This document shows, one piece after another, positions 1 through 64,000 of a stretch of DNA of 64,000 bases. The DNA is from a virus. Lineage: Duplodnaviria > Caudoviricetes. The notes below the pieces were generated by a model. That model saw only the letters and a list, made by a program, of their open reading frames with translations. It was not told where the DNA came from and did no database searches. The stretch is taken from the IMG/VR virus record IMGVR_UViG_3300002307_000018, positions 1 to 64,000 of that record, one strand, 5' to 3'. A program made the position numbers and the translations under genes. Every line of letters begins with the position of its first letter. The first letter of the stretch is position 1.

Positions 1-565
1 CTTTTAACATCTTTGTACCTTGAAGGGCACTTCCTCCAAATAAAGCAAGTTCTTTGCTGCGTTGTTGAAGTACGTCAGCAGCTCCGGTAATTGACATGCC
101 CATTTCACGAGCAGTTAACTTCAGTGCGTCAAATGACTCGACAACACCACTATCGCTCAGTTTTTCAAACGAACTGTACACCTTATCGTATGTTTGAATC
201 ATCATGTTGGCAACTTCGCCAGCGCCTTTTGTCAAGCCTTCAAGAGCACCACCGACAAACGGTATCTTGCCAAGCAGACCACCCAGTGCTTTTGTTGTCA
301 TGCTGACCACATCTTCTAAGGGCTGGAAGCTTCCATTTCCGTTTTGTAGTGTCTTGGCAAATCCAAGAACACTCTTTGTTGCATTTTGAATTGAATCTGC
401 TAGCTCTTTCTGAGCCTTTGTCATTGCCTTGGTTTGAGCTGTCTCTGCACGATATTCGTCGCTGAGAAGACCAGTTGTTTTTATTTCCTGTCCAACTGCG
501 CCTGACAATGCACCCAATTGTCTATTGAGATCGGATATCAGCGAAGATGTTTCATTATCGGCCAT
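1..565 (-). CDS. Tape-measure-like protein, paralogue of 577..3234 (partial, runs off the window start)
   Basis: ATG at 565, frame open to position 1. Translation MADNETSSLISDL...KIPFVGGALEGLTKGAGEVANMMIQTYDKVYSSFEKLSDSGVV aligns with MIPYVGGALDGIAKGAGEVAKFMVTTFAKAYGNFEKLSDTGIV of the upstream gene. Absent from the ORF track because there is no stop in the window. Confidence 0.8.
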   Translation of the reverse strand, partial: MADNETSSLISDLNRQLGALSGAVGQEIKTTGLLSDEYRAETAQTKAMTKAQKELADSIQNATKSVLGFAKTLQNGNGSFQPLEDVVSMTTKALGGLLGKIPFVGGALEGLTKGAGEVANMMIQTYDKVYSSFEKLSDSGVVESFDALKLTAREMGMSITGAADVLQQRSKELALFGGSALQGTKMLK

Positions 566-576
566 TATTTTTTCCT

Positions 577-3234
577 TTATATATTAACTGTTGCTCTAGT
601 ATCTCTGGTCTGTTGTTGAGTAATATCAATAGCTTTGTCAAGTCTACTACTCACGAGTTTAGCAATTTTTAGATGATTTGCCGTAGAACTCGTTTGTTGT
701 GCAACCGCGGAAGCTTCTGATCCAGAATTTGCAGGAATTACCATAGCAGTTCCGGCCAGCGCCGCTGTGTATCCAGTTGAAGACCCACTGACTTGAACCG
801 CTCCTGAAGTTCCTAAGTTTGCTCCTACTGGTGTAGCAGAGGGCGCAGCGGCAACAGACGAAGCTGTCGATGCTGTCGGAATTGCATTTTTTTGTTGTCT
901 GATTATTTGAGAAACCAAATTAGCATAGTCCGGACCAGTTGCATATTGTCTTGCTATCATTGAGATAGCTTCTTCGGGAGACTTAGCAGTAGAATATTTT
1001 GGAGACCAACGTCTAACGTGTTCTGAGATTGCCTCAAGAGAACTAGAATAATCTTTAAATTTTTGATCCATCATTACCGAGCGACCGTTAACAACTTCTC
1101 TCGTTGAGACTACAGTACCCGGCTCTTGTGAACCTGCTTTTTGTCCAAACGGGTTATTTTTACCAGACATGTGTTTGCCCCATCCGGACTCTACTGCCCA
1201 TTGCGATGCTGTCACCTCTGGATATTTGTCTCCCGCCGCTTTTGCTAAAGCATATACTTGTAACCAACCCTCTGGTCCTGTTCCGACAGTTGTGGGCAAT
1301 GGCCCGGATGCACCCGTTGTCGCAGAAGATGCAGTGGTACTTTGCGACGCCTCAGATGATCCTGGCGTTCCTGGAGTTCCGGATGTGCCCGTAGTACCAC
1401 TAGTAGGAGTTCCACTTGATGTGCCACTAGTAGGAGTTCCACTTGATGTGCCACTAGTAGGAGTTCCACTTGATGTTCCACTAGTAGGAGTTCCACTTGA
1501 TGTTCCACTAGTAGAAGCAGCACTAGATGACTTGGGATCTAGTTCTTTCTTTTCTGCTAATACTCTACGAGTGTTTAGATCAATTAGTTCTTTTTGAGCT
1601 ACAACAAGTTGTTCTTTAAGAGTTCCCGAAAATAAACCTACATGATTAGCCCATATGGTGTTCAATTGATCCTTGATTTTGAACGCTTCTTCTGAATTCT
1701 GATCAACCGTTTTTAATTTTGCTTCAAGTTCTAACTGCTTGTTCAAGTCTCGACGCATCAAATTGACTTCAGTTTGCTTTTTGTTTTCTTCACGTTGTAG
1801 CTTGATGTATTCCGGAACTTCATCTCCTAAAAATTTGTACAACTCTTCAGTAACGGTATTGATTCCATCTGCCATACCATTCATAATTTTTGTCATTGTT
1901 TCACTACTAGTAGCAAGTGCATCAATGTTACGAGTAGTTCCGTACATAGAGCGACGTGTTTTAGCCGCCGCATCATTTGCATCATCAGTCGAATCAATGA
2001 CTTTTTGACGATCTTTTGCTATATCATTTTGTTGCCCTGTGTAGCGTTTTAATTGTCGTATTGCCGCCATTCGTCCTTCAACTACAAATCTTGTTTGTGC
2101 TGATGCACTTCCAACTGCACTGGTCATTAGGGTTTGTGATTCTGAGTATTTTCCTAATGCAGTGTCTATCATATTGGTCGCTTCTTCTGGAGTATATTTT
2201 CCTTTTTTAATGTCCTCAAAGAATTGATTGTTAAGTCCTCCCATGCTCAATGCTAATCTTAGATTGCTTGCATCATCTGAATATCCAATACCATTTGTAG
2301 AAATAAGCTCTAACAACGAGTCACCGATTTCCGGAGCAAGTTGAGTTCCCATTACTAGAACTTGATCGACTGTTTTTTTTATCTGCGCTGGTAGTTGAGT
2401 AATACCTGCAAGATATCTAGCGTTACCCATTCTAGAATTCAACTCTTCTTGAAGTTCTTTTCTTGTTTTACCAGTCAATTTAGCCAGATCATCCAGCTGT
2501 TCAATGTAAGATTTTGTGCCATCTACAATCTGTTTGTCGGATAGACTAAGAGTACGTCCAGCAAGTGTTTGCTGATTGATGTAGTTAAGCTGAAAATCAG
2601 AAAAATCCGCAGCAGAAATACCAATTTTTTGAAATTTTATAGATACATCTTTGCTGTCATTTGCTATTACTTGAAAACGTTTTGCTCCAGCAAGTGCGCT
2701 ACCTCCAAACCGAGCTATCTCTTTACTATACTGACCCATTATTTTAGTAGTATCAGCAAATGTTAGTCCGGTTGCGTCAGAGTTAAGTTTAAAATCATGA
2801 AATGTGGTGACGATCCCAGTGTCACTGAGTTTTTCAAAGTTTCCGTATGCTTTTGCAAACGTTGTGACCATGAACTTTGCAACTTCACCTGCACCTTTTG
2901 CGATTCCATCAAGAGCACCGCCCACATATGGGATCATACTCATCAAACCACCCATTACTTTGGTAGTTGCGTCGATGACTTTGTTCATGCTGCTGAAATC
3001 ATTTCCAGCATTGTTTCCCAGACCGGTGCCAAATGATACAAGCTTGACTGAAGCTAAGTGTATACTGTCAGCAAGTTGTTGTTGAGCAGCAGTTTGTTCT
3101 GTTACTCGTTGAGCCAGTGCTTTTTCTGCAGCCGATAACATGCCTTCTTGCTTGGCAGCATTGCCGGCACTTGCTTCTAAATCACGCAACAGTTGTGAAT
3201 TTAACGCTTCTTCGCCTAAATTTTTATCGGTCAT
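577..3234 (-). CDS. Tape measure protein with C-terminal GH73/FlgJ-like glucosaminidase (muramidase) domain
   Basis: Long Ala/Gln/Thr-rich helical N-terminus, then an S/T/G/P linker, then SQWAVESGWGK...NNPFGQKA...FKDY...YATGPDYA (about 895-1270), typical of GH73. Lies beside tail chaperone and baseplate genes. Confidence 0.75.
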   Translation of the reverse strand: MTDKNLGEEALNSQLLRDLEASAGNAAKQEGMLSAAEKALAQRVTEQTAAQQQLADSIHLASVKLVSFGTGLGNNAGNDFSSMNKVIDATTKVMGGLMSMIPYVGGALDGIAKGAGEVAKFMVTTFAKAYGNFEKLSDTGIVTTFHDFKLNSDATGLTFADTTKIMGQYSKEIARFGGSALAGAKRFQVIANDSKDVSIKFQKIGISAADFSDFQLNYINQQTLAGRTLSLSDKQIVDGTKSYIEQLDDLAKLTGKTRKELQEELNSRMGNARYLAGITQLPAQIKKTVDQVLVMGTQLAPEIGDSLLELISTNGIGYSDDASNLRLALSMGGLNNQFFEDIKKGKYTPEEATNMIDTALGKYSESQTLMTSAVGSASAQTRFVVEGRMAAIRQLKRYTGQQNDIAKDRQKVIDSTDDANDAAAKTRRSMYGTTRNIDALATSSETMTKIMNGMADGINTVTEELYKFLGDEVPEYIKLQREENKKQTEVNLMRRDLNKQLELEAKLKTVDQNSEEAFKIKDQLNTIWANHVGLFSGTLKEQLVVAQKELIDLNTRRVLAEKKELDPKSSSAASTSGTSSGTPTSGTSSGTPTSGTSSGTPTSGTSSGTPTSGTTGTSGTPGTPGSSEASQSTTASSATTGASGPLPTTVGTGPEGWLQVYALAKAAGDKYPEVTASQWAVESGWGKHMSGKNNPFGQKAGSQEPGTVVSTREVVNGRSVMMDQKFKDYSSSLEAISEHVRRWSPKYSTAKSPEEAISMIARQYATGPDYANLVSQIIRQQKNAIPTASTASSVAAAPSATPVGANLGTSGAVQVSGSSTGYTAALAGTAMVIPANSGSEASAVAQQTSSTANHLKIAKLVSSRLDKAIDITQQQTRDTRATVNI
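1397..1514 (-). repeat. 27-bp in-frame tandem repeat (about 4.4 units) encoding a TSSGTPTSG linker
   Basis: Unit ccactagtaggagttccacttgatgt(g/t) starts at 1397, 1424, 1451 and 1478, with a partial unit at 1505. Confidence 0.95.
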
Positions 3235-3244
3235 TTTATCTCAC

Positions 3245-3283
3245 TAAATAGTGAACTATAGACTAATCCACTTAATGTATTTA
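3245..3283. promoter_or_regulatory. Face-to-face pair of late-type TAAATA promoters
   Basis: TAAATA on + at 3245-3250 and on - at 3278-3283, between the divergent starts at 3234 and 3317. Resembles the T4 late promoter TATAAATA. Confidence 0.6.
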
Positions 3284-3316
3284 GTCTGTTATTTTTCGTG
3301 TTCAAAAGGAACAACA

Positions 3317-4144
3317 ATGTTAGCCAATAATCCACTCAAACAATATTTTCGTCGTCCAAGCATGTACTTCAAACTTCCCAGCGATGGAAAGTACTATGAA
3401 GCAGGCGTGGTCAACATTCCAGAGAATCGTGAACTGCCAGTATACCCTATGACTGCCATTGACGAAATGACAGTGCGTACACCTGACGGTCTGTTCAATG
3501 GTGCTGCTATCGTTGATCTGATCAAAAGCTGTGTTCCAAACATCTTGAATCCATGGAAGCTGAACAGTATTGATATGGATGCCGTGATCATTGCAGTCAA
3601 AGCTGCTAGCAGCGATGGTGTCATGGAGATTCATTCGATATGCCCTTCTTGCTCAGAGGATACCAAATATGACATTGACTTGCTGCCTATTTTATCCAGC
3701 ATCGTTGACGTAGACTACGAACAACCATTGCCAGTGCGTGAGTTGCTGATCAAGTTCAAGGCTCTGACGTACAAAGAGACTAATGACAACAGCTTGAAGC
3801 AGTTTGAGATTCAAAAAACACTGGCTGCAATCAGCAACGTAGAAGATGAAGAGCAAAAACGTACTATTATGGCAGAAAGTATTGGTAGATTAAACAAGTT
3901 AGTCATTGAAATCATTGCTCAGACCATTGACTATATTCAAACTCCAGAAACAAAAGTCAGTGACAAGACTTTTATCATTGACTTTTTGAACAACTGTGAC
4001 AAGAATACATCAAATTTGATCAAAGATCATAGCATTGCATTAAGAGAAAAGAACGAATTGAAACCCATTGACGTGACATGCCCTAATTGTCAACATAAGT
4101 ATGATCAAAGAATCATTATGAACGCTACCGATTTTTTCGAATAA
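3317..4144 (+). CDS. Baseplate hub / tail assembly chaperone (T4 gp26-like)
   Basis: NPLKQYFRRPSMYFKLPSDG N-terminus and two CxxC motifs (CPSC, CPNC). AGGA Shine-Dalgarno before ATG 3317 is preferred over the track start at 3251. Confidence 0.7.
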   Translation: MLANNPLKQYFRRPSMYFKLPSDGKYYEAGVVNIPENRELPVYPMTAIDEMTVRTPDGLFNGAAIVDLIKSCVPNILNPWKLNSIDMDAVIIAVKAASSDGVMEIHSICPSCSEDTKYDIDLLPILSSIVDVDYEQPLPVRELLIKFKALTYKETNDNSLKQFEIQKTLAAISNVEDEEQKRTIMAESIGRLNKLVIEIIAQTIDYIQTPETKVSDKTFIIDFLNNCDKNTSNLIKDHSIALREKNELKPIDVTCPNCQHKYDQRIIMNATDFFE

Positions 4145-4180
4145 GGCTTCTTAGTCTTGATCATGACGAGATCAAGAAGC
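4132..4180 (+). other. Candidate programmed -1 ribosomal frameshift signal
   Basis: Slippery heptamer T TTT TTC (4132-4138) one codon before the stop. Stem gcttctt (4146-4152)/aagaagc (4174-4180) begins 7 nt downstream; alternative hairpin cttgatc/gatcaag at 4156-4176. Confidence 0.6.
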
Positions 4181-4368
4181 TGACAGATGATATGGAAAAA
4201 GAACGCATGAGCATACCGATCAATGCCATTAAGTTATCTTGGTATATGAGAGGTGGTGTTACCTATGACGACATCATGAACATGAGTCATAAAGAAATCG
4301 ATGCAATCAATAAACTAATTGACGAGAACTTGGAAACTACTAAGAAATCAAAATTACCATTCTTCTAA
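4138..4368 (+). CDS. -1-frame extension of the chaperone (gp51-like; internal ATG at 4192)
   Basis: Open frame RIRLLSLDHDEIKKLTDDMEKERMSIPINAIKLSWYMRGGVTYDDIMNMSHKEIDAINKLIDENLETTKKSKLPFF*. No clear SD before ATG 4192. Confidence 0.7.
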   Translation, partial: RIRLLSLDHDEIKKLTDDMEKERMSIPINAIKLSWYMRGGVTYDDIMNMSHKEIDAINKLIDENLETTKKSKLPFF

Positions 4369-4960
4369 GAGGAATGAACTCCGTTCATTCGCCTGACACC
4401 TAACGGTGATCAGGCATTTTTCTATGTCGGCTTGAAATATTAGATGAGAAAACTGTCTCTGGTCACCTAGTGAGCGCAGCGAACTGTGACAGAGACCGGT
4501 TATTGAGCGAAGCGAGATAACCTGTTTATATCTAACTAAATATGAACTAGTACTGATAGATATTGAAGTGAGTAACAAACATAGCTTTAACTTACAGAGT
4601 AAAAATTCTGCAAGCCAGCTTATGTTCTCATGGGAACTGCCCTTGATAGTATATCGACCTGCCACTGCTAATCTAATAGCTGTAAAGGTTGTTTATCACG
4701 TTCGGTTTTTCAATTCCATCCAGAATCAATAGTGGTAGGTACTCACTATCCGATAGTGCTCTTTACATGGGGTAAGATAATTTTAGGGTGTTTATCACAT
4801 TAACCCGGTTAACACTCAGCGCAATAATGTACTCACGCTAATATAACCATCTTACCTGTCGTTTATTCCGTAGACTAAGGGTATGTCGATCTGCTTTGAT
4901 ACAAGCAGACTTCTCTTTCGAGAATCAGAGGGCTAAGTCATGGCCCCTGGTTTGTTACGT
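4369..4960. ncRNA. Candidate large structured non-coding element (RNA on - strand, or ssDNA hairpin array/origin)
   Basis: About 600 nt with no credible ORF. Many hairpins and two long-range 7-8 bp helices (see findings). Confidence 0.4.
4391..4421 (+). terminator. Probable intrinsic terminator
   Basis: gcctga-cacc-taac-ggtg-a-tcaggc stem followed by attttt, just downstream of the stop at 4368. Confidence 0.55.
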
Positions 4961-4968
4961 TTTACTTC

Positions 4969-5157
4969 TTACTTCTTTTCGATAATTTGCACAGAACCGT
5001 CGAGCTTAATGACTCGAATGGTTTTGGGTTTTGTTGGATCAGGACCAAGCTGAGTGGATTTAATCCAGTTCTTCTTGTCTTCCTGCAGTTTCTCATTACG
5101 CTTTCTAAGCGCAGAGTACTTTTTCCAACGAGCAATATCTTTTCTGTTACAGTGCAT
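4969..5157 (-). CDS. Small basic hypothetical protein (62 aa)
   Basis: Lys/Arg-rich ORF co-oriented with the resolvase operon; no recognised motif. Confidence 0.5.
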   Translation of the reverse strand: MHCNRKDIARWKKYSALRKRNEKLQEDKKNWIKSTQLGPDPTKPKTIRVIKLDGSVQIIEKK

Positions 5158-5187
5158 ATGTGTATTTTAAATGTATCAACGAGAGTT

Positions 5188-5760
5188 TTATGTGAGATGT
5201 GTTATAAGATGTAGTGCTTCCTTCGACGGTTCGCACGGTTGAGTAATATTTTGATTTGAGGAAAGTTGTTTGACCTTTTCTTTGTTGTGAGCAAAGAACG
5301 ATTCAAGTGTGCAGATCATCCAAACTCCGTAGTCCTTGGTGTCATACACTGAAAAGTTATGACCTCCAAACCACTTATGCTTGGCTTGAACAGCAACATA
5401 CCGACCTTTACGATTGAACTTCATCATTAAGATGTTGAGATCGTCAGGATCAGATGCTACCATCAGTTGTTCAATCCACGATTCTAATTGCTTAGACTCG
5501 TCGAACAACTGGTGGAACTGAAAGTCCGCGTAAAACTTACACTCAGCGTTGAACAGTGGGAAACTTTGTCCGGGAATAATGTCCCCTTTGAAGTTTCTGA
5601 TTTGTCCCTCGTGAAGTATCTGCTTACGATGAGCATTCGTGCCACCTGTATAGGCGCCGGAACCGGGTGCTCTCATGAAGTTCTCGCCGTACAGATCACT
5701 CAAGTACTTTGAAACTTCACGTTCAAACCCACTACCTTTGTTTTTGCTTTTTGATGACAT
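5188..5760 (-). CDS. Holliday junction resolvase, PD-(D/E)XK (Hjc-like)
   Basis: KNKGSGFEREV...RAPGSG...GDI...AECK. Start at 5760 is preceded by TAAGTA-N5. Confidence 0.8.
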   Translation of the reverse strand: MSSKSKNKGSGFEREVSKYLSDLYGENFMRAPGSGAYTGGTNAHRKQILHEGQIRNFKGDIIPGQSFPLFNAECKFYADFQFHQLFDESKQLESWIEQLMVASDPDDLNILMMKFNRKGRYVAVQAKHKWFGGHNFSVYDTKDYGVWMICTLESFFAHNKEKVKQLSSNQNITQPCEPSKEALHLITHLT

Positions 5761-5800
5761 GCTATTACTTATCTCTCTTTTCAATATTCTAAAAATTTTA

Positions 5801-6019
5801 TTAGATCCAACGCAATGCAAACATAGTGGCATACTCTTCACGAGCAAAGTACCACCAAAATCCACGAGTGTGTCCCGAATACAGGTACATCCACGGCCGG
5901 TCCTCATCTACTGAATCTCTGTACAATGCTTCGGGCCCAAAATGTTTAATGCACCATTCAATACGCTCTTCAAGTCCCCCGTGTGGCATATCTTCCGTGT
6001 GTATCTCTGCTGCTATCAT
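5801..6019 (-). CDS. Small paralogue, C-terminal xxMFALRW family
   Basis: Ends WYFAREEYATMFALRWI; start overlaps the upstream stop (ATGA). Confidence 0.75.
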   Translation of the reverse strand: MIAAEIHTEDMPHGGLEERIEWCIKHFGPEALYRDSVDEDRPWMYLYSGHTRGFWWYFAREEYATMFALRWI

Positions 6020-6330
6020 CCAAACCTCAATGCAAGCATAGTAAATAGTTCGTTTTTGATAACGTATCTAAGATACGGGTATGATCTATTCAATGGATAC
6101 GCTGGTTTAACAGGCGAGTCAATGGGTTTCCATTGATCAATCGGATACTGCTCAATCCAAGTGCATACCTTAAGTTTGGTATCAACCACGCAATATCCTT
6201 TGGGAACATCGTAGTCTGTATCATTTGAATCAATCAGTTTAAAATCGGGTTCAGGGCGCATAGGAAGAACAATCTCTGAAAAATCAATCTCACTCACAGT
6301 CACTCCTGGGTTCAAGCGAATCTTTGTCAT
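6016..6330 (-). CDS. Small paralogue, MLALRF family
   Basis: Ends RYVIKNELFTMLALRFG. Confidence 0.75.
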   Translation of the reverse strand: MTKIRLNPGVTVSEIDFSEIVLPMRPEPDFKLIDSNDTDYDVPKGYCVVDTKLKVCTWIEQYPIDQWKPIDSPVKPAYPLNRSYPYLRYVIKNELFTMLALRFG

Positions 6331-6365
6331 TATCCAAACCTCAATGCAAGCATAGTAAATAGTTC
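6018..6365. repeat. 34-bp perfect direct repeat (6018-6051 and 6332-6365)
   Basis: atccaaacctcaatgcaagcatagtaaatagttc occurs twice and encodes ELFTMLALRFG on the - strand. Confidence 0.95.
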
Positions 6366-6683
6366 TTCAGTGATAATGTATCTAGGTTCTCTATGACTCT
6401 CAACTGCAATCCATTGACCAACAGGATTTGTTATTATCCAATCGGCAACAGTATAGCTCACATCAATCAAGCACCAACCATCTTGAGTGAAATTGTCATC
6501 ATCAACAAGTTCAAACTCGCGCATCTTAACGGCATCAGGATAGCGTACGCGCAGTGTATGAATCTTACCAGTAGGCCCAGTCATAGGCTGTACGCTGCAG
6601 ATATCATTCGCTATAATATTGGGTGTTACTTTTCTTATCAAGTTTGACAATGCTTGTATGTGAATGTTAAAATTGTCGCTCAT
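6330..6683 (-). CDS. Small paralogue with an N-terminal major-capsid (Gol-like) segment
   Basis: ALSNLIRKVTPNIIANDICSVQPMTGPTGKIHTLRVRY fused to a domain ending ELFTMLALRFG. ATG 6683 overlaps the upstream TGA. Confidence 0.75.
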   Translation of the reverse strand: MSDNFNIHIQALSNLIRKVTPNIIANDICSVQPMTGPTGKIHTLRVRYPDAVKMREFELVDDDNFTQDGWCLIDVSYTVADWIITNPVGQWIAVESHREPRYIITEELFTMLALRFG

Positions 6684-6964
6684 AGCCAACTCAGTGCAAA
6701 CAAGACTGCCTTTTCTTCATCTTCGATATCAACGTAGATACCATACTTGCAATCTGTCGAGCTACCGTCATTAAGTCTGTACATTATTTCCCATCCATCA
6801 CCCTGTGCTTGAGTATACATTTTATCATCTCCAACGTGTCTTTTCATTTTGTTCCAATCATCTCCGTGAAAATGTGCAGAGTCAGATGGCCCAATGTGTT
6901 CGATCATCCATATGATCATACTTACTTGTACACGCCCGTGATCGCTAACGTGCAATCGTGTCAT
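6680..6964 (-). CDS. Small paralogue, LFALSW family
   Basis: Ends IEDEEKAVLFALSWL; ATGA overlap with the gp46 stop. Confidence 0.7.
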   Translation of the reverse strand: MTRLHVSDHGRVQVSMIIWMIEHIGPSDSAHFHGDDWNKMKRHVGDDKMYTQAQGDGWEIMYRLNDGSSTDCKYGIYVDIEDEEKAVLFALSWL

Positions 6965-9051
6965 GTTACCAACTCATCCGCTTGTTCATAGGAAGTAAAC
7001 CCACCGTCTTTGACAACCTTGAGTACACTGCCCACTCTGCTTGTCAGTTCATCACGATGCGAGACCAAGAACACTGACTTGTTTCTGCGACGTGTCATGT
7101 CTTTCAGTAAATGGATTGAGTTCTCAACTCCAATCGTATCCAGACCATTGTCTACAAGTTCGTCAATGAATAACAAATTGACAGAGGAATATAAAGATTC
7201 CCACACATCACGAAAAGCAAATGACAGTCCAAGAATAATGCGTGTACGCTCACCTCGACTACAATTGTCAAAGTCAAGCGGACGTCCGAGATCCGTGATC
7301 TCAACAGACAAATCATTCATGAACAGCACATTGTGTGGCAGTCCGAGTGCATCCAAATAGTGTGCAAGACGCTGATTAAGATACGATAAGTTCTGTTCGA
7401 TAATCTTCTTGCGAACAAACGACTTCTTATTGGTCAGCAAATCGATCAAGTATTCTTGATGACCGGAGATGCGTGTGAGTTCGTTGATACGATCCCATGA
7501 AATCTCTTGAACGGCGTTCTTCGTCATATCATCCAACTGCTCGGCATACGGATCAGTCTCACTGTGCTTGTTGGCAATCTGATCCAGGAGTGACTCAACT
7601 CGTGACGAATGCTTGATAGCCTCATTTTCAGTCTTGTAGTGTGTCACTGGTTCTTCGCCGCACACAATCTCGTCCGTAGAGATATCAAGAATCTGTAGTT
7701 CATACGGGTCTTCCGCTTGACGTAAGTTCTCAATCTCTATCTTTAAGTTTATGACAGTGTAGCTATGCTTGATCGCCTCACTTTCTGTCGCATAATGAGT
7801 CACGGGTTCGGCTATCATATCAGCCCAAGTCAACTCCTCAGCGGCACGTTTGTCAGCTTCAAGTTGATGTTCACGATCTACTGATGCGTCGAATGCTTCG
7901 GTCTTTGCAAACATCACTGCACTGTGATTGTCATCATGAAAATCTTGATTACAAGCATAACACTTGTTCTCGGTAAGCGTCGTGATCTCTTTGCCCAGTT
8001 TTATTCTGAGTTTGTTTTCTTTTTCAAGATCGGAGTTAATACGTTTCAACTCCTTTTCAAGAGTCGCTTGTTTGATTACTTCTTGTTTGTACACAGCCAA
8101 GTCTTTGTGAGCCTGTAATTCAGCCTCAATATCGATTGCGTTTAGCTTAGCAAGACGTTCACCCAGTGCCTTGATATCATCAAAGCGTGTTTGCTTCCAT
8201 ACCGATTGTTTTTTAACTAAGTTGTCGTAATTATTTTTTTTCGCAAGACAAGCAAGATAAATGGAATGGTCTTTGTGAGCCTGCAATTCTGCTGCAATGT
8301 CGATCAAGTTCAACTGATCATACTCAGCCACAAGAGTGTTCAAATCTTCATCATGCTTACTCACCCACAGTCGTTGTCTGCGCTGCAAACCCTCAATCTG
8401 TTCTTGAATACGCTTGTTGGCCTCTTCGACCGCACGAATACGAAACTGTTCAACCGTAATCTCGTCTTTGGTTTGTTTGTTCAGTGCTTTGATCACTTCT
8501 GCCTTCTCCGACAAGATCGTGATGCCCAACAACTGTTCAATGATCGTACGTTGATCATTGGCTTTCAAGGCCAAGAATGGTTCGTTGTATGTGTTCAGTC
8601 CAACAATGTGTCGAAACATATCAGAACTCATCATCAGCACACGCTCAATAGCATCCTGAGTTTCACGACTGTCACCCTGAGAGTCATTGGTCTCTTCGCT
8701 CTCAAGTTCTTGATTGTTCACGAAGAACTTCAAGAACGTAGGCTTACGTCCACGCTCAATACGATACTCAACATCATCAACAGTAAACGTGACAGTCACG
8801 ACCATGGCCTTGGCATTGGTTCGGTTGATCAAGTTGTCACGTTTAATGCTGTTAATAGCCGATCCGAATAACGCATATGACAGTGCTTGAAGTATCGTGG
8901 TTTTACCTGTTCCGTTTTTTGCCCCATCCCCGCCCAAATCGAGATTTTCTCCGAGCACCAACGTTAAATCTTTATTATCAAGATTAACTGACTGAACTAC
9001 TGCTCCGACTGAAAGAAAATTTTTAGCAGTTAAGGTTTTGATCTTTATCAT
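6961..9051 (-). CDS. gp46: Rad50/SbcC-like recombination exonuclease ATPase subunit (T4 gp46)
   Basis: Walker A NGTGKTT, zinc hook CYAC, signature CSRGE, Walker B LLFIDE and D-loop GLD, with long coiled coils. Confidence 0.95.
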   Translation of the reverse strand: MIKIKTLTAKNFLSVGAVVQSVNLDNKDLTLVLGENLDLGGDGAKNGTGKTTILQALSYALFGSAINSIKRDNLINRTNAKAMVVTVTFTVDDVEYRIERGRKPTFLKFFVNNQELESEETNDSQGDSRETQDAIERVLMMSSDMFRHIVGLNTYNEPFLALKANDQRTIIEQLLGITILSEKAEVIKALNKQTKDEITVEQFRIRAVEEANKRIQEQIEGLQRRQRLWVSKHDEDLNTLVAEYDQLNLIDIAAELQAHKDHSIYLACLAKKNNYDNLVKKQSVWKQTRFDDIKALGERLAKLNAIDIEAELQAHKDLAVYKQEVIKQATLEKELKRINSDLEKENKLRIKLGKEITTLTENKCYACNQDFHDDNHSAVMFAKTEAFDASVDREHQLEADKRAAEELTWADMIAEPVTHYATESEAIKHSYTVINLKIEIENLRQAEDPYELQILDISTDEIVCGEEPVTHYKTENEAIKHSSRVESLLDQIANKHSETDPYAEQLDDMTKNAVQEISWDRINELTRISGHQEYLIDLLTNKKSFVRKKIIEQNLSYLNQRLAHYLDALGLPHNVLFMNDLSVEITDLGRPLDFDNCSRGERTRIILGLSFAFRDVWESLYSSVNLLFIDELVDNGLDTIGVENSIHLLKDMTRRRNKSVFLVSHRDELTSRVGSVLKVVKDGGFTSYEQADELVT

Positions 9052-9707
9052 GTGTTCTCATTTAATTTGTGTTTACAATTATTTCCGTGCCAACGCCTCA
9101 TTGCGATTCCTGATCCAACTGTACCGCAATAATCACAAGTCACCGTGACTGATACGTTCTTTCTTTGATTTTCCTTGAACTCATCCGAACGAGTTATATT
9201 TCCAGTCATTGTTTCGCTGACTCTCTTTCTCAACTCTACGCTCCAATCATGTGGATTTTTGCCCTCTTTTGCTTTTGAAATATTCTGCTTTCTTTCGTTC
9301 GACATAGGTCCTCGTGGCTGAGAACGTTCTATTCTCAGTTCAGCCGCTCTAACGTCTCCGAATATTTCTTCCCAAGATTTTCCAAGTTTAGCCTCACGCT
9401 GCTTTTGTTTTACCAATTCGGGATCACTGAAGTTCTCAACGCCCGGCTTAAACCCGCCTGAACTTAACAGAATGTTCATGTTCATATCATTATCGATGTG
9501 TTCAATGATATATTTTTCTTCCAAAGTGAGCAGTTCATCGATATCATCAGCATAGATGAGTATTTCTTTGGTCAACGATGATTTATCAATGATGCCAGTT
9601 ACCCATGCTCCTGAGCCAAGATATCCATCGTTCTCATCAATAGTAGAGTGCCGCCCGATATAATATAGACCTGACTGATGAGTGATTTTATATACAAAGT
9701 GCTTCAT
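9048..9707 (-). mobile_element. Free-standing GIY-YIG homing endonuclease (Seg-like) with NUMOD-like C-terminal repeats
   Basis: FVYKIT...YYIGRHST...DGYLGSG...LEEKYI. Inserted between gp47 and gp46 with 4-bp overlaps at both ends. Confidence 0.85.
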
Positions 9708-10720
9708 AAATTTCTATAAATTTCTAGCAATAGTTTCTTGTCGAATGCTCCATCTTGTAGCTCTTCGATTTGTGATTGTACAATAGAGTCAATGGATTCA
9801 AACTGAGTATTAGAGTTATCAGTACCATCACCCTCAAGCGTAGTCTTGACCGGAATTAGGGTAAGTTCTCGCAAGTGGTGTTCAGGCATCAACTTCTCAC
9901 GAATGAATGACGCTTCCTCGAATGAAATATCAATGTCAAGATTGATCTTGACATAGCCATCACGCGGCAACAATCCCTCCGGATCATCTAGCACACTTGA
10001 CAGATTGTACACACGAAATTTCGGCGCACTGGGCCACGAACGGAATTCAGGATCCTTGCCCCATTCAATGATCATCATACCACGAGCATCATCTCCAGCA
10101 TCGGAAAAGTTGTGCGGAAACGCATTGCCCATATAGCAGATGTTGCGCTGCACTTGTCGCTTGTGAAAGTGCCCGCTATAGACTTCTTCAAATCCAGAAA
10201 AATGCGAAGCCTTGACCTCATTGTGATCAGGCATCTGAATCATAGCGTTCATGTAAAAGTTTGGGAGTTCAAGATGTCCGAACAAGTATTTGTTTGACAG
10301 CTTTGAGAATTTCTTCCATTCATCTCCAATAACCCACGGAGAAATGGTTACATCACCCTGTGAGAACCAGTCATTGACAATGGTAACATTGGGAAGATGC
10401 TTACCCCACTCGACCGAATGAACATCACGCTTGTCACGATAGTACAAGTCATGATTACCCGGGATAAAATACACATGGTCAAATGCAACTGAGAGTTTTT
10501 CCAATGCTCTCAGTCCGAATTGAAGTGTTTGAATGTTGATGGCTGCACGATTGTGATTCCAATCGCCCAAGAAGAAACAGGTTTCGCAACCCTCTTGTTT
10601 TGCCTCTTTGATAAACCACTCGACGAAGTTTGAACAGTCTGCGTTGTGTTGCAGACTGTTGTTCTTCATTCCAAAGTGAATGTCCGTGAAAAATGCTGCT
10701 TTCTTAAATAGTGTAGTCAT
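9704..10720 (-). CDS. gp47: Mre11/SbcD-like recombination nuclease subunit (T4 gp47)
   Basis: Metallophosphoesterase motifs TDIHFG, LGDWNH, GNHD, GHLE, SGHFH. Start placed at ATG 10720. Confidence 0.95.
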   Translation of the reverse strand: MTTLFKKAAFFTDIHFGMKNNSLQHNADCSNFVEWFIKEAKQEGCETCFFLGDWNHNRAAINIQTLQFGLRALEKLSVAFDHVYFIPGNHDLYYRDKRDVHSVEWGKHLPNVTIVNDWFSQGDVTISPWVIGDEWKKFSKLSNKYLFGHLELPNFYMNAMIQMPDHNEVKASHFSGFEEVYSGHFHKRQVQRNICYMGNAFPHNFSDAGDDARGMMIIEWGKDPEFRSWPSAPKFRVYNLSSVLDDPEGLLPRDGYVKINLDIDISFEEASFIREKLMPEHHLRELTLIPVKTTLEGDGTDNSNTQFESIDSIVQSQIEELQDGAFDKKLLLEIYRNL

Positions 10721-10726
10721 GTGTCG

Positions 10727-10755
10727 ATTATACATGAGTCGAGTAGACAAAGCAA
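10727..10755 (-). promoter_or_regulatory. Sigma70-type promoter, probably leaderless
   Basis: TTGCTT-N17-TATAAT, then 6 nt, then the ATG of gp47; no SD. Confidence 0.6.
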
Positions 10756-10768
10756 ATCTTTTGGATAA

Positions 10769-11698
10769 CTACTCAGTGCGCTTTTTTTCCTTTCCAAGAT
10801 CATTGCTATGCTGACGAGTAAAAGATGGATTCAAGCCAGCCATCTCAAGAATGTCATCACGAATGTTCTGAACACGCTTTTCTGTATTCAGTACACGACA
10901 AAATGAATTGGTAATAGCTGCTGTATAGTATGCAAATGGGTTAGATGACTTGGCCTCGTTAAATCGCAGACCTACGTAGGTAAGCTGTAGAATAGCAGCA
11001 CCACGCATTTCATCCACATACGTATAACCGCGCCAATTGAATCTTAAGCTGTACTTCTCGCATAGCTTTAGATACATTGTAGCTAACTTATTTGTAATTT
11101 GGCCATGATCTTTTGAGAATGTCCCACTTTCCAGATCGCCCTTCCAATGTGACTTTCCAACACAAAAAGTAGAATTATTTTGATTGATCTTGTAATGTTG
11201 GAATGGAGGGAAGTTCAGTCTGACATGAACCATATCGTCCAGACCCATTTCTTTGGCTAGTGTTGTGTCTTCCAAATCTTCAAACAAGTTTTCTTCAGGT
11301 TCAAAATCCATGATTTCTTTTGCTGTTTTTGGTTTGGAATTCTTGCGAGGTTGTTTCGGAGCAACTGGAATATGATCCCATGTCATGACTCTGAACACAA
11401 TGTCTTCAACGTTGATAGTGTCTGGGTCAACTTTATCAACTTTGATTTTTGTACCGTCTGGAGCAACTGGATTGCTTAGACGATAGGCTCTGCCCTCTTT
11501 TGCTCGTTGTATAGTCTCTGGCTTCATCATATACTCAAGACTACGTTCTAGGTTGTTGTTATCCTCGTAGTCTACGATGAAATCATACTGATGAAAGGTC
11601 TTGTCTGTGAAAGAACAGAAAGTACTTTTACTCAAATGAATTTCTTTGAGAATGTCTTTGTTGTTTAAATAATTTTTCTTGGCTGGTATATTGGTCAT
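10769..11698 (-). CDS. gp55: Late-transcription sigma factor (T4 gp55-like)
   Basis: NYLNNKDILKEI...NWRGYTYVDEM...RFNEAKSSNPFAYYTAAITNSF. Adjacent to gp47/gp46 as in T4. Confidence 0.85.
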   Translation of the reverse strand: MTNIPAKKNYLNNKDILKEIHLSKSTFCSFTDKTFHQYDFIVDYEDNNNLERSLEYMMKPETIQRAKEGRAYRLSNPVAPDGTKIKVDKVDPDTINVEDIVFRVMTWDHIPVAPKQPRKNSKPKTAKEIMDFEPEENLFEDLEDTTLAKEMGLDDMVHVRLNFPPFQHYKINQNNSTFCVGKSHWKGDLESGTFSKDHGQITNKLATMYLKLCEKYSLRFNWRGYTYVDEMRGAAILQLTYVGLRFNEAKSSNPFAYYTAAITNSFCRVLNTEKRVQNIRDDILEMAGLNPSFTRQHSNDLGKEKKRTE

Positions 11699-11723
11699 AG
11701 GCTCTTTTTGAGGTTAATAACTC

Positions 11724-11752
11724 ATGATATCTTAATTGCTAAGATAAGTCAA
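11724..11752 (-). promoter_or_regulatory. Sigma70-type promoter for the gp55-like gene
   Basis: TTGACT-N17-TATCAT. Confidence 0.6.
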
Positions 11753-11788
11753 CTGTTTTGGAAGAATGGTAAAGAAAATCATGCTTTT

Positions 11789-11802
11789 TATTTAGCTAAA
11801 TA
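11789..11802. promoter_or_regulatory. Palindromic back-to-back late promoters
   Basis: TATTTAGCTAAATA is a perfect 14-bp palindrome giving TAAATA on both strands between divergent genes. Confidence 0.65.
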
Positions 11803-11831
11803 CTAAAAGGCATCGTACTTAGAGGAATAAC

Positions 11832-13217
11832 ATGGCAACAGCAGCAGACATCAAAGCACAGATAGCAGAAAAACAACGACTGTTAGACGAACAGCAAGAG
11901 CGTTTAAACTATCTTCAAGATACAACTGAGCGCACTAAGCGGATATATGAACAATCTGCTATAGCACTTGCAAAAACGCCGGCTAACGATCCTAATCGTA
12001 GTAGACTAGAAGCAGAAGCTCAAGCAGACGGTGTTGCATATCAACAAGCATTGCAAGAACAAAATACTTATGAAACAAACGTTATTGCAAAAACAAGTGA
12101 TGAAATCAACGCACTTAGCGAACAACTAGCAACTGACGATTCGTTTGCCGACAAAAAGAAAAAACAACAAGATACTACAGTTGACCCAAAGACTGACCCT
12201 ACTGTTGACAAGAAAAATGGTCCTTATACAACATACTTCGATGATGGTAGTAGCATCTACTATAATCCGCAAACTGGCGAAGAAATTGTAACAACTATTG
12301 ATGCCAATGGTGTTGCACATACCGAGTCTAAAATAGTTATACCTCAAGCAGCAGAAGAGCAAGCAGCAGAAGTAGACGGCGGCCCAACACCTATTGACCC
12401 TCTTCAGGAGAGCGCAATCGGCTCGCAAGCACTTGACTGGCGTTTTAGAATGTCTCTTGCACCCAGTGCAGATTATTTGTACAAAGCACACAACCCAGGA
12501 ATACTTGCCCCGTTGATTTCAACTGATGGTGTTCTTTTTCCCTACACTCCATCAATCAACATTGTATACAGTGCTGGATATAACGCACAAGACATTACGC
12601 ATAGTAACTATAAGATATACACTTATAAGAACAGCGCAGTTGAAGCCATTACAATTGCTGCTGACTTTACAGCGCAAGACTCGGTTGAGGCAAACTACTT
12701 GCTAGCAGTAATTCACTTTTTCAAGTCAGTGACAAAGATGTTTTATGGTCAAGATCAAAACCCAAGTCGTGGAGTTCCTCCTCCATTGGTCTATCTCAGA
12801 GGGTTTGGACAGTATCAATTTGACTGGCATCCAGCTGTGATCTCAAGTTTCACGCATACATTCCCACAAGATGTAGACTTTGTTGACGCATACCCAACCA
12901 ACAACGGTATTTCTTTTGGAGCACAAAACTTGTCGCCCTATGAGCGCATCAAATCAGACGTGTATTCTAATATCGGGAGACTACGTGCCATATCTAGTCA
13001 ACTACAACCTGGTGGTCTACCACCTGCCCCCGATTTTCTTAGTACACAAAACATAAATGAGTCAACTCGTGTACCAACCAAAGTTACAATTCAGTTAACT
13101 TGTCTACCAATTGTCACAAGAAATGCTATTAGTAACAAGTTTAGTTTAAGAGAGTACGCAACTGGACAACTAATGAAAGGTAGCGTTAATGCAGGAACAG
13201 GCGGAGGAATTTGGTAA
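11832..13217 (+). CDS. Baseplate tail-tube initiator/cap (gp48/gp54-like) with N-terminal coiled-coil extension
   Basis: DWRFRMSL...FPYTPSI...HSNY...FTAQ...PPPLVYLRGFG tube-initiator-like core; SD GAGG; first gene of the baseplate operon. Confidence 0.6.
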   Translation: MATAADIKAQIAEKQRLLDEQQERLNYLQDTTERTKRIYEQSAIALAKTPANDPNRSRLEAEAQADGVAYQQALQEQNTYETNVIAKTSDEINALSEQLATDDSFADKKKKQQDTTVDPKTDPTVDKKNGPYTTYFDDGSSIYYNPQTGEEIVTTIDANGVAHTESKIVIPQAAEEQAAEVDGGPTPIDPLQESAIGSQALDWRFRMSLAPSADYLYKAHNPGILAPLISTDGVLFPYTPSINIVYSAGYNAQDITHSNYKIYTYKNSAVEAITIAADFTAQDSVEANYLLAVIHFFKSVTKMFYGQDQNPSRGVPPPLVYLRGFGQYQFDWHPAVISSFTHTFPQDVDFVDAYPTNNGISFGAQNLSPYERIKSDVYSNIGRLRAISSQLQPGGLPPAPDFLSTQNINESTRVPTKVTIQLTCLPIVTRNAISNKFSLREYATGQLMKGSVNAGTGGGIW

Positions 13218-13516
13218 TGCAATACCCAAATAGCAGTCCATATTATTTAACCAACATTGTTAATCAAACATTTTTAGACGTTATGATCAATCGTCCTGTA
13301 CCTGCTGATCCAACTGATGTATACTGGCAAATTACTCCGACATACGATCTTAGACCTGATTTGCTGGCCTATGACCTGTATAACGACAGCAAGTTGTGGT
13401 GGGTATTTGCACAGCGCAACCCAAACAAACTTAAGGATCCACTGTTTGACTTTGTTCAAGGCATTTACATTTACGTACCAAAACAAAATGCACTATCAGC
13501 GGCATTGGGAATATAA
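13217..13516 (+). CDS. gp53: Baseplate wedge protein, LysM-like (T4 gp53-like)
   Basis: RPDLLAYDLYNDSKLWWVFAQRN; TAATG overlap with the upstream stop. Confidence 0.8.
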   Translation: MQYPNSSPYYLTNIVNQTFLDVMINRPVPADPTDVYWQITPTYDLRPDLLAYDLYNDSKLWWVFAQRNPNKLKDPLFDFVQGIYIYVPKQNALSAALGI

Positions 13517-13519
13517 ACA

Positions 13520-16057
13520 ATGGCAACAACTTTATCAAATACGGAACCAAAACCATCAGATTACCCGAATGAATATGAGTACGCACGTGCATACGCTGCG
13601 TGGGGAAATCTCAGAGAAGCCGCCCGTCTAGCAGGTCAAACACCCACGGTAACAAACGATGACAATCCACAAGCAGGTAGGGCGGATGGCTATCAAGCTG
13701 ACGGCGGGTACGTAGTCAATATCTCAGGCACCAATGGTACTTCGCAAACCACTGGGCAAAAAAGTAATACTGCACAGATCGACGATCAATTTCCTGGAGC
13801 AAGAAAGAAAAACCCACTGAGTGAATACAGTAGTTCTACTTATTCCATTAGTCTATACATGGTCACTGCTGAGTTCATGAACAAGTTTTCGGTCAACAGT
13901 CCACCGGCAACACTTCCAACTGATTCAGATGGCATATTTCTTATTGCTCAAAGCGGCGGCATCAATAACTCATTTGATCAAAGACTTTTGACCAAGAGTA
14001 GAAATTTAGGTCGTGGTGAAGAAGGTCTAGACTATTATATTGAAGATTTGACCATTACCACTACCATACAGCCAAGTCCTACTGGACTAACAACATTTAT
14101 GCCTGCTATAGCTTTCAAAATCGTAGAACCCATTGGTTTTAGTTTTTTGCAAAGTTTAGCCATTGCTAGCACCAGAATAAATGGAAAAAGCCCATTAGTA
14201 AGAGCGACAGACGCTCCTCCTAATTCAATGCAGCAGGGATATATCATAGGAATAAGATTTTACGGTTATGATGTTGATGGAAAAGTAGTCAATCCGGGAA
14301 CAAATTCTTACGTTGGAAGTATTCCAAATACTAAAACCGACGATAAGAGCATAACTGAAAGATTTTTTTCATTTCGTGTTAGTGATATGTCATTTAAGAT
14401 AGATGATAAAGCTACAATTTATTCATTCACAGGGCAATCTTTTTCAAACGCAGCAGTCGCTGAGAAGTTTAATACAGTTCCATATCCTATTAGAGTTAGT
14501 GGCACAACTGTTGACGGGGCTCTGCGCGGCATAAACGGTAATGGTGGGCTAATGTCATTGATGAACAATAAATCAATGCTTTTAGTTGATATGAAAAAAG
14601 CTAAATTTCCGACAGAATATGATATTGAATGGATTGGAGGAGATGACAATCCCATTGCCAAGTCGTTGATTATTGACGATACAAAAGTTGAAAAATCAAT
14701 TACTCCAATGTTTGATGCTGCTACTACGAGTCAGACAACCATAGCTGGTTCTCTGAAATCTAGAACTTACAATCCATCCAAGCATGAATTTCAATTTCAA
14801 GCAGGAACTTCGATAACTGAAATAATTGACAATATCATTGTAAAAAGTAGTTATATATCAGACTCGCTAAACAGCATCAATGATGCAGCAACAGAAACAA
14901 AAAATTCCGAAAGCTCTAGTATTAAAGAGCTGAACTGGTACTACATCAACCCAGTTGTAGAGTTACTCGGTCGTGACGATATACTAGCAGACTGGGCGTA
15001 TAGAATCAAGTTTCAAATAGGAGTATATAAAATTCCTTATATTCGTACACAATACGCAGACACCAGATCAAAATATCCTGGGCCATTCAAAGTGTACAAC
15101 TACATATACACGGGAGAAAATTCTGAAGTGCTTGATTTTGAGCAAACATATAATAATTTATATCAATCTATTTCTGCGATTACTGCTCAAGAAAGTGCGT
15201 ATACAAAAAACACCAGCGCCACTGATCTTAGAAAAAAATTAGGAAATGTACCGCTTGCTTTGGCCTCATCTACTAATAGTAGTTCAATTGGAGGAAAACT
15301 CAATGGCGGAAGTAGAATAAATGAAAACGTTCGAGCACAATTATATAATCAAAGTGATCAAAAAACGGCAACAATAAAGATTTTGGGCGATCCAGACTGG
15401 ATCATGACTTCGATTGGCGTCGATCAAAAAATCTCAGCACAAAACAATGTAGATGTGGGCTCTAAAAGCACAATACTTGCAGAAGGAATTGTAAAACAGT
15501 TATATGGTACTGGATATGCTATAAATCCGTACGGCGGGCAAACATTCATTCAAATAATATTTGGAATCGCAACCGACTATCAAGATAATGGACTATTAGA
15601 TGTTGGCAACGATATTCTATTCTATGATGATTTAGACGTGATTAAAAGTGGAATTCAAGGATTTGTTTATCAAGTAGCTGAAGTTTATAGTAGTTTTAGT
15701 AGAGGACAATTCACTCAAACATTCAAACTGATTTTTATTCCAGATCCTCTGTTGAGAACGAATCAAAACTCAGATTCTGAGTCTAGAGAGAATTCTTCTA
15801 ATGGAAGTGATGTTAGAAAACCAGTTGATACATCAACCGGAGGTTTGATTGATGCTGACAGACAAGCAGACGTCGCAAATAAAGCTCGTCAAGAATTTTC
15901 TGGAGATTTTCAAGATGCTGATCGTCAACAAACGCAAGCTAATGCGGCATATGCAGATGACGATAAAGCTCGACAACAAAATAATTCAACTAATACGACT
16001 AATGAAGGACGAGAAGTAAACAGACCTAACGCTTCAAACACGAGACAACCAAACTAA
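13520..16057 (+). CDS. Baseplate hub protein (gp27/GpD-like)
   Basis: Position between gp53 and gp5; C-terminal ATIKILGDPDWI...YQVAEVYSSFSRGQFTQTFKL hub-like motif. Confidence 0.55.
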   Translation: MATTLSNTEPKPSDYPNEYEYARAYAAWGNLREAARLAGQTPTVTNDDNPQAGRADGYQADGGYVVNISGTNGTSQTTGQKSNTAQIDDQFPGARKKNPLSEYSSSTYSISLYMVTAEFMNKFSVNSPPATLPTDSDGIFLIAQSGGINNSFDQRLLTKSRNLGRGEEGLDYYIEDLTITTTIQPSPTGLTTFMPAIAFKIVEPIGFSFLQSLAIASTRINGKSPLVRATDAPPNSMQQGYIIGIRFYGYDVDGKVVNPGTNSYVGSIPNTKTDDKSITERFFSFRVSDMSFKIDDKATIYSFTGQSFSNAAVAEKFNTVPYPIRVSGTTVDGALRGINGNGGLMSLMNNKSMLLVDMKKAKFPTEYDIEWIGGDDNPIAKSLIIDDTKVEKSITPMFDAATTSQTTIAGSLKSRTYNPSKHEFQFQAGTSITEIIDNIIVKSSYISDSLNSINDAATETKNSESSSIKELNWYYINPVVELLGRDDILADWAYRIKFQIGVYKIPYIRTQYADTRSKYPGPFKVYNYIYTGENSEVLDFEQTYNNLYQSISAITAQESAYTKNTSATDLRKKLGNVPLALASSTNSSSIGGKLNGGSRINENVRAQLYNQSDQKTATIKILGDPDWIMTSIGVDQKISAQNNVDVGSKSTILAEGIVKQLYGTGYAINPYGGQTFIQIIFGIATDYQDNGLLDVGNDILFYDDLDVIKSGIQGFVYQVAEVYSSFSRGQFTQTFKLIFIPDPLLRTNQNSDSESRENSSNGSDVRKPVDTSTGGLIDADRQADVANKARQEFSGDFQDADRQQTQANAAYADDDKARQQNNSTNTTNEGREVNRPNASNTRQPN

Positions 16058-16069
16058 ACGAGATACAAC

Positions 16070-19000
16070 ATGGCAGAGAATACCACACGAATTGTAGGAA
16101 CACCCAACAACTATAAAGCTGATCGTGGAGCGGCAACGCTTATGAACATGCCAATCATTGGCGTGGTCAAAAACAATATCGACCCTACGCACAGTGGTCG
16201 CATTCAAGTGTATCTTTCACAGTTTCAATTTCCTGATCCTAACGACAGTGCCAATTGGGTCACAGTTTCGTATATGTCACCCTTTCACGGAAGCTCTGGA
16301 AACAATAACAATCCAAGTCCTTCTGCCACAACCGATGGATACGGCAAGTATGTAGGCAACCCGCAAAGTTATGGGTTCTGGGCAAGTGCTCCTGACATTG
16401 GCAGTGAAGTGCTGTGTATATTTGCCAACGGTGACCCACAGCAGGGATATTATATTGGTTGCATACCAAAAGCAGGTGTGCTAAGCATGACTCCATCATT
16501 GGGCAGCACGTCAGCAGTTGTGCCCAACAGTGCTGAAGCAAAAGCATACGGCGGAGCAGACAGACTGCCAACGGGCGAAGCCAACTCCAACAACCCAACG
16601 ATTGACAATAGTGGCTCAATCAACACTGATCCCAAACCTGTACAATCATATCAAGCTGCCATTTTGCAACAACAGGGCTTGTTGCGTGACAATGATCGTG
16701 GAACAATATCATCATCAGCAAGTCGTGAATCACCCTCACGAGTGTTCGGCATGTCAACACCAGGCGGCCCAATATACGAGGGCGGATATACAAACGCAAC
16801 AATCGGTCAAGCTGCCGTTGACCCTGCAACTCCTGATGCAAAGCTGGCACAAGTCGGTCGCACAGGCGGTCACTCGTTCACAATGGATGACGGCGATCTT
16901 GAGGGTCAAAATCAACTTATGCGTCTCAGATCATCAGCGGGTCACATGATCCTGATGAATGACTCAGCACAATCAATGTTCATGATTCACGCCAACGGTC
17001 AAACATGGGTCGAGATGGGTGCTGAGGGCACAATCGACCTGTATTCGACCAACTCTGTGAACATTCGCTCGGAAGGTGATCTGAACTTTCACGCAGATCG
17101 TGACATCAACATGCATGCCGCAAAAGACTTCACTGTGTACGCTGACAACTTCAATGTCGAAGCAGACACAAACATGAACGTCAGAACCGGTGCCGACTAC
17201 TCGCAGTATACCGTGGGCAAACACACGCTGAAAGTTGACGGAGCAATGGCGTTGGCAAGCAAGGGCGAAGCATCGCTTGCATCATCGGGCACAACATACC
17301 TCAACGGCACAAAAATCAATCTCAACACAGGCAGCGCATCGACGACTCCTGAGGAAGTCAAGGTGATCACAAAGTCAAATCACCCTGACACAACATACTC
17401 GACCTCAAAGGGCTGGATGTATCCGTCACCTGACGCACTGCTGTCAGTGACAAGTCGTGCTCCAACACATCAACCCTATATCGGTGCCGGCAAGGGCGTT
17501 GACATCAAAGTCAAAAATCAAGTTGACAGTTCAGTGCCAGTGACCACAAAGAAAGTTGATGAAATCAACGCTGCAACTCCAAACGTGCCCAACAACCCAA
17601 CCACGCCCACAATCACAGGCACAGTTCCTCCGGTCAAAGCGTCAAACCCATTGCCAAACATGAACTCAGCAGCAGTGACAGCACTTGCAGGACAACAAGC
17701 GGCAATCAACTCGACAATGCCAAGCGGGCTTCCACCTGCCAAGGCAATCGCAGGCTCAACAGTTCGTGCGGCAAAGTCAGCAGGCACACCCACTGCACCT
17801 CAAATCTCAACGTTCATGCTTGGAGATGTCACGCCCTTGGGAGAAAACACACCACAGGATCCGCTGGGCGACGCAATCGCAGGTCTTCAGCTTGGCATTG
17901 AGCCAGACAGCAAGCGTGGCATTGGTATCATCGACGGCAACGCAGGTGTCACAATCTATCAAGCAACACTTCCAGGTTCAATTTTGAAACCAGGATGTCA
18001 ACCCTTGCTGCAAGCACGTCTTGCACAGGGTATGCCCTATCAGTATGCACTGCAGGGTCTTGTCACTGGAAACTATGGAGCTGTGAACCCATTGCAAGTG
18101 CTGCAAAACAATAGTGTGCAACTTGCAGCGGTAGGGTTCGCAATGAACACTGTGTCGCAAAGCTTGTACGATCAAGGATACTTCACAGGACAAGAAAGTG
18201 CAGCACAAGCAGGCGGTCTTGTCATGGCTGCATCAAACTTTGGTCTGATTCCGCAAGTCACATATATCAACGGACAGGGATACTCCACTGCAGGCGTGAT
18301 TGCAACAGGCGCACAACTTGCCGGTATAACATACGATCTCACAGGGAAAGTATACGACATGGTTGCCGCTGGAAACTTTGCCGGCAACTTGTCAGACGCA
18401 ATTTCAAACGGTGTCGAGGGTCTTGCAAACTCAATCGGAGACGCAGTTCAGAACACGCTGAACGCAATCGGTTCAACACTGAGCAACATTGCCAACGCAC
18501 TTGAGGGCACACTGCGATCAGCATTCAAAGCTGTTGAGGCATCATACAAAGTTCTCACCGAAGACGTGCCAAATTATTTGGGCGGAGTTGTGGCAACAAT
18601 CTCGACCAATCTTGAGGCAGCATCGGCAAAATACGACAGTGCTCAACGTGAAATCGAAATCAATCAGATCATATACGACTCAGCACGTTCAGCATACAGA
18701 AACGATGCGTCAGATGAAAATGCACAAGCACTGCAAACTGCTGAAGCAGCACTTGTCAACAGTCGCAAAGATGCAGCGAAAGCAAGCTTGTCATTCTTGA
18801 CGGGCAGTGCTGTTCAAAACACCAACAACGACGTTCAACAGTTGGGCGAACAAGTCCCTCAACCTGTGACCACGGCAAACAGCGGCATGAACGCACTGCC
18901 AGGCGGTGCTGGAGCAATCGTCAATCAAGTCACGCCAAGTGGACAGTCAATTCTATCACTGCTCAACTACAGCAGTGCTGCACAAAACGCATTGAACAGC

Positions 19001-19771
19001 GCAGGGTTGCCGCTTGGTATGAGTGCTACACAGTTCTTGAACCCAGCAATCTATGCAGGCAATCTTGTGCAGGGTACGATCTCTGCTGCAAACGCATACG
19101 TGTACAAGTATGCAGCGCCAGCGTTCAATGCTGTGAACACCGTGACTGCACTGACAGGAGGATCAATACCAGCAACATACGTGATCTCAAACACAATTTC
19201 TGGCATTGTCAGCACACTGCAAACGTCAATTTCTGCCATTGGATACGGTGGTCAGATCAAACCTGTGTCACAAGCAACTCAGACGTTCTACAGAACAACA
19301 ATCACAAGCAACACTGGACAACTGATGAATGACAGTCGCATACCATTGCCAATCTCTGCCACCTATGTTGCCAAAGATGACAACTCAAAATCACAAGACA
19401 CATCAGTGGCAGACAAAGTTCTCAAAGAGCAAAACGAAAAATTGAGAAGAATCAGCGACTTGAAGCAAACTATTGCCGACACACAAGACGGTATTGTTCG
19501 TGAAACGCTTCTCTATGAAAAGAACCCATCTGATCTTCAAAAATATCGCATTGAGCAATTGCAAAAAGACAAAGCAAACTATCAAAAGAGTCTTACAGAA
19601 GCAGAAGCAAGCTACTCGTCAACAGTCAAGGGTCAAAGCAGTCCTCCTCAACCACAGTCTGCATGGTCAAAATGGTGGAACGGAGATAAATCGGATACGA
19701 GTAAATACTTTCAGTGGGACGAAACTCCACAGCAAAAGTATGAACGAATTGGACCAGCATATCTAAGGTAA
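16070..19771 (+). CDS. gp5: Central spike protein (gp5/VgrG-like OB fold and beta-helix) with long C-terminal extension
   Basis: IGVVKNNIDPTHSGRIQVY...SYGFWASAPDIGSEVLCIF...GGHSFTMDDGD...RLRSSAGHMILMND, followed by beta-strand repeats. Confidence 0.8.
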   Translation: MAENTTRIVGTPNNYKADRGAATLMNMPIIGVVKNNIDPTHSGRIQVYLSQFQFPDPNDSANWVTVSYMSPFHGSSGNNNNPSPSATTDGYGKYVGNPQSYGFWASAPDIGSEVLCIFANGDPQQGYYIGCIPKAGVLSMTPSLGSTSAVVPNSAEAKAYGGADRLPTGEANSNNPTIDNSGSINTDPKPVQSYQAAILQQQGLLRDNDRGTISSSASRESPSRVFGMSTPGGPIYEGGYTNATIGQAAVDPATPDAKLAQVGRTGGHSFTMDDGDLEGQNQLMRLRSSAGHMILMNDSAQSMFMIHANGQTWVEMGAEGTIDLYSTNSVNIRSEGDLNFHADRDINMHAAKDFTVYADNFNVEADTNMNVRTGADYSQYTVGKHTLKVDGAMALASKGEASLASSGTTYLNGTKINLNTGSASTTPEEVKVITKSNHPDTTYSTSKGWMYPSPDALLSVTSRAPTHQPYIGAGKGVDIKVKNQVDSSVPVTTKKVDEINAATPNVPNNPTTPTITGTVPPVKASNPLPNMNSAAVTALAGQQAAINSTMPSGLPPAKAIAGSTVRAAKSAGTPTAPQISTFMLGDVTPLGENTPQDPLGDAIAGLQLGIEPDSKRGIGIIDGNAGVTIYQATLPGSILKPGCQPLLQARLAQGMPYQYALQGLVTGNYGAVNPLQVLQNNSVQLAAVGFAMNTVSQSLYDQGYFTGQESAAQAGGLVMAASNFGLIPQVTYINGQGYSTAGVIATGAQLAGITYDLTGKVYDMVAAGNFAGNLSDAISNGVEGLANSIGDAVQNTLNAIGSTLSNIANALEGTLRSAFKAVEASYKVLTEDVPNYLGGVVATISTNLEAASAKYDSAQREIEINQIIYDSARSAYRNDASDENAQALQTAEAALVNSRKDAAKASLSFLTGSAVQNTNNDVQQLGEQVPQPVTTANSGMNALPGGAGAIVNQVTPSGQSILSLLNYSSAAQNALNSAGLPLGMSATQFLNPAIYAGNLVQGTISAANAYVYKYAAPAFNAVNTVTALTGGSIPATYVISNTISGIVSTLQTSISAIGYGGQIKPVSQATQTFYRTTITSNTGQLMNDSRIPLPISATYVAKDDNSKSQDTSVADKVLKEQNEKLRRISDLKQTIADTQDGIVRETLLYEKNPSDLQKYRIEQLQKDKANYQKSLTEAEASYSSTVKGQSSPPQPQSAWSKWWNGDKSDTSKYFQWDETPQQKYERIGPAYLR

Positions 19772-19787
19772 GAACAGGACAATAAAA

Positions 19788-20240
19788 ATGGCAACATATA
19801 TCGGATTCTCAACTGTAGGCGCAAATCAGCCTGATACAATCAACCGAGCAGGTCGTTTTGGTGGACCAGGATCGACCACATATCAGCCCAGACTTGGTCG
19901 CAAGTACGTACTCACTGACGAACAACTTGTGATCAGAGACTTGCTCAACGCACTGAGCATCAAGCAGGGTGACAAAGTTGGGCAACCTCAGTATGGAACA
20001 ACACTGTGGTCATATGTGTTCGAGCCTCAGAATGAAGCCACACAGCAATTGATCACAACTGAAGTTCGTCGTGTCATGGCATTGGACCCACGCATCATTC
20101 TCAACTCTCTTGGAGTGTATTCTCAGAACAATGGCATATTGTTACAAGTCGAAATGGCATTTTCACCGTTCAACAACGCAGTCACGGTTGACTTGTTCTT
20201 GAACAAATATGACGGAAGCATCAAGCAGTTGGCAAAGTAA
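19788..20240 (+). CDS. gp25: Baseplate wedge/sheath initiator (T4 gp25-like)
   Basis: LVIRDLLNALSIKQGDKVGQPQYGTTLWSYVFEP...DPRI. Confidence 0.85.
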   Translation: MATYIGFSTVGANQPDTINRAGRFGGPGSTTYQPRLGRKYVLTDEQLVIRDLLNALSIKQGDKVGQPQYGTTLWSYVFEPQNEATQQLITTEVRRVMALDPRIILNSLGVYSQNNGILLQVEMAFSPFNNAVTVDLFLNKYDGSIKQLAK

Positions 20241-20263
20241 GAAATCAACACGTTTTGTAGAGA

Positions 20264-20269
20264 TAAATA
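20264..20269 (+). promoter_or_regulatory. Late-type TAAATA promoter; equivalent sites at 23811, 36200, 36998/37002, 38909 and 60993
   Basis: TAAATA in short intergenic gaps directly upstream of structural genes. Confidence 0.6.
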
Positions 20270-20293
20270 CAAGACTACTGAGGTCATATATAA

Positions 20294-23200
20294 ATGCCAA
20301 CCACATCATCTTCTGGATCACTTACCAGTTCACTTGCTGGATCACAAACGAGTTCGCTGAGTTCAACTCGTCAAAGCGCACTGTTTGGTCTGCAAGACTG
20401 GACACGCATTTATGAAACGTATCGTCAAGCAAACTTTGTGTCATACGATTATGAGACACTACGCAAGACGTTTATTGACTATCTGACCACATACTATCCA
20501 GAAACATACAACGACTACATTGAGTCATCAGAGTTTGTAGCATTGCTAGACGTAATGGCATACATGGGTCAAGCTCTTGCTTTCCGTGATGACTTAAACG
20601 CACGTGAAAACTTTATCGACACTGCTGAGCGTCGTGATAGTGTAATCAAGCTTGCAAATCTTGTTTCATACAATCCCAAGCGAAACATTGAATCAAACGG
20701 TCTTGTCAAAGTTACAGCAGTATCAACATCAGAATCAATCTTTGACATCAACGGTGCATCACTTGGCAACTCAACAATTTTGTGGAATGACCCTGCAAAC
20801 CCAAACTGGCAATCACAATTCAACACCATTCTGAACGCAGCGTTTGTCAACAGTCAGCGGGTAGGCAGACCAGGAAACTCTCAAGAAGTTCTTGGCGTTA
20901 CAACCGATGAGTATACAGTCAACATTGTTCCAAATCAGACTCCAGTTATTCCGTTCAACACTCAAGTCAACGGTGTTCTTACCAACTTTGAACTGGTGTC
21001 CGTGACATCAGCAAATCAAACATACTTGTACGAGCTACCTCCTGCTCCAAGTGGTCAGTTCAATATGCTGTATCGCAATGACGGTCTAGGATACGCAAGC
21101 CCAAACACAGGTTTCTTCTTTTATTTCAAGCAGGGTAGTTTGCAAAGCTATGATATGTATTTTGTCGAGCGCATTCAAAACAATTTTCAAAACATTGATA
21201 TTGAAGGCATCAATAACTCAGATACATGGCTGTACAAGCTTAATGCCAACTTGACAATTTCAGAATTGTGGGACCAAGTTGAAAACTTATTCATCTCTAG
21301 CGGCAATGCACAGGGCAACTCGGCACAACCGATCTTTACAGTTGTATCACGAGCAAACGATCAGGTCACATACGTGTTTGGCGATGGCGTATTTGGAGAA
21401 ATACCTGTCTCAAATTTCAGAGCATACGTTCGTTCCGGCAACGCACTGACATACTCAATAGACCCAAGTGAGATGTCGGGCATTGTTGTCAACTTACCAT
21501 ACATTAGTAGAACAGGAAACAATGAAATACTGACATTTACATTCTCGTTACAAACGGTCAACAACACTGCTCAAGCTCGTCAATCAATTGCGGCAATCAA
21601 GGAACGTGCTCCTGCCAGATACTACACTCAAAATCGTATGGTCAACGGCGAAGATTATACAAACTTCCCATTCACACTGTACAACTCAATTGTCAAGTCA
21701 TCGGCGGTCAATCGTAGTTCAATTGGAGTATCACGTGGTCTTGATCTTCTTGATCCCACAGGCGTGTACAGTTCAACCAACGTCTTCGCAGATGACGGAG
21801 CACTGTATGTATCTGCACTTGACAAGACAGTCACGTTCTCGACACAAAGCATCAACTTTGCGGTTGAATTTTTGTCGGTAGAATTGCCAATCTTGCTGTC
21901 AAGTCCAGGAGCAGTACAATACTATCAGCAAAACTATCCAAGATACAGCGGTGATTATCCAAGCACAGTATCAGTTGATCAGCAAACATACTGGCAGCAA
22001 GTTACTATTGACAGTGCTGCTGTCACTGGATACTTTTACATTATCGATCACACTGGACAAAAGATTCCGGTACCTGTAGGCACATACTCGACTTACAACA
22101 TGCGCTATATCACACAGGGCGCACAACTTAAGTTTGTAGCACCCGCTGGTTTCTATTTTGATTCTAACAATAGACTACAACAGGGTATTGCCAATCCAAA
22201 TCTAGGACAAAAATATTTCATTTGGGTCGGTGTTGTCTCAGTTGTTGGCGATGGATACAACGGTGGCAGTGGTGCACTGCTCGATGGACTTGGCCCAATC
22301 ACATTGAATGCTTATGTTCCAAGCGGAGCATCGCTTGATGACAATCAAATCACCCCAACGGCAATTATTCCCGACTTCAGCAACACGTTCAGTCAGACAT
22401 TGGTCAGCAAGATACTTGACAAGATCAATTTGCAACAAGACTTTGCTCTTGCATTTGACAACAGCAAGTTGCTTACTGTTGATCGCTGGTCACTTGTACA
22501 GCCAATTCCAACAACAGTAACTCCAACTACATACTTTGTAAAGTTTATTGCAGACACCGCAAGCGGCAACTACATTGTATCTATCAAGAACACTGTATAC
22601 TATTTTGGTAGTGTCAGCGAAGTTCGCTTTATGTTCTCCGGAACACAAAAAGTATATGATCAAGCAAGTGGTCAAGTATTCTCTGACTTTGTAAATGTCT
22701 TTAAGAACAACTCAAACCCGCAAAATACTGGAACATTAGGTCTGGACTATATTCTAAATGTCACAGGACAAGCCATTCAAAGTGATGGCTATCCAGATGA
22801 CTATCAAGTACAAGTAAGCAGTGTCAACTTGACCACAGGATTCTCATTTGATCCAGATTTCTTTGCTGAGATTGTAGGAACAAGTCCAACTGCTTATGTA
22901 TTCTTTGGTGTTTACAAAGACTTGAATGATTTGTATCGCACACAAGTATTGCCAGCCAATCTTGTCAAGTATGCTTATACAACACTGGCAGCAGTGCAAA
23001 ACGTAGTGTATGAATACCCAGCGGGCACAGTGTTTTATTGCTCAGCGCAAACAAGCACATCAGGTCTACCGGTATTCTATCAATCTGCCATTGTACCTGC
23101 GACCAATCCACCAATTCTACAATTGAATGATGTGACCACGCAGTATCTTGTGACCAAGGGTCGTGGAGCATTGAACTTTCAGTATCGTCATAACAGTGAC

Positions 23201-23788
23201 AACACCACTCGTATCGATCCAGCAACAACAAACATTATTGATCTGTACATTGTGACTCAAGCGTACTACACTCAGTATCAAAACTGGTTGAATGATACTA
23301 CTGGCACAGTACCACTACCATCGCAGCCTACGATTGATGAATTACAGCAAGCATACGGTGATTTAGACAGCTATAAGATGATCTCTGACTCAGTGATCTT
23401 GAATTCGGTGACTTTCAAGCCATTGTTTGGAGAAAAAGCGGCACCTGCGCTACAGGGTAAGATCAAAGTTATTAAAAATCCTAGTGTAGTTGTAAGCGAT
23501 AGTCAAATTGTCAGTGCAGTATTAAGTGCTCTGAATCAATATTTTACAATTGACGTATGGGATTTTGGATCAACGTTCTACTTCTCAGAACTAACTGCTT
23601 ACTTACACATGCAGTTAGGTACATTGATTAGTTCTGTTGTGCTTGTGCCTAACAATCCTAATCAGACATTTGGTGATTTGTATGAAGTGCTGTCACAGCC
23701 CAATGAAATTTTTGTCAATGGCGCCAACGCTAATGATATTATCGTGATTAGTGCTCTAACTCCAGCAAACTTACAACGCGGAATCTAA
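20294..23788 (+). CDS. gp6: Baseplate wedge subunit (T4 gp6-like)
   Basis: SYDYETLRKTFIDYL...DYIESSEFVALLDVMAY...ENFIDTAERRDSVIKLA...RYYTQNRMVNGEDY. Confidence 0.85.
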   Translation: MPTTSSSGSLTSSLAGSQTSSLSSTRQSALFGLQDWTRIYETYRQANFVSYDYETLRKTFIDYLTTYYPETYNDYIESSEFVALLDVMAYMGQALAFRDDLNARENFIDTAERRDSVIKLANLVSYNPKRNIESNGLVKVTAVSTSESIFDINGASLGNSTILWNDPANPNWQSQFNTILNAAFVNSQRVGRPGNSQEVLGVTTDEYTVNIVPNQTPVIPFNTQVNGVLTNFELVSVTSANQTYLYELPPAPSGQFNMLYRNDGLGYASPNTGFFFYFKQGSLQSYDMYFVERIQNNFQNIDIEGINNSDTWLYKLNANLTISELWDQVENLFISSGNAQGNSAQPIFTVVSRANDQVTYVFGDGVFGEIPVSNFRAYVRSGNALTYSIDPSEMSGIVVNLPYISRTGNNEILTFTFSLQTVNNTAQARQSIAAIKERAPARYYTQNRMVNGEDYTNFPFTLYNSIVKSSAVNRSSIGVSRGLDLLDPTGVYSSTNVFADDGALYVSALDKTVTFSTQSINFAVEFLSVELPILLSSPGAVQYYQQNYPRYSGDYPSTVSVDQQTYWQQVTIDSAAVTGYFYIIDHTGQKIPVPVGTYSTYNMRYITQGAQLKFVAPAGFYFDSNNRLQQGIANPNLGQKYFIWVGVVSVVGDGYNGGSGALLDGLGPITLNAYVPSGASLDDNQITPTAIIPDFSNTFSQTLVSKILDKINLQQDFALAFDNSKLLTVDRWSLVQPIPTTVTPTTYFVKFIADTASGNYIVSIKNTVYYFGSVSEVRFMFSGTQKVYDQASGQVFSDFVNVFKNNSNPQNTGTLGLDYILNVTGQAIQSDGYPDDYQVQVSSVNLTTGFSFDPDFFAEIVGTSPTAYVFFGVYKDLNDLYRTQVLPANLVKYAYTTLAAVQNVVYEYPAGTVFYCSAQTSTSGLPVFYQSAIVPATNPPILQLNDVTTQYLVTKGRGALNFQYRHNSDNTTRIDPATTNIIDLYIVTQAYYTQYQNWLNDTTGTVPLPSQPTIDELQQAYGDLDSYKMISDSVILNSVTFKPLFGEKAAPALQGKIKVIKNPSVVVSDSQIVSAVLSALNQYFTIDVWDFGSTFYFSELTAYLHMQLGTLISSVVLVPNNPNQTFGDLYEVLSQPNEIFVNGANANDIIVISALTPANLQRGI

Positions 23789-23841
23789 AAAGCTTGCTTT
23801 TTAGTGAGACTAAATACTAGTATCATAGGTACAATGAGAAC

Positions 23842-26800
23842 ATGGCGACTAACCAGATAAGAACACTTGATTTCCTTCCAGAAGTCTTTCAAACAGAGAC
23901 TAACGCACAATTTTTGGCTGCGACACTAGATCAACTAGTAGCACAGCCCAAGATGAATCGTGTAGAGGGCTTTATTGGTCAAAAATATGGTTACGCTGTT
24001 GAAAAAAATGATCGCTATGTCGTAGAACCTACACAAACACGCTCTGACTATCAACTTGACCCGTCAGTTGTGTTCTTGAAACCTGAAACTCAAAAAGCTA
24101 AAGACTTTATAAACTATCCCGGCATGGTAAACGCACTAAAGCAACAGGGTGCTGTTACCAAAAATAACAATCGATTGTTTGAAAATGAGTTTTACTCTTG
24201 GGATTCGTTTGTCGATCTAGATATGATCGTCAACTACTCACAGTACTACTGGATTCCAAACGGTCCCGATGCTGTTAGCGTGACTACAGCAACCATATAC
24301 AACACACAAAACTACAAAGTCGCAGACAATGGCAACTCATACTCGCTGACCGGCTTCACACAAACAAACCCAACAATCACATTGCTTCGTGGTGGTACAT
24401 ACACATTTGAAGTTGATCAAACATCACAATTTTGGATTCAAGGTGTTCCTGGATTAACAGGCTATGGCATCAATCAAAACATTTCCACTCGTGAAGTGCT
24501 TGGTGTTGACAACAACGGCGCAACCGCAGGAACAATCACATTCACTGTTCCACAAAAAGACGCTCAGCAACAATACAATCTGTCTGGTAACTATTCCACC
24601 GACATTGTGACAACACTACAGTTCTCTGACATTGATGGTCAAACTACAACCACAGTTGGAAACATTGACGGCGTGACACAGCTTGACGGCAAGACACTAA
24701 TGTTCTACAACAACGGTGATTTGACCACACAGATATACTACTATGCTATTAGTGTTAATTCTATCACCAACATTATCACATTGACTCCTGTTGCAACAAT
24801 CATCAACAACGAACGCATTGTAGCAACCAGCGGAACAACTTGGGTTGGCCGTCAGTTTTACCGTGATGATACCGGTCTGATCAACATTGTTCCATATCTG
24901 TCTAGCATATTAGACAGACTGTATTATCAAGATGGCAGCAACGCACGTGCGTACGGCATTATCAATATTGTTGATAGCAACGATACAAACGCAATCAATC
25001 TTGACGAAATATTGGGTCACTCAAGTTATATTTCTCCAAACGGAGTTGACTTGATCAACGGTCTTAAGATTGTATTCAACTCTCCAACAATTCCAGAACT
25101 GTACAGCGGCAATGAATACTATGTTGAAGGCGTAGGATCAGCAATTGATTTGATTCCTGTATCTGATATGCTGGCAGTTGAAACAAAAACTCCTCCGCTA
25201 TATCTTCCGCTTCAGCAAGACTACATTGTTATCAATCGTGACAGTCGTGATCGCAACGCATGGAGTCGTGGAAATCGTTGGTTCAATACTCAAGTCATTG
25301 ATGCAACAATCAAATACAACGGACAACTATCAACATTACTTGACAATATTGCTACTCGTGCTGTTCGCCCTATCATTCAATTTGATGGCAATTTAGGTTT
25401 GTACAATTACGGCACAAAGTCATTGGGCTTTGTGGATCTATTTGACAATGTGACCACTGATGCTTTTTTGCAAGTTGTGGGTCAGACTACCTACACAATT
25501 GACGGAGTAGTTCTTCAAACAGGGCAAACAGTTGTATTCAATGCCGACACCAATGAGGGCGTTCGTCAGTCTGTATATACCATTGGTTTTGCACCTGTGG
25601 GTCCTAATGACTCGCTTGTCTTGACACTGACTCCAACACCTCGCATTCGCTGGTGGCTTGAGACTGCAAACTCAACACTTGATGCAAGTCTTGAGATCAA
25701 TGCGGTCAACAACGATCAAATTTATATTGCATCTGGACAAACATATGCTGGCACTGCTTGGAGATTCTCAAGACTACTGACTGACGATCCTCAAGACGGC
25801 AGCTGGGTATACGCACAGCAAAAGACATCAACAAATCAAGCTCCGTTGTTTGACATATACGACGAGAACGGCTTTTCACTGTCAAATCAGGCAATGTACC
25901 CATCATCAACCTTTCAAGGTTGCTATTTGTTCTCGTACACTTTGGGAACAGGCGCAACCGATCCTGTGTTGGGCTTCCCAATCGCATACTCAAGTGCTGC
26001 CTCTATCGGAGACATTGAGTTCACAGTCAATTTGAACAGTGACACATTCACCTATCAGCAAAATCTCAAGTTGATCACTGATTTGGTATCAATGGGATAC
26101 GTGTACTACTATCCAATAGTTGATCAACCTATTCAACGAACTGGATGGGTAGACGCTGCTGCGCCCTCAGTTCAAACTCAAGTGTTTGAGTTTGATGTCA
26201 CTACTGCTGGTACACAACTGTATATCTGTGATGTTCCTGCAAACATTGATACAGTGTGGAAAAACATTGTAGTGTACTACAACTCTGACATACTTGACCC
26301 ATCAAAATACACGGCAACTATTGACAGTGCAGCTAACACAACTACCATTGTGCTTGCAACTCCTACAACTGTCAATGATAAAATTACAATCTTGATTATC
26401 TCTGATGTTGCATCATCAACAGGGTACTACGAGATACCAACAAACTTGCAGAACAACCCATTCAACACCAACATTACAATTGTAAACGTAGGTGACTTGA
26501 AGAATCAATACATAACAATGTTCAACAACTCTCCTGACACAACAGGGCCAGTATTTGGACCAAACAACGTGTACAACTTGGGCAATCTCAACAAGTATGG
26601 CACAGCAATCATTCAGAACTCGGCATCACTGGTATTGCCTGGCGTATTCTTGCGTGACCCACAACTCAATGTGTTTGAAGCACTGCAATACAACAGTGAT
26701 CAGTATATTGACTACAAAACTTTGCTGGTATCATTGACAGATCAAAATGACTTTTCAATTTATACAACACCATCACAAATGTTGGACACAGTGTTGTATC

Positions 26801-29800
26801 AAATCACCACAGTCAAGAACAGCACTGACTCGTTCTTCTGGAGCGATATGCTACCAAGCGGTAGCCCATATGTTATCAACACATACTCAACACTAATTCC
26901 GCTGACAACAGTGACTTACCCGTTGAGCACAACATACAACTTTGCATCGGCAAATTTCAACGGTGTATTGGTATACTTGAACACAACAGTTAGTGGGCAA
27001 AAACAACAGTTTCAATTGATCAGCGGCACAGAATATGTGATCTCTGATATTTCTCCATCAGTGACAATCAACTATGCAATTCAAGCTGGTGATTCAATCA
27101 CGATCAAAGAATACAATCAAACATACGGAACATATTGTCCCAACACTCCAACAAAACTTGGACTGTATCAGTCATTTATTCCGCAAATTTATCTTGACAA
27201 CACATATACTGTACCAACTTACTTTTTGATTGGACACGATGGCAGCTACAACAAACTATACGGTACATATACCGATGGCGTGCTTTCAGATTTTCGTGAC
27301 AAAGTGCTGCTTGAATTTGAAAGTCGTGTATACAACAACTTGAAGATTAGCTCACCTGTTCCACTGACAGGCGACAAAGTTATTCCTGGACAATTTCGCA
27401 CAACTGATTATCTTTGGGAAGAAGTTTTGGAAATTTACCAAACAAACTTCTTGAAATGGGTTGGAGCAAATCGCATTGACTATAAGTCACAAGTGTACAG
27501 CAAGGCAAATCAATTTACATACAATTACAATCAAGCAACAATTGCACTGGACGGAGAATCACCTGCCACACTGATCAAGCAGGGATACTGGCGCGGCGTG
27601 TACAACTGGTTCTATGACACATCGAACCCAGCAAACGCTCCATGGGAAATGCTTGGTCTCACAGACGAACCCACTTGGTGGACACAACGATACGGCGCCG
27701 GCCCCTATACAAGTGACAACACATTCATGTGGGAAGAAATTGCCGCTGGATACATTTGGAATGACGGCGCACCCTATGTCAATCCGCTAAAGATCAGACC
27801 GCAACTTCTTGATGCACTGCCAGTCAACGCTGCCGGTACACTGCTGTCTCCGCTTGTCAACGTGGTAGGCAACTATAACTCATTGACGTTTCAACGTGAC
27901 TGGATCGTAGGCGATCAGGGTCCAGCAGAAACATCATACTTACGCTCGTCATCATGGCCGTTTGATTTGATGCGAATACTTGCGCTGACAAAACCAGCAC
28001 AGTTTTTCAACTTGAACGTTGATCGTGACTTATATAGATACAACACAACGTTTGATCAGTACCTATACAATGATCGCTATCATCTTGATCCACGTCAAGT
28101 TGTTGTATACGGCAACGGAGTTTCAAAAGCATCGTACATCAACTGGGTGGTAGATTTCATCAATCAGCGTGGAGTCAACGGTACTGACTATGTGACCACA
28201 GTGTTGCAAAACATTGACGTACGCTTGACATACAATCTTGCAGGCTTCTCGTCAAAACAATACTTGCACTTCTTGATTGAAAAATCAACGCCCAACAGTC
28301 AAAATAGTACGCTGATGATTCCAGACAACAGCTATTCTGTGCTGCTGTATGACAACCCTCCTGAAGACAAGATCATATACTCGTCAGTGATTGTTCAGCG
28401 TGTCAAAGACGGCTGGACAGTATGGGGCAACTCAAAGTTGAATCCATATTTTACACTGGCAGTTCCAAAAGGCGGAGTTGTCGAGCAAATATCACAGGGA
28501 AATGCCACAGTCACGGTATCAAATGAGTTCTATGACAATAAGACTGTTTCAATTCCTTACGGTCAAGTATTCTATACAATACAGGGTGTCTCTGAATTTA
28601 TTCGCAGCTATGGTGTGTATCTTGTTCAGCAGGGTATGATATTCAACTACAGCGTTGACACAAAGACATTTGACTGGACTCAAATGATACGTGAGTATCT
28701 TGCATGGGTTCAACAAGACTGGCAAGTTGGTTCAACCATTGCACTGAACCCGTCAGCAAAGCTCAACACTGTGTACAGACCAGGATTGATTGTTCAACCA
28801 TTGACGCTGCAACAGCAGAACTTTGTGCTGAATCAAAACTTGGTACCCTTACAAACGCAAAATCAAAACGTCATTCGTGAACAAGAAACATTCACAGTTC
28901 AAGTGCTGAGTGAGGGCGATACAATTGCTTTCACCAACTACAATCTTGCGTCAATTGAACATGCAGTTGTGTTTGACAACACCACAGTGTTCAACGATAC
29001 AATCTATGATCTTGTGACCGGTCTGCGCCAAGAACGCTTGTTGTTTCAGGGCAACAAATCGGCAGAATGGTCAGGATACATGAATGCACAGGGCTTCTTG
29101 ATCAACGAAGACAACATCAAAGAATGGGTTCCAAACGTCAAGTATCCATCAGGCGTGATCATCACGTACAAGGGACAATACTGGGTTGCAAATCGTTTGA
29201 TTGAACCGCAAGCTGAGTTCAACAAAGAACAATGGTACCCAACAACATACGACAAGATTCAAACAGGTCTGTTGCCCAACCCATCGACAAACGCATACGA
29301 GTCGCTGTACTACTATGACACATCACACCCATCATTGTACACAGACGAAGACTTGTCATCGTACTCACTGATCGGTTATCGTCCACGTCAATACTTGGCA
29401 GACGCTGATTTGTCAGTGACAACTCAGGTCGGTATCTATCAACAGTTGATTCAGTACAAGGGTACAAACTTGATTGCCAACGCATTCAAAAAGGCAGACT
29501 TGTTGCAGGGTCAAATCGACTATGATCTCAAAGAGAACTGGTCAATCAAGACAGCAACATTCGGTTCAGTCAACAACTCAAACTTTGTCGAGTTTCGTCT
29601 TGACGAAACATTGCTGACTGGCAACCCAACCTTGATTGGATTCACTGACAATAGTGCAAATGTCGTGAGTGTTGAACAGAACATCAACATTGCAACTGAT
29701 CTGATCAATTGGGAAATGCCACCAAAAACGGCAAACTTCTTGCCACCCTACCCATTGGTATACAATGACGAACGTGGTCTACCTACCGCTGGTTACGTCA

Positions 29801-32800
29801 ATCTCAATGATGTCAAGTTCACAGCATACGAACTGGCTGATCTGAATCAAATCAAGTCAAACGTTGAAACACTGTATCGTTCAGACTGTATTTGGATCGC
29901 ATCATACCGCGGTTCGTGGAACGTATTCACACCAACATCAGTGCAAACACAGATCACAGAGTGCATCAACAACTTGAATGGCACAGTGACAATTACATTT
30001 GCACAAGCACACAATCTTGCGAAAAATGATCCAGTTATGATCTTCAACTTTGATGATCGAATCAACGGATACTATGAAGTTCAAGATGTTCCATCATCAA
30101 CGCAGATTGTAATCACACTCAACTTGTCAGCAGCAACGCTTAAGATCACTGCTCAAGGCTTGTGCTTTAAGCTTGTGTCACGTCGCTTTAAGCAAGCAAG
30201 TGATATGGTATACAGCACAGTACCGTACAGTTCGTTCTATGCACGTAATGCTTGGGTCGATGAGAACGACAAGAATCAATGGGCAGTATGGCAAGCAGCA
30301 CCTATCTATACTCCGATTCTATTTTCACTCACACAAACTACCGCTGTCAACAACATTGGTGCAGCAGTAGCGTACTCAACAGTCATTGGCACAGTGACGT
30401 CTGACCCGCTGAATGGTAAACTGGTCAGACAGTATCCTGATCCAACTGATACAAACGGCGGAGTGCTCACACAAACAATCACGCTGCCAGGAACAGCAAT
30501 TGGACAACAATTGGTTGCCAAAGGCAGCTGGCTGTTTGCAAGTGATTCAGTGCATGGCAAAGTATACGTGTTTCATGTTGACCCAACGTTCAACTACATG
30601 TATCAAGTATCAGTGATATCACAGCAAAACACTGGCGCACTTGCTGTGTCAAATGATCTGAACTGGCTGTATATTGGTGACGCATTAACACAATCGGTAA
30701 AAGTATACGGACAAATCGCAACAGGTGTGTACTCATTGGTCAACACACTTGTGGGCCCAACAACAGCAGAAGGATTCGGAACATCACTTGCAACAGATAC
30801 AACAGGCGCAAAGCTTATTGTCGGAGCACCTTTGGAGACAATCACTCCAACCGTAGGCACTCCTATCGACAACTGCGGTGCAGCATACGTGTACAATCGC
30901 AGTGTTGAACGTTTCACAGCAAACGGCACATCATACGTCTATCAAGTCTCGCAAACAATACCATCAGGATATGCACGAGTATATGTCAATGATGTGCTTG
31001 ACACACAAGTGCAAATCACAGGCGCAAGCACAGTAAGATTCATGACTACCGCTCCTGCATTTGATGACATTATTGAGGTGTCATACGGAGCATTCACACT
31101 GCAACAACGTATCACATCACAGTTCCCAATCAACGGCGGCAATTTCGGTCAGTCAGTATCGACCAACAAATTCGGCGCACAGTTTGTTGTGGGTTGCCCG
31201 AACGAACTGGCAACTGCCAACAACATTGCAAACGTACAGGGTGCTGTGTACAAGTATACCAATAGCGGCCAACAGTACGGCTCAATCACTGGCATAGTCA
31301 AGAAGCCAGCAGTGGGTGTGTTGTTCATTGACGGTTTCAAAGTCAACTTCAACGGTTCTGCTGCCGCAATTGCACAGCAAATCAACACTCAGACTCCATA
31401 CAACATTCTTGCGGTTGCACAGGGTACAGCACTGACAATCTCGGTGTACAATGCAAGTGTTGAAGAGATCAACAACATTGTTGACGTAACTGCTGACACA
31501 ACCACGCTAAAAAATCTTGGTTTGACACTGTACACTCAAACACAAATCATTACGTCACCAACTTATGATCGTGATGGCAACTTTGGATACATTGTTGCAA
31601 TGGGTACTGACAGTTCATTGATCGTAAGCAACCCAGAGGGCACACCCTATTCAGAAACAACGTTTGACAAAATCAATGTCAACACATACAATGGATGGGC
31701 CACAACCAACTGGGACATCAACGCTTGGGGTGATGACAACTATCAATTCTATGCATCATCAACCAGCATTGACACAGACACACTATTTGACAATGGCGCA
31801 ACAACATTCATCGATGGATTCCAAAACATAGGCGTGGTCTATGAGTTCAACTATCTACCAGCGGCAAATGAAAACATCATGAACCCAGGTCAGTATGTGT
31901 TTGGACAGTACATTGACTGGATCGACACAGACTCGATATCATTGCAACCAAGCTTTGGCATTTCAATTGCAAACAATGATGGAGTGATTGTTGTAGGTGC
32001 AAAAGACTGGTTCAACAACACTGATGGTCTTGTTGTGACATATGTTCCCTACAGTCAAGCAACCTCATGGTGGGTTGACAAAGCTCCATTGCCAATGGTA
32101 TCAGTCAACAACTTGAACAACATTTCAATTTACGACACCATCAACAATACTACGCTTGCGTATCTTGATTACATTGATCCAGTGCAGGGCAAATTGCTGG
32201 GTGCAGTCACTACAAACTTAGACTACATTTCAGCCACTGACCCAGCAGTATACAACAGCGGTGTTGTATGGACAGCAGATCATGTGGGTCAAACATGGCT
32301 TGACACAACCAACTTGCGTATGCTGAACTACAATCAGCCTGACTTGGTATACAACGCATCAAATTGGGGCAAAGCATTCCCGGGTTCATTGGCAGACATT
32401 TACACGTGGGTCGAAAGCCCGCTACAACCAGTTGAATATCAGGGCAACGGTATCATTGTTGACTTCAACAAGTATACTATCACTCGCAGCTATGATCGTT
32501 CAACCAATGCAATGGTCACCAACTATTACTTCTGGGTCAAGACTCTGAACACAATACCGCCTGGCAAAACACTATCTCCACAAGCATTGAGTCAGTACAT
32601 TCTAAACCCAATCAACAGCGGCATACCATTCTTGGCAGCACTGACTACCAATGCTATTGCGTTGATGAACAACAACACATCAATTCAGAACAACAGTTCT
32701 GCGCTGCATCTTGGATACGCACTTGGTGTATCTACCGATCAAAAGCACACATCATGGACATTGATTGAAGACAACAACAAGAATGAATTCTTGCCTGGAT

Positions 32801-35800
32801 TGCCATCAGCAACAAATCAACAGCCTACTGACTTGTATGCCAAGTTCTTGGACTCATTTGCAGGACAAACACGTCAAGGGTTAACATTGCCAAATCAACG
32901 TTTGCCCGTTCTAAATCGCTATGGTACCGATCAGTATCAAACAATGTTCGTCAATCGAGCTGTTGCATTGCAAAACTATATTGAGTACGCAAACAATATC
33001 TTGATCAAGTTCCCAATAGCAGAGTCACGCTCACTATACTTCTTGAACAAAAGCGGTCCGGGTTGGGACACAGCCAACTTCTACACGTTGGTTGACTGGT
33101 ATGCTCCTGAATACAGCTCAAAGAACAAAGTATTGTTTGAAGTGCAGTACTACAATGATTTGAAAAAAATACAACCAAACGAAATCATTCCAAACACAGA
33201 GTCATTACACATTGGTCTGCAAGAGGGCATGATTGCTCGTGTGACAGGTAATGCCAACGGACTATGGGAAGATTATGTATACTCTTCAGCACTGGGTTGG
33301 ACTCGCATTGCATTGCAAAACGGTACCGTTCAACTACTGTCTACCATTTATACTGAACTTACTGGTTGGGACGAGCAAAACTGGGACATCTTGGACTGGG
33401 ATCAATCTCTTGCAGAAGAAACATACTGGATCATTCGTTGGTTGAATGAAGAATGCTATATCAATGATCTGCAAATTGAGCGCAACAACTCACTAATCTT
33501 GATGTTTGACTATATTGCAAGCGAAGCACTACAGCAACAAAACTACTTGCCATGGCTCAACAAGACATCATTGATCAACGTCACACACAAGGTTCGTGAT
33601 CTGTTACCATACAAGAAATTCCAACAAGACAATCAAGAATTCTTGTCAGGATACTTGAACGAGATCAAGCCATTCCACGTCAAGATCAACGACTTCTTGT
33701 TCACATACAGTGCGTTCGACGAGTATCTTGCTGACCCAACTGACTTTGATGTGCCAGCAACATACAACACAGCTACCTCTCAGTTTGAGTCTCCTCAACT
33801 TGTGTACAACCCGCTGTATGTCAATCCCAACGAGTACTTGCCTACTGCTTCAATTTGGAAACAACCTGAGTATACTGAGTGGTTCAATCACTACGGTTTG
33901 TCAATCATTGATGATTTAGATGCCAACATACCAGCGGTAACAGTGATAGACGGTGCTCGTGGATACTTGACGGCTCCGATAGTCACAATATCGATTGACA
34001 CATCAGTTTTCCCTGCTCCACGAGTGGCGGCAGTACTGAACTCAGTATTGCTGGGCGATGCACTCAGTTCAATCACAGTTGCAAATCCCGGAAATGGATA
34101 CGCAACAGAACCAACAATGACAATTCAACCGTCATCAATCGTTGGACAGTTTGCCGCTGAAGATGTCAATACTGTATTCAACACAATTACAATCACTGCT
34201 CATCCATTTGAGACTGGTGATCCAGTAGTGTACTCAAGCGGCGGAATTACGCAACCTCCAAAAGGGTTGACACAAGCAACTTACTACTATGTTCGCTCAA
34301 TCGATGTCAACACAATTGCGCTGTATGATTCAAAAGCATCGGCGTTCAATTCTAACAAGTCAGAGTTCTTGGACTTAAATCGTATTGTCTTGGTAGATCA
34401 AGGATTTGGTGTCAACAACTTCTTGAGCGTTACCGCTGTGGCAACGTTTGCAACAACAAGCAAGCCTGTACGTGAGATCACAACTACAATCAAGTTTGAT
34501 CGTATATCTTATGGCAGCAAGATCACTGAGTGGTCACCAGCAGGATTCTATGCTGGACTATTGGTTGATATTGGCACAGAATCATCATCAACCTTGCTGG
34601 TTGACTCAACCTTACCGTGGGATTACTTGGCATGGGACGCAACTCCATACTCACCAGTAATGTTGGCAAGCGCACAGGGCGCACGATTCCCAATCACGTC
34701 AATCGACAACTATCAAACAGGTACTGGTGTCGTGACAATGAATATCAATTATGGAGAAACTGTTGTTTGTCCGGGACAATTGAATGGACAAAAAGTTGAA
34801 GTGTGGGCAAATGACTTTACATACGCATCATACGGTAGACCACGTTGGTCAACTAATCGCTGGTCACAAAAAGATCGTGGTCTGCTAGGTTGGAAAGACA
34901 TGAGAGAGTTTTACGTTCAGGTCAGAAGTTCAACTGAAATTGCGCTGTATTATGACGCAAACTTTAATCACCCTGTGCAACTGGCAGACTTTCCGTATGG
35001 CTCAGGCGACACAGTATTCTTGCCAGAACCGTTTACATTCCAACGCAGCATGGTCACCTATGCTGGCAAACTATGGAAGTGTGTAGTCAGCAATCGCAAT
35101 CCACAAAACACATTCAACTATGACGATTGGGAACAAATTTTCTCTGATGATCGTTCATTGACCGCGGCAGATCGTATTGCAGCGTTTTATGCACCAACAG
35201 TGAACATGACTGGTCGTGATCTACGTCAATTGATGAGTGGAATTGAGTATCCCGATGCAACATTCTTGGGCACACCGTTCTCGTACAGCAATCAGAATTA
35301 CGACATGACTCCATACGATAACAACTTGTATGATCAAGATGTTGTTTTTGATATTGATACCAACTTGACCAGCCCAGCATTCAATGCTGATCTGTTGACC
35401 AACCCAACCGTGTATGATGTACAGGGTGGAGTATTTCAACAGGGTTACGGCCCAGAAGAAATGGTGCCTGGACTTGTCACAGACACGCTTGAGTTCACTG
35501 TCATTACTGATCCTGCAACATTACCTGCTGGACAATACATTGATTTCCGTATTCAAGTTGATAAATTTGGAGCAGGCGCAATATACAACGTTAATCCGTT
35601 TACTCAAACTGTACTTGCACAAGACTTTGTATCAACGGGAACAATCAGTGATGTAATTTACGTAGACGACGTTACAAAATTAGTGTCAATTAACACACAA
35701 AATGTAACTACAAATAGTTCTGGTGTTGTGGTCATTACAGGCGTACTCAAATCAATGACAGTACCGATCACGCTTGATATTCCAAATGCATTTTCTGCTA

Positions 35801-36195
35801 CTCAAATATCAGATGCATTGATTGAACTTATTATTCAGGGCATTTCTTCACCTACGTTAGTAGCGGTGACTACTACTGAGGGTAGCGAATTGCTGATCAA
35901 CAGTGAGTTTATCAAGTTTACTGCGTTCGATCTTGCACTGAACTGCGTGACTGGACTATTGCGCGGGCGTAAGGGTACAATCACCAATACGTTTGTAGAA
36001 AGTGGAACTGTTGTACAAAGCGTGTTGCAACGTGACAGATTGCCACAACAATTCTACAATCAATGGTGGTACAATCTGGCAGGATGGTCTTTCTATCCAT
36101 GGGATTCGTATGGCTATGACAATGGATTCCAATATCAGACGCTTGAACAAAGCACCACCGATGCGGCGATATTCCTCAAACGCACTGCACCGTAA
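23842..36195 (+). CDS. Giant baseplate wedge protein (gp7-like, 4117 aa) with FG-GAP-like beta-propeller repeats
   Basis: Follows gp6; N-terminal RTLDFLPEVFQTETNAQFLAATLDQL. Repeats such as FGTSLA..LIVGAP, FGQSVS..FVVGCP and FGISIA..IVVGA at about 30.5-32.0 kb. Confidence 0.65.
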   Translation: MATNQIRTLDFLPEVFQTETNAQFLAATLDQLVAQPKMNRVEGFIGQKYGYAVEKNDRYVVEPTQTRSDYQLDPSVVFLKPETQKAKDFINYPGMVNALKQQGAVTKNNNRLFENEFYSWDSFVDLDMIVNYSQYYWIPNGPDAVSVTTATIYNTQNYKVADNGNSYSLTGFTQTNPTITLLRGGTYTFEVDQTSQFWIQGVPGLTGYGINQNISTREVLGVDNNGATAGTITFTVPQKDAQQQYNLSGNYSTDIVTTLQFSDIDGQTTTTVGNIDGVTQLDGKTLMFYNNGDLTTQIYYYAISVNSITNIITLTPVATIINNERIVATSGTTWVGRQFYRDDTGLINIVPYLSSILDRLYYQDGSNARAYGIINIVDSNDTNAINLDEILGHSSYISPNGVDLINGLKIVFNSPTIPELYSGNEYYVEGVGSAIDLIPVSDMLAVETKTPPLYLPLQQDYIVINRDSRDRNAWSRGNRWFNTQVIDATIKYNGQLSTLLDNIATRAVRPIIQFDGNLGLYNYGTKSLGFVDLFDNVTTDAFLQVVGQTTYTIDGVVLQTGQTVVFNADTNEGVRQSVYTIGFAPVGPNDSLVLTLTPTPRIRWWLETANSTLDASLEINAVNNDQIYIASGQTYAGTAWRFSRLLTDDPQDGSWVYAQQKTSTNQAPLFDIYDENGFSLSNQAMYPSSTFQGCYLFSYTLGTGATDPVLGFPIAYSSAASIGDIEFTVNLNSDTFTYQQNLKLITDLVSMGYVYYYPIVDQPIQRTGWVDAAAPSVQTQVFEFDVTTAGTQLYICDVPANIDTVWKNIVVYYNSDILDPSKYTATIDSAANTTTIVLATPTTVNDKITILIISDVASSTGYYEIPTNLQNNPFNTNITIVNVGDLKNQYITMFNNSPDTTGPVFGPNNVYNLGNLNKYGTAIIQNSASLVLPGVFLRDPQLNVFEALQYNSDQYIDYKTLLVSLTDQNDFSIYTTPSQMLDTVLYQITTVKNSTDSFFWSDMLPSGSPYVINTYSTLIPLTTVTYPLSTTYNFASANFNGVLVYLNTTVSGQKQQFQLISGTEYVISDISPSVTINYAIQAGDSITIKEYNQTYGTYCPNTPTKLGLYQSFIPQIYLDNTYTVPTYFLIGHDGSYNKLYGTYTDGVLSDFRDKVLLEFESRVYNNLKISSPVPLTGDKVIPGQFRTTDYLWEEVLEIYQTNFLKWVGANRIDYKSQVYSKANQFTYNYNQATIALDGESPATLIKQGYWRGVYNWFYDTSNPANAPWEMLGLTDEPTWWTQRYGAGPYTSDNTFMWEEIAAGYIWNDGAPYVNPLKIRPQLLDALPVNAAGTLLSPLVNVVGNYNSLTFQRDWIVGDQGPAETSYLRSSSWPFDLMRILALTKPAQFFNLNVDRDLYRYNTTFDQYLYNDRYHLDPRQVVVYGNGVSKASYINWVVDFINQRGVNGTDYVTTVLQNIDVRLTYNLAGFSSKQYLHFLIEKSTPNSQNSTLMIPDNSYSVLLYDNPPEDKIIYSSVIVQRVKDGWTVWGNSKLNPYFTLAVPKGGVVEQISQGNATVTVSNEFYDNKTVSIPYGQVFYTIQGVSEFIRSYGVYLVQQGMIFNYSVDTKTFDWTQMIREYLAWVQQDWQVGSTIALNPSAKLNTVYRPGLIVQPLTLQQQNFVLNQNLVPLQTQNQNVIREQETFTVQVLSEGDTIAFTNYNLASIEHAVVFDNTTVFNDTIYDLVTGLRQERLLFQGNKSAEWSGYMNAQGFLINEDNIKEWVPNVKYPSGVIITYKGQYWVANRLIEPQAEFNKEQWYPTTYDKIQTGLLPNPSTNAYESLYYYDTSHPSLYTDEDLSSYSLIGYRPRQYLADADLSVTTQVGIYQQLIQYKGTNLIANAFKKADLLQGQIDYDLKENWSIKTATFGSVNNSNFVEFRLDETLLTGNPTLIGFTDNSANVVSVEQNINIATDLINWEMPPKTANFLPPYPLVYNDERGLPTAGYVNLNDVKFTAYELADLNQIKSNVETLYRSDCIWIASYRGSWNVFTPTSVQTQITECINNLNGTVTITFAQAHNLAKNDPVMIFNFDDRINGYYEVQDVPSSTQIVITLNLSAATLKITAQGLCFKLVSRRFKQASDMVYSTVPYSSFYARNAWVDENDKNQWAVWQAAPIYTPILFSLTQTTAVNNIGAAVAYSTVIGTVTSDPLNGKLVRQYPDPTDTNGGVLTQTITLPGTAIGQQLVAKGSWLFASDSVHGKVYVFHVDPTFNYMYQVSVISQQNTGALAVSNDLNWLYIGDALTQSVKVYGQIATGVYSLVNTLVGPTTAEGFGTSLATDTTGAKLIVGAPLETITPTVGTPIDNCGAAYVYNRSVERFTANGTSYVYQVSQTIPSGYARVYVNDVLDTQVQITGASTVRFMTTAPAFDDIIEVSYGAFTLQQRITSQFPINGGNFGQSVSTNKFGAQFVVGCPNELATANNIANVQGAVYKYTNSGQQYGSITGIVKKPAVGVLFIDGFKVNFNGSAAAIAQQINTQTPYNILAVAQGTALTISVYNASVEEINNIVDVTADTTTLKNLGLTLYTQTQIITSPTYDRDGNFGYIVAMGTDSSLIVSNPEGTPYSETTFDKINVNTYNGWATTNWDINAWGDDNYQFYASSTSIDTDTLFDNGATTFIDGFQNIGVVYEFNYLPAANENIMNPGQYVFGQYIDWIDTDSISLQPSFGISIANNDGVIVVGAKDWFNNTDGLVVTYVPYSQATSWWVDKAPLPMVSVNNLNNISIYDTINNTTLAYLDYIDPVQGKLLGAVTTNLDYISATDPAVYNSGVVWTADHVGQTWLDTTNLRMLNYNQPDLVYNASNWGKAFPGSLADIYTWVESPLQPVEYQGNGIIVDFNKYTITRSYDRSTNAMVTNYYFWVKTLNTIPPGKTLSPQALSQYILNPINSGIPFLAALTTNAIALMNNNTSIQNNSSALHLGYALGVSTDQKHTSWTLIEDNNKNEFLPGLPSATNQQPTDLYAKFLDSFAGQTRQGLTLPNQRLPVLNRYGTDQYQTMFVNRAVALQNYIEYANNILIKFPIAESRSLYFLNKSGPGWDTANFYTLVDWYAPEYSSKNKVLFEVQYYNDLKKIQPNEIIPNTESLHIGLQEGMIARVTGNANGLWEDYVYSSALGWTRIALQNGTVQLLSTIYTELTGWDEQNWDILDWDQSLAEETYWIIRWLNEECYINDLQIERNNSLILMFDYIASEALQQQNYLPWLNKTSLINVTHKVRDLLPYKKFQQDNQEFLSGYLNEIKPFHVKINDFLFTYSAFDEYLADPTDFDVPATYNTATSQFESPQLVYNPLYVNPNEYLPTASIWKQPEYTEWFNHYGLSIIDDLDANIPAVTVIDGARGYLTAPIVTISIDTSVFPAPRVAAVLNSVLLGDALSSITVANPGNGYATEPTMTIQPSSIVGQFAAEDVNTVFNTITITAHPFETGDPVVYSSGGITQPPKGLTQATYYYVRSIDVNTIALYDSKASAFNSNKSEFLDLNRIVLVDQGFGVNNFLSVTAVATFATTSKPVREITTTIKFDRISYGSKITEWSPAGFYAGLLVDIGTESSSTLLVDSTLPWDYLAWDATPYSPVMLASAQGARFPITSIDNYQTGTGVVTMNINYGETVVCPGQLNGQKVEVWANDFTYASYGRPRWSTNRWSQKDRGLLGWKDMREFYVQVRSSTEIALYYDANFNHPVQLADFPYGSGDTVFLPEPFTFQRSMVTYAGKLWKCVVSNRNPQNTFNYDDWEQIFSDDRSLTAADRIAAFYAPTVNMTGRDLRQLMSGIEYPDATFLGTPFSYSNQNYDMTPYDNNLYDQDVVFDIDTNLTSPAFNADLLTNPTVYDVQGGVFQQGYGPEEMVPGLVTDTLEFTVITDPATLPAGQYIDFRIQVDKFGAGAIYNVNPFTQTVLAQDFVSTGTISDVIYVDDVTKLVSINTQNVTTNSSGVVVITGVLKSMTVPITLDIPNAFSATQISDALIELIIQGISSPTLVAVTTTEGSELLINSEFIKFTAFDLALNCVTGLLRGRKGTITNTFVESGTVVQSVLQRDRLPQQFYNQWWYNLAGWSFYPWDSYGYDNGFQYQTLEQSTTDAAIFLKRTAP

Positions 36196-36212
36196 AGACT
36201 AAATAGTATATT

Positions 36213-36365
36213 ATGAATCAGAATTTGCCTAAACCCAGTCAACCCCCTGTGCAATCACAGGGTACAAAAAAGCCAAACGAACGAGTGGGCTTTAGTTTTA
36301 GTAGCGGTGTGACTATTAAAGATCCAGATAGCGGCAAAATTCTTGTTCAGTTGAGATGCAGTTAA
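36213..36365 (+). CDS. Small conserved-looking hypothetical protein (50 aa)
   Basis: MNQNLPKP...KKPNERVGFSFSSGVTIKDPDSGKILVQLRCS*. Follows TAAATA; IKDPDSG echoes KIYDPDSG in the next gene. Confidence 0.65.
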   Translation: MNQNLPKPSQPPVQSQGTKKPNERVGFSFSSGVTIKDPDSGKILVQLRCS

Positions 36366-36377
36366 CGGATAACCATT

Positions 36378-36995
36378 ATGAAAACAACTATTACTCTAGA
36401 TGTGCGAGGCTTTCTCAAGATATATGATCCTGATTCAGGAGAAGTGTTTGTTGACAAGAACAACGCAATCAACTATGAGAACATGAGCGAGTCAATGGCA
36501 CTGACATTGGCAGACAAAGGATACGGATACATCTACCAAATGGCATTTGGTAACGGTGCTGCAAGTATTGATGCTACTGGATTGATCACATATTTGCCAC
36601 CTAATACTACAGGTCAAAACGCCACACTATACAATCAAACCTACGCTAAAATCGTTGATGATACCTTAATTTCAAACAACGATCCACTGCGTAACAACAT
36701 GACAGTCAATCACGTGGTTGGTAACTTATACACTGACATCTTGGTTCAGTGTTTGCTGGGATACGGTGAGCCACAGGGTCAAATGGCATTTGATAACGGT
36801 ACAAATTTTGACAGTACATATACGTTTGACGAACTAGGATTACTTGCAAACTATGGCTTAGACGGAGAGGGCAATATTCAAACACGATTACTTACTCATG
36901 TTGTTTTTGCTCCAGTTCAAAAAGCACTTAACAGACAAATTCAAATTGATTACACTGTTAGAATTCAAGCTCTCACGAACTTGGTTACAATTTAA
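36378..36995 (+). CDS. Baseplate/tail-fibre attachment structural protein
   Basis: Gene context; MAFGNG...TFDELGL...LLTHVVFAPVQK tail-collar-like motifs. Confidence 0.55.
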   Translation: MKTTITLDVRGFLKIYDPDSGEVFVDKNNAINYENMSESMALTLADKGYGYIYQMAFGNGAASIDATGLITYLPPNTTGQNATLYNQTYAKIVDDTLISNNDPLRNNMTVNHVVGNLYTDILVQCLLGYGEPQGQMAFDNGTNFDSTYTFDELGLLANYGLDGEGNIQTRLLTHVVFAPVQKALNRQIQIDYTVRIQALTNLVTI

Positions 36996-37030
36996 GATAA
37001 ATAAATACATAACGGAGATTATTCCAAATC

Positions 37031-37948
37031 ATGGCCTATACACTACAATACTCGCTTGGTACTATTACAGTAGTAGATACCACACTTAACAATCAAACAA
37101 GTCTAAACTTACCAGGAAGAAACTATGCTGGCTACGGTTCGCCTGTTGATCAAAATCAACTGTCGATCTTAGAAAACTTTGCTAGTTTCCCAACAGTTGG
37201 CCCATCAAATCCAATTCCTGGACAAACATGGTTTGATACTGGTACTAAACACTTTAATGTTAATATCAGCAACACATCAACCGCAAACTGGGCAACGCTA
37301 ATTACTAACGGTTCAATTGACGATATTACGCTTGCAAACGTATTCATCACGGGAAATCTCAAGACCAACAACATTACCACTGGCGGACCAACAATTCCTG
37401 GATCAATGACAGGTGCATGGGCACTGACAGCGGGTAGTTCATTCAACACATCAAACGGTTCGTTGATCACTAACTTTATCACAACAGGCGGTCCAACGAT
37501 CCCGGGTGAAATGGTAGGTGCATGGACTCTGGGTGCAGGTTCAACATTCAATGCTACATACGCTGACTTGGCCGAGCGTTTTGAAGCAGACATGGAATAT
37601 GATCAGGGTACAGTCGTAGAACTGGGTGGAGACAAAGAAATCACGGCCGTTCGTGAAGATATGTCTGAAGTAGTTTTCGGTGTGGTCTCTAAGACAGCCG
37701 GCTACACAATGAACGCAGCCGCAGGAACAGATGAAACTCATCCAAAGATCGCAATGGCAGGCCGTGTACCAGTCAAAGTACGTGGAGTTGTCAAGAAGGG
37801 TGATCGTTTAGTATCAGCAGGTCAGGGCTATGCTCGTGCTGCTGCAAAAGGCGAAGCAACATCATTCAACACTGTGGGTCGCAGTCTAGAAGACAAACTA
37901 ACCGATGGCGAAGGCAAAGTATTGGCAGCAGTCAGCGCAAAACTATAA
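37031..37948 (+). CDS. Fibre-like structural protein with putative C-terminal autocleaving chaperone (peptidase G2/IMC-like)
   Basis: Internal duplication ITTGGPTIPG.M.GAW.L.AGS.FN; C-terminal ATYADLAERFEAD...GRVPVKV. Paralogue of 61021..62739. Confidence 0.6.
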   Translation: MAYTLQYSLGTITVVDTTLNNQTSLNLPGRNYAGYGSPVDQNQLSILENFASFPTVGPSNPIPGQTWFDTGTKHFNVNISNTSTANWATLITNGSIDDITLANVFITGNLKTNNITTGGPTIPGSMTGAWALTAGSSFNTSNGSLITNFITTGGPTIPGEMVGAWTLGAGSTFNATYADLAERFEADMEYDQGTVVELGGDKEITAVREDMSEVVFGVVSKTAGYTMNAAAGTDETHPKIAMAGRVPVKVRGVVKKGDRLVSAGQGYARAAAKGEATSFNTVGRSLEDKLTDGEGKVLAAVSAKL

Positions 37949-37969
37949 TAATCAACCTGGAGCAATAAT

Positions 37970-38908
37970 ATGACATACGCACAAGGTGGATTGATAGAAG
38001 CATCAGACTATAACAGGTTCGCAACTACAGGTTCGCCGAACTTGAATCAGTTCTGGTCCACTGGTAGCGGCTCAAGCGGTTATGGACAACCAACATTACC
38101 AACGGTAGTTGCGGGCGCCTCGGCGTTTATTACCGCCGCACAATGGGATCAATTGATGGGCGGGATCAATAATTCTGCGCTGCATCAGGGTACTTCCATA
38201 ACGCCATTACCACTGCCATCAGTAGATGGTCTTATCACATACGTAAGCACGTTACAATCAGCATTAGCTGCAACATACGCAGGAAGATTAAATTGCTCAG
38301 CAGTTGGTACAGACATCACTGCTACTGGTACAAGAACTGCAGACTGGGGAGCACAATTATCAATCCCTATAATTACTTCAGTTATTACAGTTGATTTTGC
38401 CAGTGCTAATCAAGCACGTTATTTTTTTAATGCAGGCGGCACAATATTACTGACTTGCTCACGCACGGGCGGTGCAGGAACAGGAAGTGATCTTCAATGG
38501 TCAATATTATGTGCAGACGTAGGAACTCTTGGATTACCTGCGGTTAGCACTGAACAAAATATTGCTGGGGCAGCTTATCAAGGGCTAACTCAGTTTGGCG
38601 GCGGCGGAACTAATACAGTATACAACAGACTAGGTTATTACGATCTAACTTCGACACCTCAAGTATTGTTCAGACAATTCTTAGGATCACCCTATTCATA
38701 TGCGTATTATGCAGATCACATTGCTATGAGATACGCTATTAGTGGTTCTACAGTAACGATTGAAGTTACTTTTAATGACAATACTCACTCTTATCCAGTT
38801 CCTATTACGGGTTCATTGTCAGTTACTGGTATTGTAAGACCGCCTGAGTCAACACACATAACAAATACATGGGGTACGCCAACTATTTCAGTAACGGCGC
38901 CAGCATAA
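37970..38908 (+). CDS. Virion tail structural protein, paralogue A
   Basis: Thr/Gly/Ser-rich; MTYAQGGLIEASDYN...ARYFFNAGG...RPPES..ITNTWGTP. Confidence 0.65.
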   Translation: MTYAQGGLIEASDYNRFATTGSPNLNQFWSTGSGSSGYGQPTLPTVVAGASAFITAAQWDQLMGGINNSALHQGTSITPLPLPSVDGLITYVSTLQSALAATYAGRLNCSAVGTDITATGTRTADWGAQLSIPIITSVITVDFASANQARYFFNAGGTILLTCSRTGGAGTGSDLQWSILCADVGTLGLPAVSTEQNIAGAAYQGLTQFGGGGTNTVYNRLGYYDLTSTPQVLFRQFLGSPYSYAYYADHIAMRYAISGSTVTIEVTFNDNTHSYPVPITGSLSVTGIVRPPESTHITNTWGTPTISVTAPA

Positions 38909-38931
38909 TAAATAGATATTCGGAGATATAG

Positions 38932-39855
38932 ATGACATACAGTGCAGGTGGTTTAATACAAGCGGCAGACTTTAATGCCATTCTGAACAGCAATTCGCCA
39001 AACTTTAACAGCATTTGGTCTACTGGTGCAGGATCAAGTGGCTACGGTCAAACTGCTATTGGAACAGTATCCGCCGCTGCTCCAGTCGCTGCATCAGCTT
39101 GGAATTCTCTTATCACCAACATGGCAAAATCTGCCACTCATCAAGGTTCAACGATCACAGCACTTACGCCTCCTGTAGCAGGCAATAATATTGCTTATTT
39201 GGCAGCAATTGCTACCAACATGACTACACTGAATACAAACAGACTAAATTGTGCATCAGTTGGCACTGATATCACTAACAGCGCAACTCGTGTTGCTCCA
39301 TGGGGTAGCGGTCAAAGTATTCCTACAGTTACTTCAACAATTACTGTTGTATTTTCTAGCGATGCAACCGCTAGATATTTCTTTAACGCAGGCGGATCTA
39401 TTTTAGTAAGTGCTTCTAATAGTGGTGGCACTGGTGGAGAAGATATTGCTTGGAACAATCTATGTACAGATATTGGTACAATAGGACTCCCAGCTGTCAA
39501 CACTGCTCAAACTCTAGCCGCTGCATCTTATCAAGGTCTGACAAAATTTGGTGGTGGCGGTACTGCTCCTATTACATACACACGTAGTGGTTTCTACAAC
39601 TTAGGCGCATCAACTACATTGTTTCGTCAGTACTCAAACTACTCAGTATACACAAACGATTACATCAATATTGCTTACGCATATAATGGAACAGGAACAG
39701 TAACTATCACAATGCAGTTTGTCGATACTAGCACATTCTTTGCTAACACAGTAAACGGCAATTTGCAAGTAACTGCTGTAGCACGTCAGCCAGAATCAAC
39801 CAATATTTCAAACAGTTGGGGCACTCCTTCTGTAAACGTAACAGCTCCAGCATAA
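38932..39855 (+). CDS. Virion tail structural protein, paralogue B
   Basis: MTYSAGGLIQAADFN...ARYFFNAGG...RQPES.NISNSWGTP; colinear with 37970..38908. Confidence 0.65.
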   Translation: MTYSAGGLIQAADFNAILNSNSPNFNSIWSTGAGSSGYGQTAIGTVSAAAPVAASAWNSLITNMAKSATHQGSTITALTPPVAGNNIAYLAAIATNMTTLNTNRLNCASVGTDITNSATRVAPWGSGQSIPTVTSTITVVFSSDATARYFFNAGGSILVSASNSGGTGGEDIAWNNLCTDIGTIGLPAVNTAQTLAAASYQGLTKFGGGGTAPITYTRSGFYNLGASTTLFRQYSNYSVYTNDYINIAYAYNGTGTVTITMQFVDTSTFFANTVNGNLQVTAVARQPESTNISNSWGTPSVNVTAPA

Positions 39856-39892
39856 AATTCTTTGCACTCATACTGATACGCTAAGTATCAGT

Positions 39893-40201
39893 ATGAATAT
39901 CGATACCATCAAGAAGACCAGCAGAGCAAAATATCTACACTCTTTGGCCAAACTCTCAGCAAAAGAAAATCATGAGGCTCAGTTATTACTGACTCAATAC
40001 GGTGGCACATTCAAGGTCACTCCAGAACTGATTTCATTTCTTGCAGTCGAACATCTAGGCGTTAAGACAATAATCTTAGATATCTTTGATAATCCCATTC
40101 AAGTTGATCGTGTTTGTATGCTGCATATGTGTATCGATCTGTACAATCTGGTCATGCAGTCATGGCTTGATGCAACTAACGAGATCAACAGTAAACGATG
40201 A
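39893..40201 (+). CDS. Hypothetical protein, first gene of the tailoring cluster
   Basis: ORF preceded by TAAGTA-N5-ATG and coupled to the next gene. Confidence 0.65.
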   Translation: MNIDTIKKTSRAKYLHSLAKLSAKENHEAQLLLTQYGGTFKVTPELISFLAVEHLGVKTIILDIFDNPIQVDRVCMLHMCIDLYNLVMQSWLDATNEINSKR

Positions 40202-41013
40202 GTAAAGGCGTACTACTATTCGCACGAGATACCGAAACACGCTCGTACACCAATATGGCTGCTTACTGTGCTAAGCGAGTCAACCAATATCTTAAACTTC
40301 CAGTAGCATTGGTAACTGACATTGATGCCGTAGTTGACGAAGCAATTTACGATCATGTTATACGAGTATCATCAGAAACACAGTCACAAAATCGCAAGAT
40401 GTCTGAACTCACGCAAGTCGAACGTTGGCGCAACTTCAATCGCTATCAAGCATACAACTTATCTCCATATACTGAAACAATCTTAATGGATACCGACTAT
40501 ATAGTCAACTCAACAAGACTGTTACATTTGTTTGATATGAATCAACCGTTCATGTGTCACAAACGCAGAATATATTTGGGCAAAGAGAAATTTTCTGAGA
40601 TTGAATCATTTGGGCGTGACAATGATATGTATTGGGCAACTGTAGTATATTTCAAACGATCATCTGAGGCTGAATCTATATTCAATATGATGCAGATGAT
40701 TCAAGAGAACTATGATCATTATTCAAAAATATACAGATTCAGTACCAGTACATTCAGAAATGACTTTGCAATTTCAATTGCCATCAATGCGGTATATGGA
40801 CATATCATGACGCCTGAGGTTGAGATACCATGGCCACTTATGAACGTAGAGTTTACCACTGATGTCAAGAAACTAAATCAAGACTCATATGAATTAAACT
40901 TTGAGCGTGTGATTGATCAAGACAAGAAGAAATTTAAGATCACAACTTACAGACAAGACTTACACATCTTGAACAAAGACGCATTATTCACCATCATTGA
41001 GAACGATACATGA
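40198..41013 (+). CDS. GT-A fold glycosyltransferase (GT8-like)
   Basis: KGVLLFA...LSPYTETILMDTDY (DxD motif)...RNDFAISIA. Confidence 0.7.
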   Translation: MSKGVLLFARDTETRSYTNMAAYCAKRVNQYLKLPVALVTDIDAVVDEAIYDHVIRVSSETQSQNRKMSELTQVERWRNFNRYQAYNLSPYTETILMDTDYIVNSTRLLHLFDMNQPFMCHKRRIYLGKEKFSEIESFGRDNDMYWATVVYFKRSSEAESIFNMMQMIQENYDHYSKIYRFSTSTFRNDFAISIAINAVYGHIMTPEVEIPWPLMNVEFTTDVKKLNQDSYELNFERVIDQDKKKFKITTYRQDLHILNKDALFTIIENDT

Positions 41014-41783
41014 CCGAAGGATATGTCATTTATGCACTCAACACAGCAGACGTAGACTATGAATGCTGCGCCAGTGTATTGGCCAAATCTCTCAAAGCAG
41101 TAGGCGATACTAGACCCGTTACGATTCTTACTCGCAAAACACTGCTGTGGGATTCAGTCAGCAATCTGACACACGGACCCTATGCCGATGATTGGCAAGT
41201 ATTCTATCGTTCACCCTATGATAGAACGTTCAAGCTTGAAGCTGATATGATTGTCACACGACCTCTAGACAGTTGGTGGACCCTGCTTAAACATCGTGAA
41301 CTACATATCGCACAAGGTTGCAGAGACTATAAGCAGCGTATGGCCACGTCTAGACACTATCGCTATAACAATGATCAGAACAACTTGCCTGATCTGTACA
41401 ACGGTATCACATACTTTACAAAGTCACTGAATGCAGAAACATTCTTTCACACAGTACGAAAGATATTCAAACATTGGACAAAGATCAATGCAAGCTTAGC
41501 ACATCCATCAATGCAACCATACGGAGACACTGATACCGTGTATGCAATTGCCGCTCAAGCACGTGGAATCGAACATTGTACAATGCCTAATGATATGATT
41601 CAGTTTGTACACATGAAGCAAAAGATAAATGGTACATTAGCAGAAGACTGGACTCGTGAATTGGTATATGAATTGGTTGATACTGACTTTAGAATCAATA
41701 CCATTTCGCAATTGTATCCAGTACACTATCATATCAAATCATTGGCAAAAGAACTAGAAGCGTATTATGATAAGCAAGTATAG
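41010..41783 (+). CDS. GT-A fold glycosyltransferase-like protein (paralogue of 40198)
   Basis: GYVIYA...SPYDRTFKLEADM...LYNGITYF...DTDTVYAIA...FVHMK. Confidence 0.65.
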   Translation: MTEGYVIYALNTADVDYECCASVLAKSLKAVGDTRPVTILTRKTLLWDSVSNLTHGPYADDWQVFYRSPYDRTFKLEADMIVTRPLDSWWTLLKHRELHIAQGCRDYKQRMATSRHYRYNNDQNNLPDLYNGITYFTKSLNAETFFHTVRKIFKHWTKINASLAHPSMQPYGDTDTVYAIAAQARGIEHCTMPNDMIQFVHMKQKINGTLAEDWTRELVYELVDTDFRINTISQLYPVHYHIKSLAKELEAYYDKQV

Positions 41784-42060
41784 ACTGTATTATAACTCAG
41801 ATGGAACGCCCAAGTACTATAGCATGGAAGAGCTAGAGGGTACATTCATATACGTAGATCAGCAAACATTCCAAAACTGCCGTTATGATATTACAGTAAT
41901 CAAGGGTGTGATAAAATCATTGAGCGAGGGCATGATATCACGATATCATAGAACTGATCAAGAAACCTCAACCACAATACGAACCGATCCTACCGATATC
42001 TTACTTGTAGTTGGCCAAACAGATAGCTATATTTTATGGGACTACACAGCTAGCATATAA
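41767..42060 (+). CDS. Hypothetical protein
   Basis: Coupled ORF, YRLYYNSDGTPKYYSMEEL. Confidence 0.6.
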   Translation: MISKYRLYYNSDGTPKYYSMEELEGTFIYVDQQTFQNCRYDITVIKGVIKSLSEGMISRYHRTDQETSTTIRTDPTDILLVVGQTDSYILWDYTASI

Positions 42061-42068
42061 ATATTCAC

Positions 42069-43016
42069 ATGAGTGAATATATAAGCACAGATGAATATGT
42101 AGATGTAGCAGACTTAGATACCATCTATCTCTCCTATGACGAGCCCAAAAAGGAAGAATTCTGGGTCAAAATCAAGAACATGATTCCGTGGGCCAAACGT
42201 GTAGATAACGTTGATGGTTCGGATGCCGCGCACAAGGCAGCGGCAGCAATGAGTGAAACTGAGCGTTTCATACTGATTGACGGTGACAACATGCCCTCAT
42301 CAAAGTTCTTTGACATGACGCTGCACTTACACGAGGGCAATAAGAATGCACAGTTTCGCTGGCGTGCGTACAATCACGTGAACGGTCTGTTCTACGGCAA
42401 CGGTGGCATGAGTTGTTGGACACGCACATTCGTCAACAATATGCGTACACACGAGAACACAGATGGCAGTGACACTACCAATATTGAGTTTTGCTTTGAC
42501 CCACAGTACTGGGCAATGCACGACTGCTATTCAACCACATACATCAATCAATCTGCCAAACAGGCATGGCGTGCAGGCTTTCGTGAGGGTGTCAAGATGT
42601 GCACCAGAAATGGAACACCTCCAGCAACTCCACAAGATTTTATGCGTTGGGTTTGGCCATCTAACTTGACAAACCTATCAATATGGCATACAATAGGAAG
42701 AGATGTTGAGAACGGTTTCTGGGCATTACACGGCGCACGTTGCGGTACACACTACTTGATGCTGAACGATAACTGGGATCATACTGATGTGCGTGACTTC
42801 AAGAAGTTAGACCTACTGTGGGAAGATCATAAGAATGACACTGATGCGTACTCGCAAAAAATCGCCACAGAACTCAATCGACATCTTGGAACAAACATAG
42901 TAGAGTTCGATAGTAAACAAAGCAAATTCTTCAAAGACTATATCAGTAAGAATTGGAAGAACACGGGGCCAATGATACGAGAAACATATGGCCCACCACA
43001 ACAGGTGACTTGGTAA
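42069..43016 (+). CDS. GT-A-like glycosyltransferase (GT2-related)
   Basis: IYLSYDEP...RVDNVDGSDAAHKAAA...RFILIDGDN (DxD)...NGLFYGNGG...AWRAGFREGVK. Preceded by TATAAATA-N5-ATG. Confidence 0.6.
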   Translation: MSEYISTDEYVDVADLDTIYLSYDEPKKEEFWVKIKNMIPWAKRVDNVDGSDAAHKAAAAMSETERFILIDGDNMPSSKFFDMTLHLHEGNKNAQFRWRAYNHVNGLFYGNGGMSCWTRTFVNNMRTHENTDGSDTTNIEFCFDPQYWAMHDCYSTTYINQSAKQAWRAGFREGVKMCTRNGTPPATPQDFMRWVWPSNLTNLSIWHTIGRDVENGFWALHGARCGTHYLMLNDNWDHTDVRDFKKLDLLWEDHKNDTDAYSQKIATELNRHLGTNIVEFDSKQSKFFKDYISKNWKNTGPMIRETYGPPQQVTW

Positions 43017-44302
43017 TGATAGATAAAAATAACAAAAGCTTTTGTGCTGTACCATTTGTAAGCACAATGATTAACTCCGATACAACGGTAAGATACTGCT
43101 GTATGGTCAAGGGCGCACACAATAAGATCAAGAAGCCTGACGGCACATTCTACACTTGCAAAGATGACTTTATCAAAGAAGCTTGGAACTCGCAAGACAT
43201 GAAAGACATCAGATTGGCAATGATCGATGGTAAAAAGATCGAAGGTTGTAGTGTGTGCTATGAGCAAGAAGCGAACGGTCGCACAAGCAACAGACAGCAC
43301 TCAATACAAGAGTGGTCGTGGCGTCTTGGCAATGAAGGTCTAAACAAGTTAGTAGCAGAAGCAGTTGATAACAACGGTCACGTAGAAAGTGAACCAGTAT
43401 ACTTAGACTTACGCTTGGGCAACTTGTGCAATCTTAAATGTCGCATGTGCAACCCGTGGAATTCGAGTCAGATTGTCAAAGAGCACGAAAGCTTAGCACA
43501 AAACCCAGAGTACAGCGAAGTATGGCGCAAGACATTTGGTAAGTTCCCTATCACAGTTATGGATGATCAGCAATGGTTTGATCATGATATCATGTGGGAT
43601 CAAGTGATCTCGCTGATACCCAAACTCAAAAAGGTATACATGACAGGCGGCGAACCCACGCTGATCAAGAACAACTTTAAGTTTATGCAAGCGTGTATTG
43701 ATCAGGGGCGCACTGACATTGTTATGTTCTTTAATACCAACTGTACCAACATCAACAAACAATTCTTGAACTTGATTTCACAATTCAAGCAAGTCAACAT
43801 CAATGCATCAATGGATGGTATTGGTATTATCAATGAATATATTCGTGCACCAAGTGATTGGAAGCTGATATCAGAGAACATTGAAAAGCTGGCACAAATG
43901 CCAAATGTCAATCTTGGTGTGACACCTACCATTCAAGTGTACAACGTGTTTGACATTGTGAACATGTTAGAGTGGGTAGATGCACTGAACACTAAGTACA
44001 ACAAGAAAATCTTTGTTGACTTCTTGGTCAATCATCATCCGCATCATCTAGCTGTTAGAATCTTAGACGATGAGTTGCGTAAGACTGCACTAGACATGAT
44101 CATGAACTATAAAGATGAAAGCAAGCATACTCATGACACTAGAAATTCGCTCAAAGGTATCATTGGTCTGCTACAGCAGTCACGAGTCAATGATTGGGCA
44201 GAGCAACTCAACAGATTCAAAGTGTATACCAATGCACTAGATGCGGAACGTGGCCAGTCTATTGCTGATATTGATTCACGACTGGCGGCACTATGTCACT
44301 AA
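43016..44302 (+). CDS. Radical SAM enzyme with N-terminal Twitch/SPASM-like Cys cluster
   Basis: FCAVPF...YCC...CSVC, then CNLKCRMC and TGGEP. Start placed at the TAATG overlap, 43016. Confidence 0.9.
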   Translation: MIDKNNKSFCAVPFVSTMINSDTTVRYCCMVKGAHNKIKKPDGTFYTCKDDFIKEAWNSQDMKDIRLAMIDGKKIEGCSVCYEQEANGRTSNRQHSIQEWSWRLGNEGLNKLVAEAVDNNGHVESEPVYLDLRLGNLCNLKCRMCNPWNSSQIVKEHESLAQNPEYSEVWRKTFGKFPITVMDDQQWFDHDIMWDQVISLIPKLKKVYMTGGEPTLIKNNFKFMQACIDQGRTDIVMFFNTNCTNINKQFLNLISQFKQVNINASMDGIGIINEYIRAPSDWKLISENIEKLAQMPNVNLGVTPTIQVYNVFDIVNMLEWVDALNTKYNKKIFVDFLVNHHPHHLAVRILDDELRKTALDMIMNYKDESKHTHDTRNSLKGIIGLLQQSRVNDWAEQLNRFKVYTNALDAERGQSIADIDSRLAALCH

Positions 44303-45561
44303 ATGACAAGAAGAACTTTTGCATACAGCCATTCATTCATCTTGCAAGTTGGAATGATGGAGCAGTTCCGCTATGCTGTATTGCAAGTCCAGAGCAGGGT
44401 CTGAATCTTAACAAACAAACACCTGTTGAAATATGGAACAGTGAGCAATTCAGAGCAGCTAGATTGAAATTCATTGCAGGAGAGAAATTACCGCAGTGTG
44501 CTAGCTGTTGGAAAGAAGAAGCTAGTGGCATCAAGTCACATAGAATCATTGAGAATTACATGTGGTCTAAGAAGCTGGGAGAAGAATTCTTAGAAGACTT
44601 AATTGCCAAGACTCACAGTGATGGCGCAGTAGATCATAACCCACTTACTCTTGATCTAAGACTAAGCAACGTATGCAATTTACAATGTGTAATGTGTCGC
44701 CCACGCGACTCAAGTAAATGGTTAGCTGACAGTAAGAAGCTTGGTGCTATACTAGAATCACCCAACGCTAAGTCAGACTGGCAGCACAAGTCCATATCTA
44801 TTCAGAATACCAATGTGTTTGATTGGTTCGAGCAACTGCGTACACAAGAAGCACTAGACGAGTTCATTGGTGATATCAGACACATTATCTTTGGTGGTGG
44901 TGAACCATTGCTGATCAAAGATCACGATAGATTCATTCGTCGTTTAGTAGAAACTGGTAACTCTAAGCATATCTCATTACGCTATCATACCAATGCCACA
45001 CAACTCAATGAAGAAATTCTAGAGCTATGGTCGCACTTTGAACAGGTTGAGCTATTACTATCTATCGACGATTGGGGCACACGTAATGAATACATACGCT
45101 ATCCGGCCAAGTGGGACATTATTAAACAGAATCTAGACAGACTAGACAACACACCAGACAACATTGTAGTCAATATTCTTGCATCAGTACATGCAATGAA
45201 CATATACACACTACCCGATTTTGCAATGATGATACTAAACAGCGATTGGAAAAAGATATGCGCTCGTACAGGTAAGATGATTAACGTTGGTACAGTACAC
45301 TGGCCACGTTATATGAGCACCAAGATACTACCTAAGCACGTTAAACGCAAGATCGCAGAACACTGGGCATCATTTACCCAACTCAACGAGAACAAACACT
45401 GGCGTGATAGAATCATTCCGCAAATTGAGTTTATGTTAAGTGGAGATGACAGTGTTTTATTTCCCGATTTACTAGACTATATCGAGAAGTTGGATTCTAT
45501 TAGACCAATTAAGTTCACTACTGTATACGCAGAATATTATAATATTCTAAAGAGCACATAA
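44293..45561 (+). CDS. Radical SAM enzyme with N-terminal Twitch-like domain
   Basis: FCIQPF...LCC...CASC, then CNLQCVMC and GGGEP. Confidence 0.9.
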   Translation: MSLNDKKNFCIQPFIHLASWNDGAVPLCCIASPEQGLNLNKQTPVEIWNSEQFRAARLKFIAGEKLPQCASCWKEEASGIKSHRIIENYMWSKKLGEEFLEDLIAKTHSDGAVDHNPLTLDLRLSNVCNLQCVMCRPRDSSKWLADSKKLGAILESPNAKSDWQHKSISIQNTNVFDWFEQLRTQEALDEFIGDIRHIIFGGGEPLLIKDHDRFIRRLVETGNSKHISLRYHTNATQLNEEILELWSHFEQVELLLSIDDWGTRNEYIRYPAKWDIIKQNLDRLDNTPDNIVVNILASVHAMNIYTLPDFAMMILNSDWKKICARTGKMINVGTVHWPRYMSTKILPKHVKRKIAEHWASFTQLNENKHWRDRIIPQIEFMLSGDDSVLFPDLLDYIEKLDSIRPIKFTTVYAEYYNILKST

Positions 45562-46586
45562 TGGATTTAATAAAACAAAACAAATTCATTGAGGTAGTGG
45601 TCGAGAATGATACCAAAGAAACAATGACTCTAATCTATAGACTATATGATCTAGACATTGTTGATCGTTGGACTGCACTGATCGACAAGAACAATGCAAT
45701 GAAGCACACACTACGCTACAACTATAGAAGAATATTGAGCGATGGTGATATTCTTGATAGATTCATTGAGTTTAAAGACAACATTGATTATATTAACAGT
45801 CACTATGACAGAGTGTTAGCTGATATTGTTAGCATTGATCACTTGTTGAATAATCAAACTATACTAAATGATCTACACGAAGAATACGAAATATACGGTG
45901 ATCGATTGGATAGATTGATCAAGATCAGATACTTTAATAATCCCAAAGCTCATCCAGATTTTTACGCAGAGCCATGGCCTGGTGATCGTAATGAGAATGA
46001 CAAAGTATTACACGAAGCGTTCTTACTATTGAACGAACAAATACATAACTTTGAAGCCTTATTCAAGAACTGGGACAATCGCTTAAAGACACTGTGTACT
46101 TGCTTGACAGATTTTGTACCAGCAGGTCTGCATGAAGATTTAAAGCCAGAAGATTACTTTTTATTTACATGTGATCATGAATGGGGCACAATGTGCTTGG
46201 GATATAATACCTTAGGCAAACACTGGTCATCAGTGTATCGTGACAACGACATTGATGTAGTCAAGCGTGGGGCAGTTAGACCACAGCATAGATTTGCAGC
46301 AGAGTTTTATATGATCTTTGGAATTCGTCAAAGTGCCACCAATACTAGAATGCAATTGTACAAGTGGTGGATGGATAATAATATCAGCGAGTACTGTGAT
46401 CCTAGTATGAAATTAGAAGACTTTGCATTAGGATTCATTCCAGTAGCCAAACTATATAGCTATACAATTAAAAATGTCACTACAAAGATATCATTAGACA
46501 TGACAAGAGAAGAAAAGCAAGCTTGGAATCAAAATATGTGGAGTAAATTTAGCACTGTTATTAGCGTGAGAACAATAGAAAAATGA
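45561..46586 (+). CDS. Hypothetical protein (341 aa)
   Basis: Coupled ORF; no motif confidently recognised. Confidence 0.7.
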   Translation: MDLIKQNKFIEVVVENDTKETMTLIYRLYDLDIVDRWTALIDKNNAMKHTLRYNYRRILSDGDILDRFIEFKDNIDYINSHYDRVLADIVSIDHLLNNQTILNDLHEEYEIYGDRLDRLIKIRYFNNPKAHPDFYAEPWPGDRNENDKVLHEAFLLLNEQIHNFEALFKNWDNRLKTLCTCLTDFVPAGLHEDLKPEDYFLFTCDHEWGTMCLGYNTLGKHWSSVYRDNDIDVVKRGAVRPQHRFAAEFYMIFGIRQSATNTRMQLYKWWMDNNISEYCDPSMKLEDFALGFIPVAKLYSYTIKNVTTKISLDMTREEKQAWNQNMWSKFSTVISVRTIEK

Positions 46587-47536
46587 AAAAGATTATTAAA
46601 GTACAACAACGACCAACTGCACCATTGAATCTAACATGGGTGATTAACAATATCTGTACAAATCAGTGTAGTTATTGTCCACCCGGTTTACACAACGGTC
46701 AAAATCATAACTATGATTGGGAAAATGCACGTAGATTCTTTATTGATTTATTCAAGCGTTATTCTAAGATACACTGTAGCGTAGCTGGTGGTGAGCCATC
46801 ACTTAGTCCGTTCTTTCGTGAGATCGTAGAGATATTCAAAGACAATAACAGTACCATTGGTATTACCTCTAACGCAGCTAAGCCTGTTAGTTACTGGTCT
46901 GATATCTCTAAGTATCTAAACTATATTTGCTTTAGCTGGCATGCCGAATTTATAGACGAAAAGTTTGAAGAAAAGGTCTTAGCTTCTGCTAACAATTGCC
47001 CTGTCACTGTACGTATCATGATGAATACCAGTCATTGGGAACGCAGTGTAGCAGAGTATAATCGTTGGGTCAATAATCCATTAGTGCTAGTAGAACCAGT
47101 TAGAATATTGAACTGGAACTTTGGCGCACAGAACCCATCTACTTACACTTACAACGAAGAACAACTTGAGTGGTTCAAGAATACAGTACCACCCTCTAGA
47201 TATCTAAAACATTTAGATCATCTTAATATTGTTCATCCTGATGTTGCAAGTGCTGATTTTTACTTTGAAGACAATACAGTAGAATCATTTCCCAATATCG
47301 TTAGCTTAATCAACAACGGACAAACAAACTTTAATGGCTACAAATGTGATGCAGGTATAAAGGCATTGTTCATTGATTGGCGTGGAAAGATATACTTGGC
47401 CAATTGTTTGATTGACGGATTCATTGGTTCAATTAACGAGCCTGATACTATTAAGTGGCCTACTGGACCAATCACATGTAACAAGAACATTTGTCATTGT
47501 GCCAGTGATGTGATTATTAGTAAATGGAAAGAGTAA
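46583..47536 (+). CDS. Radical SAM enzyme with C-terminal Cys-rich (Twitch-like) domain
   Basis: CTNQCSYC, AGGEP; C-terminal CDAG...ANC...CNKNICHC. Confidence 0.9.
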   Translation: MKKIIKVQQRPTAPLNLTWVINNICTNQCSYCPPGLHNGQNHNYDWENARRFFIDLFKRYSKIHCSVAGGEPSLSPFFREIVEIFKDNNSTIGITSNAAKPVSYWSDISKYLNYICFSWHAEFIDEKFEEKVLASANNCPVTVRIMMNTSHWERSVAEYNRWVNNPLVLVEPVRILNWNFGAQNPSTYTYNEEQLEWFKNTVPPSRYLKHLDHLNIVHPDVASADFYFEDNTVESFPNIVSLINNGQTNFNGYKCDAGIKALFIDWRGKIYLANCLIDGFIGSINEPDTIKWPTGPITCNKNICHCASDVIISKWKE

Positions 47537-48201
47537 TGCATCAATTTCCACAAGAGATCATTGATTTTCGTGACATGAACGCACAGTGTACATCACCTGT
47601 GCATGTTACCTTTCGTGCAAGCAAAGATGATCCTGAGTGTTGCTATTATCCAATAAAATTTGATTTCGATACTGAGTTACTGTTAAAAGAATGTCAAGCA
47701 GCAGATGATCTATATGTTGATCACAGAGCTAACGACAAGAAAGGAAGCTATGGTCACAGTGGTTGGAAATCATTAACGCTGCATGGGCTTGACAAGCACA
47801 AGACTGAGCATTATGTACAGTACGGATTTAACACACTAGAAGAGGCTAACTATCATTGGACTGATGCTTGTGATCGTCTGCCCAATCTAACACTGTTCTT
47901 GAAATCACTTCCATTCAAACTATTTGATCGTGTACGCATTATGCGATTAGAGGCAGGAGGTTACATAATGCCGCACTCGGATAATAAATTTGAACGTGCG
48001 TTTTCACCCTTAAATATTGCTATCAACAATCCTACAGGCTGTGCATTTATTATGAAAAATGGTGGAGAAGTACCATTTGTAGCAGGCACAGGAATGATCT
48101 TAGATGTTGGTCGTGAGCACATTGTAGTGAATGATAGCAATACAGTTAGATATCACATTATTGCTCACGGCCATCATGCACCTGAATTTTATAAACTATG
48201 A
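47536..48201 (+). CDS. Fe(II)/2-oxoglutarate dioxygenase, Asp/Asn beta-hydroxylase (LpxO-like) family
   Basis: RVRIMRLEAGGYIMPHSD...LNIAINNP...EHIVVN...RYHII (HxD...H triad). Confidence 0.8.
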   Translation: MHQFPQEIIDFRDMNAQCTSPVHVTFRASKDDPECCYYPIKFDFDTELLLKECQAADDLYVDHRANDKKGSYGHSGWKSLTLHGLDKHKTEHYVQYGFNTLEEANYHWTDACDRLPNLTLFLKSLPFKLFDRVRIMRLEAGGYIMPHSDNKFERAFSPLNIAINNPTGCAFIMKNGGEVPFVAGTGMILDVGREHIVVNDSNTVRYHIIAHGHHAPEFYKL

Positions 48202-49562
48202 CCAAAGTATACTTAAATCATAATATGTTTGCCAATAAGCGTGTAGTATTTGCAATTGTAGATCAAATGCAAGTACGATCACGTCACAAGCCATTGTTTG
48301 ATAAGATGTATGATCTAACTTTATTCTATACTACACGACTGGCATACACTATTAACAGCCCAGTAGTATATTATGACACTGTTGACATGGCATTAGAAGC
48401 ACTGCAAGACTATGACATTGTAATACTTCAAAGCGTGGGCAACATGATTCAAGAAAATGAATACTTGGAATACGTAGATGAATACATCAATAATAATCCA
48501 GATTTCTTCTATGTAGGTTTCACACTAGACTGGCAGGGTACTGACTGGGTTGAACTGCATCATCAAATGATTGTATTCAATGAACAACGTTGGATAGAAT
48601 TGGGCAAACCTATTTACGGTGATTGGGAACGTACTACTGAAGAGTTGCCTAATTACAGTCGTAGTGAGGAAAACTTTCACGATCATTATACACCATTATG
48701 GATCAAGGGCGAACCAGGCACTACAATGCAGCAACGTACCAAGCAAGGCTGGGGCATGATCAAGTGTGCTCTTAAGAATGGCATCAAGATCGATAACTTT
48801 ACGCAGCAAATGCGTGACTGTAGATTGTTCTTGTACCCAGAGTCAGACAGTACCAAGTTCTTTGAGTGTATTGTCAATCGTGCGATCACTGATGGTAATA
48901 TCAATCCTAATCAAAAACGTTTTATACGTACGTTTCAATTTAGAGAACAAGTATGGATTTATAATAGCGAATCATATCAGTTTCCAAAGTCAGTGTCAAA
49001 GAACATTGACACGTATATGGGACCAGCAGCAGGGTTCAAATACTTAGACGTACTCAAGTACAGCGAAAATGTAAACTATGTACTGTATGACTTTATGCCC
49101 ATATCAATAGCATGGATCAAAATGCTGCGTGAAGAATGGGACGGGCGTAATTATCCTGCATTCTTAGAGTCTAAGGCTTCAGAATGGCATCAGTATTACA
49201 AGTATATCTCGGGTGATATTGACTTGAATCAAAGATTGCTATTTGATGAGTTTGAGAACGAAGATACTTTTGCTGCATTATGGCAACGATTCAAGAACAG
49301 TCAAGTAGAGTTTGTACAGTGTGATCTATTTGATTTAGATACAGTTATGGATCTAAGTAAAAAGATTGCGGGTAATACACTGTTTTATTATAGCAATATT
49401 TTTGCAACTGACTTTCAAATCAAACGTAAGTCACTGGCAGAGATTACTACTAGCTATAACAATATTATTGATATTTTTAATCAACCTGATGTTGTATTAT
49501 ATGGCACCAATCCAGTAGGAGAATGGGTTATACACAAGGAGAATACCCTATGTTTAAGTTAA
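48198..49562 (+). CDS. Hypothetical protein, possible C-terminal Rossmann/methyltransferase-like domain
   Basis: YMGPAAGFKY...VLYDF...FVQCDLFD pattern; weak. Confidence 0.55.
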   Translation: MTKVYLNHNMFANKRVVFAIVDQMQVRSRHKPLFDKMYDLTLFYTTRLAYTINSPVVYYDTVDMALEALQDYDIVILQSVGNMIQENEYLEYVDEYINNNPDFFYVGFTLDWQGTDWVELHHQMIVFNEQRWIELGKPIYGDWERTTEELPNYSRSEENFHDHYTPLWIKGEPGTTMQQRTKQGWGMIKCALKNGIKIDNFTQQMRDCRLFLYPESDSTKFFECIVNRAITDGNINPNQKRFIRTFQFREQVWIYNSESYQFPKSVSKNIDTYMGPAAGFKYLDVLKYSENVNYVLYDFMPISIAWIKMLREEWDGRNYPAFLESKASEWHQYYKYISGDIDLNQRLLFDEFENEDTFAALWQRFKNSQVEFVQCDLFDLDTVMDLSKKIAGNTLFYYSNIFATDFQIKRKSLAEITTSYNNIIDIFNQPDVVLYGTNPVGEWVIHKENTLCLS

Positions 49563-49783
49563 AAGAAAGAATACCACGCAGCATACTCAAGGTTATTACA
49601 TGGCGCATTGCGGTAACTATTACTAACTTCTTTGGTGGTTGGATCGCTAGTGGTAACCCTTGGGTTGGTCTTGGAGTAGTAGGTTTCGCACTAGTAGTCA
49701 ACAGCATACTATACTTCTTTCATGAACGTATCTGGAATGCTAGCAATTATGGTCGCATTGTAGAGGAAAAATCAGACGCATGA
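49550..49783 (+). CDS. Small membrane protein, DUF2061-like
   Basis: RSILKVITWR...LYFFHERIW; SD AAGGAG before ATG 49550. Confidence 0.75.
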   Translation: MFKLKERIPRSILKVITWRIAVTITNFFGGWIASGNPWVGLGVVGFALVVNSILYFFHERIWNASNYGRIVEEKSDA

Positions 49784-50484
49784 AGATACTAGTATGTGGG
49801 ACATCAGTGATGATGACTAATATATTATATCCCAATGGATCAAAATCTTGGGTACATTATTTACAACAACGACTGGGCTGCGAAGTTGTCAATATTTCAC
49901 GTGCTGGATGTGGTAATCAATATATACACGATGCAGTATTGGCTGAAGTTACTGAGCGTGATTATGATTTAGTACTGGTAAGTTGGAATCTGTCAGACAA
50001 AGTAGAGTTCAGAACTTGTCACAATGTAAAGCTTGAAGACTGGGAAATGTTTGGCGGTAACACTCACGAAGAGCATATGCAACGTGACTGGATATGGTCA
50101 CATACAACAGACGAAGCAATGACATTTCCTGGTGCAGCCGCAGCAAAGAATGATCTATTTAAGAATAGATTCAAATTGCTTCCTGATTATGAAATTCATC
50201 ATCAAACTATGCTAACTCAGGTAATATCATTACAGTCTGCTCTTAAGCAGTACAATGTACCCTATATGTTTACGTTTTATAGAAAGTTATTTAAAATTGC
50301 TAAGTTTAATAAGTATTATGACCGTCTAGACTTTAATAATATCTATACAAACAGTTTATATAGATTTTCCAAGAATACCAATACTTGGGATGCGGCATCT
50401 AAACATCCTACGAATCGTGCTTATGCAGCATATGCAGAACTAGTATATGAGTTTCTTAATACAAAGAATCTAATAACGCTCTAG
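49780..50484 (+). CDS. SGNH/GDSL hydrolase/acyltransferase-like protein
   Basis: ILVCGTS block I, NISRAGCGN block II, C-terminal DAASKHP. Confidence 0.7.
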   Translation: MKILVCGTSVMMTNILYPNGSKSWVHYLQQRLGCEVVNISRAGCGNQYIHDAVLAEVTERDYDLVLVSWNLSDKVEFRTCHNVKLEDWEMFGGNTHEEHMQRDWIWSHTTDEAMTFPGAAAAKNDLFKNRFKLLPDYEIHHQTMLTQVISLQSALKQYNVPYMFTFYRKLFKIAKFNKYYDRLDFNNIYTNSLYRFSKNTNTWDAASKHPTNRAYAAYAELVYEFLNTKNLITL

Positions 50485-51535
50485 AGATTTTACCACCGCT
50501 AGTCAGTGATATAGTATCAACCTGCTCTAGCACTGCTGGCCTACAATGCTTACCTAGACTGATCAAAAATCGTTTAATGGCATCTTTGTCACAGTCACCC
50601 ACGTACAAACACTTAACACTATATGATCCAAACACTACCACTTGTTCTAAATTAGGTATGGCTTCTAATAGCTGACGCTCAATACTAACAGGATTCAACT
50701 TAGACCCTTTGACATTGATTTGATCACGACTGCGACCTAATATCTTGTAGTAGCCCAGTTCATCTACTTCAGCCAAGTCACCTGTATCATACCAATCATT
50801 GTACGCAACGTTAAAGCCCTTGATATACAAGTGATTGTTTTCAATCTTAGCCTCGATACCATCAGGTAAACCTACTGTGCCCATACGTTGCGGACCCTCT
50901 AGTGGGTTAGTAAAGCAATGACTCATAGCTTCGGTCATACCAAATGCTTCAATAATTGGTATCTTGAACTTAGTCTGTAGTGCAGTATACAAATCATTTG
51001 ACATTGGAGCACTGGCGCCACGTATGAAACGTAGATTATCAAGCTCAAGCTTAGCAACAACGTTTAGTACATCTGGTATAGCAGTGATAAATGTAGGATT
51101 GGTACTGGGAAAGGTATTGATTTCTTTCATTGTAATATACTTGACTTCACAACCAGCTAACTGTGTAGCCCAGTAGAAACCTTGACCATGTGCGTGCCAT
51201 AAGCTCATAATGCTAGTATAACGATCATTGGCAGTTAGCTTGTATGATCGCATAATAGTAGCAGCCATATTGTTTAACTGTGCTTGTGTGAATGAGCAGA
51301 ACTTACTATCGCCTGTAGTACCACTGGTATACCATAGTACACGCTCGTTGGGATAATCACTGCCATCACGATGCTTTTCTTCATCGCTAGTGATAAGCAA
51401 GCTCCAATCAGAATTCTCTAGTAGATAACGATTACGCGCCTCAGGCGCAGAAGGATTGATAATCATGATTGAATAATCATTTAATTGTGGAATATAGTCT
51501 TGCGGATTATTCACGCATAATATGGCTCTTTTCAT
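50456..51535 (-). CDS. Adenylate-forming (ANL/AMP-binding) enzyme, compact acyl-CoA-ligase-like
   Basis: YTSGTTG, EAFGMTE, YDTGD, ILGRSRDQINVKG, GGK. Start at 51535 after TAAATA-N5. Confidence 0.9.
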   Translation of the reverse strand: MKRAILCVNNPQDYIPQLNDYSIMIINPSAPEARNRYLLENSDWSLLITSDEEKHRDGSDYPNERVLWYTSGTTGDSKFCSFTQAQLNNMAATIMRSYKLTANDRYTSIMSLWHAHGQGFYWATQLAGCEVKYITMKEINTFPSTNPTFITAIPDVLNVVAKLELDNLRFIRGASAPMSNDLYTALQTKFKIPIIEAFGMTEAMSHCFTNPLEGPQRMGTVGLPDGIEAKIENNHLYIKGFNVAYNDWYDTGDLAEVDELGYYKILGRSRDQINVKGSKLNPVSIERQLLEAIPNLEQVVVFGSYSVKCLYVGDCDKDAIKRFLISLGKHCRPAVLEQVDTISLTSGGKISRALLDSLY

Positions 51536-51577
51536 AATGTTATTTATTGAATCGATCATGACCCTATAAATATTAGT

Positions 51578-52663
51578 ATGTCATTCTGCAAATTTCTCAC
51601 TAATACCTATCACTTTACCTATGACGTGGTCAAACCATGCTGTTGGATTAGTGACACTAGCGTTAGTATACTAAATCATAAGATGATTAAATCAGATTTT
51701 AAATGGTTAAATCAAATTGATACTTGGATTCCTGAATGTAGTTATTGCTTTAAGTTAGAAGCAAATGGGACCGATTCTCCTAGAACAATGTCGCTGCGTG
51801 AGGATATTTTTAATCAGCCACATGAACTAGGTGACAGTATCAAGATTGAGCTACAGTTAGATGAAGACTGTAACGCTGCTTGTATTATGTGTAGCGACTT
51901 TAACAGTACTACTTGGAAGAAGTATAACGAGAACACTGTTAAAATAATACCAATTAAGATTCATCATAAGACTACAGTAGAAGAACGTATTGCTGCGGTA
52001 GAAGCAATCATTGACTTTGATACTGTCAGACAAATACATTTCTTTGGTGGTGAACCATTTAACACTGATACACATCTTAGAATCATAAGACAAATCAAAC
52101 ACCCAGAGCGTACAAACTTAGTGTATGTATCCAATTGCAGTGTGTTCCCGTGTGAAGAAACATTAGAATTATGGTCTCGCTTTAAGAATGTTAAGTTGAC
52201 CGTATCTATAGACGGTATCGGTGAGCATTTCAACTACTTACGCTGGCCATTGCAATGGAGTCAAGTTGAAAAGAACTTGACGAAATATAAAGCATTGCTA
52301 TCAGATAAGTTTGATTTTAACAATAGCTTTACCGGAAGCCCACTTAACTTATACTACATTGATCAGTATACACAATGGTCAACCGAATTCTTCAAAGACA
52401 CTAAGATAACTGGTTCAACATGGTTTTTAAATCCACATCCAGTGATTGGCGTCATGAACTTAGAGTCAGTGCCCTCTGGTCTTGCTCATGCACTATCTGA
52501 CAAGTACGGAACTGACAGTAGAATCTACAAGATAATCAATAAGTTTGATTTAATTAAGTATAAAAAATTCATTGAGTATATTGAATTTCATGATCAGCAT
52601 AGAAAGCTAAACTTCAGAGTAACTTTTCCAGAAGTGGCCCAACACTTTACACACGTGACATGA
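51578..52663 (+). CDS. Radical SAM enzyme with N-terminal Twitch-like domain
   Basis: FCKF...PCC...CSYC, then CNAACIMC and FGGEP. Preceded by TATAAATA-N5-ATG. Confidence 0.9.
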   Translation: MSFCKFLTNTYHFTYDVVKPCCWISDTSVSILNHKMIKSDFKWLNQIDTWIPECSYCFKLEANGTDSPRTMSLREDIFNQPHELGDSIKIELQLDEDCNAACIMCSDFNSTTWKKYNENTVKIIPIKIHHKTTVEERIAAVEAIIDFDTVRQIHFFGGEPFNTDTHLRIIRQIKHPERTNLVYVSNCSVFPCEETLELWSRFKNVKLTVSIDGIGEHFNYLRWPLQWSQVEKNLTKYKALLSDKFDFNNSFTGSPLNLYYIDQYTQWSTEFFKDTKITGSTWFLNPHPVIGVMNLESVPSGLAHALSDKYGTDSRIYKIINKFDLIKYKKFIEYIEFHDQHRKLNFRVTFPEVAQHFTHVT

Positions 52664-53475
52664 GAAGAATCTACGCATACGGAGATAGTTTTATTGCCAA
52701 TGAATCTAAGATTTATCCTGAATGGGCACAGATACTATCGAATAATTTGAATACTTCTTTATTTAATAAAGGAGTTAGCGCAGGCAGCACAGAAAATGCA
52801 ATGACTAAGTTGTACAATGACATGGACAATAATAACATTACTGACAATGACATTGTATTATTTCAGACCAGTACTCCGGGAAGACTTCATTTTTTATTTC
52901 AACGTGATAGACCTGAAACGGCATCATTGTATACTCAAGATTCACACAGTGACTTTCATCTTCCAGAACATACTTGGTATCGTGAAAATAAACAGTACAT
53001 CAATTGGTATCTAAGAAACTTTGACATTAACTTAATGTCATTGAATCATTATTGCTATCTAAACACTGTTATTAACTTTGCCGTATCTAACCCTAATATC
53101 AAGATAGTAGTACTAAGCAATATATTTACTAACAATCATGCTAAGTTACCCAAATCACCCACAAATTGTATCATGATTCCAATTGAGTTGCACATGATTA
53201 GTAAGAATGAATTTGTCAATCCTAAGCATGATCATAATGATTGGCTTAAACATACAGTATATGACACTAGAATAAATCATCTAAGCAACAAGAATCTCGC
53301 ACTGTTGGCAGAGTTGATAGAAGAATCCATTGACACAGGCAGAACCGATAACTTTAGTTATAGTCGCTTTGTGCAACGTATATTTGAACCAATACGCACT
53401 GACAGTGACTATATAAGATACGTCGAACAGGGCCATTTACATTATGTACCTGACTGGTTGAAATTTAAAAAGTAA
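52660..53475 (+). CDS. SGNH/GDSL-like protein
   Basis: IYAYGDSF, NKGVSAGS, DTRINHLS. Confidence 0.75.
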   Translation: MRRIYAYGDSFIANESKIYPEWAQILSNNLNTSLFNKGVSAGSTENAMTKLYNDMDNNNITDNDIVLFQTSTPGRLHFLFQRDRPETASLYTQDSHSDFHLPEHTWYRENKQYINWYLRNFDINLMSLNHYCYLNTVINFAVSNPNIKIVVLSNIFTNNHAKLPKSPTNCIMIPIELHMISKNEFVNPKHDHNDWLKHTVYDTRINHLSNKNLALLAELIEESIDTGRTDNFSYSRFVQRIFEPIRTDSDYIRYVEQGHLHYVPDWLKFKK

Positions 53476-53478
53476 CAT

Positions 53479-53604
53479 ATGATAAACAAACTTAAACTAT
53501 ACTATCAGATCATTATGGAGCGTACTGTACGCAGACTCGTTCGAGAGATCAAGTATCGTAAACGGCTTAAAGAGCAGCGTAAGAAAAATCCATTTATATA
53601 CTAA
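53479..53604 (+). CDS. Small basic peptide (41 aa)
   Basis: MINKLKLYYQIIMERTVRRLVREIKYRKRLKEQRKKNPFIY* exactly fills the gap between two genes. Confidence 0.6.
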   Translation: MINKLKLYYQIIMERTVRRLVREIKYRKRLKEQRKKNPFIY

Positions 53605-53605
53605 T

Positions 53606-54442
53606 ATGAGAACGTTACACATTTACGGTGATAGTTATGCATCTAATCATGAAGTGGATGATTTAGTCCATAGTTCTAATAGTAGACAGTGTTGGACTAA
53701 TTTGGTTGCCGATAATCTAAAGATGCGACAGAATAATCATGCACGTGCGGGAACCAGTACATCATACAGCTTATTCAAATTTCAGCAGTGTATCAATGAC
53801 ATACTGCCCAACGATGTAGTAATATTTTGCGTTAGTTCCTTTGAAAGACTGACATTTATTCATCAACTTGAGTTTCCAGATACCGCAGCAACATTGACTT
53901 ATGAGGAATTGCCAAAGTCAATTGCTCATATGCGTAGACATGTATGGTATAAAGAGAATGCCACTCAATTAGAATGGTTTGCAAGAAACGCAGACGCTGA
54001 TAATCAAAAATTATCACACGAGGGATATATTCACATTATTAGAAACTTTGCCGAGTGCAATCCAAATGTCACAGTATTACTAATGTCATTGGACCATTAT
54101 AACATTAAGTTTCCAATGAGTATACCACGTAACTTGTTGATTCCAGCAACCACATTGTATTCGATATCAGCAACTGAGACTAAGATTAGTTATCGTGAAT
54201 TTACTAAGTATACTGGCTATGATCCTAGAATAAATCACTATAGTGTCAATAATTCTAGAATATTTGCAAACTTAGTAACTGAAGTTTTTCAAACTAATAG
54301 TGTAGAAAATTTAACATCGGATAAATTTGAATCAAACATTTATACAAGACCAATCGATACTGTAGAGGAGTATGATCGTCATATCGTGGCTGGTCATTTA
54401 TTAGATCGAATCTCCGTTAGAAAAATACTTAAAAAATTATAA
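53606..54442 (+). CDS. SGNH/GDSL-like protein (paralogue of 52660)
   Basis: LHIYGDSY, NHARAGTS, DPRINHYS. Confidence 0.75.
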   Translation: MRTLHIYGDSYASNHEVDDLVHSSNSRQCWTNLVADNLKMRQNNHARAGTSTSYSLFKFQQCINDILPNDVVIFCVSSFERLTFIHQLEFPDTAATLTYEELPKSIAHMRRHVWYKENATQLEWFARNADADNQKLSHEGYIHIIRNFAECNPNVTVLLMSLDHYNIKFPMSIPRNLLIPATTLYSISATETKISYREFTKYTGYDPRINHYSVNNSRIFANLVTEVFQTNSVENLTSDKFESNIYTRPIDTVEEYDRHIVAGHLLDRISVRKILKKL

Positions 54443-55404
54443 TGAACTATATTGGATTATCATGTGGATTTCACAATGCGTCATTGGCTGTAGTCAATAA
54501 AGATGGAGAGATAGTCTATACAGCACGTAGCAGTGAGTTTAGCGGTATACCTAATGACAAAAACTTAGACAGTAGACTAGTACTTAAAGCATTAGAGTAC
54601 TGTGACAATGAGTATGAACTACATTACTATGAGAATCCTTTACTCAAGTACTTACGACAATTACGAGCAGGTGAACGACCTAGTATTAAAACAATCAGTG
54701 CCAGTTATATGATCGGGCGACACAATCATAAACTGTTAAACAATAAACCAATACATACACACAAACATCATTTAACACATGCGGCTGGGGGATTTCAAAC
54801 ATCCACATTTGATCGTGCCACAGTAGTAGTGATTGACGCTATAGGCGAGTTCGACACAATCACAATATGGAGTGCAGAATATAAAAACAATCAAGCACAG
54901 TATCGAAGATTATACAGTCAAACGTATCCCGACAGTATTGGTTTGTTCTATAGTGCAATGACAAAACAAATTGGTCTTACGCCATTACAGGATGAATACA
55001 AGTTGATGAAGTATTCTGAGCATGGCAATAGATATAATGATTGTACATCAATATTGCTGGGCTCAGTTGTAAACAGTGTACGTGACTGTACATTATATGA
55101 TAACTTACACATTGGTTTGAATAAATCTGTTAGTGATTCACTGTTACAGTACTCAGTAGTAGACGTGGCAGCCAGTACTCAGTATGTGACCGAACAACTT
55201 ATTTACAGTGTCATGCAGCGAGCCAAATCATTTAACTTCAGCAACAATTTAGTATACAGTGGCGGCGTTGCATTAAATAGTATAGCAAACAATAATCTCT
55301 CAGACTTTTTCGACAATGTATGGATTATGCCAGACCCAAGCGATAGTGGCTCTAGTATTGGAGCCTGTGCATTGGCTTACGGCAGTAGATTGACATCACT
55401 ATAA
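54442..55404 (+). CDS. Carbamoyltransferase (CmcH/NodU/TobZ) N-terminal Kae1-like domain only
   Basis: GLSCGFHNAS, HHLTHAAGGF, DAIGEFDT, SIGLFYSA, SGGVALN, PDPSDSGSSIG. Stops about 10 aa later, with no C-terminal YrdC-like domain. Confidence 0.85.
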   Translation: MNYIGLSCGFHNASLAVVNKDGEIVYTARSSEFSGIPNDKNLDSRLVLKALEYCDNEYELHYYENPLLKYLRQLRAGERPSIKTISASYMIGRHNHKLLNNKPIHTHKHHLTHAAGGFQTSTFDRATVVVIDAIGEFDTITIWSAEYKNNQAQYRRLYSQTYPDSIGLFYSAMTKQIGLTPLQDEYKLMKYSEHGNRYNDCTSILLGSVVNSVRDCTLYDNLHIGLNKSVSDSLLQYSVVDVAASTQYVTEQLIYSVMQRAKSFNFSNNLVYSGGVALNSIANNNLSDFFDNVWIMPDPSDSGSSIGACALAYGSRLTSL

Positions 55405-55408
55405 TAAT

Positions 55409-56488
55409 ATGACAAAGAAACTTATTCAAGTACGTACACATTTAAACTCAATGACTGTTACATGGGTCATGAACAACATTTGCACCAATCACTGTGACTA
55501 TTGCCCACCTGTATTACACAAGGGTAGTAATCACAACTATAGCTGGGATCGTGCCAAAGAGTTTATGGAACGATTGTTTAAACGATATCTGCGTGTTAAT
55601 CTTAGCTTAAGTGGGGGCGAACCTACACTGTCTCCTTTTTTGCCTGAGCTAGTCAAGATGTTTAATGATCGTAAACAGGCAATAGGTATTACCACTAACG
55701 GAGCCAGAACAGTTAGATACTACGAAGAACTTGCCCCTATGCTTAGCTTTCTTACGTTCTCTTATCATCCTAGTTATCCAGAAGAGCAATTGATTGAAAA
55801 GATTCGTGCGTGTGCACCACACACAGTAGTACTGACACGTATCATGATGGACAGCAGACACTGGGATCGTGCTGTTGCTATGTACAATGAGTGCTTAAAT
55901 AATCTAGAGCATACTGCCGTTGAAGCGGTTATAATTCTGTCTGATATTAGTGATCGTCATGTAGGCAATGAGTATACGTCTGAACAATTGCAATGGATCA
56001 AAGATCATGAGTATACTGTATATCGTAGCAATGCTGATTATCAAAAGAATCCTAAGTGGAAAAAGTTCGACACATTGTCTTCATTTTGGTACAATGATGG
56101 ATCAATTAAGACTGATGATCCAAATGAATTAGTAAATCGTGGTGAAAATGACTTTCGTGGGTGGGCATGTAACATAGGTATCGAAAGTCTTTGTATACAT
56201 TACAATGGTTGGGTAGGTAAAGCTACTTGTGGAGTAGGACAAAACATGTTTCATATTGATGATCATGCTGCTCATCCGCTACCAGAACGAGCAGAGATAT
56301 GTACACAAGCTGTATGTGCTTGTGGTACTGATATTAGAATCTCAAAGGTACCAATCATGGACAAAGATGATCCCTATGTACTGGCAAGAACCGTAGTCAA
56401 TGAGCCTAAGAGCGAAGAAGAGTACAATAAGAAATACTATGACGAGAATGGTCGAGTAATTATACCTATTAGGCCTGTAACACAATGA
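55409..56488 (+). CDS. Radical SAM enzyme with C-terminal Cys-rich domain (paralogue of 46583)
   Basis: CTNHCDYC, SGGEP; C-terminal CNIG...ATC...CTQAVCAC. Confidence 0.9.
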   Translation: MTKKLIQVRTHLNSMTVTWVMNNICTNHCDYCPPVLHKGSNHNYSWDRAKEFMERLFKRYLRVNLSLSGGEPTLSPFLPELVKMFNDRKQAIGITTNGARTVRYYEELAPMLSFLTFSYHPSYPEEQLIEKIRACAPHTVVLTRIMMDSRHWDRAVAMYNECLNNLEHTAVEAVIILSDISDRHVGNEYTSEQLQWIKDHEYTVYRSNADYQKNPKWKKFDTLSSFWYNDGSIKTDDPNELVNRGENDFRGWACNIGIESLCIHYNGWVGKATCGVGQNMFHIDDHAAHPLPERAEICTQAVCACGTDIRISKVPIMDKDDPYVLARTVVNEPKSEEEYNKKYYDENGRVIIPIRPVTQ

Positions 56489-57699
56489 TCAATGATAAAC
56501 TGTGCGTGATACCATGGATTCATATGAACGTAGAAAGCAATGGTAGAGTTATACCATGCTGCATGACTGCTGCTCACAATTACACTGTAGGTGATGCTAA
56601 CACTCAAACTATAGAACAGTTATGGAACAATGACTCAATGACTGCACTACGCAAAGATATGATCAATGGCATTGAACCACGTATCTGTAACAAGTGTTTT
56701 GATCAAGAGCGAGTATTGGGCCATAGTAGTAGAACACATAACAATGATTTTTTTAAAAAGTCGTACGAGAATATTCCTAATATTACCAACAGTGACGGTA
56801 CAGTCATCGAACTAAAACTCAAGTACTGGGACTTTAGATTTTCAAACATATGTAATTTTAAGTGTCGTAGCTGTGGGCCACGATACAGCTCAGCATGGGT
56901 GCCAGATGCCAATAAAATGAAATTGTCATCGCAAGATAAGGTATGGCATATTGAGCAAGTAGATAATAAACCTAACTATGAGTTCTTAGAACAACACATA
57001 GACTATGTAGAAAAGATTTACTTTGCTGGTGGCGAACCACTTATGATGCAAGAACATTGGGATACACTGGAACTAATAGACAAACACAATCGATATGATG
57101 TTCGTGTACTGTATAATACCAATTTATCTGTGCTGTCATACAACAAACGTAATGTCTTAGACTATTGGAAAAATTGGAAAAAAGGAAACCTACATATTTC
57201 TGTCAGCATTGATGAGATCGACGAACGAGCAGAATACGTACGCAGTGGTACCAATTGGTCTAAGTTAGAAGACAATCTTGTAACAGTTAATAAGCTTGAC
57301 AATGTTATACTGTGGCCAAGCTTTACTGTTAGTATATACAATGTGTTTAGAATTCCAATGATCATTGATAGACTGATTGCTCTCAATGTCATTACTAAAG
57401 AATTCAATTATAAAAATTTTCATATTAACGTACTAACTGGCCCAAATCAATTAAGAATCAATGTGCTGCCAACTGAGTTTCGTCGTGAAATTTTAAAACA
57501 GTACAGTGACTATTGCATATCTTATAAGCAACGTTACAATGTTGATCTTGGATCTGTGTTTGATTATATCATTGATCATCTCAAGCAGCCACAGAATGAA
57601 CCAATGGTCAAGAATTTTATTAAATATTCCAATACACTAGATGAAATTAGAAATGAAAGTACGTTTACTGTGATTCCAGAGCTACAGTGCTTACTGTAA
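56485..57699 (+). CDS. Radical SAM enzyme with N-terminal Twitch-like domain
   Basis: LCVIPW...PCC...CNKC, then CNFKCRSC and AGGEP. Confidence 0.9.
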   Translation: MINDKLCVIPWIHMNVESNGRVIPCCMTAAHNYTVGDANTQTIEQLWNNDSMTALRKDMINGIEPRICNKCFDQERVLGHSSRTHNNDFFKKSYENIPNITNSDGTVIELKLKYWDFRFSNICNFKCRSCGPRYSSAWVPDANKMKLSSQDKVWHIEQVDNKPNYEFLEQHIDYVEKIYFAGGEPLMMQEHWDTLELIDKHNRYDVRVLYNTNLSVLSYNKRNVLDYWKNWKKGNLHISVSIDEIDERAEYVRSGTNWSKLEDNLVTVNKLDNVILWPSFTVSIYNVFRIPMIIDRLIALNVITKEFNYKNFHINVLTGPNQLRINVLPTEFRREILKQYSDYCISYKQRYNVDLGSVFDYIIDHLKQPQNEPMVKNFIKYSNTLDEIRNESTFTVIPELQCLL

Positions 57700-58326
57700 T
57701 TACTTGCGCCATATGCTCATGTAACGAGTGTATTCATTGGTATGATATTGCCCACTGAATATTGGCCCACGAACTTGATTCATCATCTCAAAATCTTTAA
57801 GATCAGTACTACAACGAACGTGTTCTAAACACGCAAAGAAGTTATTGCCCTGCACAACGACCAATGATCCTGGTGTAATGTTACGATACCAAGTATCGTA
57901 CTGCTGTTGTGTAACATGTTCGCTTGAAGTGTTGATTACTACATCACTAGACATACCCCAGTCATAGTCGTAGCTACACATATCAGCAGTTACAGCTTTG
58001 AAACGCCAACCATCCATTTCATACTGTTTGTTTATCGTGTCTGCTATATTTTCACACCATGGATCAATGTCGATTGAGCGAATCTTCTTGACACGAATAT
58101 CACTGTCATCTTGAAACATCATTGACGCTAGTACACCAATCCAACCTCCAAAGATGTATATATTCACTGGTCTGTAGTGTAACACTGTTGATAATTGTTT
58201 AACCAGCCAAGCTTTGCTTTCAAGCTGTCCAGACCACATACCATCTAAAGCACGAGTGCGTTCGTTGTCGGGTAAGTTACGTATGGCGTTAAACCAATAT
58301 CTTAGATCATCAATGTGTATTTTCAT
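57700..58326 (-). CDS. Class I SAM-dependent methyltransferase-like protein
   Basis: IYIFGGWIG, SIDID, TADM, DVVINTSSEH. Start at 58326 after TATAAATA-N5. Confidence 0.7.
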   Translation of the reverse strand: MKIHIDDLRYWFNAIRNLPDNERTRALDGMWSGQLESKAWLVKQLSTVLHYRPVNIYIFGGWIGVLASMMFQDDSDIRVKKIRSIDIDPWCENIADTINKQYEMDGWRFKAVTADMCSYDYDWGMSSDVVINTSSEHVTQQQYDTWYRNITPGSLVVVQGNNFFACLEHVRCSTDLKDFEMMNQVRGPIFSGQYHTNEYTRYMSIWRK

Positions 58327-58366
58327 AAAAATATTTATACAGATATAGTATATAGTAAATATTACT

Positions 58367-60985
58367 ATGAACACAATTGATGATACCGTTTGGAAAATAT
58401 TAGGTCCCGTAGACTTAGATAAATTTGATTTTAATTGGACACCGCCTGAGAATAGTGAACCCTATATCTATGTATGGGGTAACAAGTGGAACGATTGTAG
58501 TACTGATCCAATGATCGAATATCATCAACCAGAGGGAACAAGCAGAGTGTATATGAATGAACCAGTTGAACTATTGGTAGAAGAAGATCGCTGGAAGATA
58601 CTGATCGTCGGGGCTACAATGGATAGAACATGGCGCCCTAATCCCTATGATCCACCCTATATACATGTATTTGGTAACAAGTGGAACAACGCGACAATCG
58701 AACCTACAATTGAGTACTATGTAGAGGGCGCCACTGAGTGCAAGTACGTTGACAATATTATAGCAGAGTTACCACAGTGTCACGACAACTGGACACGATT
58801 GGGCTTAGAATCGTTTGACTATAGTTGGAGACCTAACCCATATGCTCCTCCGCAAACGTATGTGTGGTGGGAAAATAACGGCCCAATATATACAGTACCA
58901 GATTCAATTGGTACAGTGTACATGGATCGTGATCCGGCAACTATTCTACCAGCCCCACGCTACTATGTAGAAACAACCTTAGAAGACTTGATTGCTCAAC
59001 ACCCAGACGAAGTATTTTGGGCACTTAACAAAGAACTTAAGTATGAACATTTTGACTTTTCATGGAGATCACCAAGAGAAATTCATGATCATCTTAATGC
59101 TTTTGGTAACGAAACTAGCAAAGACACTGGTACATATTATGTTAATGCGCCCTCTTGGTTAGCAGGTCATCGTGATGTTAACTATATCAATGATGTTAGC
59201 TTTAATATTAGCACAGAACTTGATATGTTTTATATCAATCGTGGAGATGACTCACGATTCGCGGCACTTAAACAACGATTCCCGAATCTACAAAAGACAC
59301 GATACTTAAACAGTTGGGTCGATACCATTTTACGTTGCTTGAAAAAGGCCACTACTAAGCATGTTTGGATTCTAAGTAGCGACTGTGACTACACTGACTT
59401 TAAGTTTGACTTTTATCCGTCATCATGGCAATCAAATATGATTCATGTATTTGGTACACAATGGTCGCACTGGGGCAATACCTATATGGTCAATCGTGAC
59501 ACGTTTGAGCAAACTGCTAATGGTATAAAAGTCATTGAACACTGTAACAATATCAATCATGTACGTTCTAAACGTGCTAAATTGGTTGACTGTGCGTATG
59601 ACATACTGTACATAGATCATGGTAGCAAATCAACAGCACTAGAACAATTGCAAAGCTTAGCTACACCGCATAATATTATTACACTTAAGTACAGTGGTAG
59701 TTACTTAGACACGCTACTATCGTATGTTAATTCATTGAGCGAATATGAAATTCCTAACGAATCGTTTGTATGGATATGCAGCGGCTTATGTGATTACAGT
59801 AACTTTGATTTTAGCTATGCGTGTGATCCATTTGAGCGTGAGCAATTGCATGTATTCGCTAGTGAGTATCAACGTGCTAAACAAAAATTTGGAGATACGT
59901 TCTTACTGAACTTAGCTGAGTTCTATCGTGAGCGTTATCATTTAGAATCATTAGATGAGTATTCTAAAAGTGTGTCGTATATTGAACATGTTACAGTACC
60001 TAGATGGGACCATCCAGTGATATATCATGATCATGACAGTCAAGCTACGGCTATTTGTGAGAACAAGAATATTGATTATCCATATTATGAATTGATCAAT
60101 CGTAGTGCTGCACCCACTACTAATAGACCATTGGTGCCCAATATGTGGGACTCCTATGAGTCTCCTATTATAGTGCCCTCTACTGGAGCTACTAGAATTT
60201 TGGTGCCTGTAAGTACAACCGAATTCATATTCAATGAAGTGTATGACTATCATAATATTGAATTCGTAGACAATAAAGATGAATCACAGCCGCTTGACAT
60301 TGTATTCTTTTCCAATGGTGAGCCTGCCGCCAATGATAATTATGCACGACTACAGCAGATTATAATCGACAAACAGTTGCCCAACAGATTGGTACGTGTA
60401 GATGGAGTAGTCGGGCGTGTAGCAAGTCAACATGCGGCTGCTCGTTCCAGCAATACTGAGTGGTACTTCTTGGTCAACTGTAAGCTAAGCGTGAACACTG
60501 ACTTTGACTTTAGCTGGCAACCTGATAGACTGCAACAACCTAAACATTATATCTTTGTTGCTACTAACCCAGTGAATCACTTAGAGTACGGTCATCAAGC
60601 TATTGTGGCTAACAACAGAACCTTGACACTGAATACTGAGGTAGACGGTCTAGACTTTACCATGAGTAGCTTACATCAAGTAGTTAATAAGAATTGTGGT
60701 GTTGCAATATACAATACTGATCAATGGACTACATGGCGTACTGCGTTTAGAGAAGTCATCAAGCTTAAATACGCAAGTGATATAACCAATAATCGAGAAA
60801 CAAATCACAGACTAAAAACATGGTTATCAGTTGGTGACGCAGAGTATGGGCAATATAGTACTGGCGGAGCCTACGATGCTATTGAGTACTACGAAAGCGT
60901 AGAGGGCAATCTAGATGATCTAATGAACAGTTACGACTGGGAATGGATTCAAACTTACTATAAAGCCAAGTACGCTAACACGTAA
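58367..60985 (+). CDS. Multi-module glycosyltransferase-like protein (C-terminal module homologous to 42069)
   Basis: Seven FDFSW.P...HVF-like motifs; C-terminal RVDGVVGRVASQHAAA...NPVNHLEYG...WRTAFREVIKL. Preceded by TAAATA-N5-ATG. Confidence 0.6.
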   Translation: MNTIDDTVWKILGPVDLDKFDFNWTPPENSEPYIYVWGNKWNDCSTDPMIEYHQPEGTSRVYMNEPVELLVEEDRWKILIVGATMDRTWRPNPYDPPYIHVFGNKWNNATIEPTIEYYVEGATECKYVDNIIAELPQCHDNWTRLGLESFDYSWRPNPYAPPQTYVWWENNGPIYTVPDSIGTVYMDRDPATILPAPRYYVETTLEDLIAQHPDEVFWALNKELKYEHFDFSWRSPREIHDHLNAFGNETSKDTGTYYVNAPSWLAGHRDVNYINDVSFNISTELDMFYINRGDDSRFAALKQRFPNLQKTRYLNSWVDTILRCLKKATTKHVWILSSDCDYTDFKFDFYPSSWQSNMIHVFGTQWSHWGNTYMVNRDTFEQTANGIKVIEHCNNINHVRSKRAKLVDCAYDILYIDHGSKSTALEQLQSLATPHNIITLKYSGSYLDTLLSYVNSLSEYEIPNESFVWICSGLCDYSNFDFSYACDPFEREQLHVFASEYQRAKQKFGDTFLLNLAEFYRERYHLESLDEYSKSVSYIEHVTVPRWDHPVIYHDHDSQATAICENKNIDYPYYELINRSAAPTTNRPLVPNMWDSYESPIIVPSTGATRILVPVSTTEFIFNEVYDYHNIEFVDNKDESQPLDIVFFSNGEPAANDNYARLQQIIIDKQLPNRLVRVDGVVGRVASQHAAARSSNTEWYFLVNCKLSVNTDFDFSWQPDRLQQPKHYIFVATNPVNHLEYGHQAIVANNRTLTLNTEVDGLDFTMSSLHQVVNKNCGVAIYNTDQWTTWRTAFREVIKLKYASDITNNRETNHRLKTWLSVGDAEYGQYSTGGAYDAIEYYESVEGNLDDLMNSYDWEWIQTYYKAKYANT

Positions 60986-61020
60986 AACGAGATAAATAAG
61001 TGAATAGGACGTAAACACAT

Positions 61021-62739
61021 ATGCCATATTCACTTAATTATTCTCTAGGTACCATTATAGTCAATGATGGGGCTCTGAACACTCAGACTAGTTTGACTAT
61101 TCCTGGTTATGACGCAGCTTTTTACGGGCAACCAGTAGATCAAAATCAGCTTAGCTTGCTAGAAAATTTCGCAAGCTCTCCCGCTCCCGGCCCAGTCAAA
61201 GCAATTCCCGGACAATTATGGTATGATAGAGTCGCTGGAATTCTCAAGGTCAATAACAGTGTTAGTTCGACACCGAATTGGAGCGCAGTAGGCCCAGATT
61301 TGCCAATCGGTGGGTCTAATGGTCAAGTACAGTTCAACAACAATGGTCAGTTTGCTGGCAATAGTAATTTCAGATATGATCGTGTCAGTGACACACTAAC
61401 AGTAGGCACTATCGTTGGTGATATTAGCGGCAATATTATCTCTACTGATGTTATTGCTACTACAGTTAACGCCTCAGATATCAACACTGGTAATATATTT
61501 ACTGACACCGGTAACATTACCACAGTCAATGCAGTTGATCTAAACGGCACTACAGTCAACGCTACTGATATGATTACTAACTTAGTAGATTCAAACATTG
61601 GCAACATTACCATTATCAATAGCACTACCGTTAATGCAACCACAGTAGAAGCTACTAACGTTAACGCCAATGTAGTTACAGCAAACGTTGGTAACATTAC
61701 AGTACTCAATGCAACTACTGTCAATGGTACACTTGGTACTGGCGCTCAACCTAACATTACATCAGTTGGAACGTTAAGCAACTTAACAGTTAGTGGCAAT
61801 GTAAGCACAGGTGGTATCAAGACCGATAACTATTACTATGCCAATGGCGTACCAGTATCGTTCGCTGGTACTTATAGCAACGCAAACGTAGCTAGTTACT
61901 TGCCTACATATACGGGTAACATCAGTGCCAATGTCGCCAATGTCGCCGCACTCAATACTACAGGCGATACTATCATTGGTGGTAACTTAACTGTTAATGG
62001 TACTACAACTTATATTAACATAACCAATCTTCAAGTTGAAGACCCACTTATCTCAGCAGGTGGCGGACCCAATGGTGCTCCACTAACGTCAAATGATGGT
62101 AAAGACCGTGGTACACTGCTTGACTATTATACCACTAGTCCACAAACAGCATTCGTGGGTTGGGACAATAGCACAGGTTACATGACAATTGCCAACAATG
62201 TTACGCACCCGGGTGATATTGTCACAGTTAATAGCTATGGTACACTACGAGCAGGTACAGCAATACTAGATGGTCTAGTGACTCCTACGTTGTCAACAGG
62301 CGCAGCACTAACCGCTGGTACTATTACAGGTACATGGGGTCTAAGTGTTGGCTCAACACTAACTGCAACATACGCTGACTTGGGTGAGAAATACGTTGCT
62401 GATGCACACTATGAACCAGGAACTGTAGTTGAGTTTGGTGGAGATTATGAAGTCACGGTTGCACAAGACGGTACTCGTGCTGTAGCTGGTGTAGTCAGCA
62501 CTAACGCTGCATACATTATGAACTCAGCATGTGCGGGTGATCACGTAGTTACAATAGCACTACAGGGTCGTGTACCATGCAAGGTGCGTGGCAGAATACG
62601 CAAGGGTGATATGATGATCAGTGGTGGTGATGGGTACGCAAGACCGTCAAATGATCCACAAGTTGGATCAATCATTGGTAAAGCATTAGAGAACTTTGAC
62701 GGTATTGGTGTAATTGAAGTGGCAGTTGGCAGACTTTAA
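61021..62739 (+). CDS. Tail-fibre-like protein with Asn/Thr/Val-rich repeats and putative C-terminal chaperone domain
   Basis: N- and C-termini match 37031..37948 (YSLGTI..D..LN.QTSL; ATYADLGEKY...GRVPCKV); central region of about 300 aa of beta-repeats. Confidence 0.7.
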   Translation: MPYSLNYSLGTIIVNDGALNTQTSLTIPGYDAAFYGQPVDQNQLSLLENFASSPAPGPVKAIPGQLWYDRVAGILKVNNSVSSTPNWSAVGPDLPIGGSNGQVQFNNNGQFAGNSNFRYDRVSDTLTVGTIVGDISGNIISTDVIATTVNASDINTGNIFTDTGNITTVNAVDLNGTTVNATDMITNLVDSNIGNITIINSTTVNATTVEATNVNANVVTANVGNITVLNATTVNGTLGTGAQPNITSVGTLSNLTVSGNVSTGGIKTDNYYYANGVPVSFAGTYSNANVASYLPTYTGNISANVANVAALNTTGDTIIGGNLTVNGTTTYINITNLQVEDPLISAGGGPNGAPLTSNDGKDRGTLLDYYTTSPQTAFVGWDNSTGYMTIANNVTHPGDIVTVNSYGTLRAGTAILDGLVTPTLSTGAALTAGTITGTWGLSVGSTLTATYADLGEKYVADAHYEPGTVVEFGGDYEVTVAQDGTRAVAGVVSTNAAYIMNSACAGDHVVTIALQGRVPCKVRGRIRKGDMMISGGDGYARPSNDPQVGSIIGKALENFDGIGVIEVAVGRL

Positions 62740-63374
62740 ACTACCCATGGGTCAATGATCACTGGAGTTCCGTCTGCTCGTGCCATAAAGTTGTACCCAT
62801 GCAAATCTAGTTCATATCCCATTTGATTTGCAATGTCATTTAGTTTGACAATGGTTTTGTAAAATACTCTGAGTCCCTTAGGGCCCAATAGATTCAAAAG
62901 TTTGTCCAATGAATCATTATGTCCCCATATCGGAGCAGACAATCTTTCCATCATTTCTTCAAAGCTGTATTCAGCAATTGCATCATCTGCCATTTCTTTG
63001 CATATTCTGCCCATGTACCCAAGACTCTTCAAATGTTCTTGACGCATCTGTATATAAACATGCCCATTCCAGTAAAAGCTTTCAAAGCCCGAAAACTTGG
63101 GTAGGTACGGATTATTCCGGTGATTATTGCAGTACTTGGCCCAACGAAAGAACATCATCTGATCTTTGGAGAACGTAGGCTTAGGATTTTCATCATTGGG
63201 CGCACGTGCAGTGTCCTGTGTTCCAAATATCTTAAGTACCAATCCAGTTCCAGGCTCTAAAAATGCAGTTTGATCAACACCCTGACCAATTTGCTTATAG
63301 CCCTTGGACTCAAGATGTTTAATGATTTCTGGATCAGTGTCGCTGTACTCGGATAGTATTTCAAGTGGTTTCAT
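62736..63374 (-). CDS. Protein kinase-like fold protein
   Basis: IGQGVDQTAF (Gly loop), VLKIF, DLHGYN (catalytic loop), IIDP. Start at 63374 after TAAATA-N5. Confidence 0.7.
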   Translation of the reverse strand: MKPLEILSEYSDTDPEIIKHLESKGYKQIGQGVDQTAFLEPGTGLVLKIFGTQDTARAPNDENPKPTFSKDQMMFFRWAKYCNNHRNNPYLPKFSGFESFYWNGHVYIQMRQEHLKSLGYMGRICKEMADDAIAEYSFEEMMERLSAPIWGHNDSLDKLLNLLGPKGLRVFYKTIVKLNDIANQMGYELDLHGYNFMARADGTPVIIDPWVV

Positions 63375-63395
63375 GATAGTATTTATCCAAAACAG

Positions 63396-63424
63396 TTGAC
63401 ACAGTGTAATCATTAGTGTACAAT
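63396..63424 (+). promoter_or_regulatory. Sigma70 promoter, probably leaderless
   Basis: TTGACA-N17-TACAAT, then 6 nt, then ATG 63431. Confidence 0.75.
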
Positions 63425-63430
63425 CATAGT

Positions 63431-63616
63431 ATGAGCACAGAAAATTTATTTGATTTTACTGGTCATCCTCCTCCAAAGAAACGCAAAGAGGTAGTTGATG
63501 ACGTTAGGAATATACTTATCTTGGAACTCCCGGGAACCAAAGAGGGTGAGTTCAAACTAAAAGAGATATACGAAGAACTTGTTACAAGGGGATACAAGTG
63601 CAAACTTATGAATTGA
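63431..63616 (+). CDS. Small hypothetical protein (61 aa)
   Basis: ATG directly after a consensus sigma70 promoter. Confidence 0.6.
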   Translation: MSTENLFDFTGHPPPKKRKEVVDDVRNILILELPGTKEGEFKLKEIYEELVTRGYKCKLMN

Positions 63617-64000
63617 AGTTAACGTGCGAGGCACCAACTGACTTTTATTGCATGAAGGCAGCCAACTCGGTTGACTTAGACATTGAAAAGAAATTAACGC
63701 ATCACATTAAGATACGTGCTGATATTGACACTGAGTATAACGTGGGTCTAATCATTGGTGCAAGTGGCTCAGGTAAGACTACACTGGCAAAACATATTTG
63801 GGGTGCAGATGCGTTTGACACACTGCTTGACCCTGAACAGGCAGTGATCTCACAGTTCGATGAATCATACTCTTATGATGAGCGTGTGTCATTCTTATCG
63901 GGCGTAGGCTTGGCATCACCAACATGCTGGATTGCACCTGCCAAGACACTATCAAACGGTCAGCAAGCAAGAGCCGAATGCGCTTTACAAATGGCTCGTC
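63598..64000 (+). CDS. ABC-type ATPase (partial, runs off the window end)
   Basis: GTG start after AAGGGG; Walker A GASGSGKTT and signature-like LSNGQ. Not in the ORF track. Confidence 0.8.
   Translation, partial: MQTYELKLTCEAPTDFYCMKAANSVDLDIEKKLTHHIKIRADIDTEYNVGLIIGASGSGKTTLAKHIWGADAFDTLLDPEQAVISQFDESYSYDERVSFLSGVGLASPTCWIAPAKTLSNGQQARAECALQMAR

Follow-up and report, generated by a model that had tools for sequence, protein, structure and literature searches.

A capsid N-arm/Gol-like module on a small non-capsid protein of a large uncultured T4-like phage

The DNA analyzed here, hereafter the window, comprises the first 64 kb (64,000 nucleotides) of a 264,637-bp IMG/VR record, for which CheckV estimates a completeness of 74%. 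The gene of interest (P0001; 6330..6683, minus strand) is an open reading frame that, translated from its ATG, gives a 117-residue mini-protein with an N-terminal capsid N-arm/Gol module and a C-terminal domain, referred to below as the carrier. Its ATG overlaps the stop codon (ATGA) of an upstream 94-aa gene (6680..6964, minus strand), a carrier-family paralog that has no capsid module and whose C-terminus reads ...EEKAVLFALSWL. Immediately upstream of the latter, again with overlapping stop and start codons, lies the gene for a gp46-like SbcC/Rad50 ATPase (6961..9051, minus strand), the orthologue of which has SMC_N and AAA_23 Pfam matches. On the other side, the stop codon of P0001 overlaps the start of the downstream gene (TAATG), a 104-aa sister paralog (6016..6330, minus strand) in which the capsid motif is lost or decayed; this is followed by a 72-aa carrier-family paralog (5801..6019, minus strand; C-terminus ...EEYATMFALRWI) and, beyond the array, by a PDDEXK endonuclease gene (5188..5760, minus strand; Pfam PDDEXK_15, E 4.7e-28) with the likely start MSSKSK, as called in relatives. 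A homing-endonuclease-like ORF is located between the gp47-like and gp46-like genes of the window. The initial annotation assigned the mini-protein gene to a recombination operon, in agreement with its position between the gp46-like and PDDEXK nuclease genes.

The same arrangement is found elsewhere. Two contigs, 352,926 and 355,126 bp long, encode a protein with 98% identity to P0001, with the same called start and the same gene order, which in the relatives runs gp55-like, gp47-like, a 696-aa gp46-like, the 94-aa gene, the 117-aa gene, the 104-aa gene (in some of them), the 72-aa gene, a 67-aa gene and the PDDEXK nuclease. The sequencing runs holding the stretch are labelled as freshwater, lake or estuary metagenomes, most of which held less than 0.3 of the sampled words. 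The source is an uncultured, freshwater T4-like jumbo phage with a genome of ~350 kb.

Regarding expression, scans for promoters, for terminators and for the T4 late-promoter motif TATAAATA all gave results at chance level at the locus, and the timing of expression can therefore not be inferred from promoters. Separately, a metatranscriptome library yielded one 151-nt contig that is 97% identical over 6498-6648, at a depth of 2, for which DNA carry-over is possible.

The capsid-derived module spans residues 8-50 (6534..6662, minus strand) and is homologous to residues ~91-133 of T4 gp23, in which the Gol peptide corresponds to residues 94-122, as well as to residues 64-101 in the phage lineage's own major capsid protein (MCP). 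Several lines of evidence support this. The Pfam family Gp23 (PF07068) matches residues 11-69 through profile positions 7-61 with an E-value of 2.5e-14 and 53.9 bits, against a cut-off of 24.4, and PHROG 138 (major head protein) matches at E 6e-14. Thus, the Gol-like segment that had been noticed near the N-terminus of the 117-aa ORF, at window positions 6540-6653 (residues 11-48, ALSNLIRKVTPNIIANDICSVQPMTGPTGKIHTLRVRY), is far beyond what chance would produce. The T4 Gol sequence given in the initial annotation proved correct letter for letter when the MCP of a relative was aligned to the mature gp23 chains of PDB entries 5vf3, 8t9r and 8gmo; it starts at mature gp23 residue 29, equivalent to precursor residue 94. 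A hand count likewise upholds 16 identities out of 29 in the ungapped comparison of P0001 with this peptide. With the lineage MCP, the identity is 23 out of 38 (P0001 residues 15-52 against MCP residues 64-101, BLASTP E 9e-16).

P0001 itself is not a capsid protein. Its match covers 55 of the 376 positions of the Gp23 profile, and the HK97-type body made up of the P and A domains (~400-520 aa) is absent from the 117 residues, as compared with 398 residues for the real MCP.

The module was next compared at the nucleotide level with the capsid gene of the lineage. The two share 56% nucleotide identity and use the same codon at 7 of the 23 identical residues. Synonymous sites are near saturation, and the similarity has therefore long been held at the protein level. 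The module is an old copy, not a recent one. Recent gene conversion from the capsid gene was also considered and is ruled out by the 56% nucleotide identity. Across MCPs, module identity is 0.74 for the best MCP types, 0.68 for the phage's own clade and 0.53 for T4; because the gap between 0.74 and 0.68 amounts to only about two residues in 34, nearest-MCP identity does not separate a self from a competitor origin.

The real capsid gene was reached by walking along the contig of a 98%-identical relative. A 398-aa Gp23-family MCP (P0022) is encoded ~13 kb from the mini-protein gene, in a head module that also holds a portal, an S77 prohead protease and a scaffold-like protein. The IMG/VR record ends just short of this module, and besides the 117-aa ORF no other Gp23-like sequence is present in its 264,637 bp (74% complete). 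The earlier statement that the segment lies far from any capsid gene is hence an artefact of the truncated record. P0022 is 63-66% identical to the MCPs of Pseudomonas phage PA5oct, Vibrio phage 2.275.O, Sinorhizobium phage Phosso and Escherichia phage A4, which places the phage, as an uncultured member, in this jumbo T4-like clade. A search of IMG/VR for loci related to P0001 returned mostly capsid genes, which served to build a capsid alignment. In ~60 MCPs of the jumbo clade, the N-arm stretch NRVILPVIRRVMPTVIANE..GVQPMTGPVGQIHTLRVRY is essentially invariant while the proteins are ~70% identical overall. Such invariance points to a constraint beyond ordinary packing.

The carrier domain occupies residues 57-117 (6333..6515, minus strand) and is predicted by AlphaFold2, from an alignment of 63 sequences, to adopt a beta-alpha-beta-beta-alpha arrangement with pLDDT values of 86-96. 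Its C-terminal amphipathic helix ends in EELFTMLALRFG, which follows the family pattern ...[ED]xDAxLFxL[KR]W. In the same model, residues 1-56 form a helix followed by a disordered stretch with pLDDT values of 54-72, on account of which the module is modelled as a flexible N-terminal arm.

The carrier is not unique to P0001. The 264.6-kb record holds ~20 small tandem paralogs with endings of the type ...DAxLFxL(K/R)W, four of which are at 5801-6964 of the window and ~16 elsewhere; besides 5801-6964, arrays are found in the record at 109991, 129320-130924 and 158231-160898. The genes in these arrays encode 60-140 aa, and the stop and start codons of adjacent genes overlap. Most family members have the C-terminus ...L(K/R)W(S), and arrays of ~15 carrier genes occur in two relatives (L086 and L088). 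An hhalign comparison between the Gol-bearing family and 18 Gol-less paralogs gave a probability of 94.8% (E 5.2e-8) with 42 aligned columns, located over the carrier. This homology bears out the idea that a capsid-derived segment has been placed on a small non-capsid protein. The capsid module is present on only one of the ~20 paralogs in this genome. In P0001, a piece of the capsid N-arm is thus joined to a carrier that belongs to a phage-specific multigene family.

What the carrier resembles was sought by several routes. Scans of 21 carrier paralogs against Pfam and PHROG returned no family except Gp23, on the two Gol-bearing members. A Foldseek search of the PDB with a first model of the whole protein (pLDDT 65) gave no match; a fold search of the PDB (pdb_via_wide) with a better model gave a best Z of 4.6, reflecting a common alpha/beta arrangement (TFIIH p8, the N-domain of T4 UvsW, ACT-like). 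No convincing fold relative was found among the AFDB clusters, and the ESM Atlas returned unnamed viral clusters only.

Two of the neighboring paralogs are informative. The 104-aa ORF is 41% identical to the carrier of a Gol-bearing protein, P0023, and has no Pfam Gp23 match; VLPM replaces VQPM and the stretch after the motif is missing. The 72-aa paralog is 74% identical to an ORF of a relative (L086:10297-10515), and in the relatives it adjoins the Gol-bearing gene or is one paralog away from it, in two genomic contexts.

The architecture extends well beyond this lineage. A word-index search retrieved 20 small relatives of 81-147 aa with 42-98% identity. An exhaustive profile search produced 1429 hits. 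When the best 150 representatives of clusters at 50% identity are considered, ~60 have a length of 90-147 aa and match over both module and carrier, so that the architecture is shared by at least 60 clusters of metagenomic proteins. Of the 63 aligned members, all but two close relatives have 23-47% identity to P0001. Near-invariance in this set is confined to A25, V31, Q32, P33 and M34 of the module (each at least 90% conserved) and W82 of the carrier. A position-by-position comparison of 63 small proteins with 57 capsid sequences shows that PxxIAxxIxGVQPMT is kept about as strictly in the small family. The flanks are relaxed relative to the MCPs, with RR becoming RK, the Met before Pro being variable and PVG becoming PTG, and the beta-strand IHTLRVRY after the core is loosely conserved.

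The module also varies in length. In the minimal members (P0056, P0062, P0067 and P0078), it stops at VQPM and the carrier follows directly, and some members keep only ...IRKVMPxxIAxDIVGVQPM. Since the minimal members stop at VQPM, the minimal module is close to the T4 Gol core. At the other extreme, the motif is lost or degraded in P0055, P0072, P0110 and the window ORF at 6016-6330. The initial annotation had asked whether the segment recurs or decays in relatives: it recurs and is conserved, which refutes one-off debris.

Cultured phages were searched as well. By tblastn of P0001 and of another member (P0026) against 50,697 cultured phage records, each matching record gave exactly one match, to the capsid gene, and in no record did the coverage of either query reach 80%. 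The 72-aa paralog matched none of these records. The architecture, known to date only from uncultured large T4-like phages, defines a widespread family that neither Pfam nor PHROG models as such. No description of the family turned up in the literature searched, nor did any stand-alone Gol fusion, in keeping with the initial annotation. In short, the mini-protein is a real, selected and apparently undescribed family member.

The locus evolves in two different modes. Between two lineages whose MCPs differ at 1 of 398 residues, the mini-proteins are only ~85% identical, and nearly all changes fall in residues 1-50. In this close-lineage pair, the module has a dS of 0.53 and a dN/dS of 0.39, and the carrier a dS of 0.14 and a dN/dS of 0.14. 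A fourfold difference in dS within a single gene suggests that lineages have exchanged the N-terminal part and that it did not simply diverge; we take this as indicative, given the ~28 synonymous sites involved. The surroundings show the same unevenness. Between the window and one relative (L095), the 94-aa gene has a dS of 0.06, whereas gp46 reaches 0.42 and the 72-aa gene 1.5; between that relative and another (L091), dS for the MCP gene is 0.125. The 104-aa gene is absent from L084 and L092 and present in L085, all otherwise collinear relatives, and one contig of run X4 joins 6017 to 6332, so that this gene is missing. On a 341.9-kb contig, the Gol gene and its 72-aa neighbor are found in another array, downstream of two ClpP genes, the position at which the window's own genome has a Gol-less array.

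Over longer distances the picture changes. In deep pairs, dN is 0.19-0.29 for the module core versus 0.41-0.76 for the carrier, with dS at or near saturation in most pairs; the family DNA covered comprises seven genes. Judged by these substitution rates, no other part of the protein has been as constrained over long periods as the motif, in a locus with fast turnover.

Taken together, we are highly confident in the following description: the gene encodes a two-part protein, in which an old copy of the capsid N-arm/Gol region under purifying selection (residues ~8-50) precedes an alpha/beta carrier (residues 57-117) from a phage-specific family of ~20 paralogs, in a widespread architecture whose minimal module is near the T4 Gol core. 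What the module does is a more tentative matter. The reading that we rank first, at a probability of roughly 0.35, is that it acts as a portable binding tag or mimic, which engages the partners of the newly made capsid N-terminus. The predicted flexible arm would allow the module to engage such a partner. By analogy with T4, candidates are EF-Tu, through its domains II-III, and the GroEL chaperonin; both are extrapolated from T4 and E. coli. The tag would either recruit the carrier to the host's machinery for translation and folding or keep this machinery occupied. Expression might precede the late burst of capsid synthesis, as the packed run shared with gp55-, gp47- and gp46-like genes would suggest when T4 is taken as a guide, the hint of early timing coming from gene order only.

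We favor partners on the ribosome side for a tag or mimic because the layout is that of experimental N-terminal fusions, and because it is the Gol core that is kept, not the strand of the capsid fold. Some observations pull the other way. The motif may instead be conserved for a function within the small protein itself or during the assembly of capsids. The paralogs that persist without it (ORF 6016-6330, P0055, P0072 and P0110) show that the motif is dispensable for the carrier. Between close lineages, the module's dN/dS of 0.3-0.4 and its dS above that of the carrier indicate, at the codon level, mosaic exchange and moderate short-range constraint. EF-Tu is very abundant in the cell, and its stoichiometric titration would be costly. 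Separately from these points, a complex prediction that combined the mini-protein family alignment with the lineage MCP returned a score of 0.00, which is evidence neither way.

Alternatively, the partner may be on the assembly side, which we consider possible and place second: the N-arm copy would bind the scaffolding core, the portal or a neighboring capsid subunit, and the mini-protein would then either be packaged into the prohead, to stay inside or be ejected, or influence how capsids nucleate or how large they become. T4 provides the rationale. In its unexpanded head, gp23 residues up to 105 are disordered and face inward, probably touching the scaffolding core, whereas after expansion they form the N-arm and N-fist; in the stretch concerned, A94V and G97S alter capsid length and M98 contacts the portal (PMC9546572). 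T4 also loads diverse internal proteins via short N-terminal targeting sequences (PMC3012670), and in relatives of our phage the gene is ~13 kb from those for portal, protease, scaffold and MCP. It is nonetheless outside the head module, in a recombination/small-ORF region and on the strand of the gp46- and gp47-like genes. Furthermore, the ordered beta-strand of the capsid fold is the very part that family members relax or delete, inspection of the family alignment by eye shows no conserved (L/I)xE protease site after the module, and only one of the ~20 carrier paralogs in this genome has the module at all.

There are two further explanations, both of which we regard as unlikely. A capsid fragment might once have been captured by recombination in a plastic small-ORF array and now serve as an N-terminal extension or structural element with no capsid-related partner. 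Several observations would fit such a relic: the arrays are mosaics, in which neighboring genes differ widely in dS when one and the same pair of lineages is compared and in which whole genes are gained or lost; some paralogs lack the motif; and AlphaFold2 gives the arm no confident structure. The conservation pattern, however, fits it poorly: VQPM and the upstream Ala, which are invariant in capsid proteins, rank highest in conservation in the mini-protein too, across at least 60 clusters with 23-47% identity to P0001; at deep divergence, dN is lowest in the core; and similarity to the MCP gene has outlasted the near-saturation of synonymous sites. Ranked last, though attractive, is a counter-defence decoy, whereby the module would sit on a Lit- or CapRel-like abortive-infection sensor that recognizes the short capsid motif, without setting it off, or would exhaust the sensor early. 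Lit and CapRel are said to detect MCP through short motifs (bioRxiv 10.64898/2026.01.04.697583), and DSAD1, which competes with the tail tube protein trigger on DSR2 (PMC11087589), is a precedent for a competitor of a trigger. Flanks that differ from those of the MCPs around a kept core would suit a decoy too, as would cassette-like gain, loss and exchange in hyperplastic arrays, which are expected of arms-race genes. The difficulty is that in T4 the free Gol peptide, with EF-Tu, does not block Lit but activates it (PMC3014915; PMC3012670), so a faithful mimic should trigger the sensor. By this analogy, a simple decoy for Lit-type sensors would be awkward. The probability that remains after these four readings belongs to something else.

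Returning to the tag or mimic, a broader version can be entertained, with considerably more reserve. The Gol peptide may serve as an address tag of a portable kind, which large T4-like phages have on repeated occasions joined to different small domains, in this case one from the ~20-member carrier family, for delivery to whatever the nascent capsid N-terminus binds, be it EF-Tu/GroEL on the ribosome side or scaffold/portal on the prohead side. If true, this would be a natural modular tag-and-cargo system, and it would account for the peptide being more conserved than any other part of T4-type capsid proteins.

Whichever reading holds, the normal role of Gol's EF-Tu binding and GroEL targeting is a long-open question, and a natural family with this peptide on an unrelated domain separates the function of the peptide from capsid architecture. 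One small protein thereby makes Gol's normal role directly testable, be it that of a tag, a mimic or a counter-defence tool. What is new in the present analysis is that the carrier is identified as a member of a large multigene family, that minimal and decayed variants are defined, that invariant capsid N-arms are contrasted with mosaic small-gene modules, and that the real capsid gene is located. In addition, a large and unannotated multigene family of small proteins, with ~20 copies in this genome, is documented.

Several known systems invite comparison. With the Gp23 family (PF07068; PHROG 138), P0001 shares a profile match above the curated cut-off; it differs in that its gene is outside the head module, between the gp46-like and PDDEXK nuclease genes. 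Compared with T4-type internal proteins, no conserved (L/I)xE column was seen by eye after the module in 61 sequences, for a site that is of T4 type and may differ in this clade. The likeness to DSAD1 is one of concept, namely a small phage protein occupying the site of a structural-protein trigger; P0001 copies a trigger-type protein, whereas the abstract describing DSAD1 gives no sign of copying.

A closer parallel concerns GroEL. The gp23 N-terminus strongly targets fusion proteins to this chaperonin (Snyder and Tarkowski 2005, as cited in PMC3012670), and in P0001 too, a piece of gp23 precedes another protein, a layout that, going by that citation, is the one of the experimental fusions. 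No phage-encoded Cpn10 or Cpn60 was found in the 74%-complete record.

The closest system is T4 Gol/Lit itself. A 29-residue region of gp23 defines Gol, which is the most conserved gp23 region among T4 relatives; it binds domains II-III of EF-Tu, with a preference for EF-Tu-GDP, and inhibits the GTPase, and its binding lets the e14-encoded Lit protease cut EF-Tu (PMC3014915). The Lit cleavage site in EF-Tu is Gly59-Ile60. The T4 peptide is a segment of a 521-aa capsid protein, and in free form it is a construct made in the laboratory, whereas P0001 is a natural stand-alone gene with an unrelated domain, and its module is closer to the MCPs of jumbo and aquatic T4-like phages (0.68-0.74) than to T4 (0.53). 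The likeness is nevertheless specific: the stretches are homologous and have the same GVQPM core, the minimal family members end at about the same place as T4 Gol, and a peptide of this size is functional on its own in T4 (PMC3014915).

The carrier domain of the Gol-bearing gene (window 6330-6683, minus strand) belongs to a multigene family of about 20 small ORFs, each of 60-135 aa, in the whole record. Its members lie at window 5801-6964 and, outside the window, at record positions 109991-110398, 129320-130924 and 158231-160898, where the genes form tandem arrays with overlapping stop and start codons. The family layout consists of a Trp-containing helix, often with WCxxxFG, followed by a C-terminal helix that closes with ...[ED]xDAxLFxL[KR]W as its last residues. 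None of the members could be assigned to a Pfam or PHROG family, and a tblastn search of cultured phages with one of them, the 72-aa paralog, as query returned no match.

The gene that follows a family member seems to have its ribosome-binding site within the final codons of the motif (window 6325-6350 and 6678-6690). In ...TTG AGG TTT GGA TAA TG a GAGG sits about 9 nt 5' of the overlapping ATG, and in relatives a GGAG occurs within ...AAG TGG AGT. Given this apparent double use, the C-terminal motif may owe some of its conservation to the nucleotide sequence.

The surroundings of the Gol-bearing gene vary in gene content. Natural populations are polymorphic for the presence of the 104-aa paralog (window 6016-6330): a contig from sequencing run X4 joins 6017 to 6332, i.e., lacks this paralog, and a second variant at the locus carries 144 other letters in place of 5882-6341. 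The related loci L084 and L085 have a 67-aa paralog that the window lacks. In another relative (L088:1667-2370), two Gol-bearing genes of 99 and 135 aa stand in tandem; they come from two deeply diverged subfamilies, so the duplication is old.

Run X24, a metatranscriptome library labelled marine, contains a 151-nt contig with 97% identity to the gene in its Gol-module portion (window 6498-6648), and a second contig that spans 6700-6849 with 17 differences. These contigs give only a weak hint that the region is transcribed.

Further upstream, the gp47-like (9704-10750) and gp46-like genes are separated by a 219-aa ORF (window 9048-9707, minus strand) with a match to the homing-endonuclease PHROG phrog_314 (E 9e-25) and a weak one to a NUMOD3 motif. 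This ORF is not at the gp47/gp46 junction in L084, L085 and L092, where gp47 adjoins gp46 directly.

Two ClpP-like genes lie just 5' of a small-ORF array (record positions 126299-127889; L086:5745-7380). Those of L086, a related contig, are accompanied by ClpX, ClpS, HSP20, peptide deformylase, ribosomal protein S21 and NifU/Fe-S genes. With the ClpP-like pair and these companions, the proteostasis gene set of this phage group is unusually rich.

The capsid protein N-arm of the jumbo clade was compared across L091:14874-16070, L095:17430-18626 and about 60 IMG/VR loci (L004-L083). The 10-20 residues directly after the arm are hypervariable in both sequence and length; the arm itself shows virtually no variation over about 40 residues around GVQPMTGPVGQIHTLRVRY.

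Follow-up and report, generated by a model that had tools for sequence, protein, structure and literature searches.

Under-representation of TpA in general and rarity of CTAG and TAG are features of bacterial genomes, the rarity of CTAG in E. coli being explained by VSP repair, and dinucleotide signatures have reportedly been treated by Karlin and Burge. Phages are known to avoid restriction sites and defence motifs, including through depletion of CRISPR PAMs; the known cases concern sites of 4-6 bp, mostly palindromic, or weak genome-wide PAM effects. UpA and CpG are suppressed in RNA viruses of animals and plants. At the level of codon pairs, a universal avoidance of nnUAnn has been described by Tats, Tenson and Remm 2008 (BMC Genomics 9:463; PMC2585594), who credit an earlier study (their ref. 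22) with first finding it across the three domains, and whole genomes show this avoidance less strongly than ORFeomes do (PMC2585594). An earlier note on the DNA described below makes no mention of this known pattern.

The window, i.e. the whole 64,000-nucleotide stretch that was analysed, belongs to a phage record of 264,637 bp (264.6 kb). Positions 16380-34300 form the TAR+YTA minimum of the entire record: TAA, TAG, TTA and CTA sum to 472 (26.3 per kb) compared to a genome median of 1152 for segments of equal length. The lowest such segment in the record starts at 16301 and holds 470, while outside 14-38 kb the minimum is 975. Furthermore, kilobase bins with less than 25 TAR+YTA per kb are confined to 16-32 kb, and the 17-18 kb bin contains 3 against a genome mean of 62.6 per kb. 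The four motif counts given in the earlier note (2 in 17041-17700, 6 in 29041-29700, 19 in 14041-14220 and 16 in 46801-46920) are exact. The phage is an uncultured T4-like jumbo phage from fresh water, and the tract is its late baseplate operon, encoding a hub, a gp25-like protein, a gp6-like wedge and a 4117-aa protein, and its start and end both lie close to gene ends. Its features are the following:

16070..19771, + strand: baseplate hub gene (gp5/VgrG-like, 1233 aa); phrog_13211 'baseplate hub subunit and tail lysozyme', E 1.3e-40; PF04717 (precomputed Pfam domain)
19788..20240, + strand: gp25-like baseplate wedge gene (150 aa); phrog_43; PF04965 on the orthologue
20294..23788, + strand: gp6-like baseplate wedge gene (1164 aa); phrog_10646, E 2e-256; moderate, patchy purge
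23357..24200, + strand: unpurged patch over the wedge-giant junction; observed/expected per 180 nt 16/15, 14/13, 15/10, 13/14
23842..36195, + strand: gene for a giant 4117-aa baseplate or fibre protein; strong purge at ~24.3-35.5 kb
35545..36195, + strand: unpurged 3' end of the giant gene, which is the end of the tract; observed/expected per 180 nt 15/15, 11/16, 6/12

The hub gene is the most heavily purged, with a core at ~16.3-19.4 kb. Its T|A codon junctions number 29 where 91 are expected, and 17 motifs are left in 16520-19420, where the possible range extends from 5 (minimum) to 505 (maximum). The GC content of the hub gene is 0.49, and GC, Ala, Gly and Gln are all above genome level. 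In gp25, 2 motifs are found compared to 14.7 expected, with a possible minimum of 0 and maximum of 82. The giant gene has 27 NNT|AAN junctions vs 131 expected, and 214 NNT|GAN junctions vs 114 expected. In this phage, three further very long genes (2658, 2441 and 1686 aa) show no purge. The relatives used for comparison were L091 (92% hub-protein identity), L092 and L093 (80-83%) and the distant G001. The unpurged patch over the wedge-giant junction, inside which a late-promoter-like TAAATAC lies at 23811, is common to the window, L091 and L092.

Composition was controlled in three ways. Within-gene synonymous shuffling, which alters neither the protein nor the codon usage of the gene, gave TAR+YTA counts of 39 observed vs 127 expected for the hub (z -8.5), 143 vs 214 for the wedge (z -7.3) and 353 vs 647 for the giant gene (z -17.9). 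When codons were resampled from genome-wide usage, the expectations were 233, 250 and 922 respectively (z -15, -9 and -24). In a dinucleotide-preserving shuffle, where the TpA count is fixed, TAR+YTA was 20 vs 61.8 in 16380-19400 (z -7.9) and 199 vs 369 in 25600-34300 (z -12.7), and RTAY was enriched in both (47 vs 18.5 and 221 vs 118.6); control regions displayed neither this depletion nor this enrichment. The local depletion in 16380-34300 is real and survives control for amino acids, codon usage, GC3 and fixed TpA count. Indeed, GC3 and general TpA avoidance, which the earlier note had named as possible trivial sources, do not remove it. The proposed on/off switching within genes also persists once the protein sequence is taken into account (wedge, p = 2e-4; giant gene, p = 6e-7).

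Relative to the L092 orthologues, the four lowest of the 64 trinucleotides are TAA (0.30), TTA (0.47), TAG (0.51) and CTA (0.59). Tetranucleotides of the YTAR type lie at 0.16-0.60, TTAA (0.16) and CTAG (0.31) being among the most depleted, while RTAY lies at 0.62-1.21, which together with its enrichment in the shuffles confirms the exemption of RTAY noticed previously. For dinucleotides the ratios are 0.66 for TA, 1.19 for CA and 1.23 for TG. The 5' neighbour acts independently of the 3' base, as a pyrimidine is avoided before the forced TA of Tyr codons; the purine fraction at four-fold sites preceding Tyr codons is 0.81 in the window vs 0.56 in L092. The strand symmetry claimed earlier is hence largely borne out, with all four trinucleotides lowest and purines before Tyr, but on the sense strand TAR is somewhat more depleted than YTA, a difference that may stem from coding constraints or from an RNA-level component. 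At the 3|1 codon junction the 3' neighbour weighs more than the 5' one. The codons AGA, TTA, CTA and ATA are also reduced, and UGA is not avoided and rises. Because of this rise, the five other frames together still hold 67 stops per kb, down from ~106. Shadow ORFs, previously attributed to the depletion, are at best a weak consequence of it: their density in the tract is not raised, and TGA/TCA are still abundant.

The purge is confined to one sub-lineage of this uncultured freshwater giant phage, in agreement with the lineage specificity first suggested. It is shared by L091, mild in L092 and L093 and absent from 80 more distant relatives, whose 170 ORFs with 900 codons or more never fall below a T|A observed/expected of 0.84 (median 1.04). 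For 164 ORFs of at least 300 aa in relatives the minimum is 0.85, and the capsid genes of two relatives show no purge (41/43 and 38/44). Three genes outside the operon are moderately depleted:

3251..4144, + strand: second baseplate-hub-like gene; phrog_150 'baseplate hub'; ratio to genome codon-usage expectation 0.59
6961..9051, - strand: SbcC-like gene; phrog_77; 73 observed vs 111 (shuffle) and 157 (genome usage) expected
42069..43016, + strand: 315-aa gene, function unassigned; ratio 0.61; the 42.2-42.6 kb tract of the earlier note

The minor tracts reported at 3.4-3.8, 7.0-8.9 and 42.2-42.6 kb are thus present, but merely at about half of background. In the SbcC-like gene the depletion extends to the 92% and 80% relatives (T|A observed/expected 0.54-0.70 in the window, L091 and L092), and the 315-aa gene has 34.8 TAR+YTA per kb compared to 87.5 in its G001 orthologue. 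More generally, depletion tracks gene conservation: genes with a G001 orthologue have a median ratio of 0.79 vs 0.99 for those without (p = 9e-4), and the ratio correlates with identity (rho -0.39). The baseplate operon is more purged than replication genes.

The operon remains under constraint and has settled at a low-TpA equilibrium of its own. Polarising by L092 is noisy, since synonymous sites are near saturation (four-fold identity ~0.46); on this basis TpA gains roughly equal losses in the operon (26:34 and 29:28) even though CA+TG exceed TA four to one. When the window is compared with L091, synonymous sites ending in Y and followed by AA are CC in 164 cases, TT in 11 and differ in 9, so that 5% differ; the share is 18% where G follows and 11% in the flank genes. 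Moreover, turnover of T is ~3x faster within TAR than outside it, and that of C is ~4.6x slower before AR than in other positions.

We put at roughly one in two the probability that synonymous sites were swept of YTA/TAR in one sub-lineage by sustained, gene-specific selection, with patches resulting from recombination. What is depleted is TpA with a 5' pyrimidine or a 3' purine, i.e. TAA, then TAG, plus the complements TTA and CTA. In the sequence, NNT gives way to NNC ahead of codons starting with A, and NTA codons to NTG, NTC or NTT, those surviving preceding pyrimidines; four-fold codons take a purine end when Tyr comes next. The same pressure, in weaker form, may act on conserved genes outside the operon, for replication, recombination and nucleotide metabolism, accessory genes being hardly touched. 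Selection against a short motif, which the earlier note had offered as an alternative, fits the data, and the force is probably selection rather than biased repair. As for the agent, the near strand symmetry, reading-frame independence and near-complete purge make us lean slightly towards a factor reading a 3-bp motif on duplex DNA (a host defence, for example) and away from decoding or mRNA cleavage.

The unpurged patches would be short tracts recombined in from pressure-free relatives. One such swap is observed: gp25 is purged in the window (2 motifs) and not in L091 (21 motifs), whose gp25 most resembles the version found in another lineage (amino-acid identity 0.87 for window-L091, 0.93 for window-L092 and 0.93 for L091-L093), and gp25 and the upstream 845-aa gene have been swapped between close relatives. 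The earlier proposal of break-up by recombination with unaffected lineages therefore holds for gp25, while for the other patches, which show no detectable excess similarity to L092 at TA-neutral sites, a recombinant origin is presumed.

Selection at the RNA or translation level is a possible but clearly less probable source. Transcripts would have to avoid UA(R)/(Y)UA, with a strength that scales with how limiting each transcript is, either because a host or phage endoribonuclease cleaves there or because release factor 1 misreads UAA/UAG lying out of frame, the reason that Tats et al. put forward for nnUAnn. The identity of the pattern with the universal rule and the greater strength of that rule in ORFeomes agree with this, as do the increase of UGA, the lower TAR on the sense strand, the weight of the 3' neighbour at the 3|1 junction, the lowered AGA, TTA, CTA and ATA codons, the heavy investment of the phage in translation (31 tRNA genes) and the relation of depletion to conservation. 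However, decoding does not explain why pyrimidines are avoided before the forced TA of Tyr whatever the 3' base. In a sample of E. coli genes T|A observed/expected is 0.96-0.97 for highly and poorly expressed genes alike, hence the usual effect is far too weak and is not tied to expression there. Furthermore, the relatives' capsid genes are unpurged, the 150-aa gp25 is among the most purged genes while those of 2658 and 2441 aa are untouched, and predicted mRNA folding is little changed.

A lineage-specific, context-dependent bias of mutation or repair from YTA/TAR to YTG/CAR, concentrated where recombination is frequent, appears unlikely. It might stem from a deaminase, from a modified base or from recombination heteroduplexes undergoing VSP-like biased mismatch repair. 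The net change from TA to CA and TG and the near strand symmetry would suit such a bias, recombination does occur in the baseplate region, and context-specific biased gene conversion would mimic selection in all the tests run, those of turnover included. Nevertheless, a plain mutator cannot be confined to chosen genes. The co-resident TpA-rich sugar/radical-SAM cluster shows no directional loss, with TpA losses:gains of 15:17, 12:10 and 46:37 on three terminal branches, and this balance argues against a genome-wide mutator. Four-fold T|A sites of L092 have become A in the window nearly as often as C (0.26 and 0.38). In the 74% of the genome examined (the capsid and sheath genes lie in the remaining 26% of the record) ThyA is of canonical type and the one methyltransferase belongs to the Dam family, and neither Vsr nor any C5 or N4/N6 methyltransferase was found. 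Together with the constrained low-TpA equilibrium, these results speak against the mutator or base modification that the earlier note had put forward as the driver.

It is more doubtful still that the operon was imported from an unsampled relative with a wholly TpA-poor genome, no force acting at present. Exchange of phage baseplate and fibre modules is common, the gp25 region has demonstrably been exchanged and the tract boundaries lie near gene ends, but amino-acid identity to L092 (0.81-0.90 in the three large operon genes, 0.93 in gp25) is within or just above the flank range (0.57-0.91), so the operon is not foreign. Local depletion correlates with neither amino-acid identity nor TA-neutral synonymous identity. 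A relaxed tract should gain TpA heavily, yet against ~62 gains expected on the window branch (scaled from turnover counts) 26 are observed, and C before AA is conserved. No purged donor was found among about 1300 hub homologues or 80 related loci.

Finally, an artefact or trivial composition (chance, amino-acid content, GC3, general TpA avoidance, assembly chimera) has a negligible probability and is refuted, despite the composition of the hub and a correlation of local counts with those of L092 (rho 0.54), by which the fine pattern is partly driven by protein sequence: every control was passed (z -5 to -24), orthologues with 80-90% identical proteins are unpurged, lake-metagenome contigs from three studies cover the tract at ~88-97% identity, and a chimera is ruled out by the same profile on two independent contigs of another sample, L091 (hub, wedge and first 6 kb of the giant gene) and L103 (just its last 1.9 kb).

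Like bacterial TpA and CTAG rarity, the phage purge depletes TpA and leaves CTAG and TTAA among the lowest tetranucleotides; unlike those genome-wide signatures, it is regional and gene-specific, survives a fixed TpA count and comes with no Vsr/Dcm-type enzymes found. As in restriction and defence avoidance, a short motif would be selected away on both strands in a lineage- or host-specific manner, but here it is a degenerate 3-bp motif over 20 kb of chosen genes. UpA is lowered at synonymous sites, possibly for escape from a host factor, as in RNA viruses, whose RNA genomes, whole-genome effect and eukaryotic sensors contrast with a regional effect in a dsDNA phage. In kind, the purge matches universal nnUAnn avoidance (PMC2585594): T|A junctions are avoided once codon usage is controlled, the avoided pairs contain out-of-frame UAA/UAG in sense or antisense, RTAY-type exceptions exist (GGUA...), UGA is spared, nnCAnn and nnGCnn are favoured, and the antisense half has no known mechanism. 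It is nevertheless several times stronger (hub T|A observed/expected 0.32 vs 0.96-0.97 in the E. coli sample), approaches the theoretical minimum, includes NTA codons, is interrupted by recombination patches and is limited to certain genes in a single sub-lineage, the rule being absent from the phage clade at large. A codon-junction rule found across life is thus present in this operon in an extreme form, restricted locally and still maintained.

The window forms the initial 64 kb of a single linear IMG/VR contig of 264,637 bp, 74% complete by CheckV estimate, and its source, a T4-like jumbo phage from freshwater, is uncultured. A protein search gives it a distant place beside RaK2/GAP32-type jumbo phages, the wedge protein being 32% identical to theirs, and a DNA search of GenBank phages gave zero matches to the tract; related environmental loci number more than 160, at 51-71% identity. 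The interval depleted of TAR/YTA trinucleotides (summed TAA, TAG, TTA and CTA) is a late baseplate operon with the following genes:

16070-19771, hub (phrog_13211, PF04717)
19788-20240, gp25-like
20294-23788, gp6-like wedge
23842-36195, 4117-aa protein (giant)

Capsid and sheath genes are absent from the 74%-complete record, and the capsid protein is 93-98% conserved across the clade. The motif TAAATAC, which resembles a T4-type late promoter, is found at window positions 11797, 20264, 23811 and 37002, 29-35 nt 5' of the start codons at 11832, 20294, 23842 and 37031, each site being a TAA island within or adjoining the purged tract. Directly 5' of the hub, an 845-aa virion-protein gene (13520-16057, + strand) shows 62% aa identity to L091, the relative with a 92% identical hub protein, while the genes around it are 87-96% identical between the two; it is a swapped or hypervariable module.

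The count of TAR+YTA in 16380-34300 is 472, against a median of 1152 for windows of equal length and 975 in the lowest one outside the region, and kb 17-18 holds 3 compared with a genome mean of 62.6. The four manual counts from which the earlier note had read this depletion proved exact on recount. Within-gene synonymous shuffling gave observed versus expected values of 39/127 for the hub, 143/214 for the wedge and 353/647 for the giant (z -7 to -18), and the depletion persists when genome-wide usage supplies the resampled codons (z -9 to -24). With dinucleotide-preserving shuffles, which hold the TpA count fixed, the hub core displays a three-fold deficit of TAR+YTA (20 vs 62 expected) and a 2.5-fold excess of RTAY, the tolerated TpA context (47 vs 18.5 expected), and neither is seen in two control regions. 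Indeed, RTAY accounts for 71-79% of the surviving TpA in the tract vs 23-32% elsewhere. The attainable motif range of each gene was obtained by dynamic programming over synonymous codons: the hub core carries 17 motifs for a minimum of 5 and a maximum of 505, gp25 carries 2 for a range of 0-82, and a control gene lies at 37% of its range. An artefact is excluded.

At codon 3|1 junctions (marked by a bar), with codon-usage and amino-acid effects removed, the hub, wedge and giant together show 269 T|A vs 557 expected (z -18.8), compared with 924 vs 905 expected in control genes, and NNC|A junctions are preferred (824 vs 514 expected). T|A avoidance is strongest before AA (27 vs 131 in the giant), less before AG and mild before AY, with junction contexts at 0.16-0.33 for NTAA vs 0.53-0.77 for RTAY. 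NTA codons are fewer, the surviving ones precede pyrimidines, and the TTA share of Leu codons is 0-0.12 in purged vs 0.28 in unpurged genes. Four-fold codons preceding Tyr end in a purine in 81% of cases here, 56% in L092 (the relative with an 80% identical hub) and 55% in control genes, which shows that the 5' side has an effect of its own whatever the 3' base. Furthermore, the depletion is present in every codon phase allowing choice, both flanks act independently, and both strands are depleted of the motif regardless of reading frame, as in avoidance of a defence motif. TGA and TCA increase in purged genes, and out-of-frame UGA is not avoided, NNT|GAN being observed 214 times vs 114 expected and TGA standing at 57-61 per kb in the other frames.

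Several other causes were rejected. CpG avoidance does not fit, as neither NCG codons nor CG as a whole are altered; shuffles show a C|G deficit only because |A sites attract C while the codon margins are fixed. GC-biased gene conversion does not account for a fall in TA alone, with AA, AT and TT unaltered, nor optimal-codon selection for a rise of C-ending codons that is context-dependent, T being still favoured before G and C. As for mRNA structure, the mean folding energy is only ~1-1.5 kcal per 120 nt apart from that of L092. Late-promoter mimicry was discarded since TAAA is depleted less than TAAC/TAAT, and no TAAAT-type 5-mer is found among the 24 most depleted 5-mers; a length-scaled cost of premature termination was discarded since the heaviest purge falls on the shortest gene and further very long genes escape it.

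Nearer relatives were located via the hub protein. The hub, wedge and giant of L091 (92% aa, 355-kb contig) are purged likewise, L092 (80%) and L093 (83%) show a mild bias only, and L103, a further contig of 352.9 kb, matches the window across the final 1.9 kb of the giant gene. Relative to L092 orthologues, TAA, TTA, TAG and CTA are the lowest four among the 64 trinucleotides (0.30-0.59); tetranucleotides range from 0.16 to 0.60 for YTAR and from 0.62 to 1.21 for RTAY, and dinucleotides stand at 0.66 for TA, 1.19 for CA, 1.23 for TG and 1.21 for GC. Homologous baseplate regions of 24 distant relatives hold 60-130 motifs per kb, and across 170 long ORFs from 80 relatives the junction index (T|A observed/expected) is never below 0.84 and has its median at 1.04. 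In the loci of those relatives, ORFs of 300 aa or more do not fall below 0.85, and the capsid genes of two relatives are unbiased. Hence, the strong purge is limited to the window and its closest relatives, and the independent assemblies exclude an assembly chimera. Relatives' contigs from three lake-metagenome studies also cover the tract (four runs, lake or sediment), a cover that is silent on expression because contig depth is unable to rank genes. The tetranucleotide AGCT is avoided across the entire L092 locus (23 vs 84 expected) and not in window 6-30 kb (57/89) or L091 (64/87); this is a separate lineage-specific avoidance, perhaps restriction-related.

After conditioning on protein, the wedge and the giant are still heterogeneous (p = 2e-4 and 6e-7), with unpurged patches of 200-800 nt, in particular at the wedge-giant junction and the 3' end of the giant gene. 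The gp25 gene has 2 motifs in the window vs 21 in L091, window-L091 nucleotide identity falls to 0.79 there, and the gp25 nearest to that of L091 is found in L093 while the one nearest to that of the window is found in L092. This is one documented exchange, which supports the earlier proposal that recombination breaks up the pattern, and we infer that the other unpurged patches arose from recombination as well.

In the rest of the genome a weaker depletion (ratio 0.44-0.7) marks conserved genes, among them those for a DnaB-like helicase, DNA polymerase, SbcCD, ribonucleotide reductase, NAMPT, rIIA and a second hub-like protein; accessory or unknown genes, three very long ones included, have ratios of 1.0-1.35. 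The median ratio is 0.79 for genes whose orthologue occurs in a distant relative vs 0.99 for those without one (p = 9e-4), and depletion increases with conservation (rho -0.39). The window is lower in motifs per kb in 46/47 orthologue pairs, which is due in part to its higher GC. Every gene tested, purged or not, strongly avoids C|C and T|T junctions (e.g. G000:C1:79934-87913 in whole-record coordinates and window 16070-36195), with control genes at 61 vs 170 expected for C|C and 176 vs 327 for T|T. A block of very large genes at G000:C1:77000-97000 has a composition opposite to that of the baseplate operon (GC 0.41-0.54, TpA observed/expected mostly 1.0-1.2, TGA/TCA mostly 19-43 per kb for a mean of 47). 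The 31 tRNA genes at G000:C1:202995-225627 include Leu-TAA, Leu-TAG, Val-TAC and Arg-TCT, readers of codons avoided by the purged genes. Between the SbcC and SbcD genes lies a 219-aa ORF (window 9048-9707, - strand) which is absent from L091 and L092, where SbcC and SbcD directly overlap; it looks like an inserted gene.

A TpA-rich sugar/radical-SAM cluster at 45-58 kb is common to three genomes at 84-95% nucleotide identity, a metagenome scan with one of its proteins having returned relatives at ≤52% identity only. From the rates of this cluster, scaled by our own arithmetic, ~62 TpA gains would be expected in the operon on the window's branch; operon gains are about equal to losses (26:34, 29:28), though there are four potential gain sites for each TpA. 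Of the sites with synonymous C before AA, 5% differ between the window and L091, compared with 18% where G follows and 11% in the flanking genes, and the turnover of T in TAR is about three times that of other T. The tract is thus at its own low-TpA equilibrium, with a force still acting that is specific to these genes, and this behaviour fits selection, or biased conversion resembling selection.

We put at roughly 0.5 the probability that the proximate cause is sustained, gene-specific selection against TAR/YTA, whatever its agent. The near-symmetry of the strands, the independence from reading frame and the near-complete purge lean weakly towards a factor that recognises double-stranded DNA, for instance a host defence directed at a short motif, which would exert this selection. 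A cause at the level of RNA or decoding is possible if unlikely; in its favour, TAR is somewhat more affected than YTA on the sense strand, and AGA and NTA codons are lost in parallel.

Biased repair, like pure import, is less likely than either of these. A mutator or biased repair acting on TpA is improbable given the co-resident sugar cluster, where polarised singleton substitutions display TpA losses:gains of 15:17, 12:10 and 46:37 in the three genomes, hence no genome-wide TpA-removing process is acting. Moreover, where L092 has four-fold T|A sites the window shows C at 0.38 of them, A and T at 0.26 each and G at 0.10, and replacement by A as well as C is not a single (transition) substitution type. 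The 74% of the genome that the record covers encodes one Dam-family methyltransferase and a ThyA that is the canonical equivalog; no Vsr, C5 or N4/N6 methyltransferase, hydroxymethylase or DpdA was found within it, which makes VSP-type repair, methylation or base modification by a phage enzyme less likely.

Pure import of the operon is less probable still, since its aa identity to L092 (0.81-0.90 in the three large genes, 0.93 in gp25) is within or, for gp25, just above the range of flanking genes (0.57-0.91) and local depletion is uncorrelated with aa identity or TA-neutral synonymous identity. Foreign origin was rejected, a divergence signal being absent and the phylogenetic affinity the same as that of the flanks, and so was amelioration toward resident composition, TpA gains not being above losses and C|AA being conserved.

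Few codon-context rules are common to all domains of life, and one of them is to avoid TpA and, on either strand, out-of-frame UAA/UAG, described as a universal nnUAnn codon-pair avoidance (Tats, Tenson and Remm 2008, PMC2585594). According to that work the few exceptions start with GGUA, UGA is uninvolved, and nnCAnn and nnGCnn are favoured. The cause of the rule is unknown, its antisense component being expressly left without a known mechanism. Under gene-specific selection against TAR/YTA, a more specific and decidedly speculative possibility is that the purge is the footprint of a host defence reading the 3-bp motif TAR on duplex DNA, hardest on conserved genes. This could be, for example, type I CRISPR with a PAM resembling TAR, primed spacer acquisition repeatedly hitting a hot zone at and near the baseplate operon. 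In that case the clade would offer a natural on/off system for the nnUAnn rule, and the antisense half of the avoidance would be a DNA-level effect, not a translational one.

The clade offers a sharp natural contrast, from none in distant relatives and a mild bias at 80-83% hub identity to two or three near-identical genomes with ~20 kb purged near the theoretical minimum and untouched genes alongside; gp25 even occurs as purged and unpurged alleles in phages otherwise 92% similar. This makes the cause of the rule testable by population genomics, host identification and recoding. The interest is moderate, chiefly as a natural system for finding that cause, and such strong regional k-mer heterogeneity can also mislead composition-based host prediction, horizontal-transfer detection and gene calling in phages.

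The pattern that the earlier note had described is confirmed as an observation and amounts to a rediscovery of the nnUAnn rule, while its interpretation, a context-dependent mutator or base modification, or else selection by a host defence, later broken up by recombination, is borne out only in part. A literature search on TpA in phages returned general codon-usage papers only. Like the nnUAnn rule, the phage tract avoids T|A junctions independently of codon usage and amino acids, its avoided pairs are those giving UAA/UAG on either strand with RTAY exempt, and it spares out-of-frame UGA and prefers nnCAnn and nnGCnn. Unlike the rule, its avoidance is not general to the organism's coding sequences, being missing from the phage's accessory genes and its other large genes and from 80 relatives, including two capsid genes, so that the wider phage clade is entirely without it. 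It differs as well in its restriction to some genes and to one sub-lineage and in its strength, the junction index being 0.96-0.97 in a 35-kb sample of E. coli, for ribosomal-protein and cryptic genes alike, and 0.32 in the hub. The phage tract therefore shows a known, unexplained compositional rule in a new form that is both extreme and regional.

Follow-up and report, generated by a model that had tools for sequence, protein, structure and literature searches.

Gene content of the cluster

The locus is an operon of about 21 kb (39893-60985) lying directly behind the tail-fibre genes of a freshwater giant phage (IMGVR_UViG_3300002307_000018), and its open reading frames are packed tightly, with an overlap of 1-40 nt at most junctions. 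The genome record is 74% complete, and the window is the whole stretch of 64,000 nt that was analysed. An IMG/VR search matched at least 589 contigs, and gene order was tallied in 80 related contigs, to which the fractions below refer.

36378-36995 (+): conserved fibre-module protein, 205 aa; no Pfam match; homologue upstream of the core in 63/80
37031-37948 (+): short tail fibre whose C-terminus is an intramolecular-chaperone domain (Peptidase_G2/IMC match); family in 76/80
37970-38908 (+): S/T/G-rich fibre-like protein, candidate acceptor; paralogue of 38932 (49% identical)
38932-39855 (+): S/T/G-rich fibre-like protein, candidate acceptor; conserved ARYFFNAGG and SWGTPT motifs (alignment A6)
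39893-40201 (+): small core protein, 102 aa; no family match; 78/80 and RsoM2USA
40198-41013 (+): GT8-like (glycogenin-fold) glycosyltransferase with DTD motif; 80/80
41010-41783 (+): GT8-like paralogue of 40198 (same profile A4, 229.6 bits; phrog_1903); 80/80
41767-42060 (+): small core protein, 97 aa; 48/80
42057-42063 (+): late-promoter motif (T)ATAAATA, 5 nt ahead of the 42069 ATG
42069-43016 (+): predicted GT-A-fold protein with conserved DGD and helical C-domain
43016-44302 (+): N-terminal-twitch radical SAM (NF033640, 362 bits; CNLKCRMC); start at ATG 43016
44293-45561 (+): N-terminal-twitch radical SAM (NF033640, 362 bits)
45561-46586 (+): accessory protein, 341 aa; no family match; 1/80
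46583-47536 (+): radical SAM, second type (PF04055, 33.4 bits; CTNQCSYC)
47524-48201 (+): Fe(II)/2OG Asp/Asn beta-hydroxylase-family oxygenase (PF05118, 36.8 bits; HSD...H triad)
48198-49562 (+): hydroxylase partner, 454 aa
49523-49783 (+): DUF2061 small membrane protein (PF09834, 49.4 bits)
49780-50484 (+): possible SGNH-like protein (GTS...HPT motifs only; weak Kelch match); 3/80
50456-51535 (-): compact ANL adenylating enzyme (PF00501, 95.7 bits, only profile positions 166-358; YTSGTTGDSK)
51566-51572 (+): late-promoter motif, 5 nt ahead of the 51578 ATG
51578-52663 (+): divergent N-terminal-twitch radical SAM (NF033640, 174.5 bits; CNAACIMC)
52660-53475 (+): DUF6071/SGNH-like protein (YGDS motif)
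53606-54442 (+): DUF6071/SGNH-like paralogue (YGDS motif; 32% identical to 52660)
54442-55404 (+): Kae1-like half of a NodU/TobZ-type carbamoyltransferase, 320 aa (PF02543, 117.5 bits)
55409-56488 (+): radical SAM, second type (PF04055, 44 bits; CTNHCDYC); 15/80
56485-57699 (+): N-terminal-twitch radical SAM (NF033640, 359 bits; SPASM match at residues 7-71)
57700-58326 (-): Rossmann-like protein, putative methyltransferase
58367-60985 (+): repeat protein (FDFSW-P), 872 aa; two degenerate copies of the 42069 domain
61021-62739 (+): long N/T-rich fibre with IMC domain, closing the cluster (structural-protein PHROGs)

The analysis confirms that this cluster of GT-fold proteins, six radical SAM enzymes and tailoring enzymes is real. 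Since six of the nine radical SAM domains of the genome lie within 15 kb and the layout is repeated in 80/80 related contigs, the clustering is not due to chance.

Four GT-A-like proteins had been reported in a preliminary description of the locus, and they were recovered as the GT8-like 40198 and 41010, the DGD protein 42069, and 58367 with its degenerate copies devoid of DxD. The 40198 product was modelled with AF2 (pLDDT 93), and a Foldseek search, as that description had suggested, matched the model to glycogenin/GT8, UGGT, GlyE and LARGE1 (E 7e-7, probability 1.0). The best fold matches are mostly enzymes glycosylating proteins or protein-linked glycans, and they also include COLGALT1 and the Skp1 galactosyltransferase; among PDB sequences, glycogenins were the sole matches of the 40198 profile (E 0.05). 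The AF2 model of 42069 (pLDDT 87.7) gives, over residues 10-160, a VIA Z of about 10 to GT-A enzymes, a middling value near the Z of 8-9 obtained with nucleotidyltransferases, and on this Z the protein may be classed as GT-A-like.

The six radical SAM genes (43016, 44293, 46583, 51578, 55409 and 56485) also agree with the earlier count, and all keep CxxxCxxC. Four of them (362, 362, 359 and 174.5 bits) exceed the curated cut-off of 170 bits for NF033640 (N_Twi_rSAM), an uncharacterised NCBIfam family with an N-terminal twitch domain. We found 299 homologues of 44293, and its pairing with 43016 mirrors the Bdellovibrionia loci L007 and L009. The second-type paralogues 46583 and 55409 are 37% identical to each other and have homologues in 32-33 of 82 loci (4 phage, 78 from bacterial or archaeal genomes).

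Behind the core, the array comprises three more N-twitch radical SAMs, the two second-type ones and the remaining genes listed above. The Fe/2OG hydroxylase, the ANL enzyme, the carbamoyltransferase domain and the small membrane protein named beforehand were all retrieved by Pfam, the ANL enzyme over a partial profile and the carbamoyltransferase as its N-domain only. The hydroxylase is rare (1/80), and homologues of its partner 48198 are fused to Asp_Arg_Hydrox in Bdellovibrionota proteins of 733-808 aa. Carbam_trans_C was absent from 54442 in the Pfam search, and the next gene begins 4 nt later; full-length forms of 487-605 aa occur in relatives. Two assignments are softer. The three proposed SGNH proteins (49780, 52660 and 53606) carry GDS/GTS block-I motifs with a DUF6071 lead, but none has a Pfam match supporting SGNH; the nearest named Atlas clusters of 52660 are DUF6071, and Lipase_GDSL makes up 11% of one of them. 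The proposed methyltransferase 57700c keeps a Rossmann-like motif, but neither it nor its homologues gave a Pfam or PDB match. It recurs as a partner of the 42069 family: RsoM2USA has a homologue, as do 18 loci from the genome-collection scan.

Fibre linkage, late motifs and conservation

The position of the cluster after tail proteins was borne out, the upstream proteins being fibre-like as judged by an IMC domain and by the tail-fibre match of an RsoM2USA homologue. The flanking fibres 37031 and 61021 are alike at both termini and each have a Peptidase_G2/IMC chaperone domain, and 23 of the 59 Asn of 61021 lie within NxS/T. The 37970/38932 family always stands immediately ahead of the core, and the N-terminal ~90 aa of its RsoM2USA homologue match annotated tail fibres. 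Each fibre-like protein contains 0-3 Cys.

The late-type promoters described earlier were likewise found as ATAAATA motifs preceding cluster genes, and all 10 copies in the window stand 6-28 nt ahead of start codons. Apart from baseplate genes, they precede the fibre genes 37031 (copies at 36997 and 37001), 38932 (38908) and 61021 (60992) and, within the cluster, 42069, 51578, the ANL gene (minus strand, 51541-51547; likely start at ATG 51535) and 57700c (58332-58338, with the start at ATG 58326, 5 nt past the motif). Sigma-70-like promoters and terminators are not enriched within the cluster.

The co-occurrence analysis across related phages, also suggested in the preliminary description, gave a strict order in 80/80 IMG/VR contigs: 36378, 37031, 37970/38932, 39893, 40198, 41010, 41767, 42069 and the N-twitch array. 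The cluster is laid out as a small invariant core and a fast-changing accessory array. The core occupies the first 3 kb and consists of a small ORF, two GT8-like genes, a second small ORF, the GT-A-like DGD gene and at least one N-twitch radical SAM, of which the 42069 family is a constant partner in 80/80 viral contigs; this family also occurs in 17 loci of the genome-collection scan (13 without L001-L004). The GT-A-like gene is followed by N-twitch radical SAMs, numbering from 1 to 7 or more, and then by a variable tail; accessory genes change between contigs, but the fibre linkage holds throughout. This tail contains NDP-sugar enzymes in relatives (Epimerase, dTDP_sugar_isom, GDP_Man_Dehyd, UDP-glucose dehydrogenase and DegT), which favours a glycan pathway, along with the sugar C-methyltransferase domain Methyltransf_14, DUF6071 (7 clusters), FkbM methyltransferases and B12-binding domains. 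Of the 48 families matched there, the 25 commonest include no RiPP family.

Beyond these contigs, a minimal form of the core is present in the Ralstonia phage RsoM2USA, at only 27-37% identity and sitting behind virion proteins confirmed by MS (PMC8504454). Tblastn found no counterpart of 42069, 41010 or the N-twitch radical SAM in the sister phage XacN1, where the fibre is shared over its N-terminal ~90 aa only. Bdellovibrionota chromosomes carry the same toolkit without fibre-protein homologues; fibres therefore cannot be the universal acceptor, which leaves room for a host- or prey-envelope target.

Candidate function of the cluster

A sugar-handling pathway is supported by the three GT-fold core genes, the fibre synteny, the late motifs and the NDP-sugar enzymes of relatives. 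The virion glycan pathway put forward earlier finds partial support, in that sugar handling is tied to the virion module, with tail and capsid proteins, like the host envelope, as candidate acceptors. Judged from gene content, the product would most likely be an unusual sugar decoration made and edited by the cluster, and the fibres are probably its site. We give about even credence to the fuller reading of a late-expressed cytoplasmic cassette that builds and edits a glycan within the tail-fibre module of an aquatic and soil jumbo myophage lineage. Against it count the absence of a nucleotidyltransferase for sugar activation from the genome record (74% complete) and the nearest solved relative of NF033640 by sequence, the peptide-modifying SkfB (PDB, E 2.8e-11). 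In its favour, an extended-SDR gene resembling NDP-sugar dehydratases/epimerases lies 13 kb downstream. The fibre adjacency could also have another cause, a hot spot for accessory genes.

Remodelling of the host envelope late in infection, acting on the LPS core, capsule or peptidoglycan precursors, would hide the receptor and thereby either spare progeny from binding to debris or exclude superinfection, and Bdellovibrionota would apply the same toolkit to prey or to their own envelope. The GT8 family includes LPS-core transferases too, a DUF2061 membrane protein is present, and a receptor-binding fibre coupled to a receptor-modifying pathway would likewise account for the synteny. Moreover, predatory Bdellovibrionota have chromosomal loci in which N-twitch radical SAM, 42069-like, 57700-like, carbamoyltransferase and hydroxylase genes are found together and fibre homologues are missing. 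We nevertheless consider this fairly unlikely: the core is joined to fibre genes in every contig (80/80), the fold matches are headed by transferases for proteins or glycoproteins and not by LgtC/RfaJ-type enzymes, the GT-fold proteins have no Pfam membrane-family match and no hydrophobic stretch on reading their sequences, and no priming transferase for a lipid carrier, flippase, polymerase or ABC exporter was seen in the window or the accessory census. Quite unlikely, too, is a RiPP-like maturation of the fibre polypeptides themselves by the radical SAMs and the hydroxylase (epimerisation, cross-links, Asp/Asn beta-hydroxylation), with the GT-fold proteins minor or scaffolding. SPASM/twitch radical SAMs are typically peptide maturases, SkfB is the best sequence match in the PDB, PF05118 enzymes hydroxylate protein Asp/Asn according to the family description, and the fibres are rich in Asn/Ser/Thr; yet none of the six radical SAMs bears a PqqD/RRE domain, the census lacks leader-peptide-like partner, protease or exporter families, the fibre-like proteins are poor in Cys, NDP-sugar enzymes recur among relatives, and what stays invariant is the set of three GT-fold genes, the hydroxylase being found in a single contig.

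A slimmer chance goes to a diffusible pseudo-oligosaccharide or nucleoside-type small molecule of aminoglycoside-like logic acting on host or competitors. Late timing and a structural-module position fit it poorly, accessory genes change under a constant fibre linkage, and the window and the accessory census yielded no cyclitol synthase, exporter or resistance gene, although twitch radical SAMs, TobZ/NodU-type carbamoyltransferases and GTs recall aminoglycoside pathways and Aminotran_3 and DegT aminotransferases exist among relatives. Hypermodification of the phage DNA after replication, by means of a tailored sugar, an alternative in the preliminary description, now appears very improbable because the genome record encodes a single canonical ThyA (349.6 bits against an equivalog cut-off of 108) and late motifs lie inside a structural module. 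Phage pathways for thymidine hypermodification are known. Phage GTs and radical SAMs do occur in DNA hypermodification pathways, according to a passage in PMC12619734 citing Pyle et al. 2024. However, the record contains no second, hydroxymethylase-like ThyA paralogue, the genes are not beside replication genes, and the enzymes matched by the GT8 fold act on proteins.

For the glycan cassette, the GT-fold enzymes would attach and extend a short glycan from host NDP-sugars, also phage-made in some relatives. Each radical SAM paralogue class would then edit one sugar position through H-atom abstraction, for which the twitch enzymes BtrN and HygY are a model, by epimerisation, oxidation, deoxygenation or C-C/C-methyl chemistry. 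Finishing steps could include hydroxylation, O-acylation or de-acylation, acyl-adenylate transfer and carbamoylation, the acceptor most likely being the S/T-rich fibre proteins encoded directly upstream. If so, the fast-changing array would diversify the fibre surface and thereby affect receptor binding, shielding or stability.

Genome setting and relatives of the cluster

The IMG/VR virus record is a single 264,637-bp sequence, ~74% complete by estimate, and the window covers its first 64 kb. Among the products of the window are a T4-type late sigma factor, SbcCD-like nucleases, and baseplate hub and wedge proteins; the wedge protein shares ~32% identity with its counterparts in jumbo myophages of the RaK2/GAP32 group. 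A more complete genome of this phage is likely to exist, since a 355-kb contig encodes a protein 99% identical to the radical SAM protein 44293 (ORFs are named by their start coordinate, with c for the minus strand). A 4117-aa ORF (23842-36195) separates the baseplate wedge gene from the fibre genes; its counterpart in Ralstonia phage RsoM2USA, ORF361 (>288 kDa), is a confirmed virion protein. The cluster (39893-60985) comprises 22 ORFs, 20 of them on the plus strand, and most neighbours overlap by 1-40 nt. No match to the 21-kb cluster was obtained by megablast in 50,697 phage records. For the ten ORFs lacking a Pfam match at E<=0.01, nothing usable appeared at E<=10, and nine had no match at all.

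A profile of the family of 42069, a GT-A-like protein with a DGD motif, gave at least 589 confirmed matches in IMG/VR, and the best 80 loci were analyzed. Co-occurrence across related phages, proposed as a check in the preliminary description, revealed a core: in 80/80 of these best loci the order was fibre-module genes 36378, 37031 and 37970/38932, small ORF 39893, GT8-like paralogues 40198 and 41010, (small ORF 41767), 42069, then radical SAM genes of the N-terminal-twitch (N-twitch) type. One to seven N-twitch genes, mostly four or five, lay inside the 10-kb flank in these 80 loci. The tail beyond them varied by contig, and the 45561, 47524 (hydroxylase), 48198 (its partner), ANL and 52660 (SGNH-like) types each occurred in one of the 80. 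This constant order followed by a contig-specific tail shows that the cluster combines an invariant core of 3 kb with a fast-changing accessory array of 18 kb. Two metagenomic relatives inspected closely had the same layout, one with at least 10 consecutive radical SAM genes and the other with a full-length carbamoyltransferase and two hydroxylases.

Accessory genes from the 80 relatives fell into 103 clusters, in which a Pfam scan matched 48 families. These included the sugar-nucleotide families NAD-dependent epimerase/dehydratase, dTDP-sugar 3,5-epimerase, GDP-mannose dehydratase, UDP-glucose dehydrogenase and DegT aminotransferase, together with a sugar C-methyltransferase domain. DUF6071 (7 clusters), GDSL lipase, FkbM methyltransferases, B12-binding domains, AMP-binding enzymes, hydroxylases and a carbamoyltransferase were also present. 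No RiPP-type family, precursor peptide, protease or exporter was found among the 25 most frequent of the 48 families (ORFs >=60 aa).

Among the 50,697 deposited phage records, the glycosyltransferase (GT) core was found in RsoM2USA only. Its ORF355-346, all annotated 'hypothetical protein', encode a fibre-like protein, a small ORF, two GT8-like proteins, a small ORF, a 42069-like protein and one N-twitch radical SAM enzyme, and end with a short 42069-like gene and a gene like 57700c (a Rossmann-like protein). The core gene order is thus that of the window, and it likewise lies behind virion protein genes (ORF361, 359 and 356). However, RsoM2USA has one radical SAM gene against six, lacks the hydroxylase, ANL, carbamoyltransferase and SGNH-like genes, and its proteins are 27-37% identical to those of the window. 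ORF361, 359 and 356, just upstream of the module, were detected in virions by mass spectrometry in a study that identified gel bands only and is silent on the module (PMC8504454). In the sister phage XacN1, tblastn with 42069, 41010 and the N-twitch radical SAM found nothing, and of the fibre-like protein the two phages share no more than the N-terminal ~90 residues, which also occur in annotated tail fibres of PA5oct-type phages. N-twitch radical SAMs were also found, among the same 50,697 records, in two KVP40-like Vibrio phages and the marine virus fragment MH319727. In the Vibrio phages, K566 and K567, four such genes lie in a non-structural region between PnuC-like and NAMPT genes:

Record 158-171 kb (L083): N-twitch locus of Vibrio phage K566

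A 29-kb stretch of K566 contained no further match to cluster proteins, GT-fold ones included.

Glycosyltransferase-fold and tailoring proteins

The four GT-A-like proteins of the preliminary description were upheld to differing degrees. The 40198 model (pLDDT 93) matched glycogenin in Foldseek (E 6.7e-7, prob 1.0) and other GT8-type enzymes, with 353 matches at E<=0.001. Its family profile retrieved only glycogenins from PDB sequences (best E 0.05), and its DTD motif occupies residues 98-100, D100 being invariant in 63 sequences. 41010 fits the profile of the 40198 family. Neither protein matched the Pfam GT8 model, nor any family even at E<=10. Fold and DxD placement are those of the GT8 protein glycosyltransferases glycogenin and S. 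pneumoniae GlyE, whereas identity to these is 12-15% and the 40198 model has an extra C-terminal beta-sheet domain. The 42069 model (pLDDT 87.7) aligns to GT-A enzymes at Z ~10 over residues 10-160, reaching Z 10.2 with B4GALNT1 (141 residues, rmsd 3.1), and nucleotidyltransferases also reach Z 8-9. In its family DGD is kept in most full-length members, is DAD in two, and is lost from 58367-type domains. A search of PDB sequences with the family profile returned a single match, which was judged to be chance. The fourth protein, 58367 (58367-60985, 872 aa), carries about seven repeats of FDFSW(R/Q)P...(I/Y)(H/Y)VFG followed by two degenerate 42069 GT-A-like domains in which DGD is replaced (VNC); it may act as an inactive scaffold or bind sugars.

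Several of the proposed tailoring enzymes also stood. The Fe/2OG hydroxylase 47524 matched PF05118 and has the HxD...H triad. Its gene overlaps 48198 by 4 nt (window 47524-49562). Since hydroxylase and 48198-like domain are fused in single 733-808-aa Bdellovibrionota proteins (L043:3165-5588, L079:3710-5929, L057:2383-4581), 47524 and 48198 are the halves of a single functional unit; Pfam gave no family beyond Asp_Arg_Hydrox in 48198-like proteins. Pfam also supported the ANL adenylating enzyme, in a compact form encoded on the minus strand, and the small membrane protein belongs to DUF2061. The carbamoyltransferase domain was retrieved as the Kae1-like N-domain of the NodU/TobZ type only (PF02543, 117.5 bits over residues 94-309). 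Its YrdC-like C-domain, which makes carbamoyl-adenylate, is absent: the ORF stops at 320 aa with the next gene 4 nt on, and the carbamoyltransferases of relatives hold both domains in 487-605 aa. The three putative SGNH proteins have block I motifs (YGDS in 52660 and 53606, GTS in 49780) and an Atlas lead to DUF6071/Lipase_GDSL, and Pfam matched none of them. The methyltransferase call on 57700c is putative and no profile backs it: Pfam matched neither this protein nor four long homologues, and the family profile retrieved nothing from PDB sequences.

N-twitch radical SAM enzymes and their cellular relatives

All six radical SAM enzymes announced for the cluster were verified by Pfam, NCBIfam and motif checks, each with CxxxCxxC. 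Four of them, scoring 362.2 (42953/43016), 361.6 (44293), 358.7 (56485) and 174.5 bits (51578), and a fifth protein elsewhere in the genome passed the curated whole-protein cut-off of NF033640 (N_Twi_rSAM), 170 bits. Members of this family have a Cys-rich twitch domain N-terminal to the radical SAM core, and these five proteins have in common with it this N-terminal region and CxxxCxxC. In their alignment C28/C29, C69, C72, C128, C132 and C135 are invariant and C10 nearly so. 46583 and 55409 are paralogues of another radical SAM type. The fifth NF033640 gene lies away from the cluster, at 101.8 kb, and a second group of radical SAM and Asp/Asn-hydroxylase-family genes lies between ~204 and 234 kb of the genome:

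C1:101751-102866: fifth NF033640 radical SAM gene
C1:203868-204098: second-group radical SAM or Asp/Asn-hydroxylase-family gene
C1:221630-222073: second-group radical SAM or Asp/Asn-hydroxylase-family gene
C1:231807-232067: second-group radical SAM or Asp/Asn-hydroxylase-family gene
C1:233371-233874: second-group radical SAM or Asp/Asn-hydroxylase-family gene

Tailoring enzymes are thus not confined to 39893-60985.

NF033640 has no characterised member; no paper in the literature searched names the family or gives it a function, and in 14 model genomes no protein reaches the cut-off. The closest solved relative of the N-twitch enzymes by sequence is SkfB, a peptide maturase, which led the PDB sequence matches. 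No RRE/PqqD-like leader-binding domain was found in the six proteins, where Pfam and NCBIfam gave only SPASM, Radical_SAM and Fer4_12. Twitch radical SAM carbohydrate enzymes such as BtrN and HygY act on sugar or cyclitol C-H bonds. These two were not among the PDB sequence matches. They resemble the cluster enzymes in combining a radical SAM core with one auxiliary cluster domain, but their twitch domain is C-terminal and that of the phage enzymes N-terminal. They are the best mechanistic analogy available, and by analogy with twitch enzymes of aminoglycoside pathways the phage radical SAMs would be sugar editors.

A search for relatives seeded with a single radical SAM protein confirmed none, and an alignment was required. 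Scanning one genome per prokaryotic species then gave 202 relatives of the N-twitch enzymes, of which the best 78 loci were kept. Bdellovibrionota MAGs supply the great majority of these 78, some of them on contigs 0.9-3 Mb long, and flanking housekeeping genes indicate that the loci are chromosomal. Bdellovibrionota genomes often have several NF033640 members each, arranged in arrays, and a few cellular members come from Elusimicrobiota, Actinomycetota, Bacteroidota and Paenibacillus (L005-L082). Counted over 82 loci, including phage contigs L001-L004, 42069-like genes occur in 17, 57700-like in 18, second-type radical SAMs in 32, carbamoyltransferases in 10 and hydroxylases in 7. No fibre-protein homologue was found in the cellular loci. 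In a tree built with FastTree only, phage and cellular N-twitch sequences interleave in several old paralogue classes, and the adjacent pair 43016/44293 groups with an adjacent Bdellovibrionia pair. One locus, L053 (PBLX01000002.1, a 42.7-kb contig of a 'Legionellales' MAG), holds the phage core in full (40198-, 41010-, 42069- and 58367-like genes, a radical SAM array and a carbamoyltransferase), and is probably a phage contig mis-binned into a bacterial MAG. The literature searched for Bdellovibrio and radical SAM held nothing on function.

Predicted late expression, candidate acceptor and meaning of the module

ATAAATA is the core of the T4 late promoter. Ten copies occur in the window and, with three starts moved to internal ATGs, 10/10 lie 6-28 nt upstream of a start codon. 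They precede the baseplate wedge gene and fibres 37031, 38932 and 61021 (the long fibre closing the cluster), and, in keeping with the late-type promoters initially described, cluster genes 42069, 51578, ANL and 57700c. At structural genes the spacing to ATG is 17-27 nt. At five non-structural genes (42069, 51578, ANL, 57700c and kinase-like 62736c) the motif ends exactly 5 nt from ATG:

42057-42063, plus strand: 5-nt-spaced ATAAATA site
51566-51572, plus strand: 5-nt-spaced ATAAATA site
51541-51547, minus strand: 5-nt-spaced ATAAATA site
58332-58338, minus strand: 5-nt-spaced ATAAATA site
63380-63386, minus strand: 5-nt-spaced ATAAATA site

Starts 51535, 58326 and 63374 are internal to the longest ORF. 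The exact spacing predicts that these five genes would have leaderless late mRNAs. The exact TATAAATA was found 3 times against 3.3 expected in the whole window, without enrichment; the ATAAATA signal is one of placement, not frequency. Sigma-70 promoters and terminators, scanned over 36000-55900, showed no enrichment and no site in intergenic gaps.

Taken with the three GT-fold core genes, the sugar-nucleotide families of the relatives make a sugar pathway the best reading of the module, which partly supports the tailored-glycan pathway first proposed. No sugar nucleotidyltransferase was found in the genome record. At 13 kb downstream, the genome has an extended-SDR NDP-sugar 4,6-dehydratase/epimerase-like gene (best match a dTDP-glucose dehydratase, 113 bits, below cut-off), preceded by a canonical thymidylate synthase gene and a 114-aa ORF (C1:73017-75212; L165:9017-11212). 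As for what would be modified, the GT genes are embedded in the structural module, by the synteny kept in 80/80 of the best loci and by the late motifs. Three observations favour the fibre proteins as candidate acceptor: this strictly kept synteny, the late motifs and the fold matches of 40198 to protein-directed enzymes. Given the Bdellovibrionota loci, an envelope target stays a live alternative. DNA hypermodification, the other alternative raised, is unlikely since the genome record holds a single true ThyA, over the thymidylate-synthase equivalog cut-offs, and the module lies in a late structural context; no hydroxymethylase-type ThyA paralogue was found in that record. In fibre 61021 (61021-62739), 23 of 59 Asn residues are in N-X-S/T, compared with 12.7% of Asn in cluster enzymes. 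This rate is roughly twice that predicted from S/T content, and the sequons sit in VNAT/NIT-type repeats; the excess is suggestive, but the S/T-rich composition of the repeats confounds it. No GT41-type N-glycosyltransferase was seen.

Virus-encoded virion glycosylation is already known. In the mycobacteriophage, PBCV-1 and Mimivirus fibril-cluster systems, virus-encoded GT-A enzymes are sited with structural genes, as here, and PBCV-1 A64R and Mimivirus R699 are among the fold matches of 42069. In contrast to those systems, the acceptor in the phage cluster is only a candidate. To our knowledge, no mycobacteriophage or giant-virus virion glycosylation system has a radical SAM array. Glycosylation of mycobacteriophage capsids and tail tubes has been summarised (PMC12619734). 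The 'moraphages', which have four core glycosyltransferase orthogroups, were not taken as support, being of a different lineage with predicted Bacteroidota hosts. In the literature searched, neither an invariant GT core feeding a variable uncharacterised radical SAM array nor, for any virus, the combination of an uncharacterised radical SAM family with GT-fold proteins is described. The sole earlier mention there is that some marine T4-like genomes are rich in radical SAM genes. Nishimura et al. (2017) reported a marine T4-like environmental viral genome with 12 such genes, read only as Fe-S-related metabolism (PMC5332604). Like the window, it represents a radical-SAM-rich T4-like aquatic phage, but a link to fibres or glycosyltransferases is undescribed there (PMC5332604).

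The module is widespread: freshwater, marine and soil samples yielded at least 589 matching IMG/VR contigs. It can fill 5-10% of a jumbo phage genome, although each of its genes is annotated as 'hypothetical' or as generic 'radical SAM'. At the receptor-binding end of the virion, the variable array has the look of an evolutionary hot spot. The minimal, one-radical-SAM version in culturable RsoM2USA makes acceptor, glycan and radical SAM reaction directly testable. A further-reaching scenario, which we regard as rather unlikely, is that the N-twitch paralogues edit fibre-attached sugars in situ, by position-specific radical epimerisation, oxidation or deoxygenation, and so turn a few common host NDP-sugars into a hypervariable coat of rare sugars that determines or shields receptor binding. 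If true, it would add a new class of post-translational modification of virions and new radical SAM chemistry, and in-situ sugar editing would be common to the attack apparatus or envelope of predatory Bdellovibrionota. The Bdellovibrionota link itself suggests a toolkit common to two kinds of predators of Gram-negative cells.
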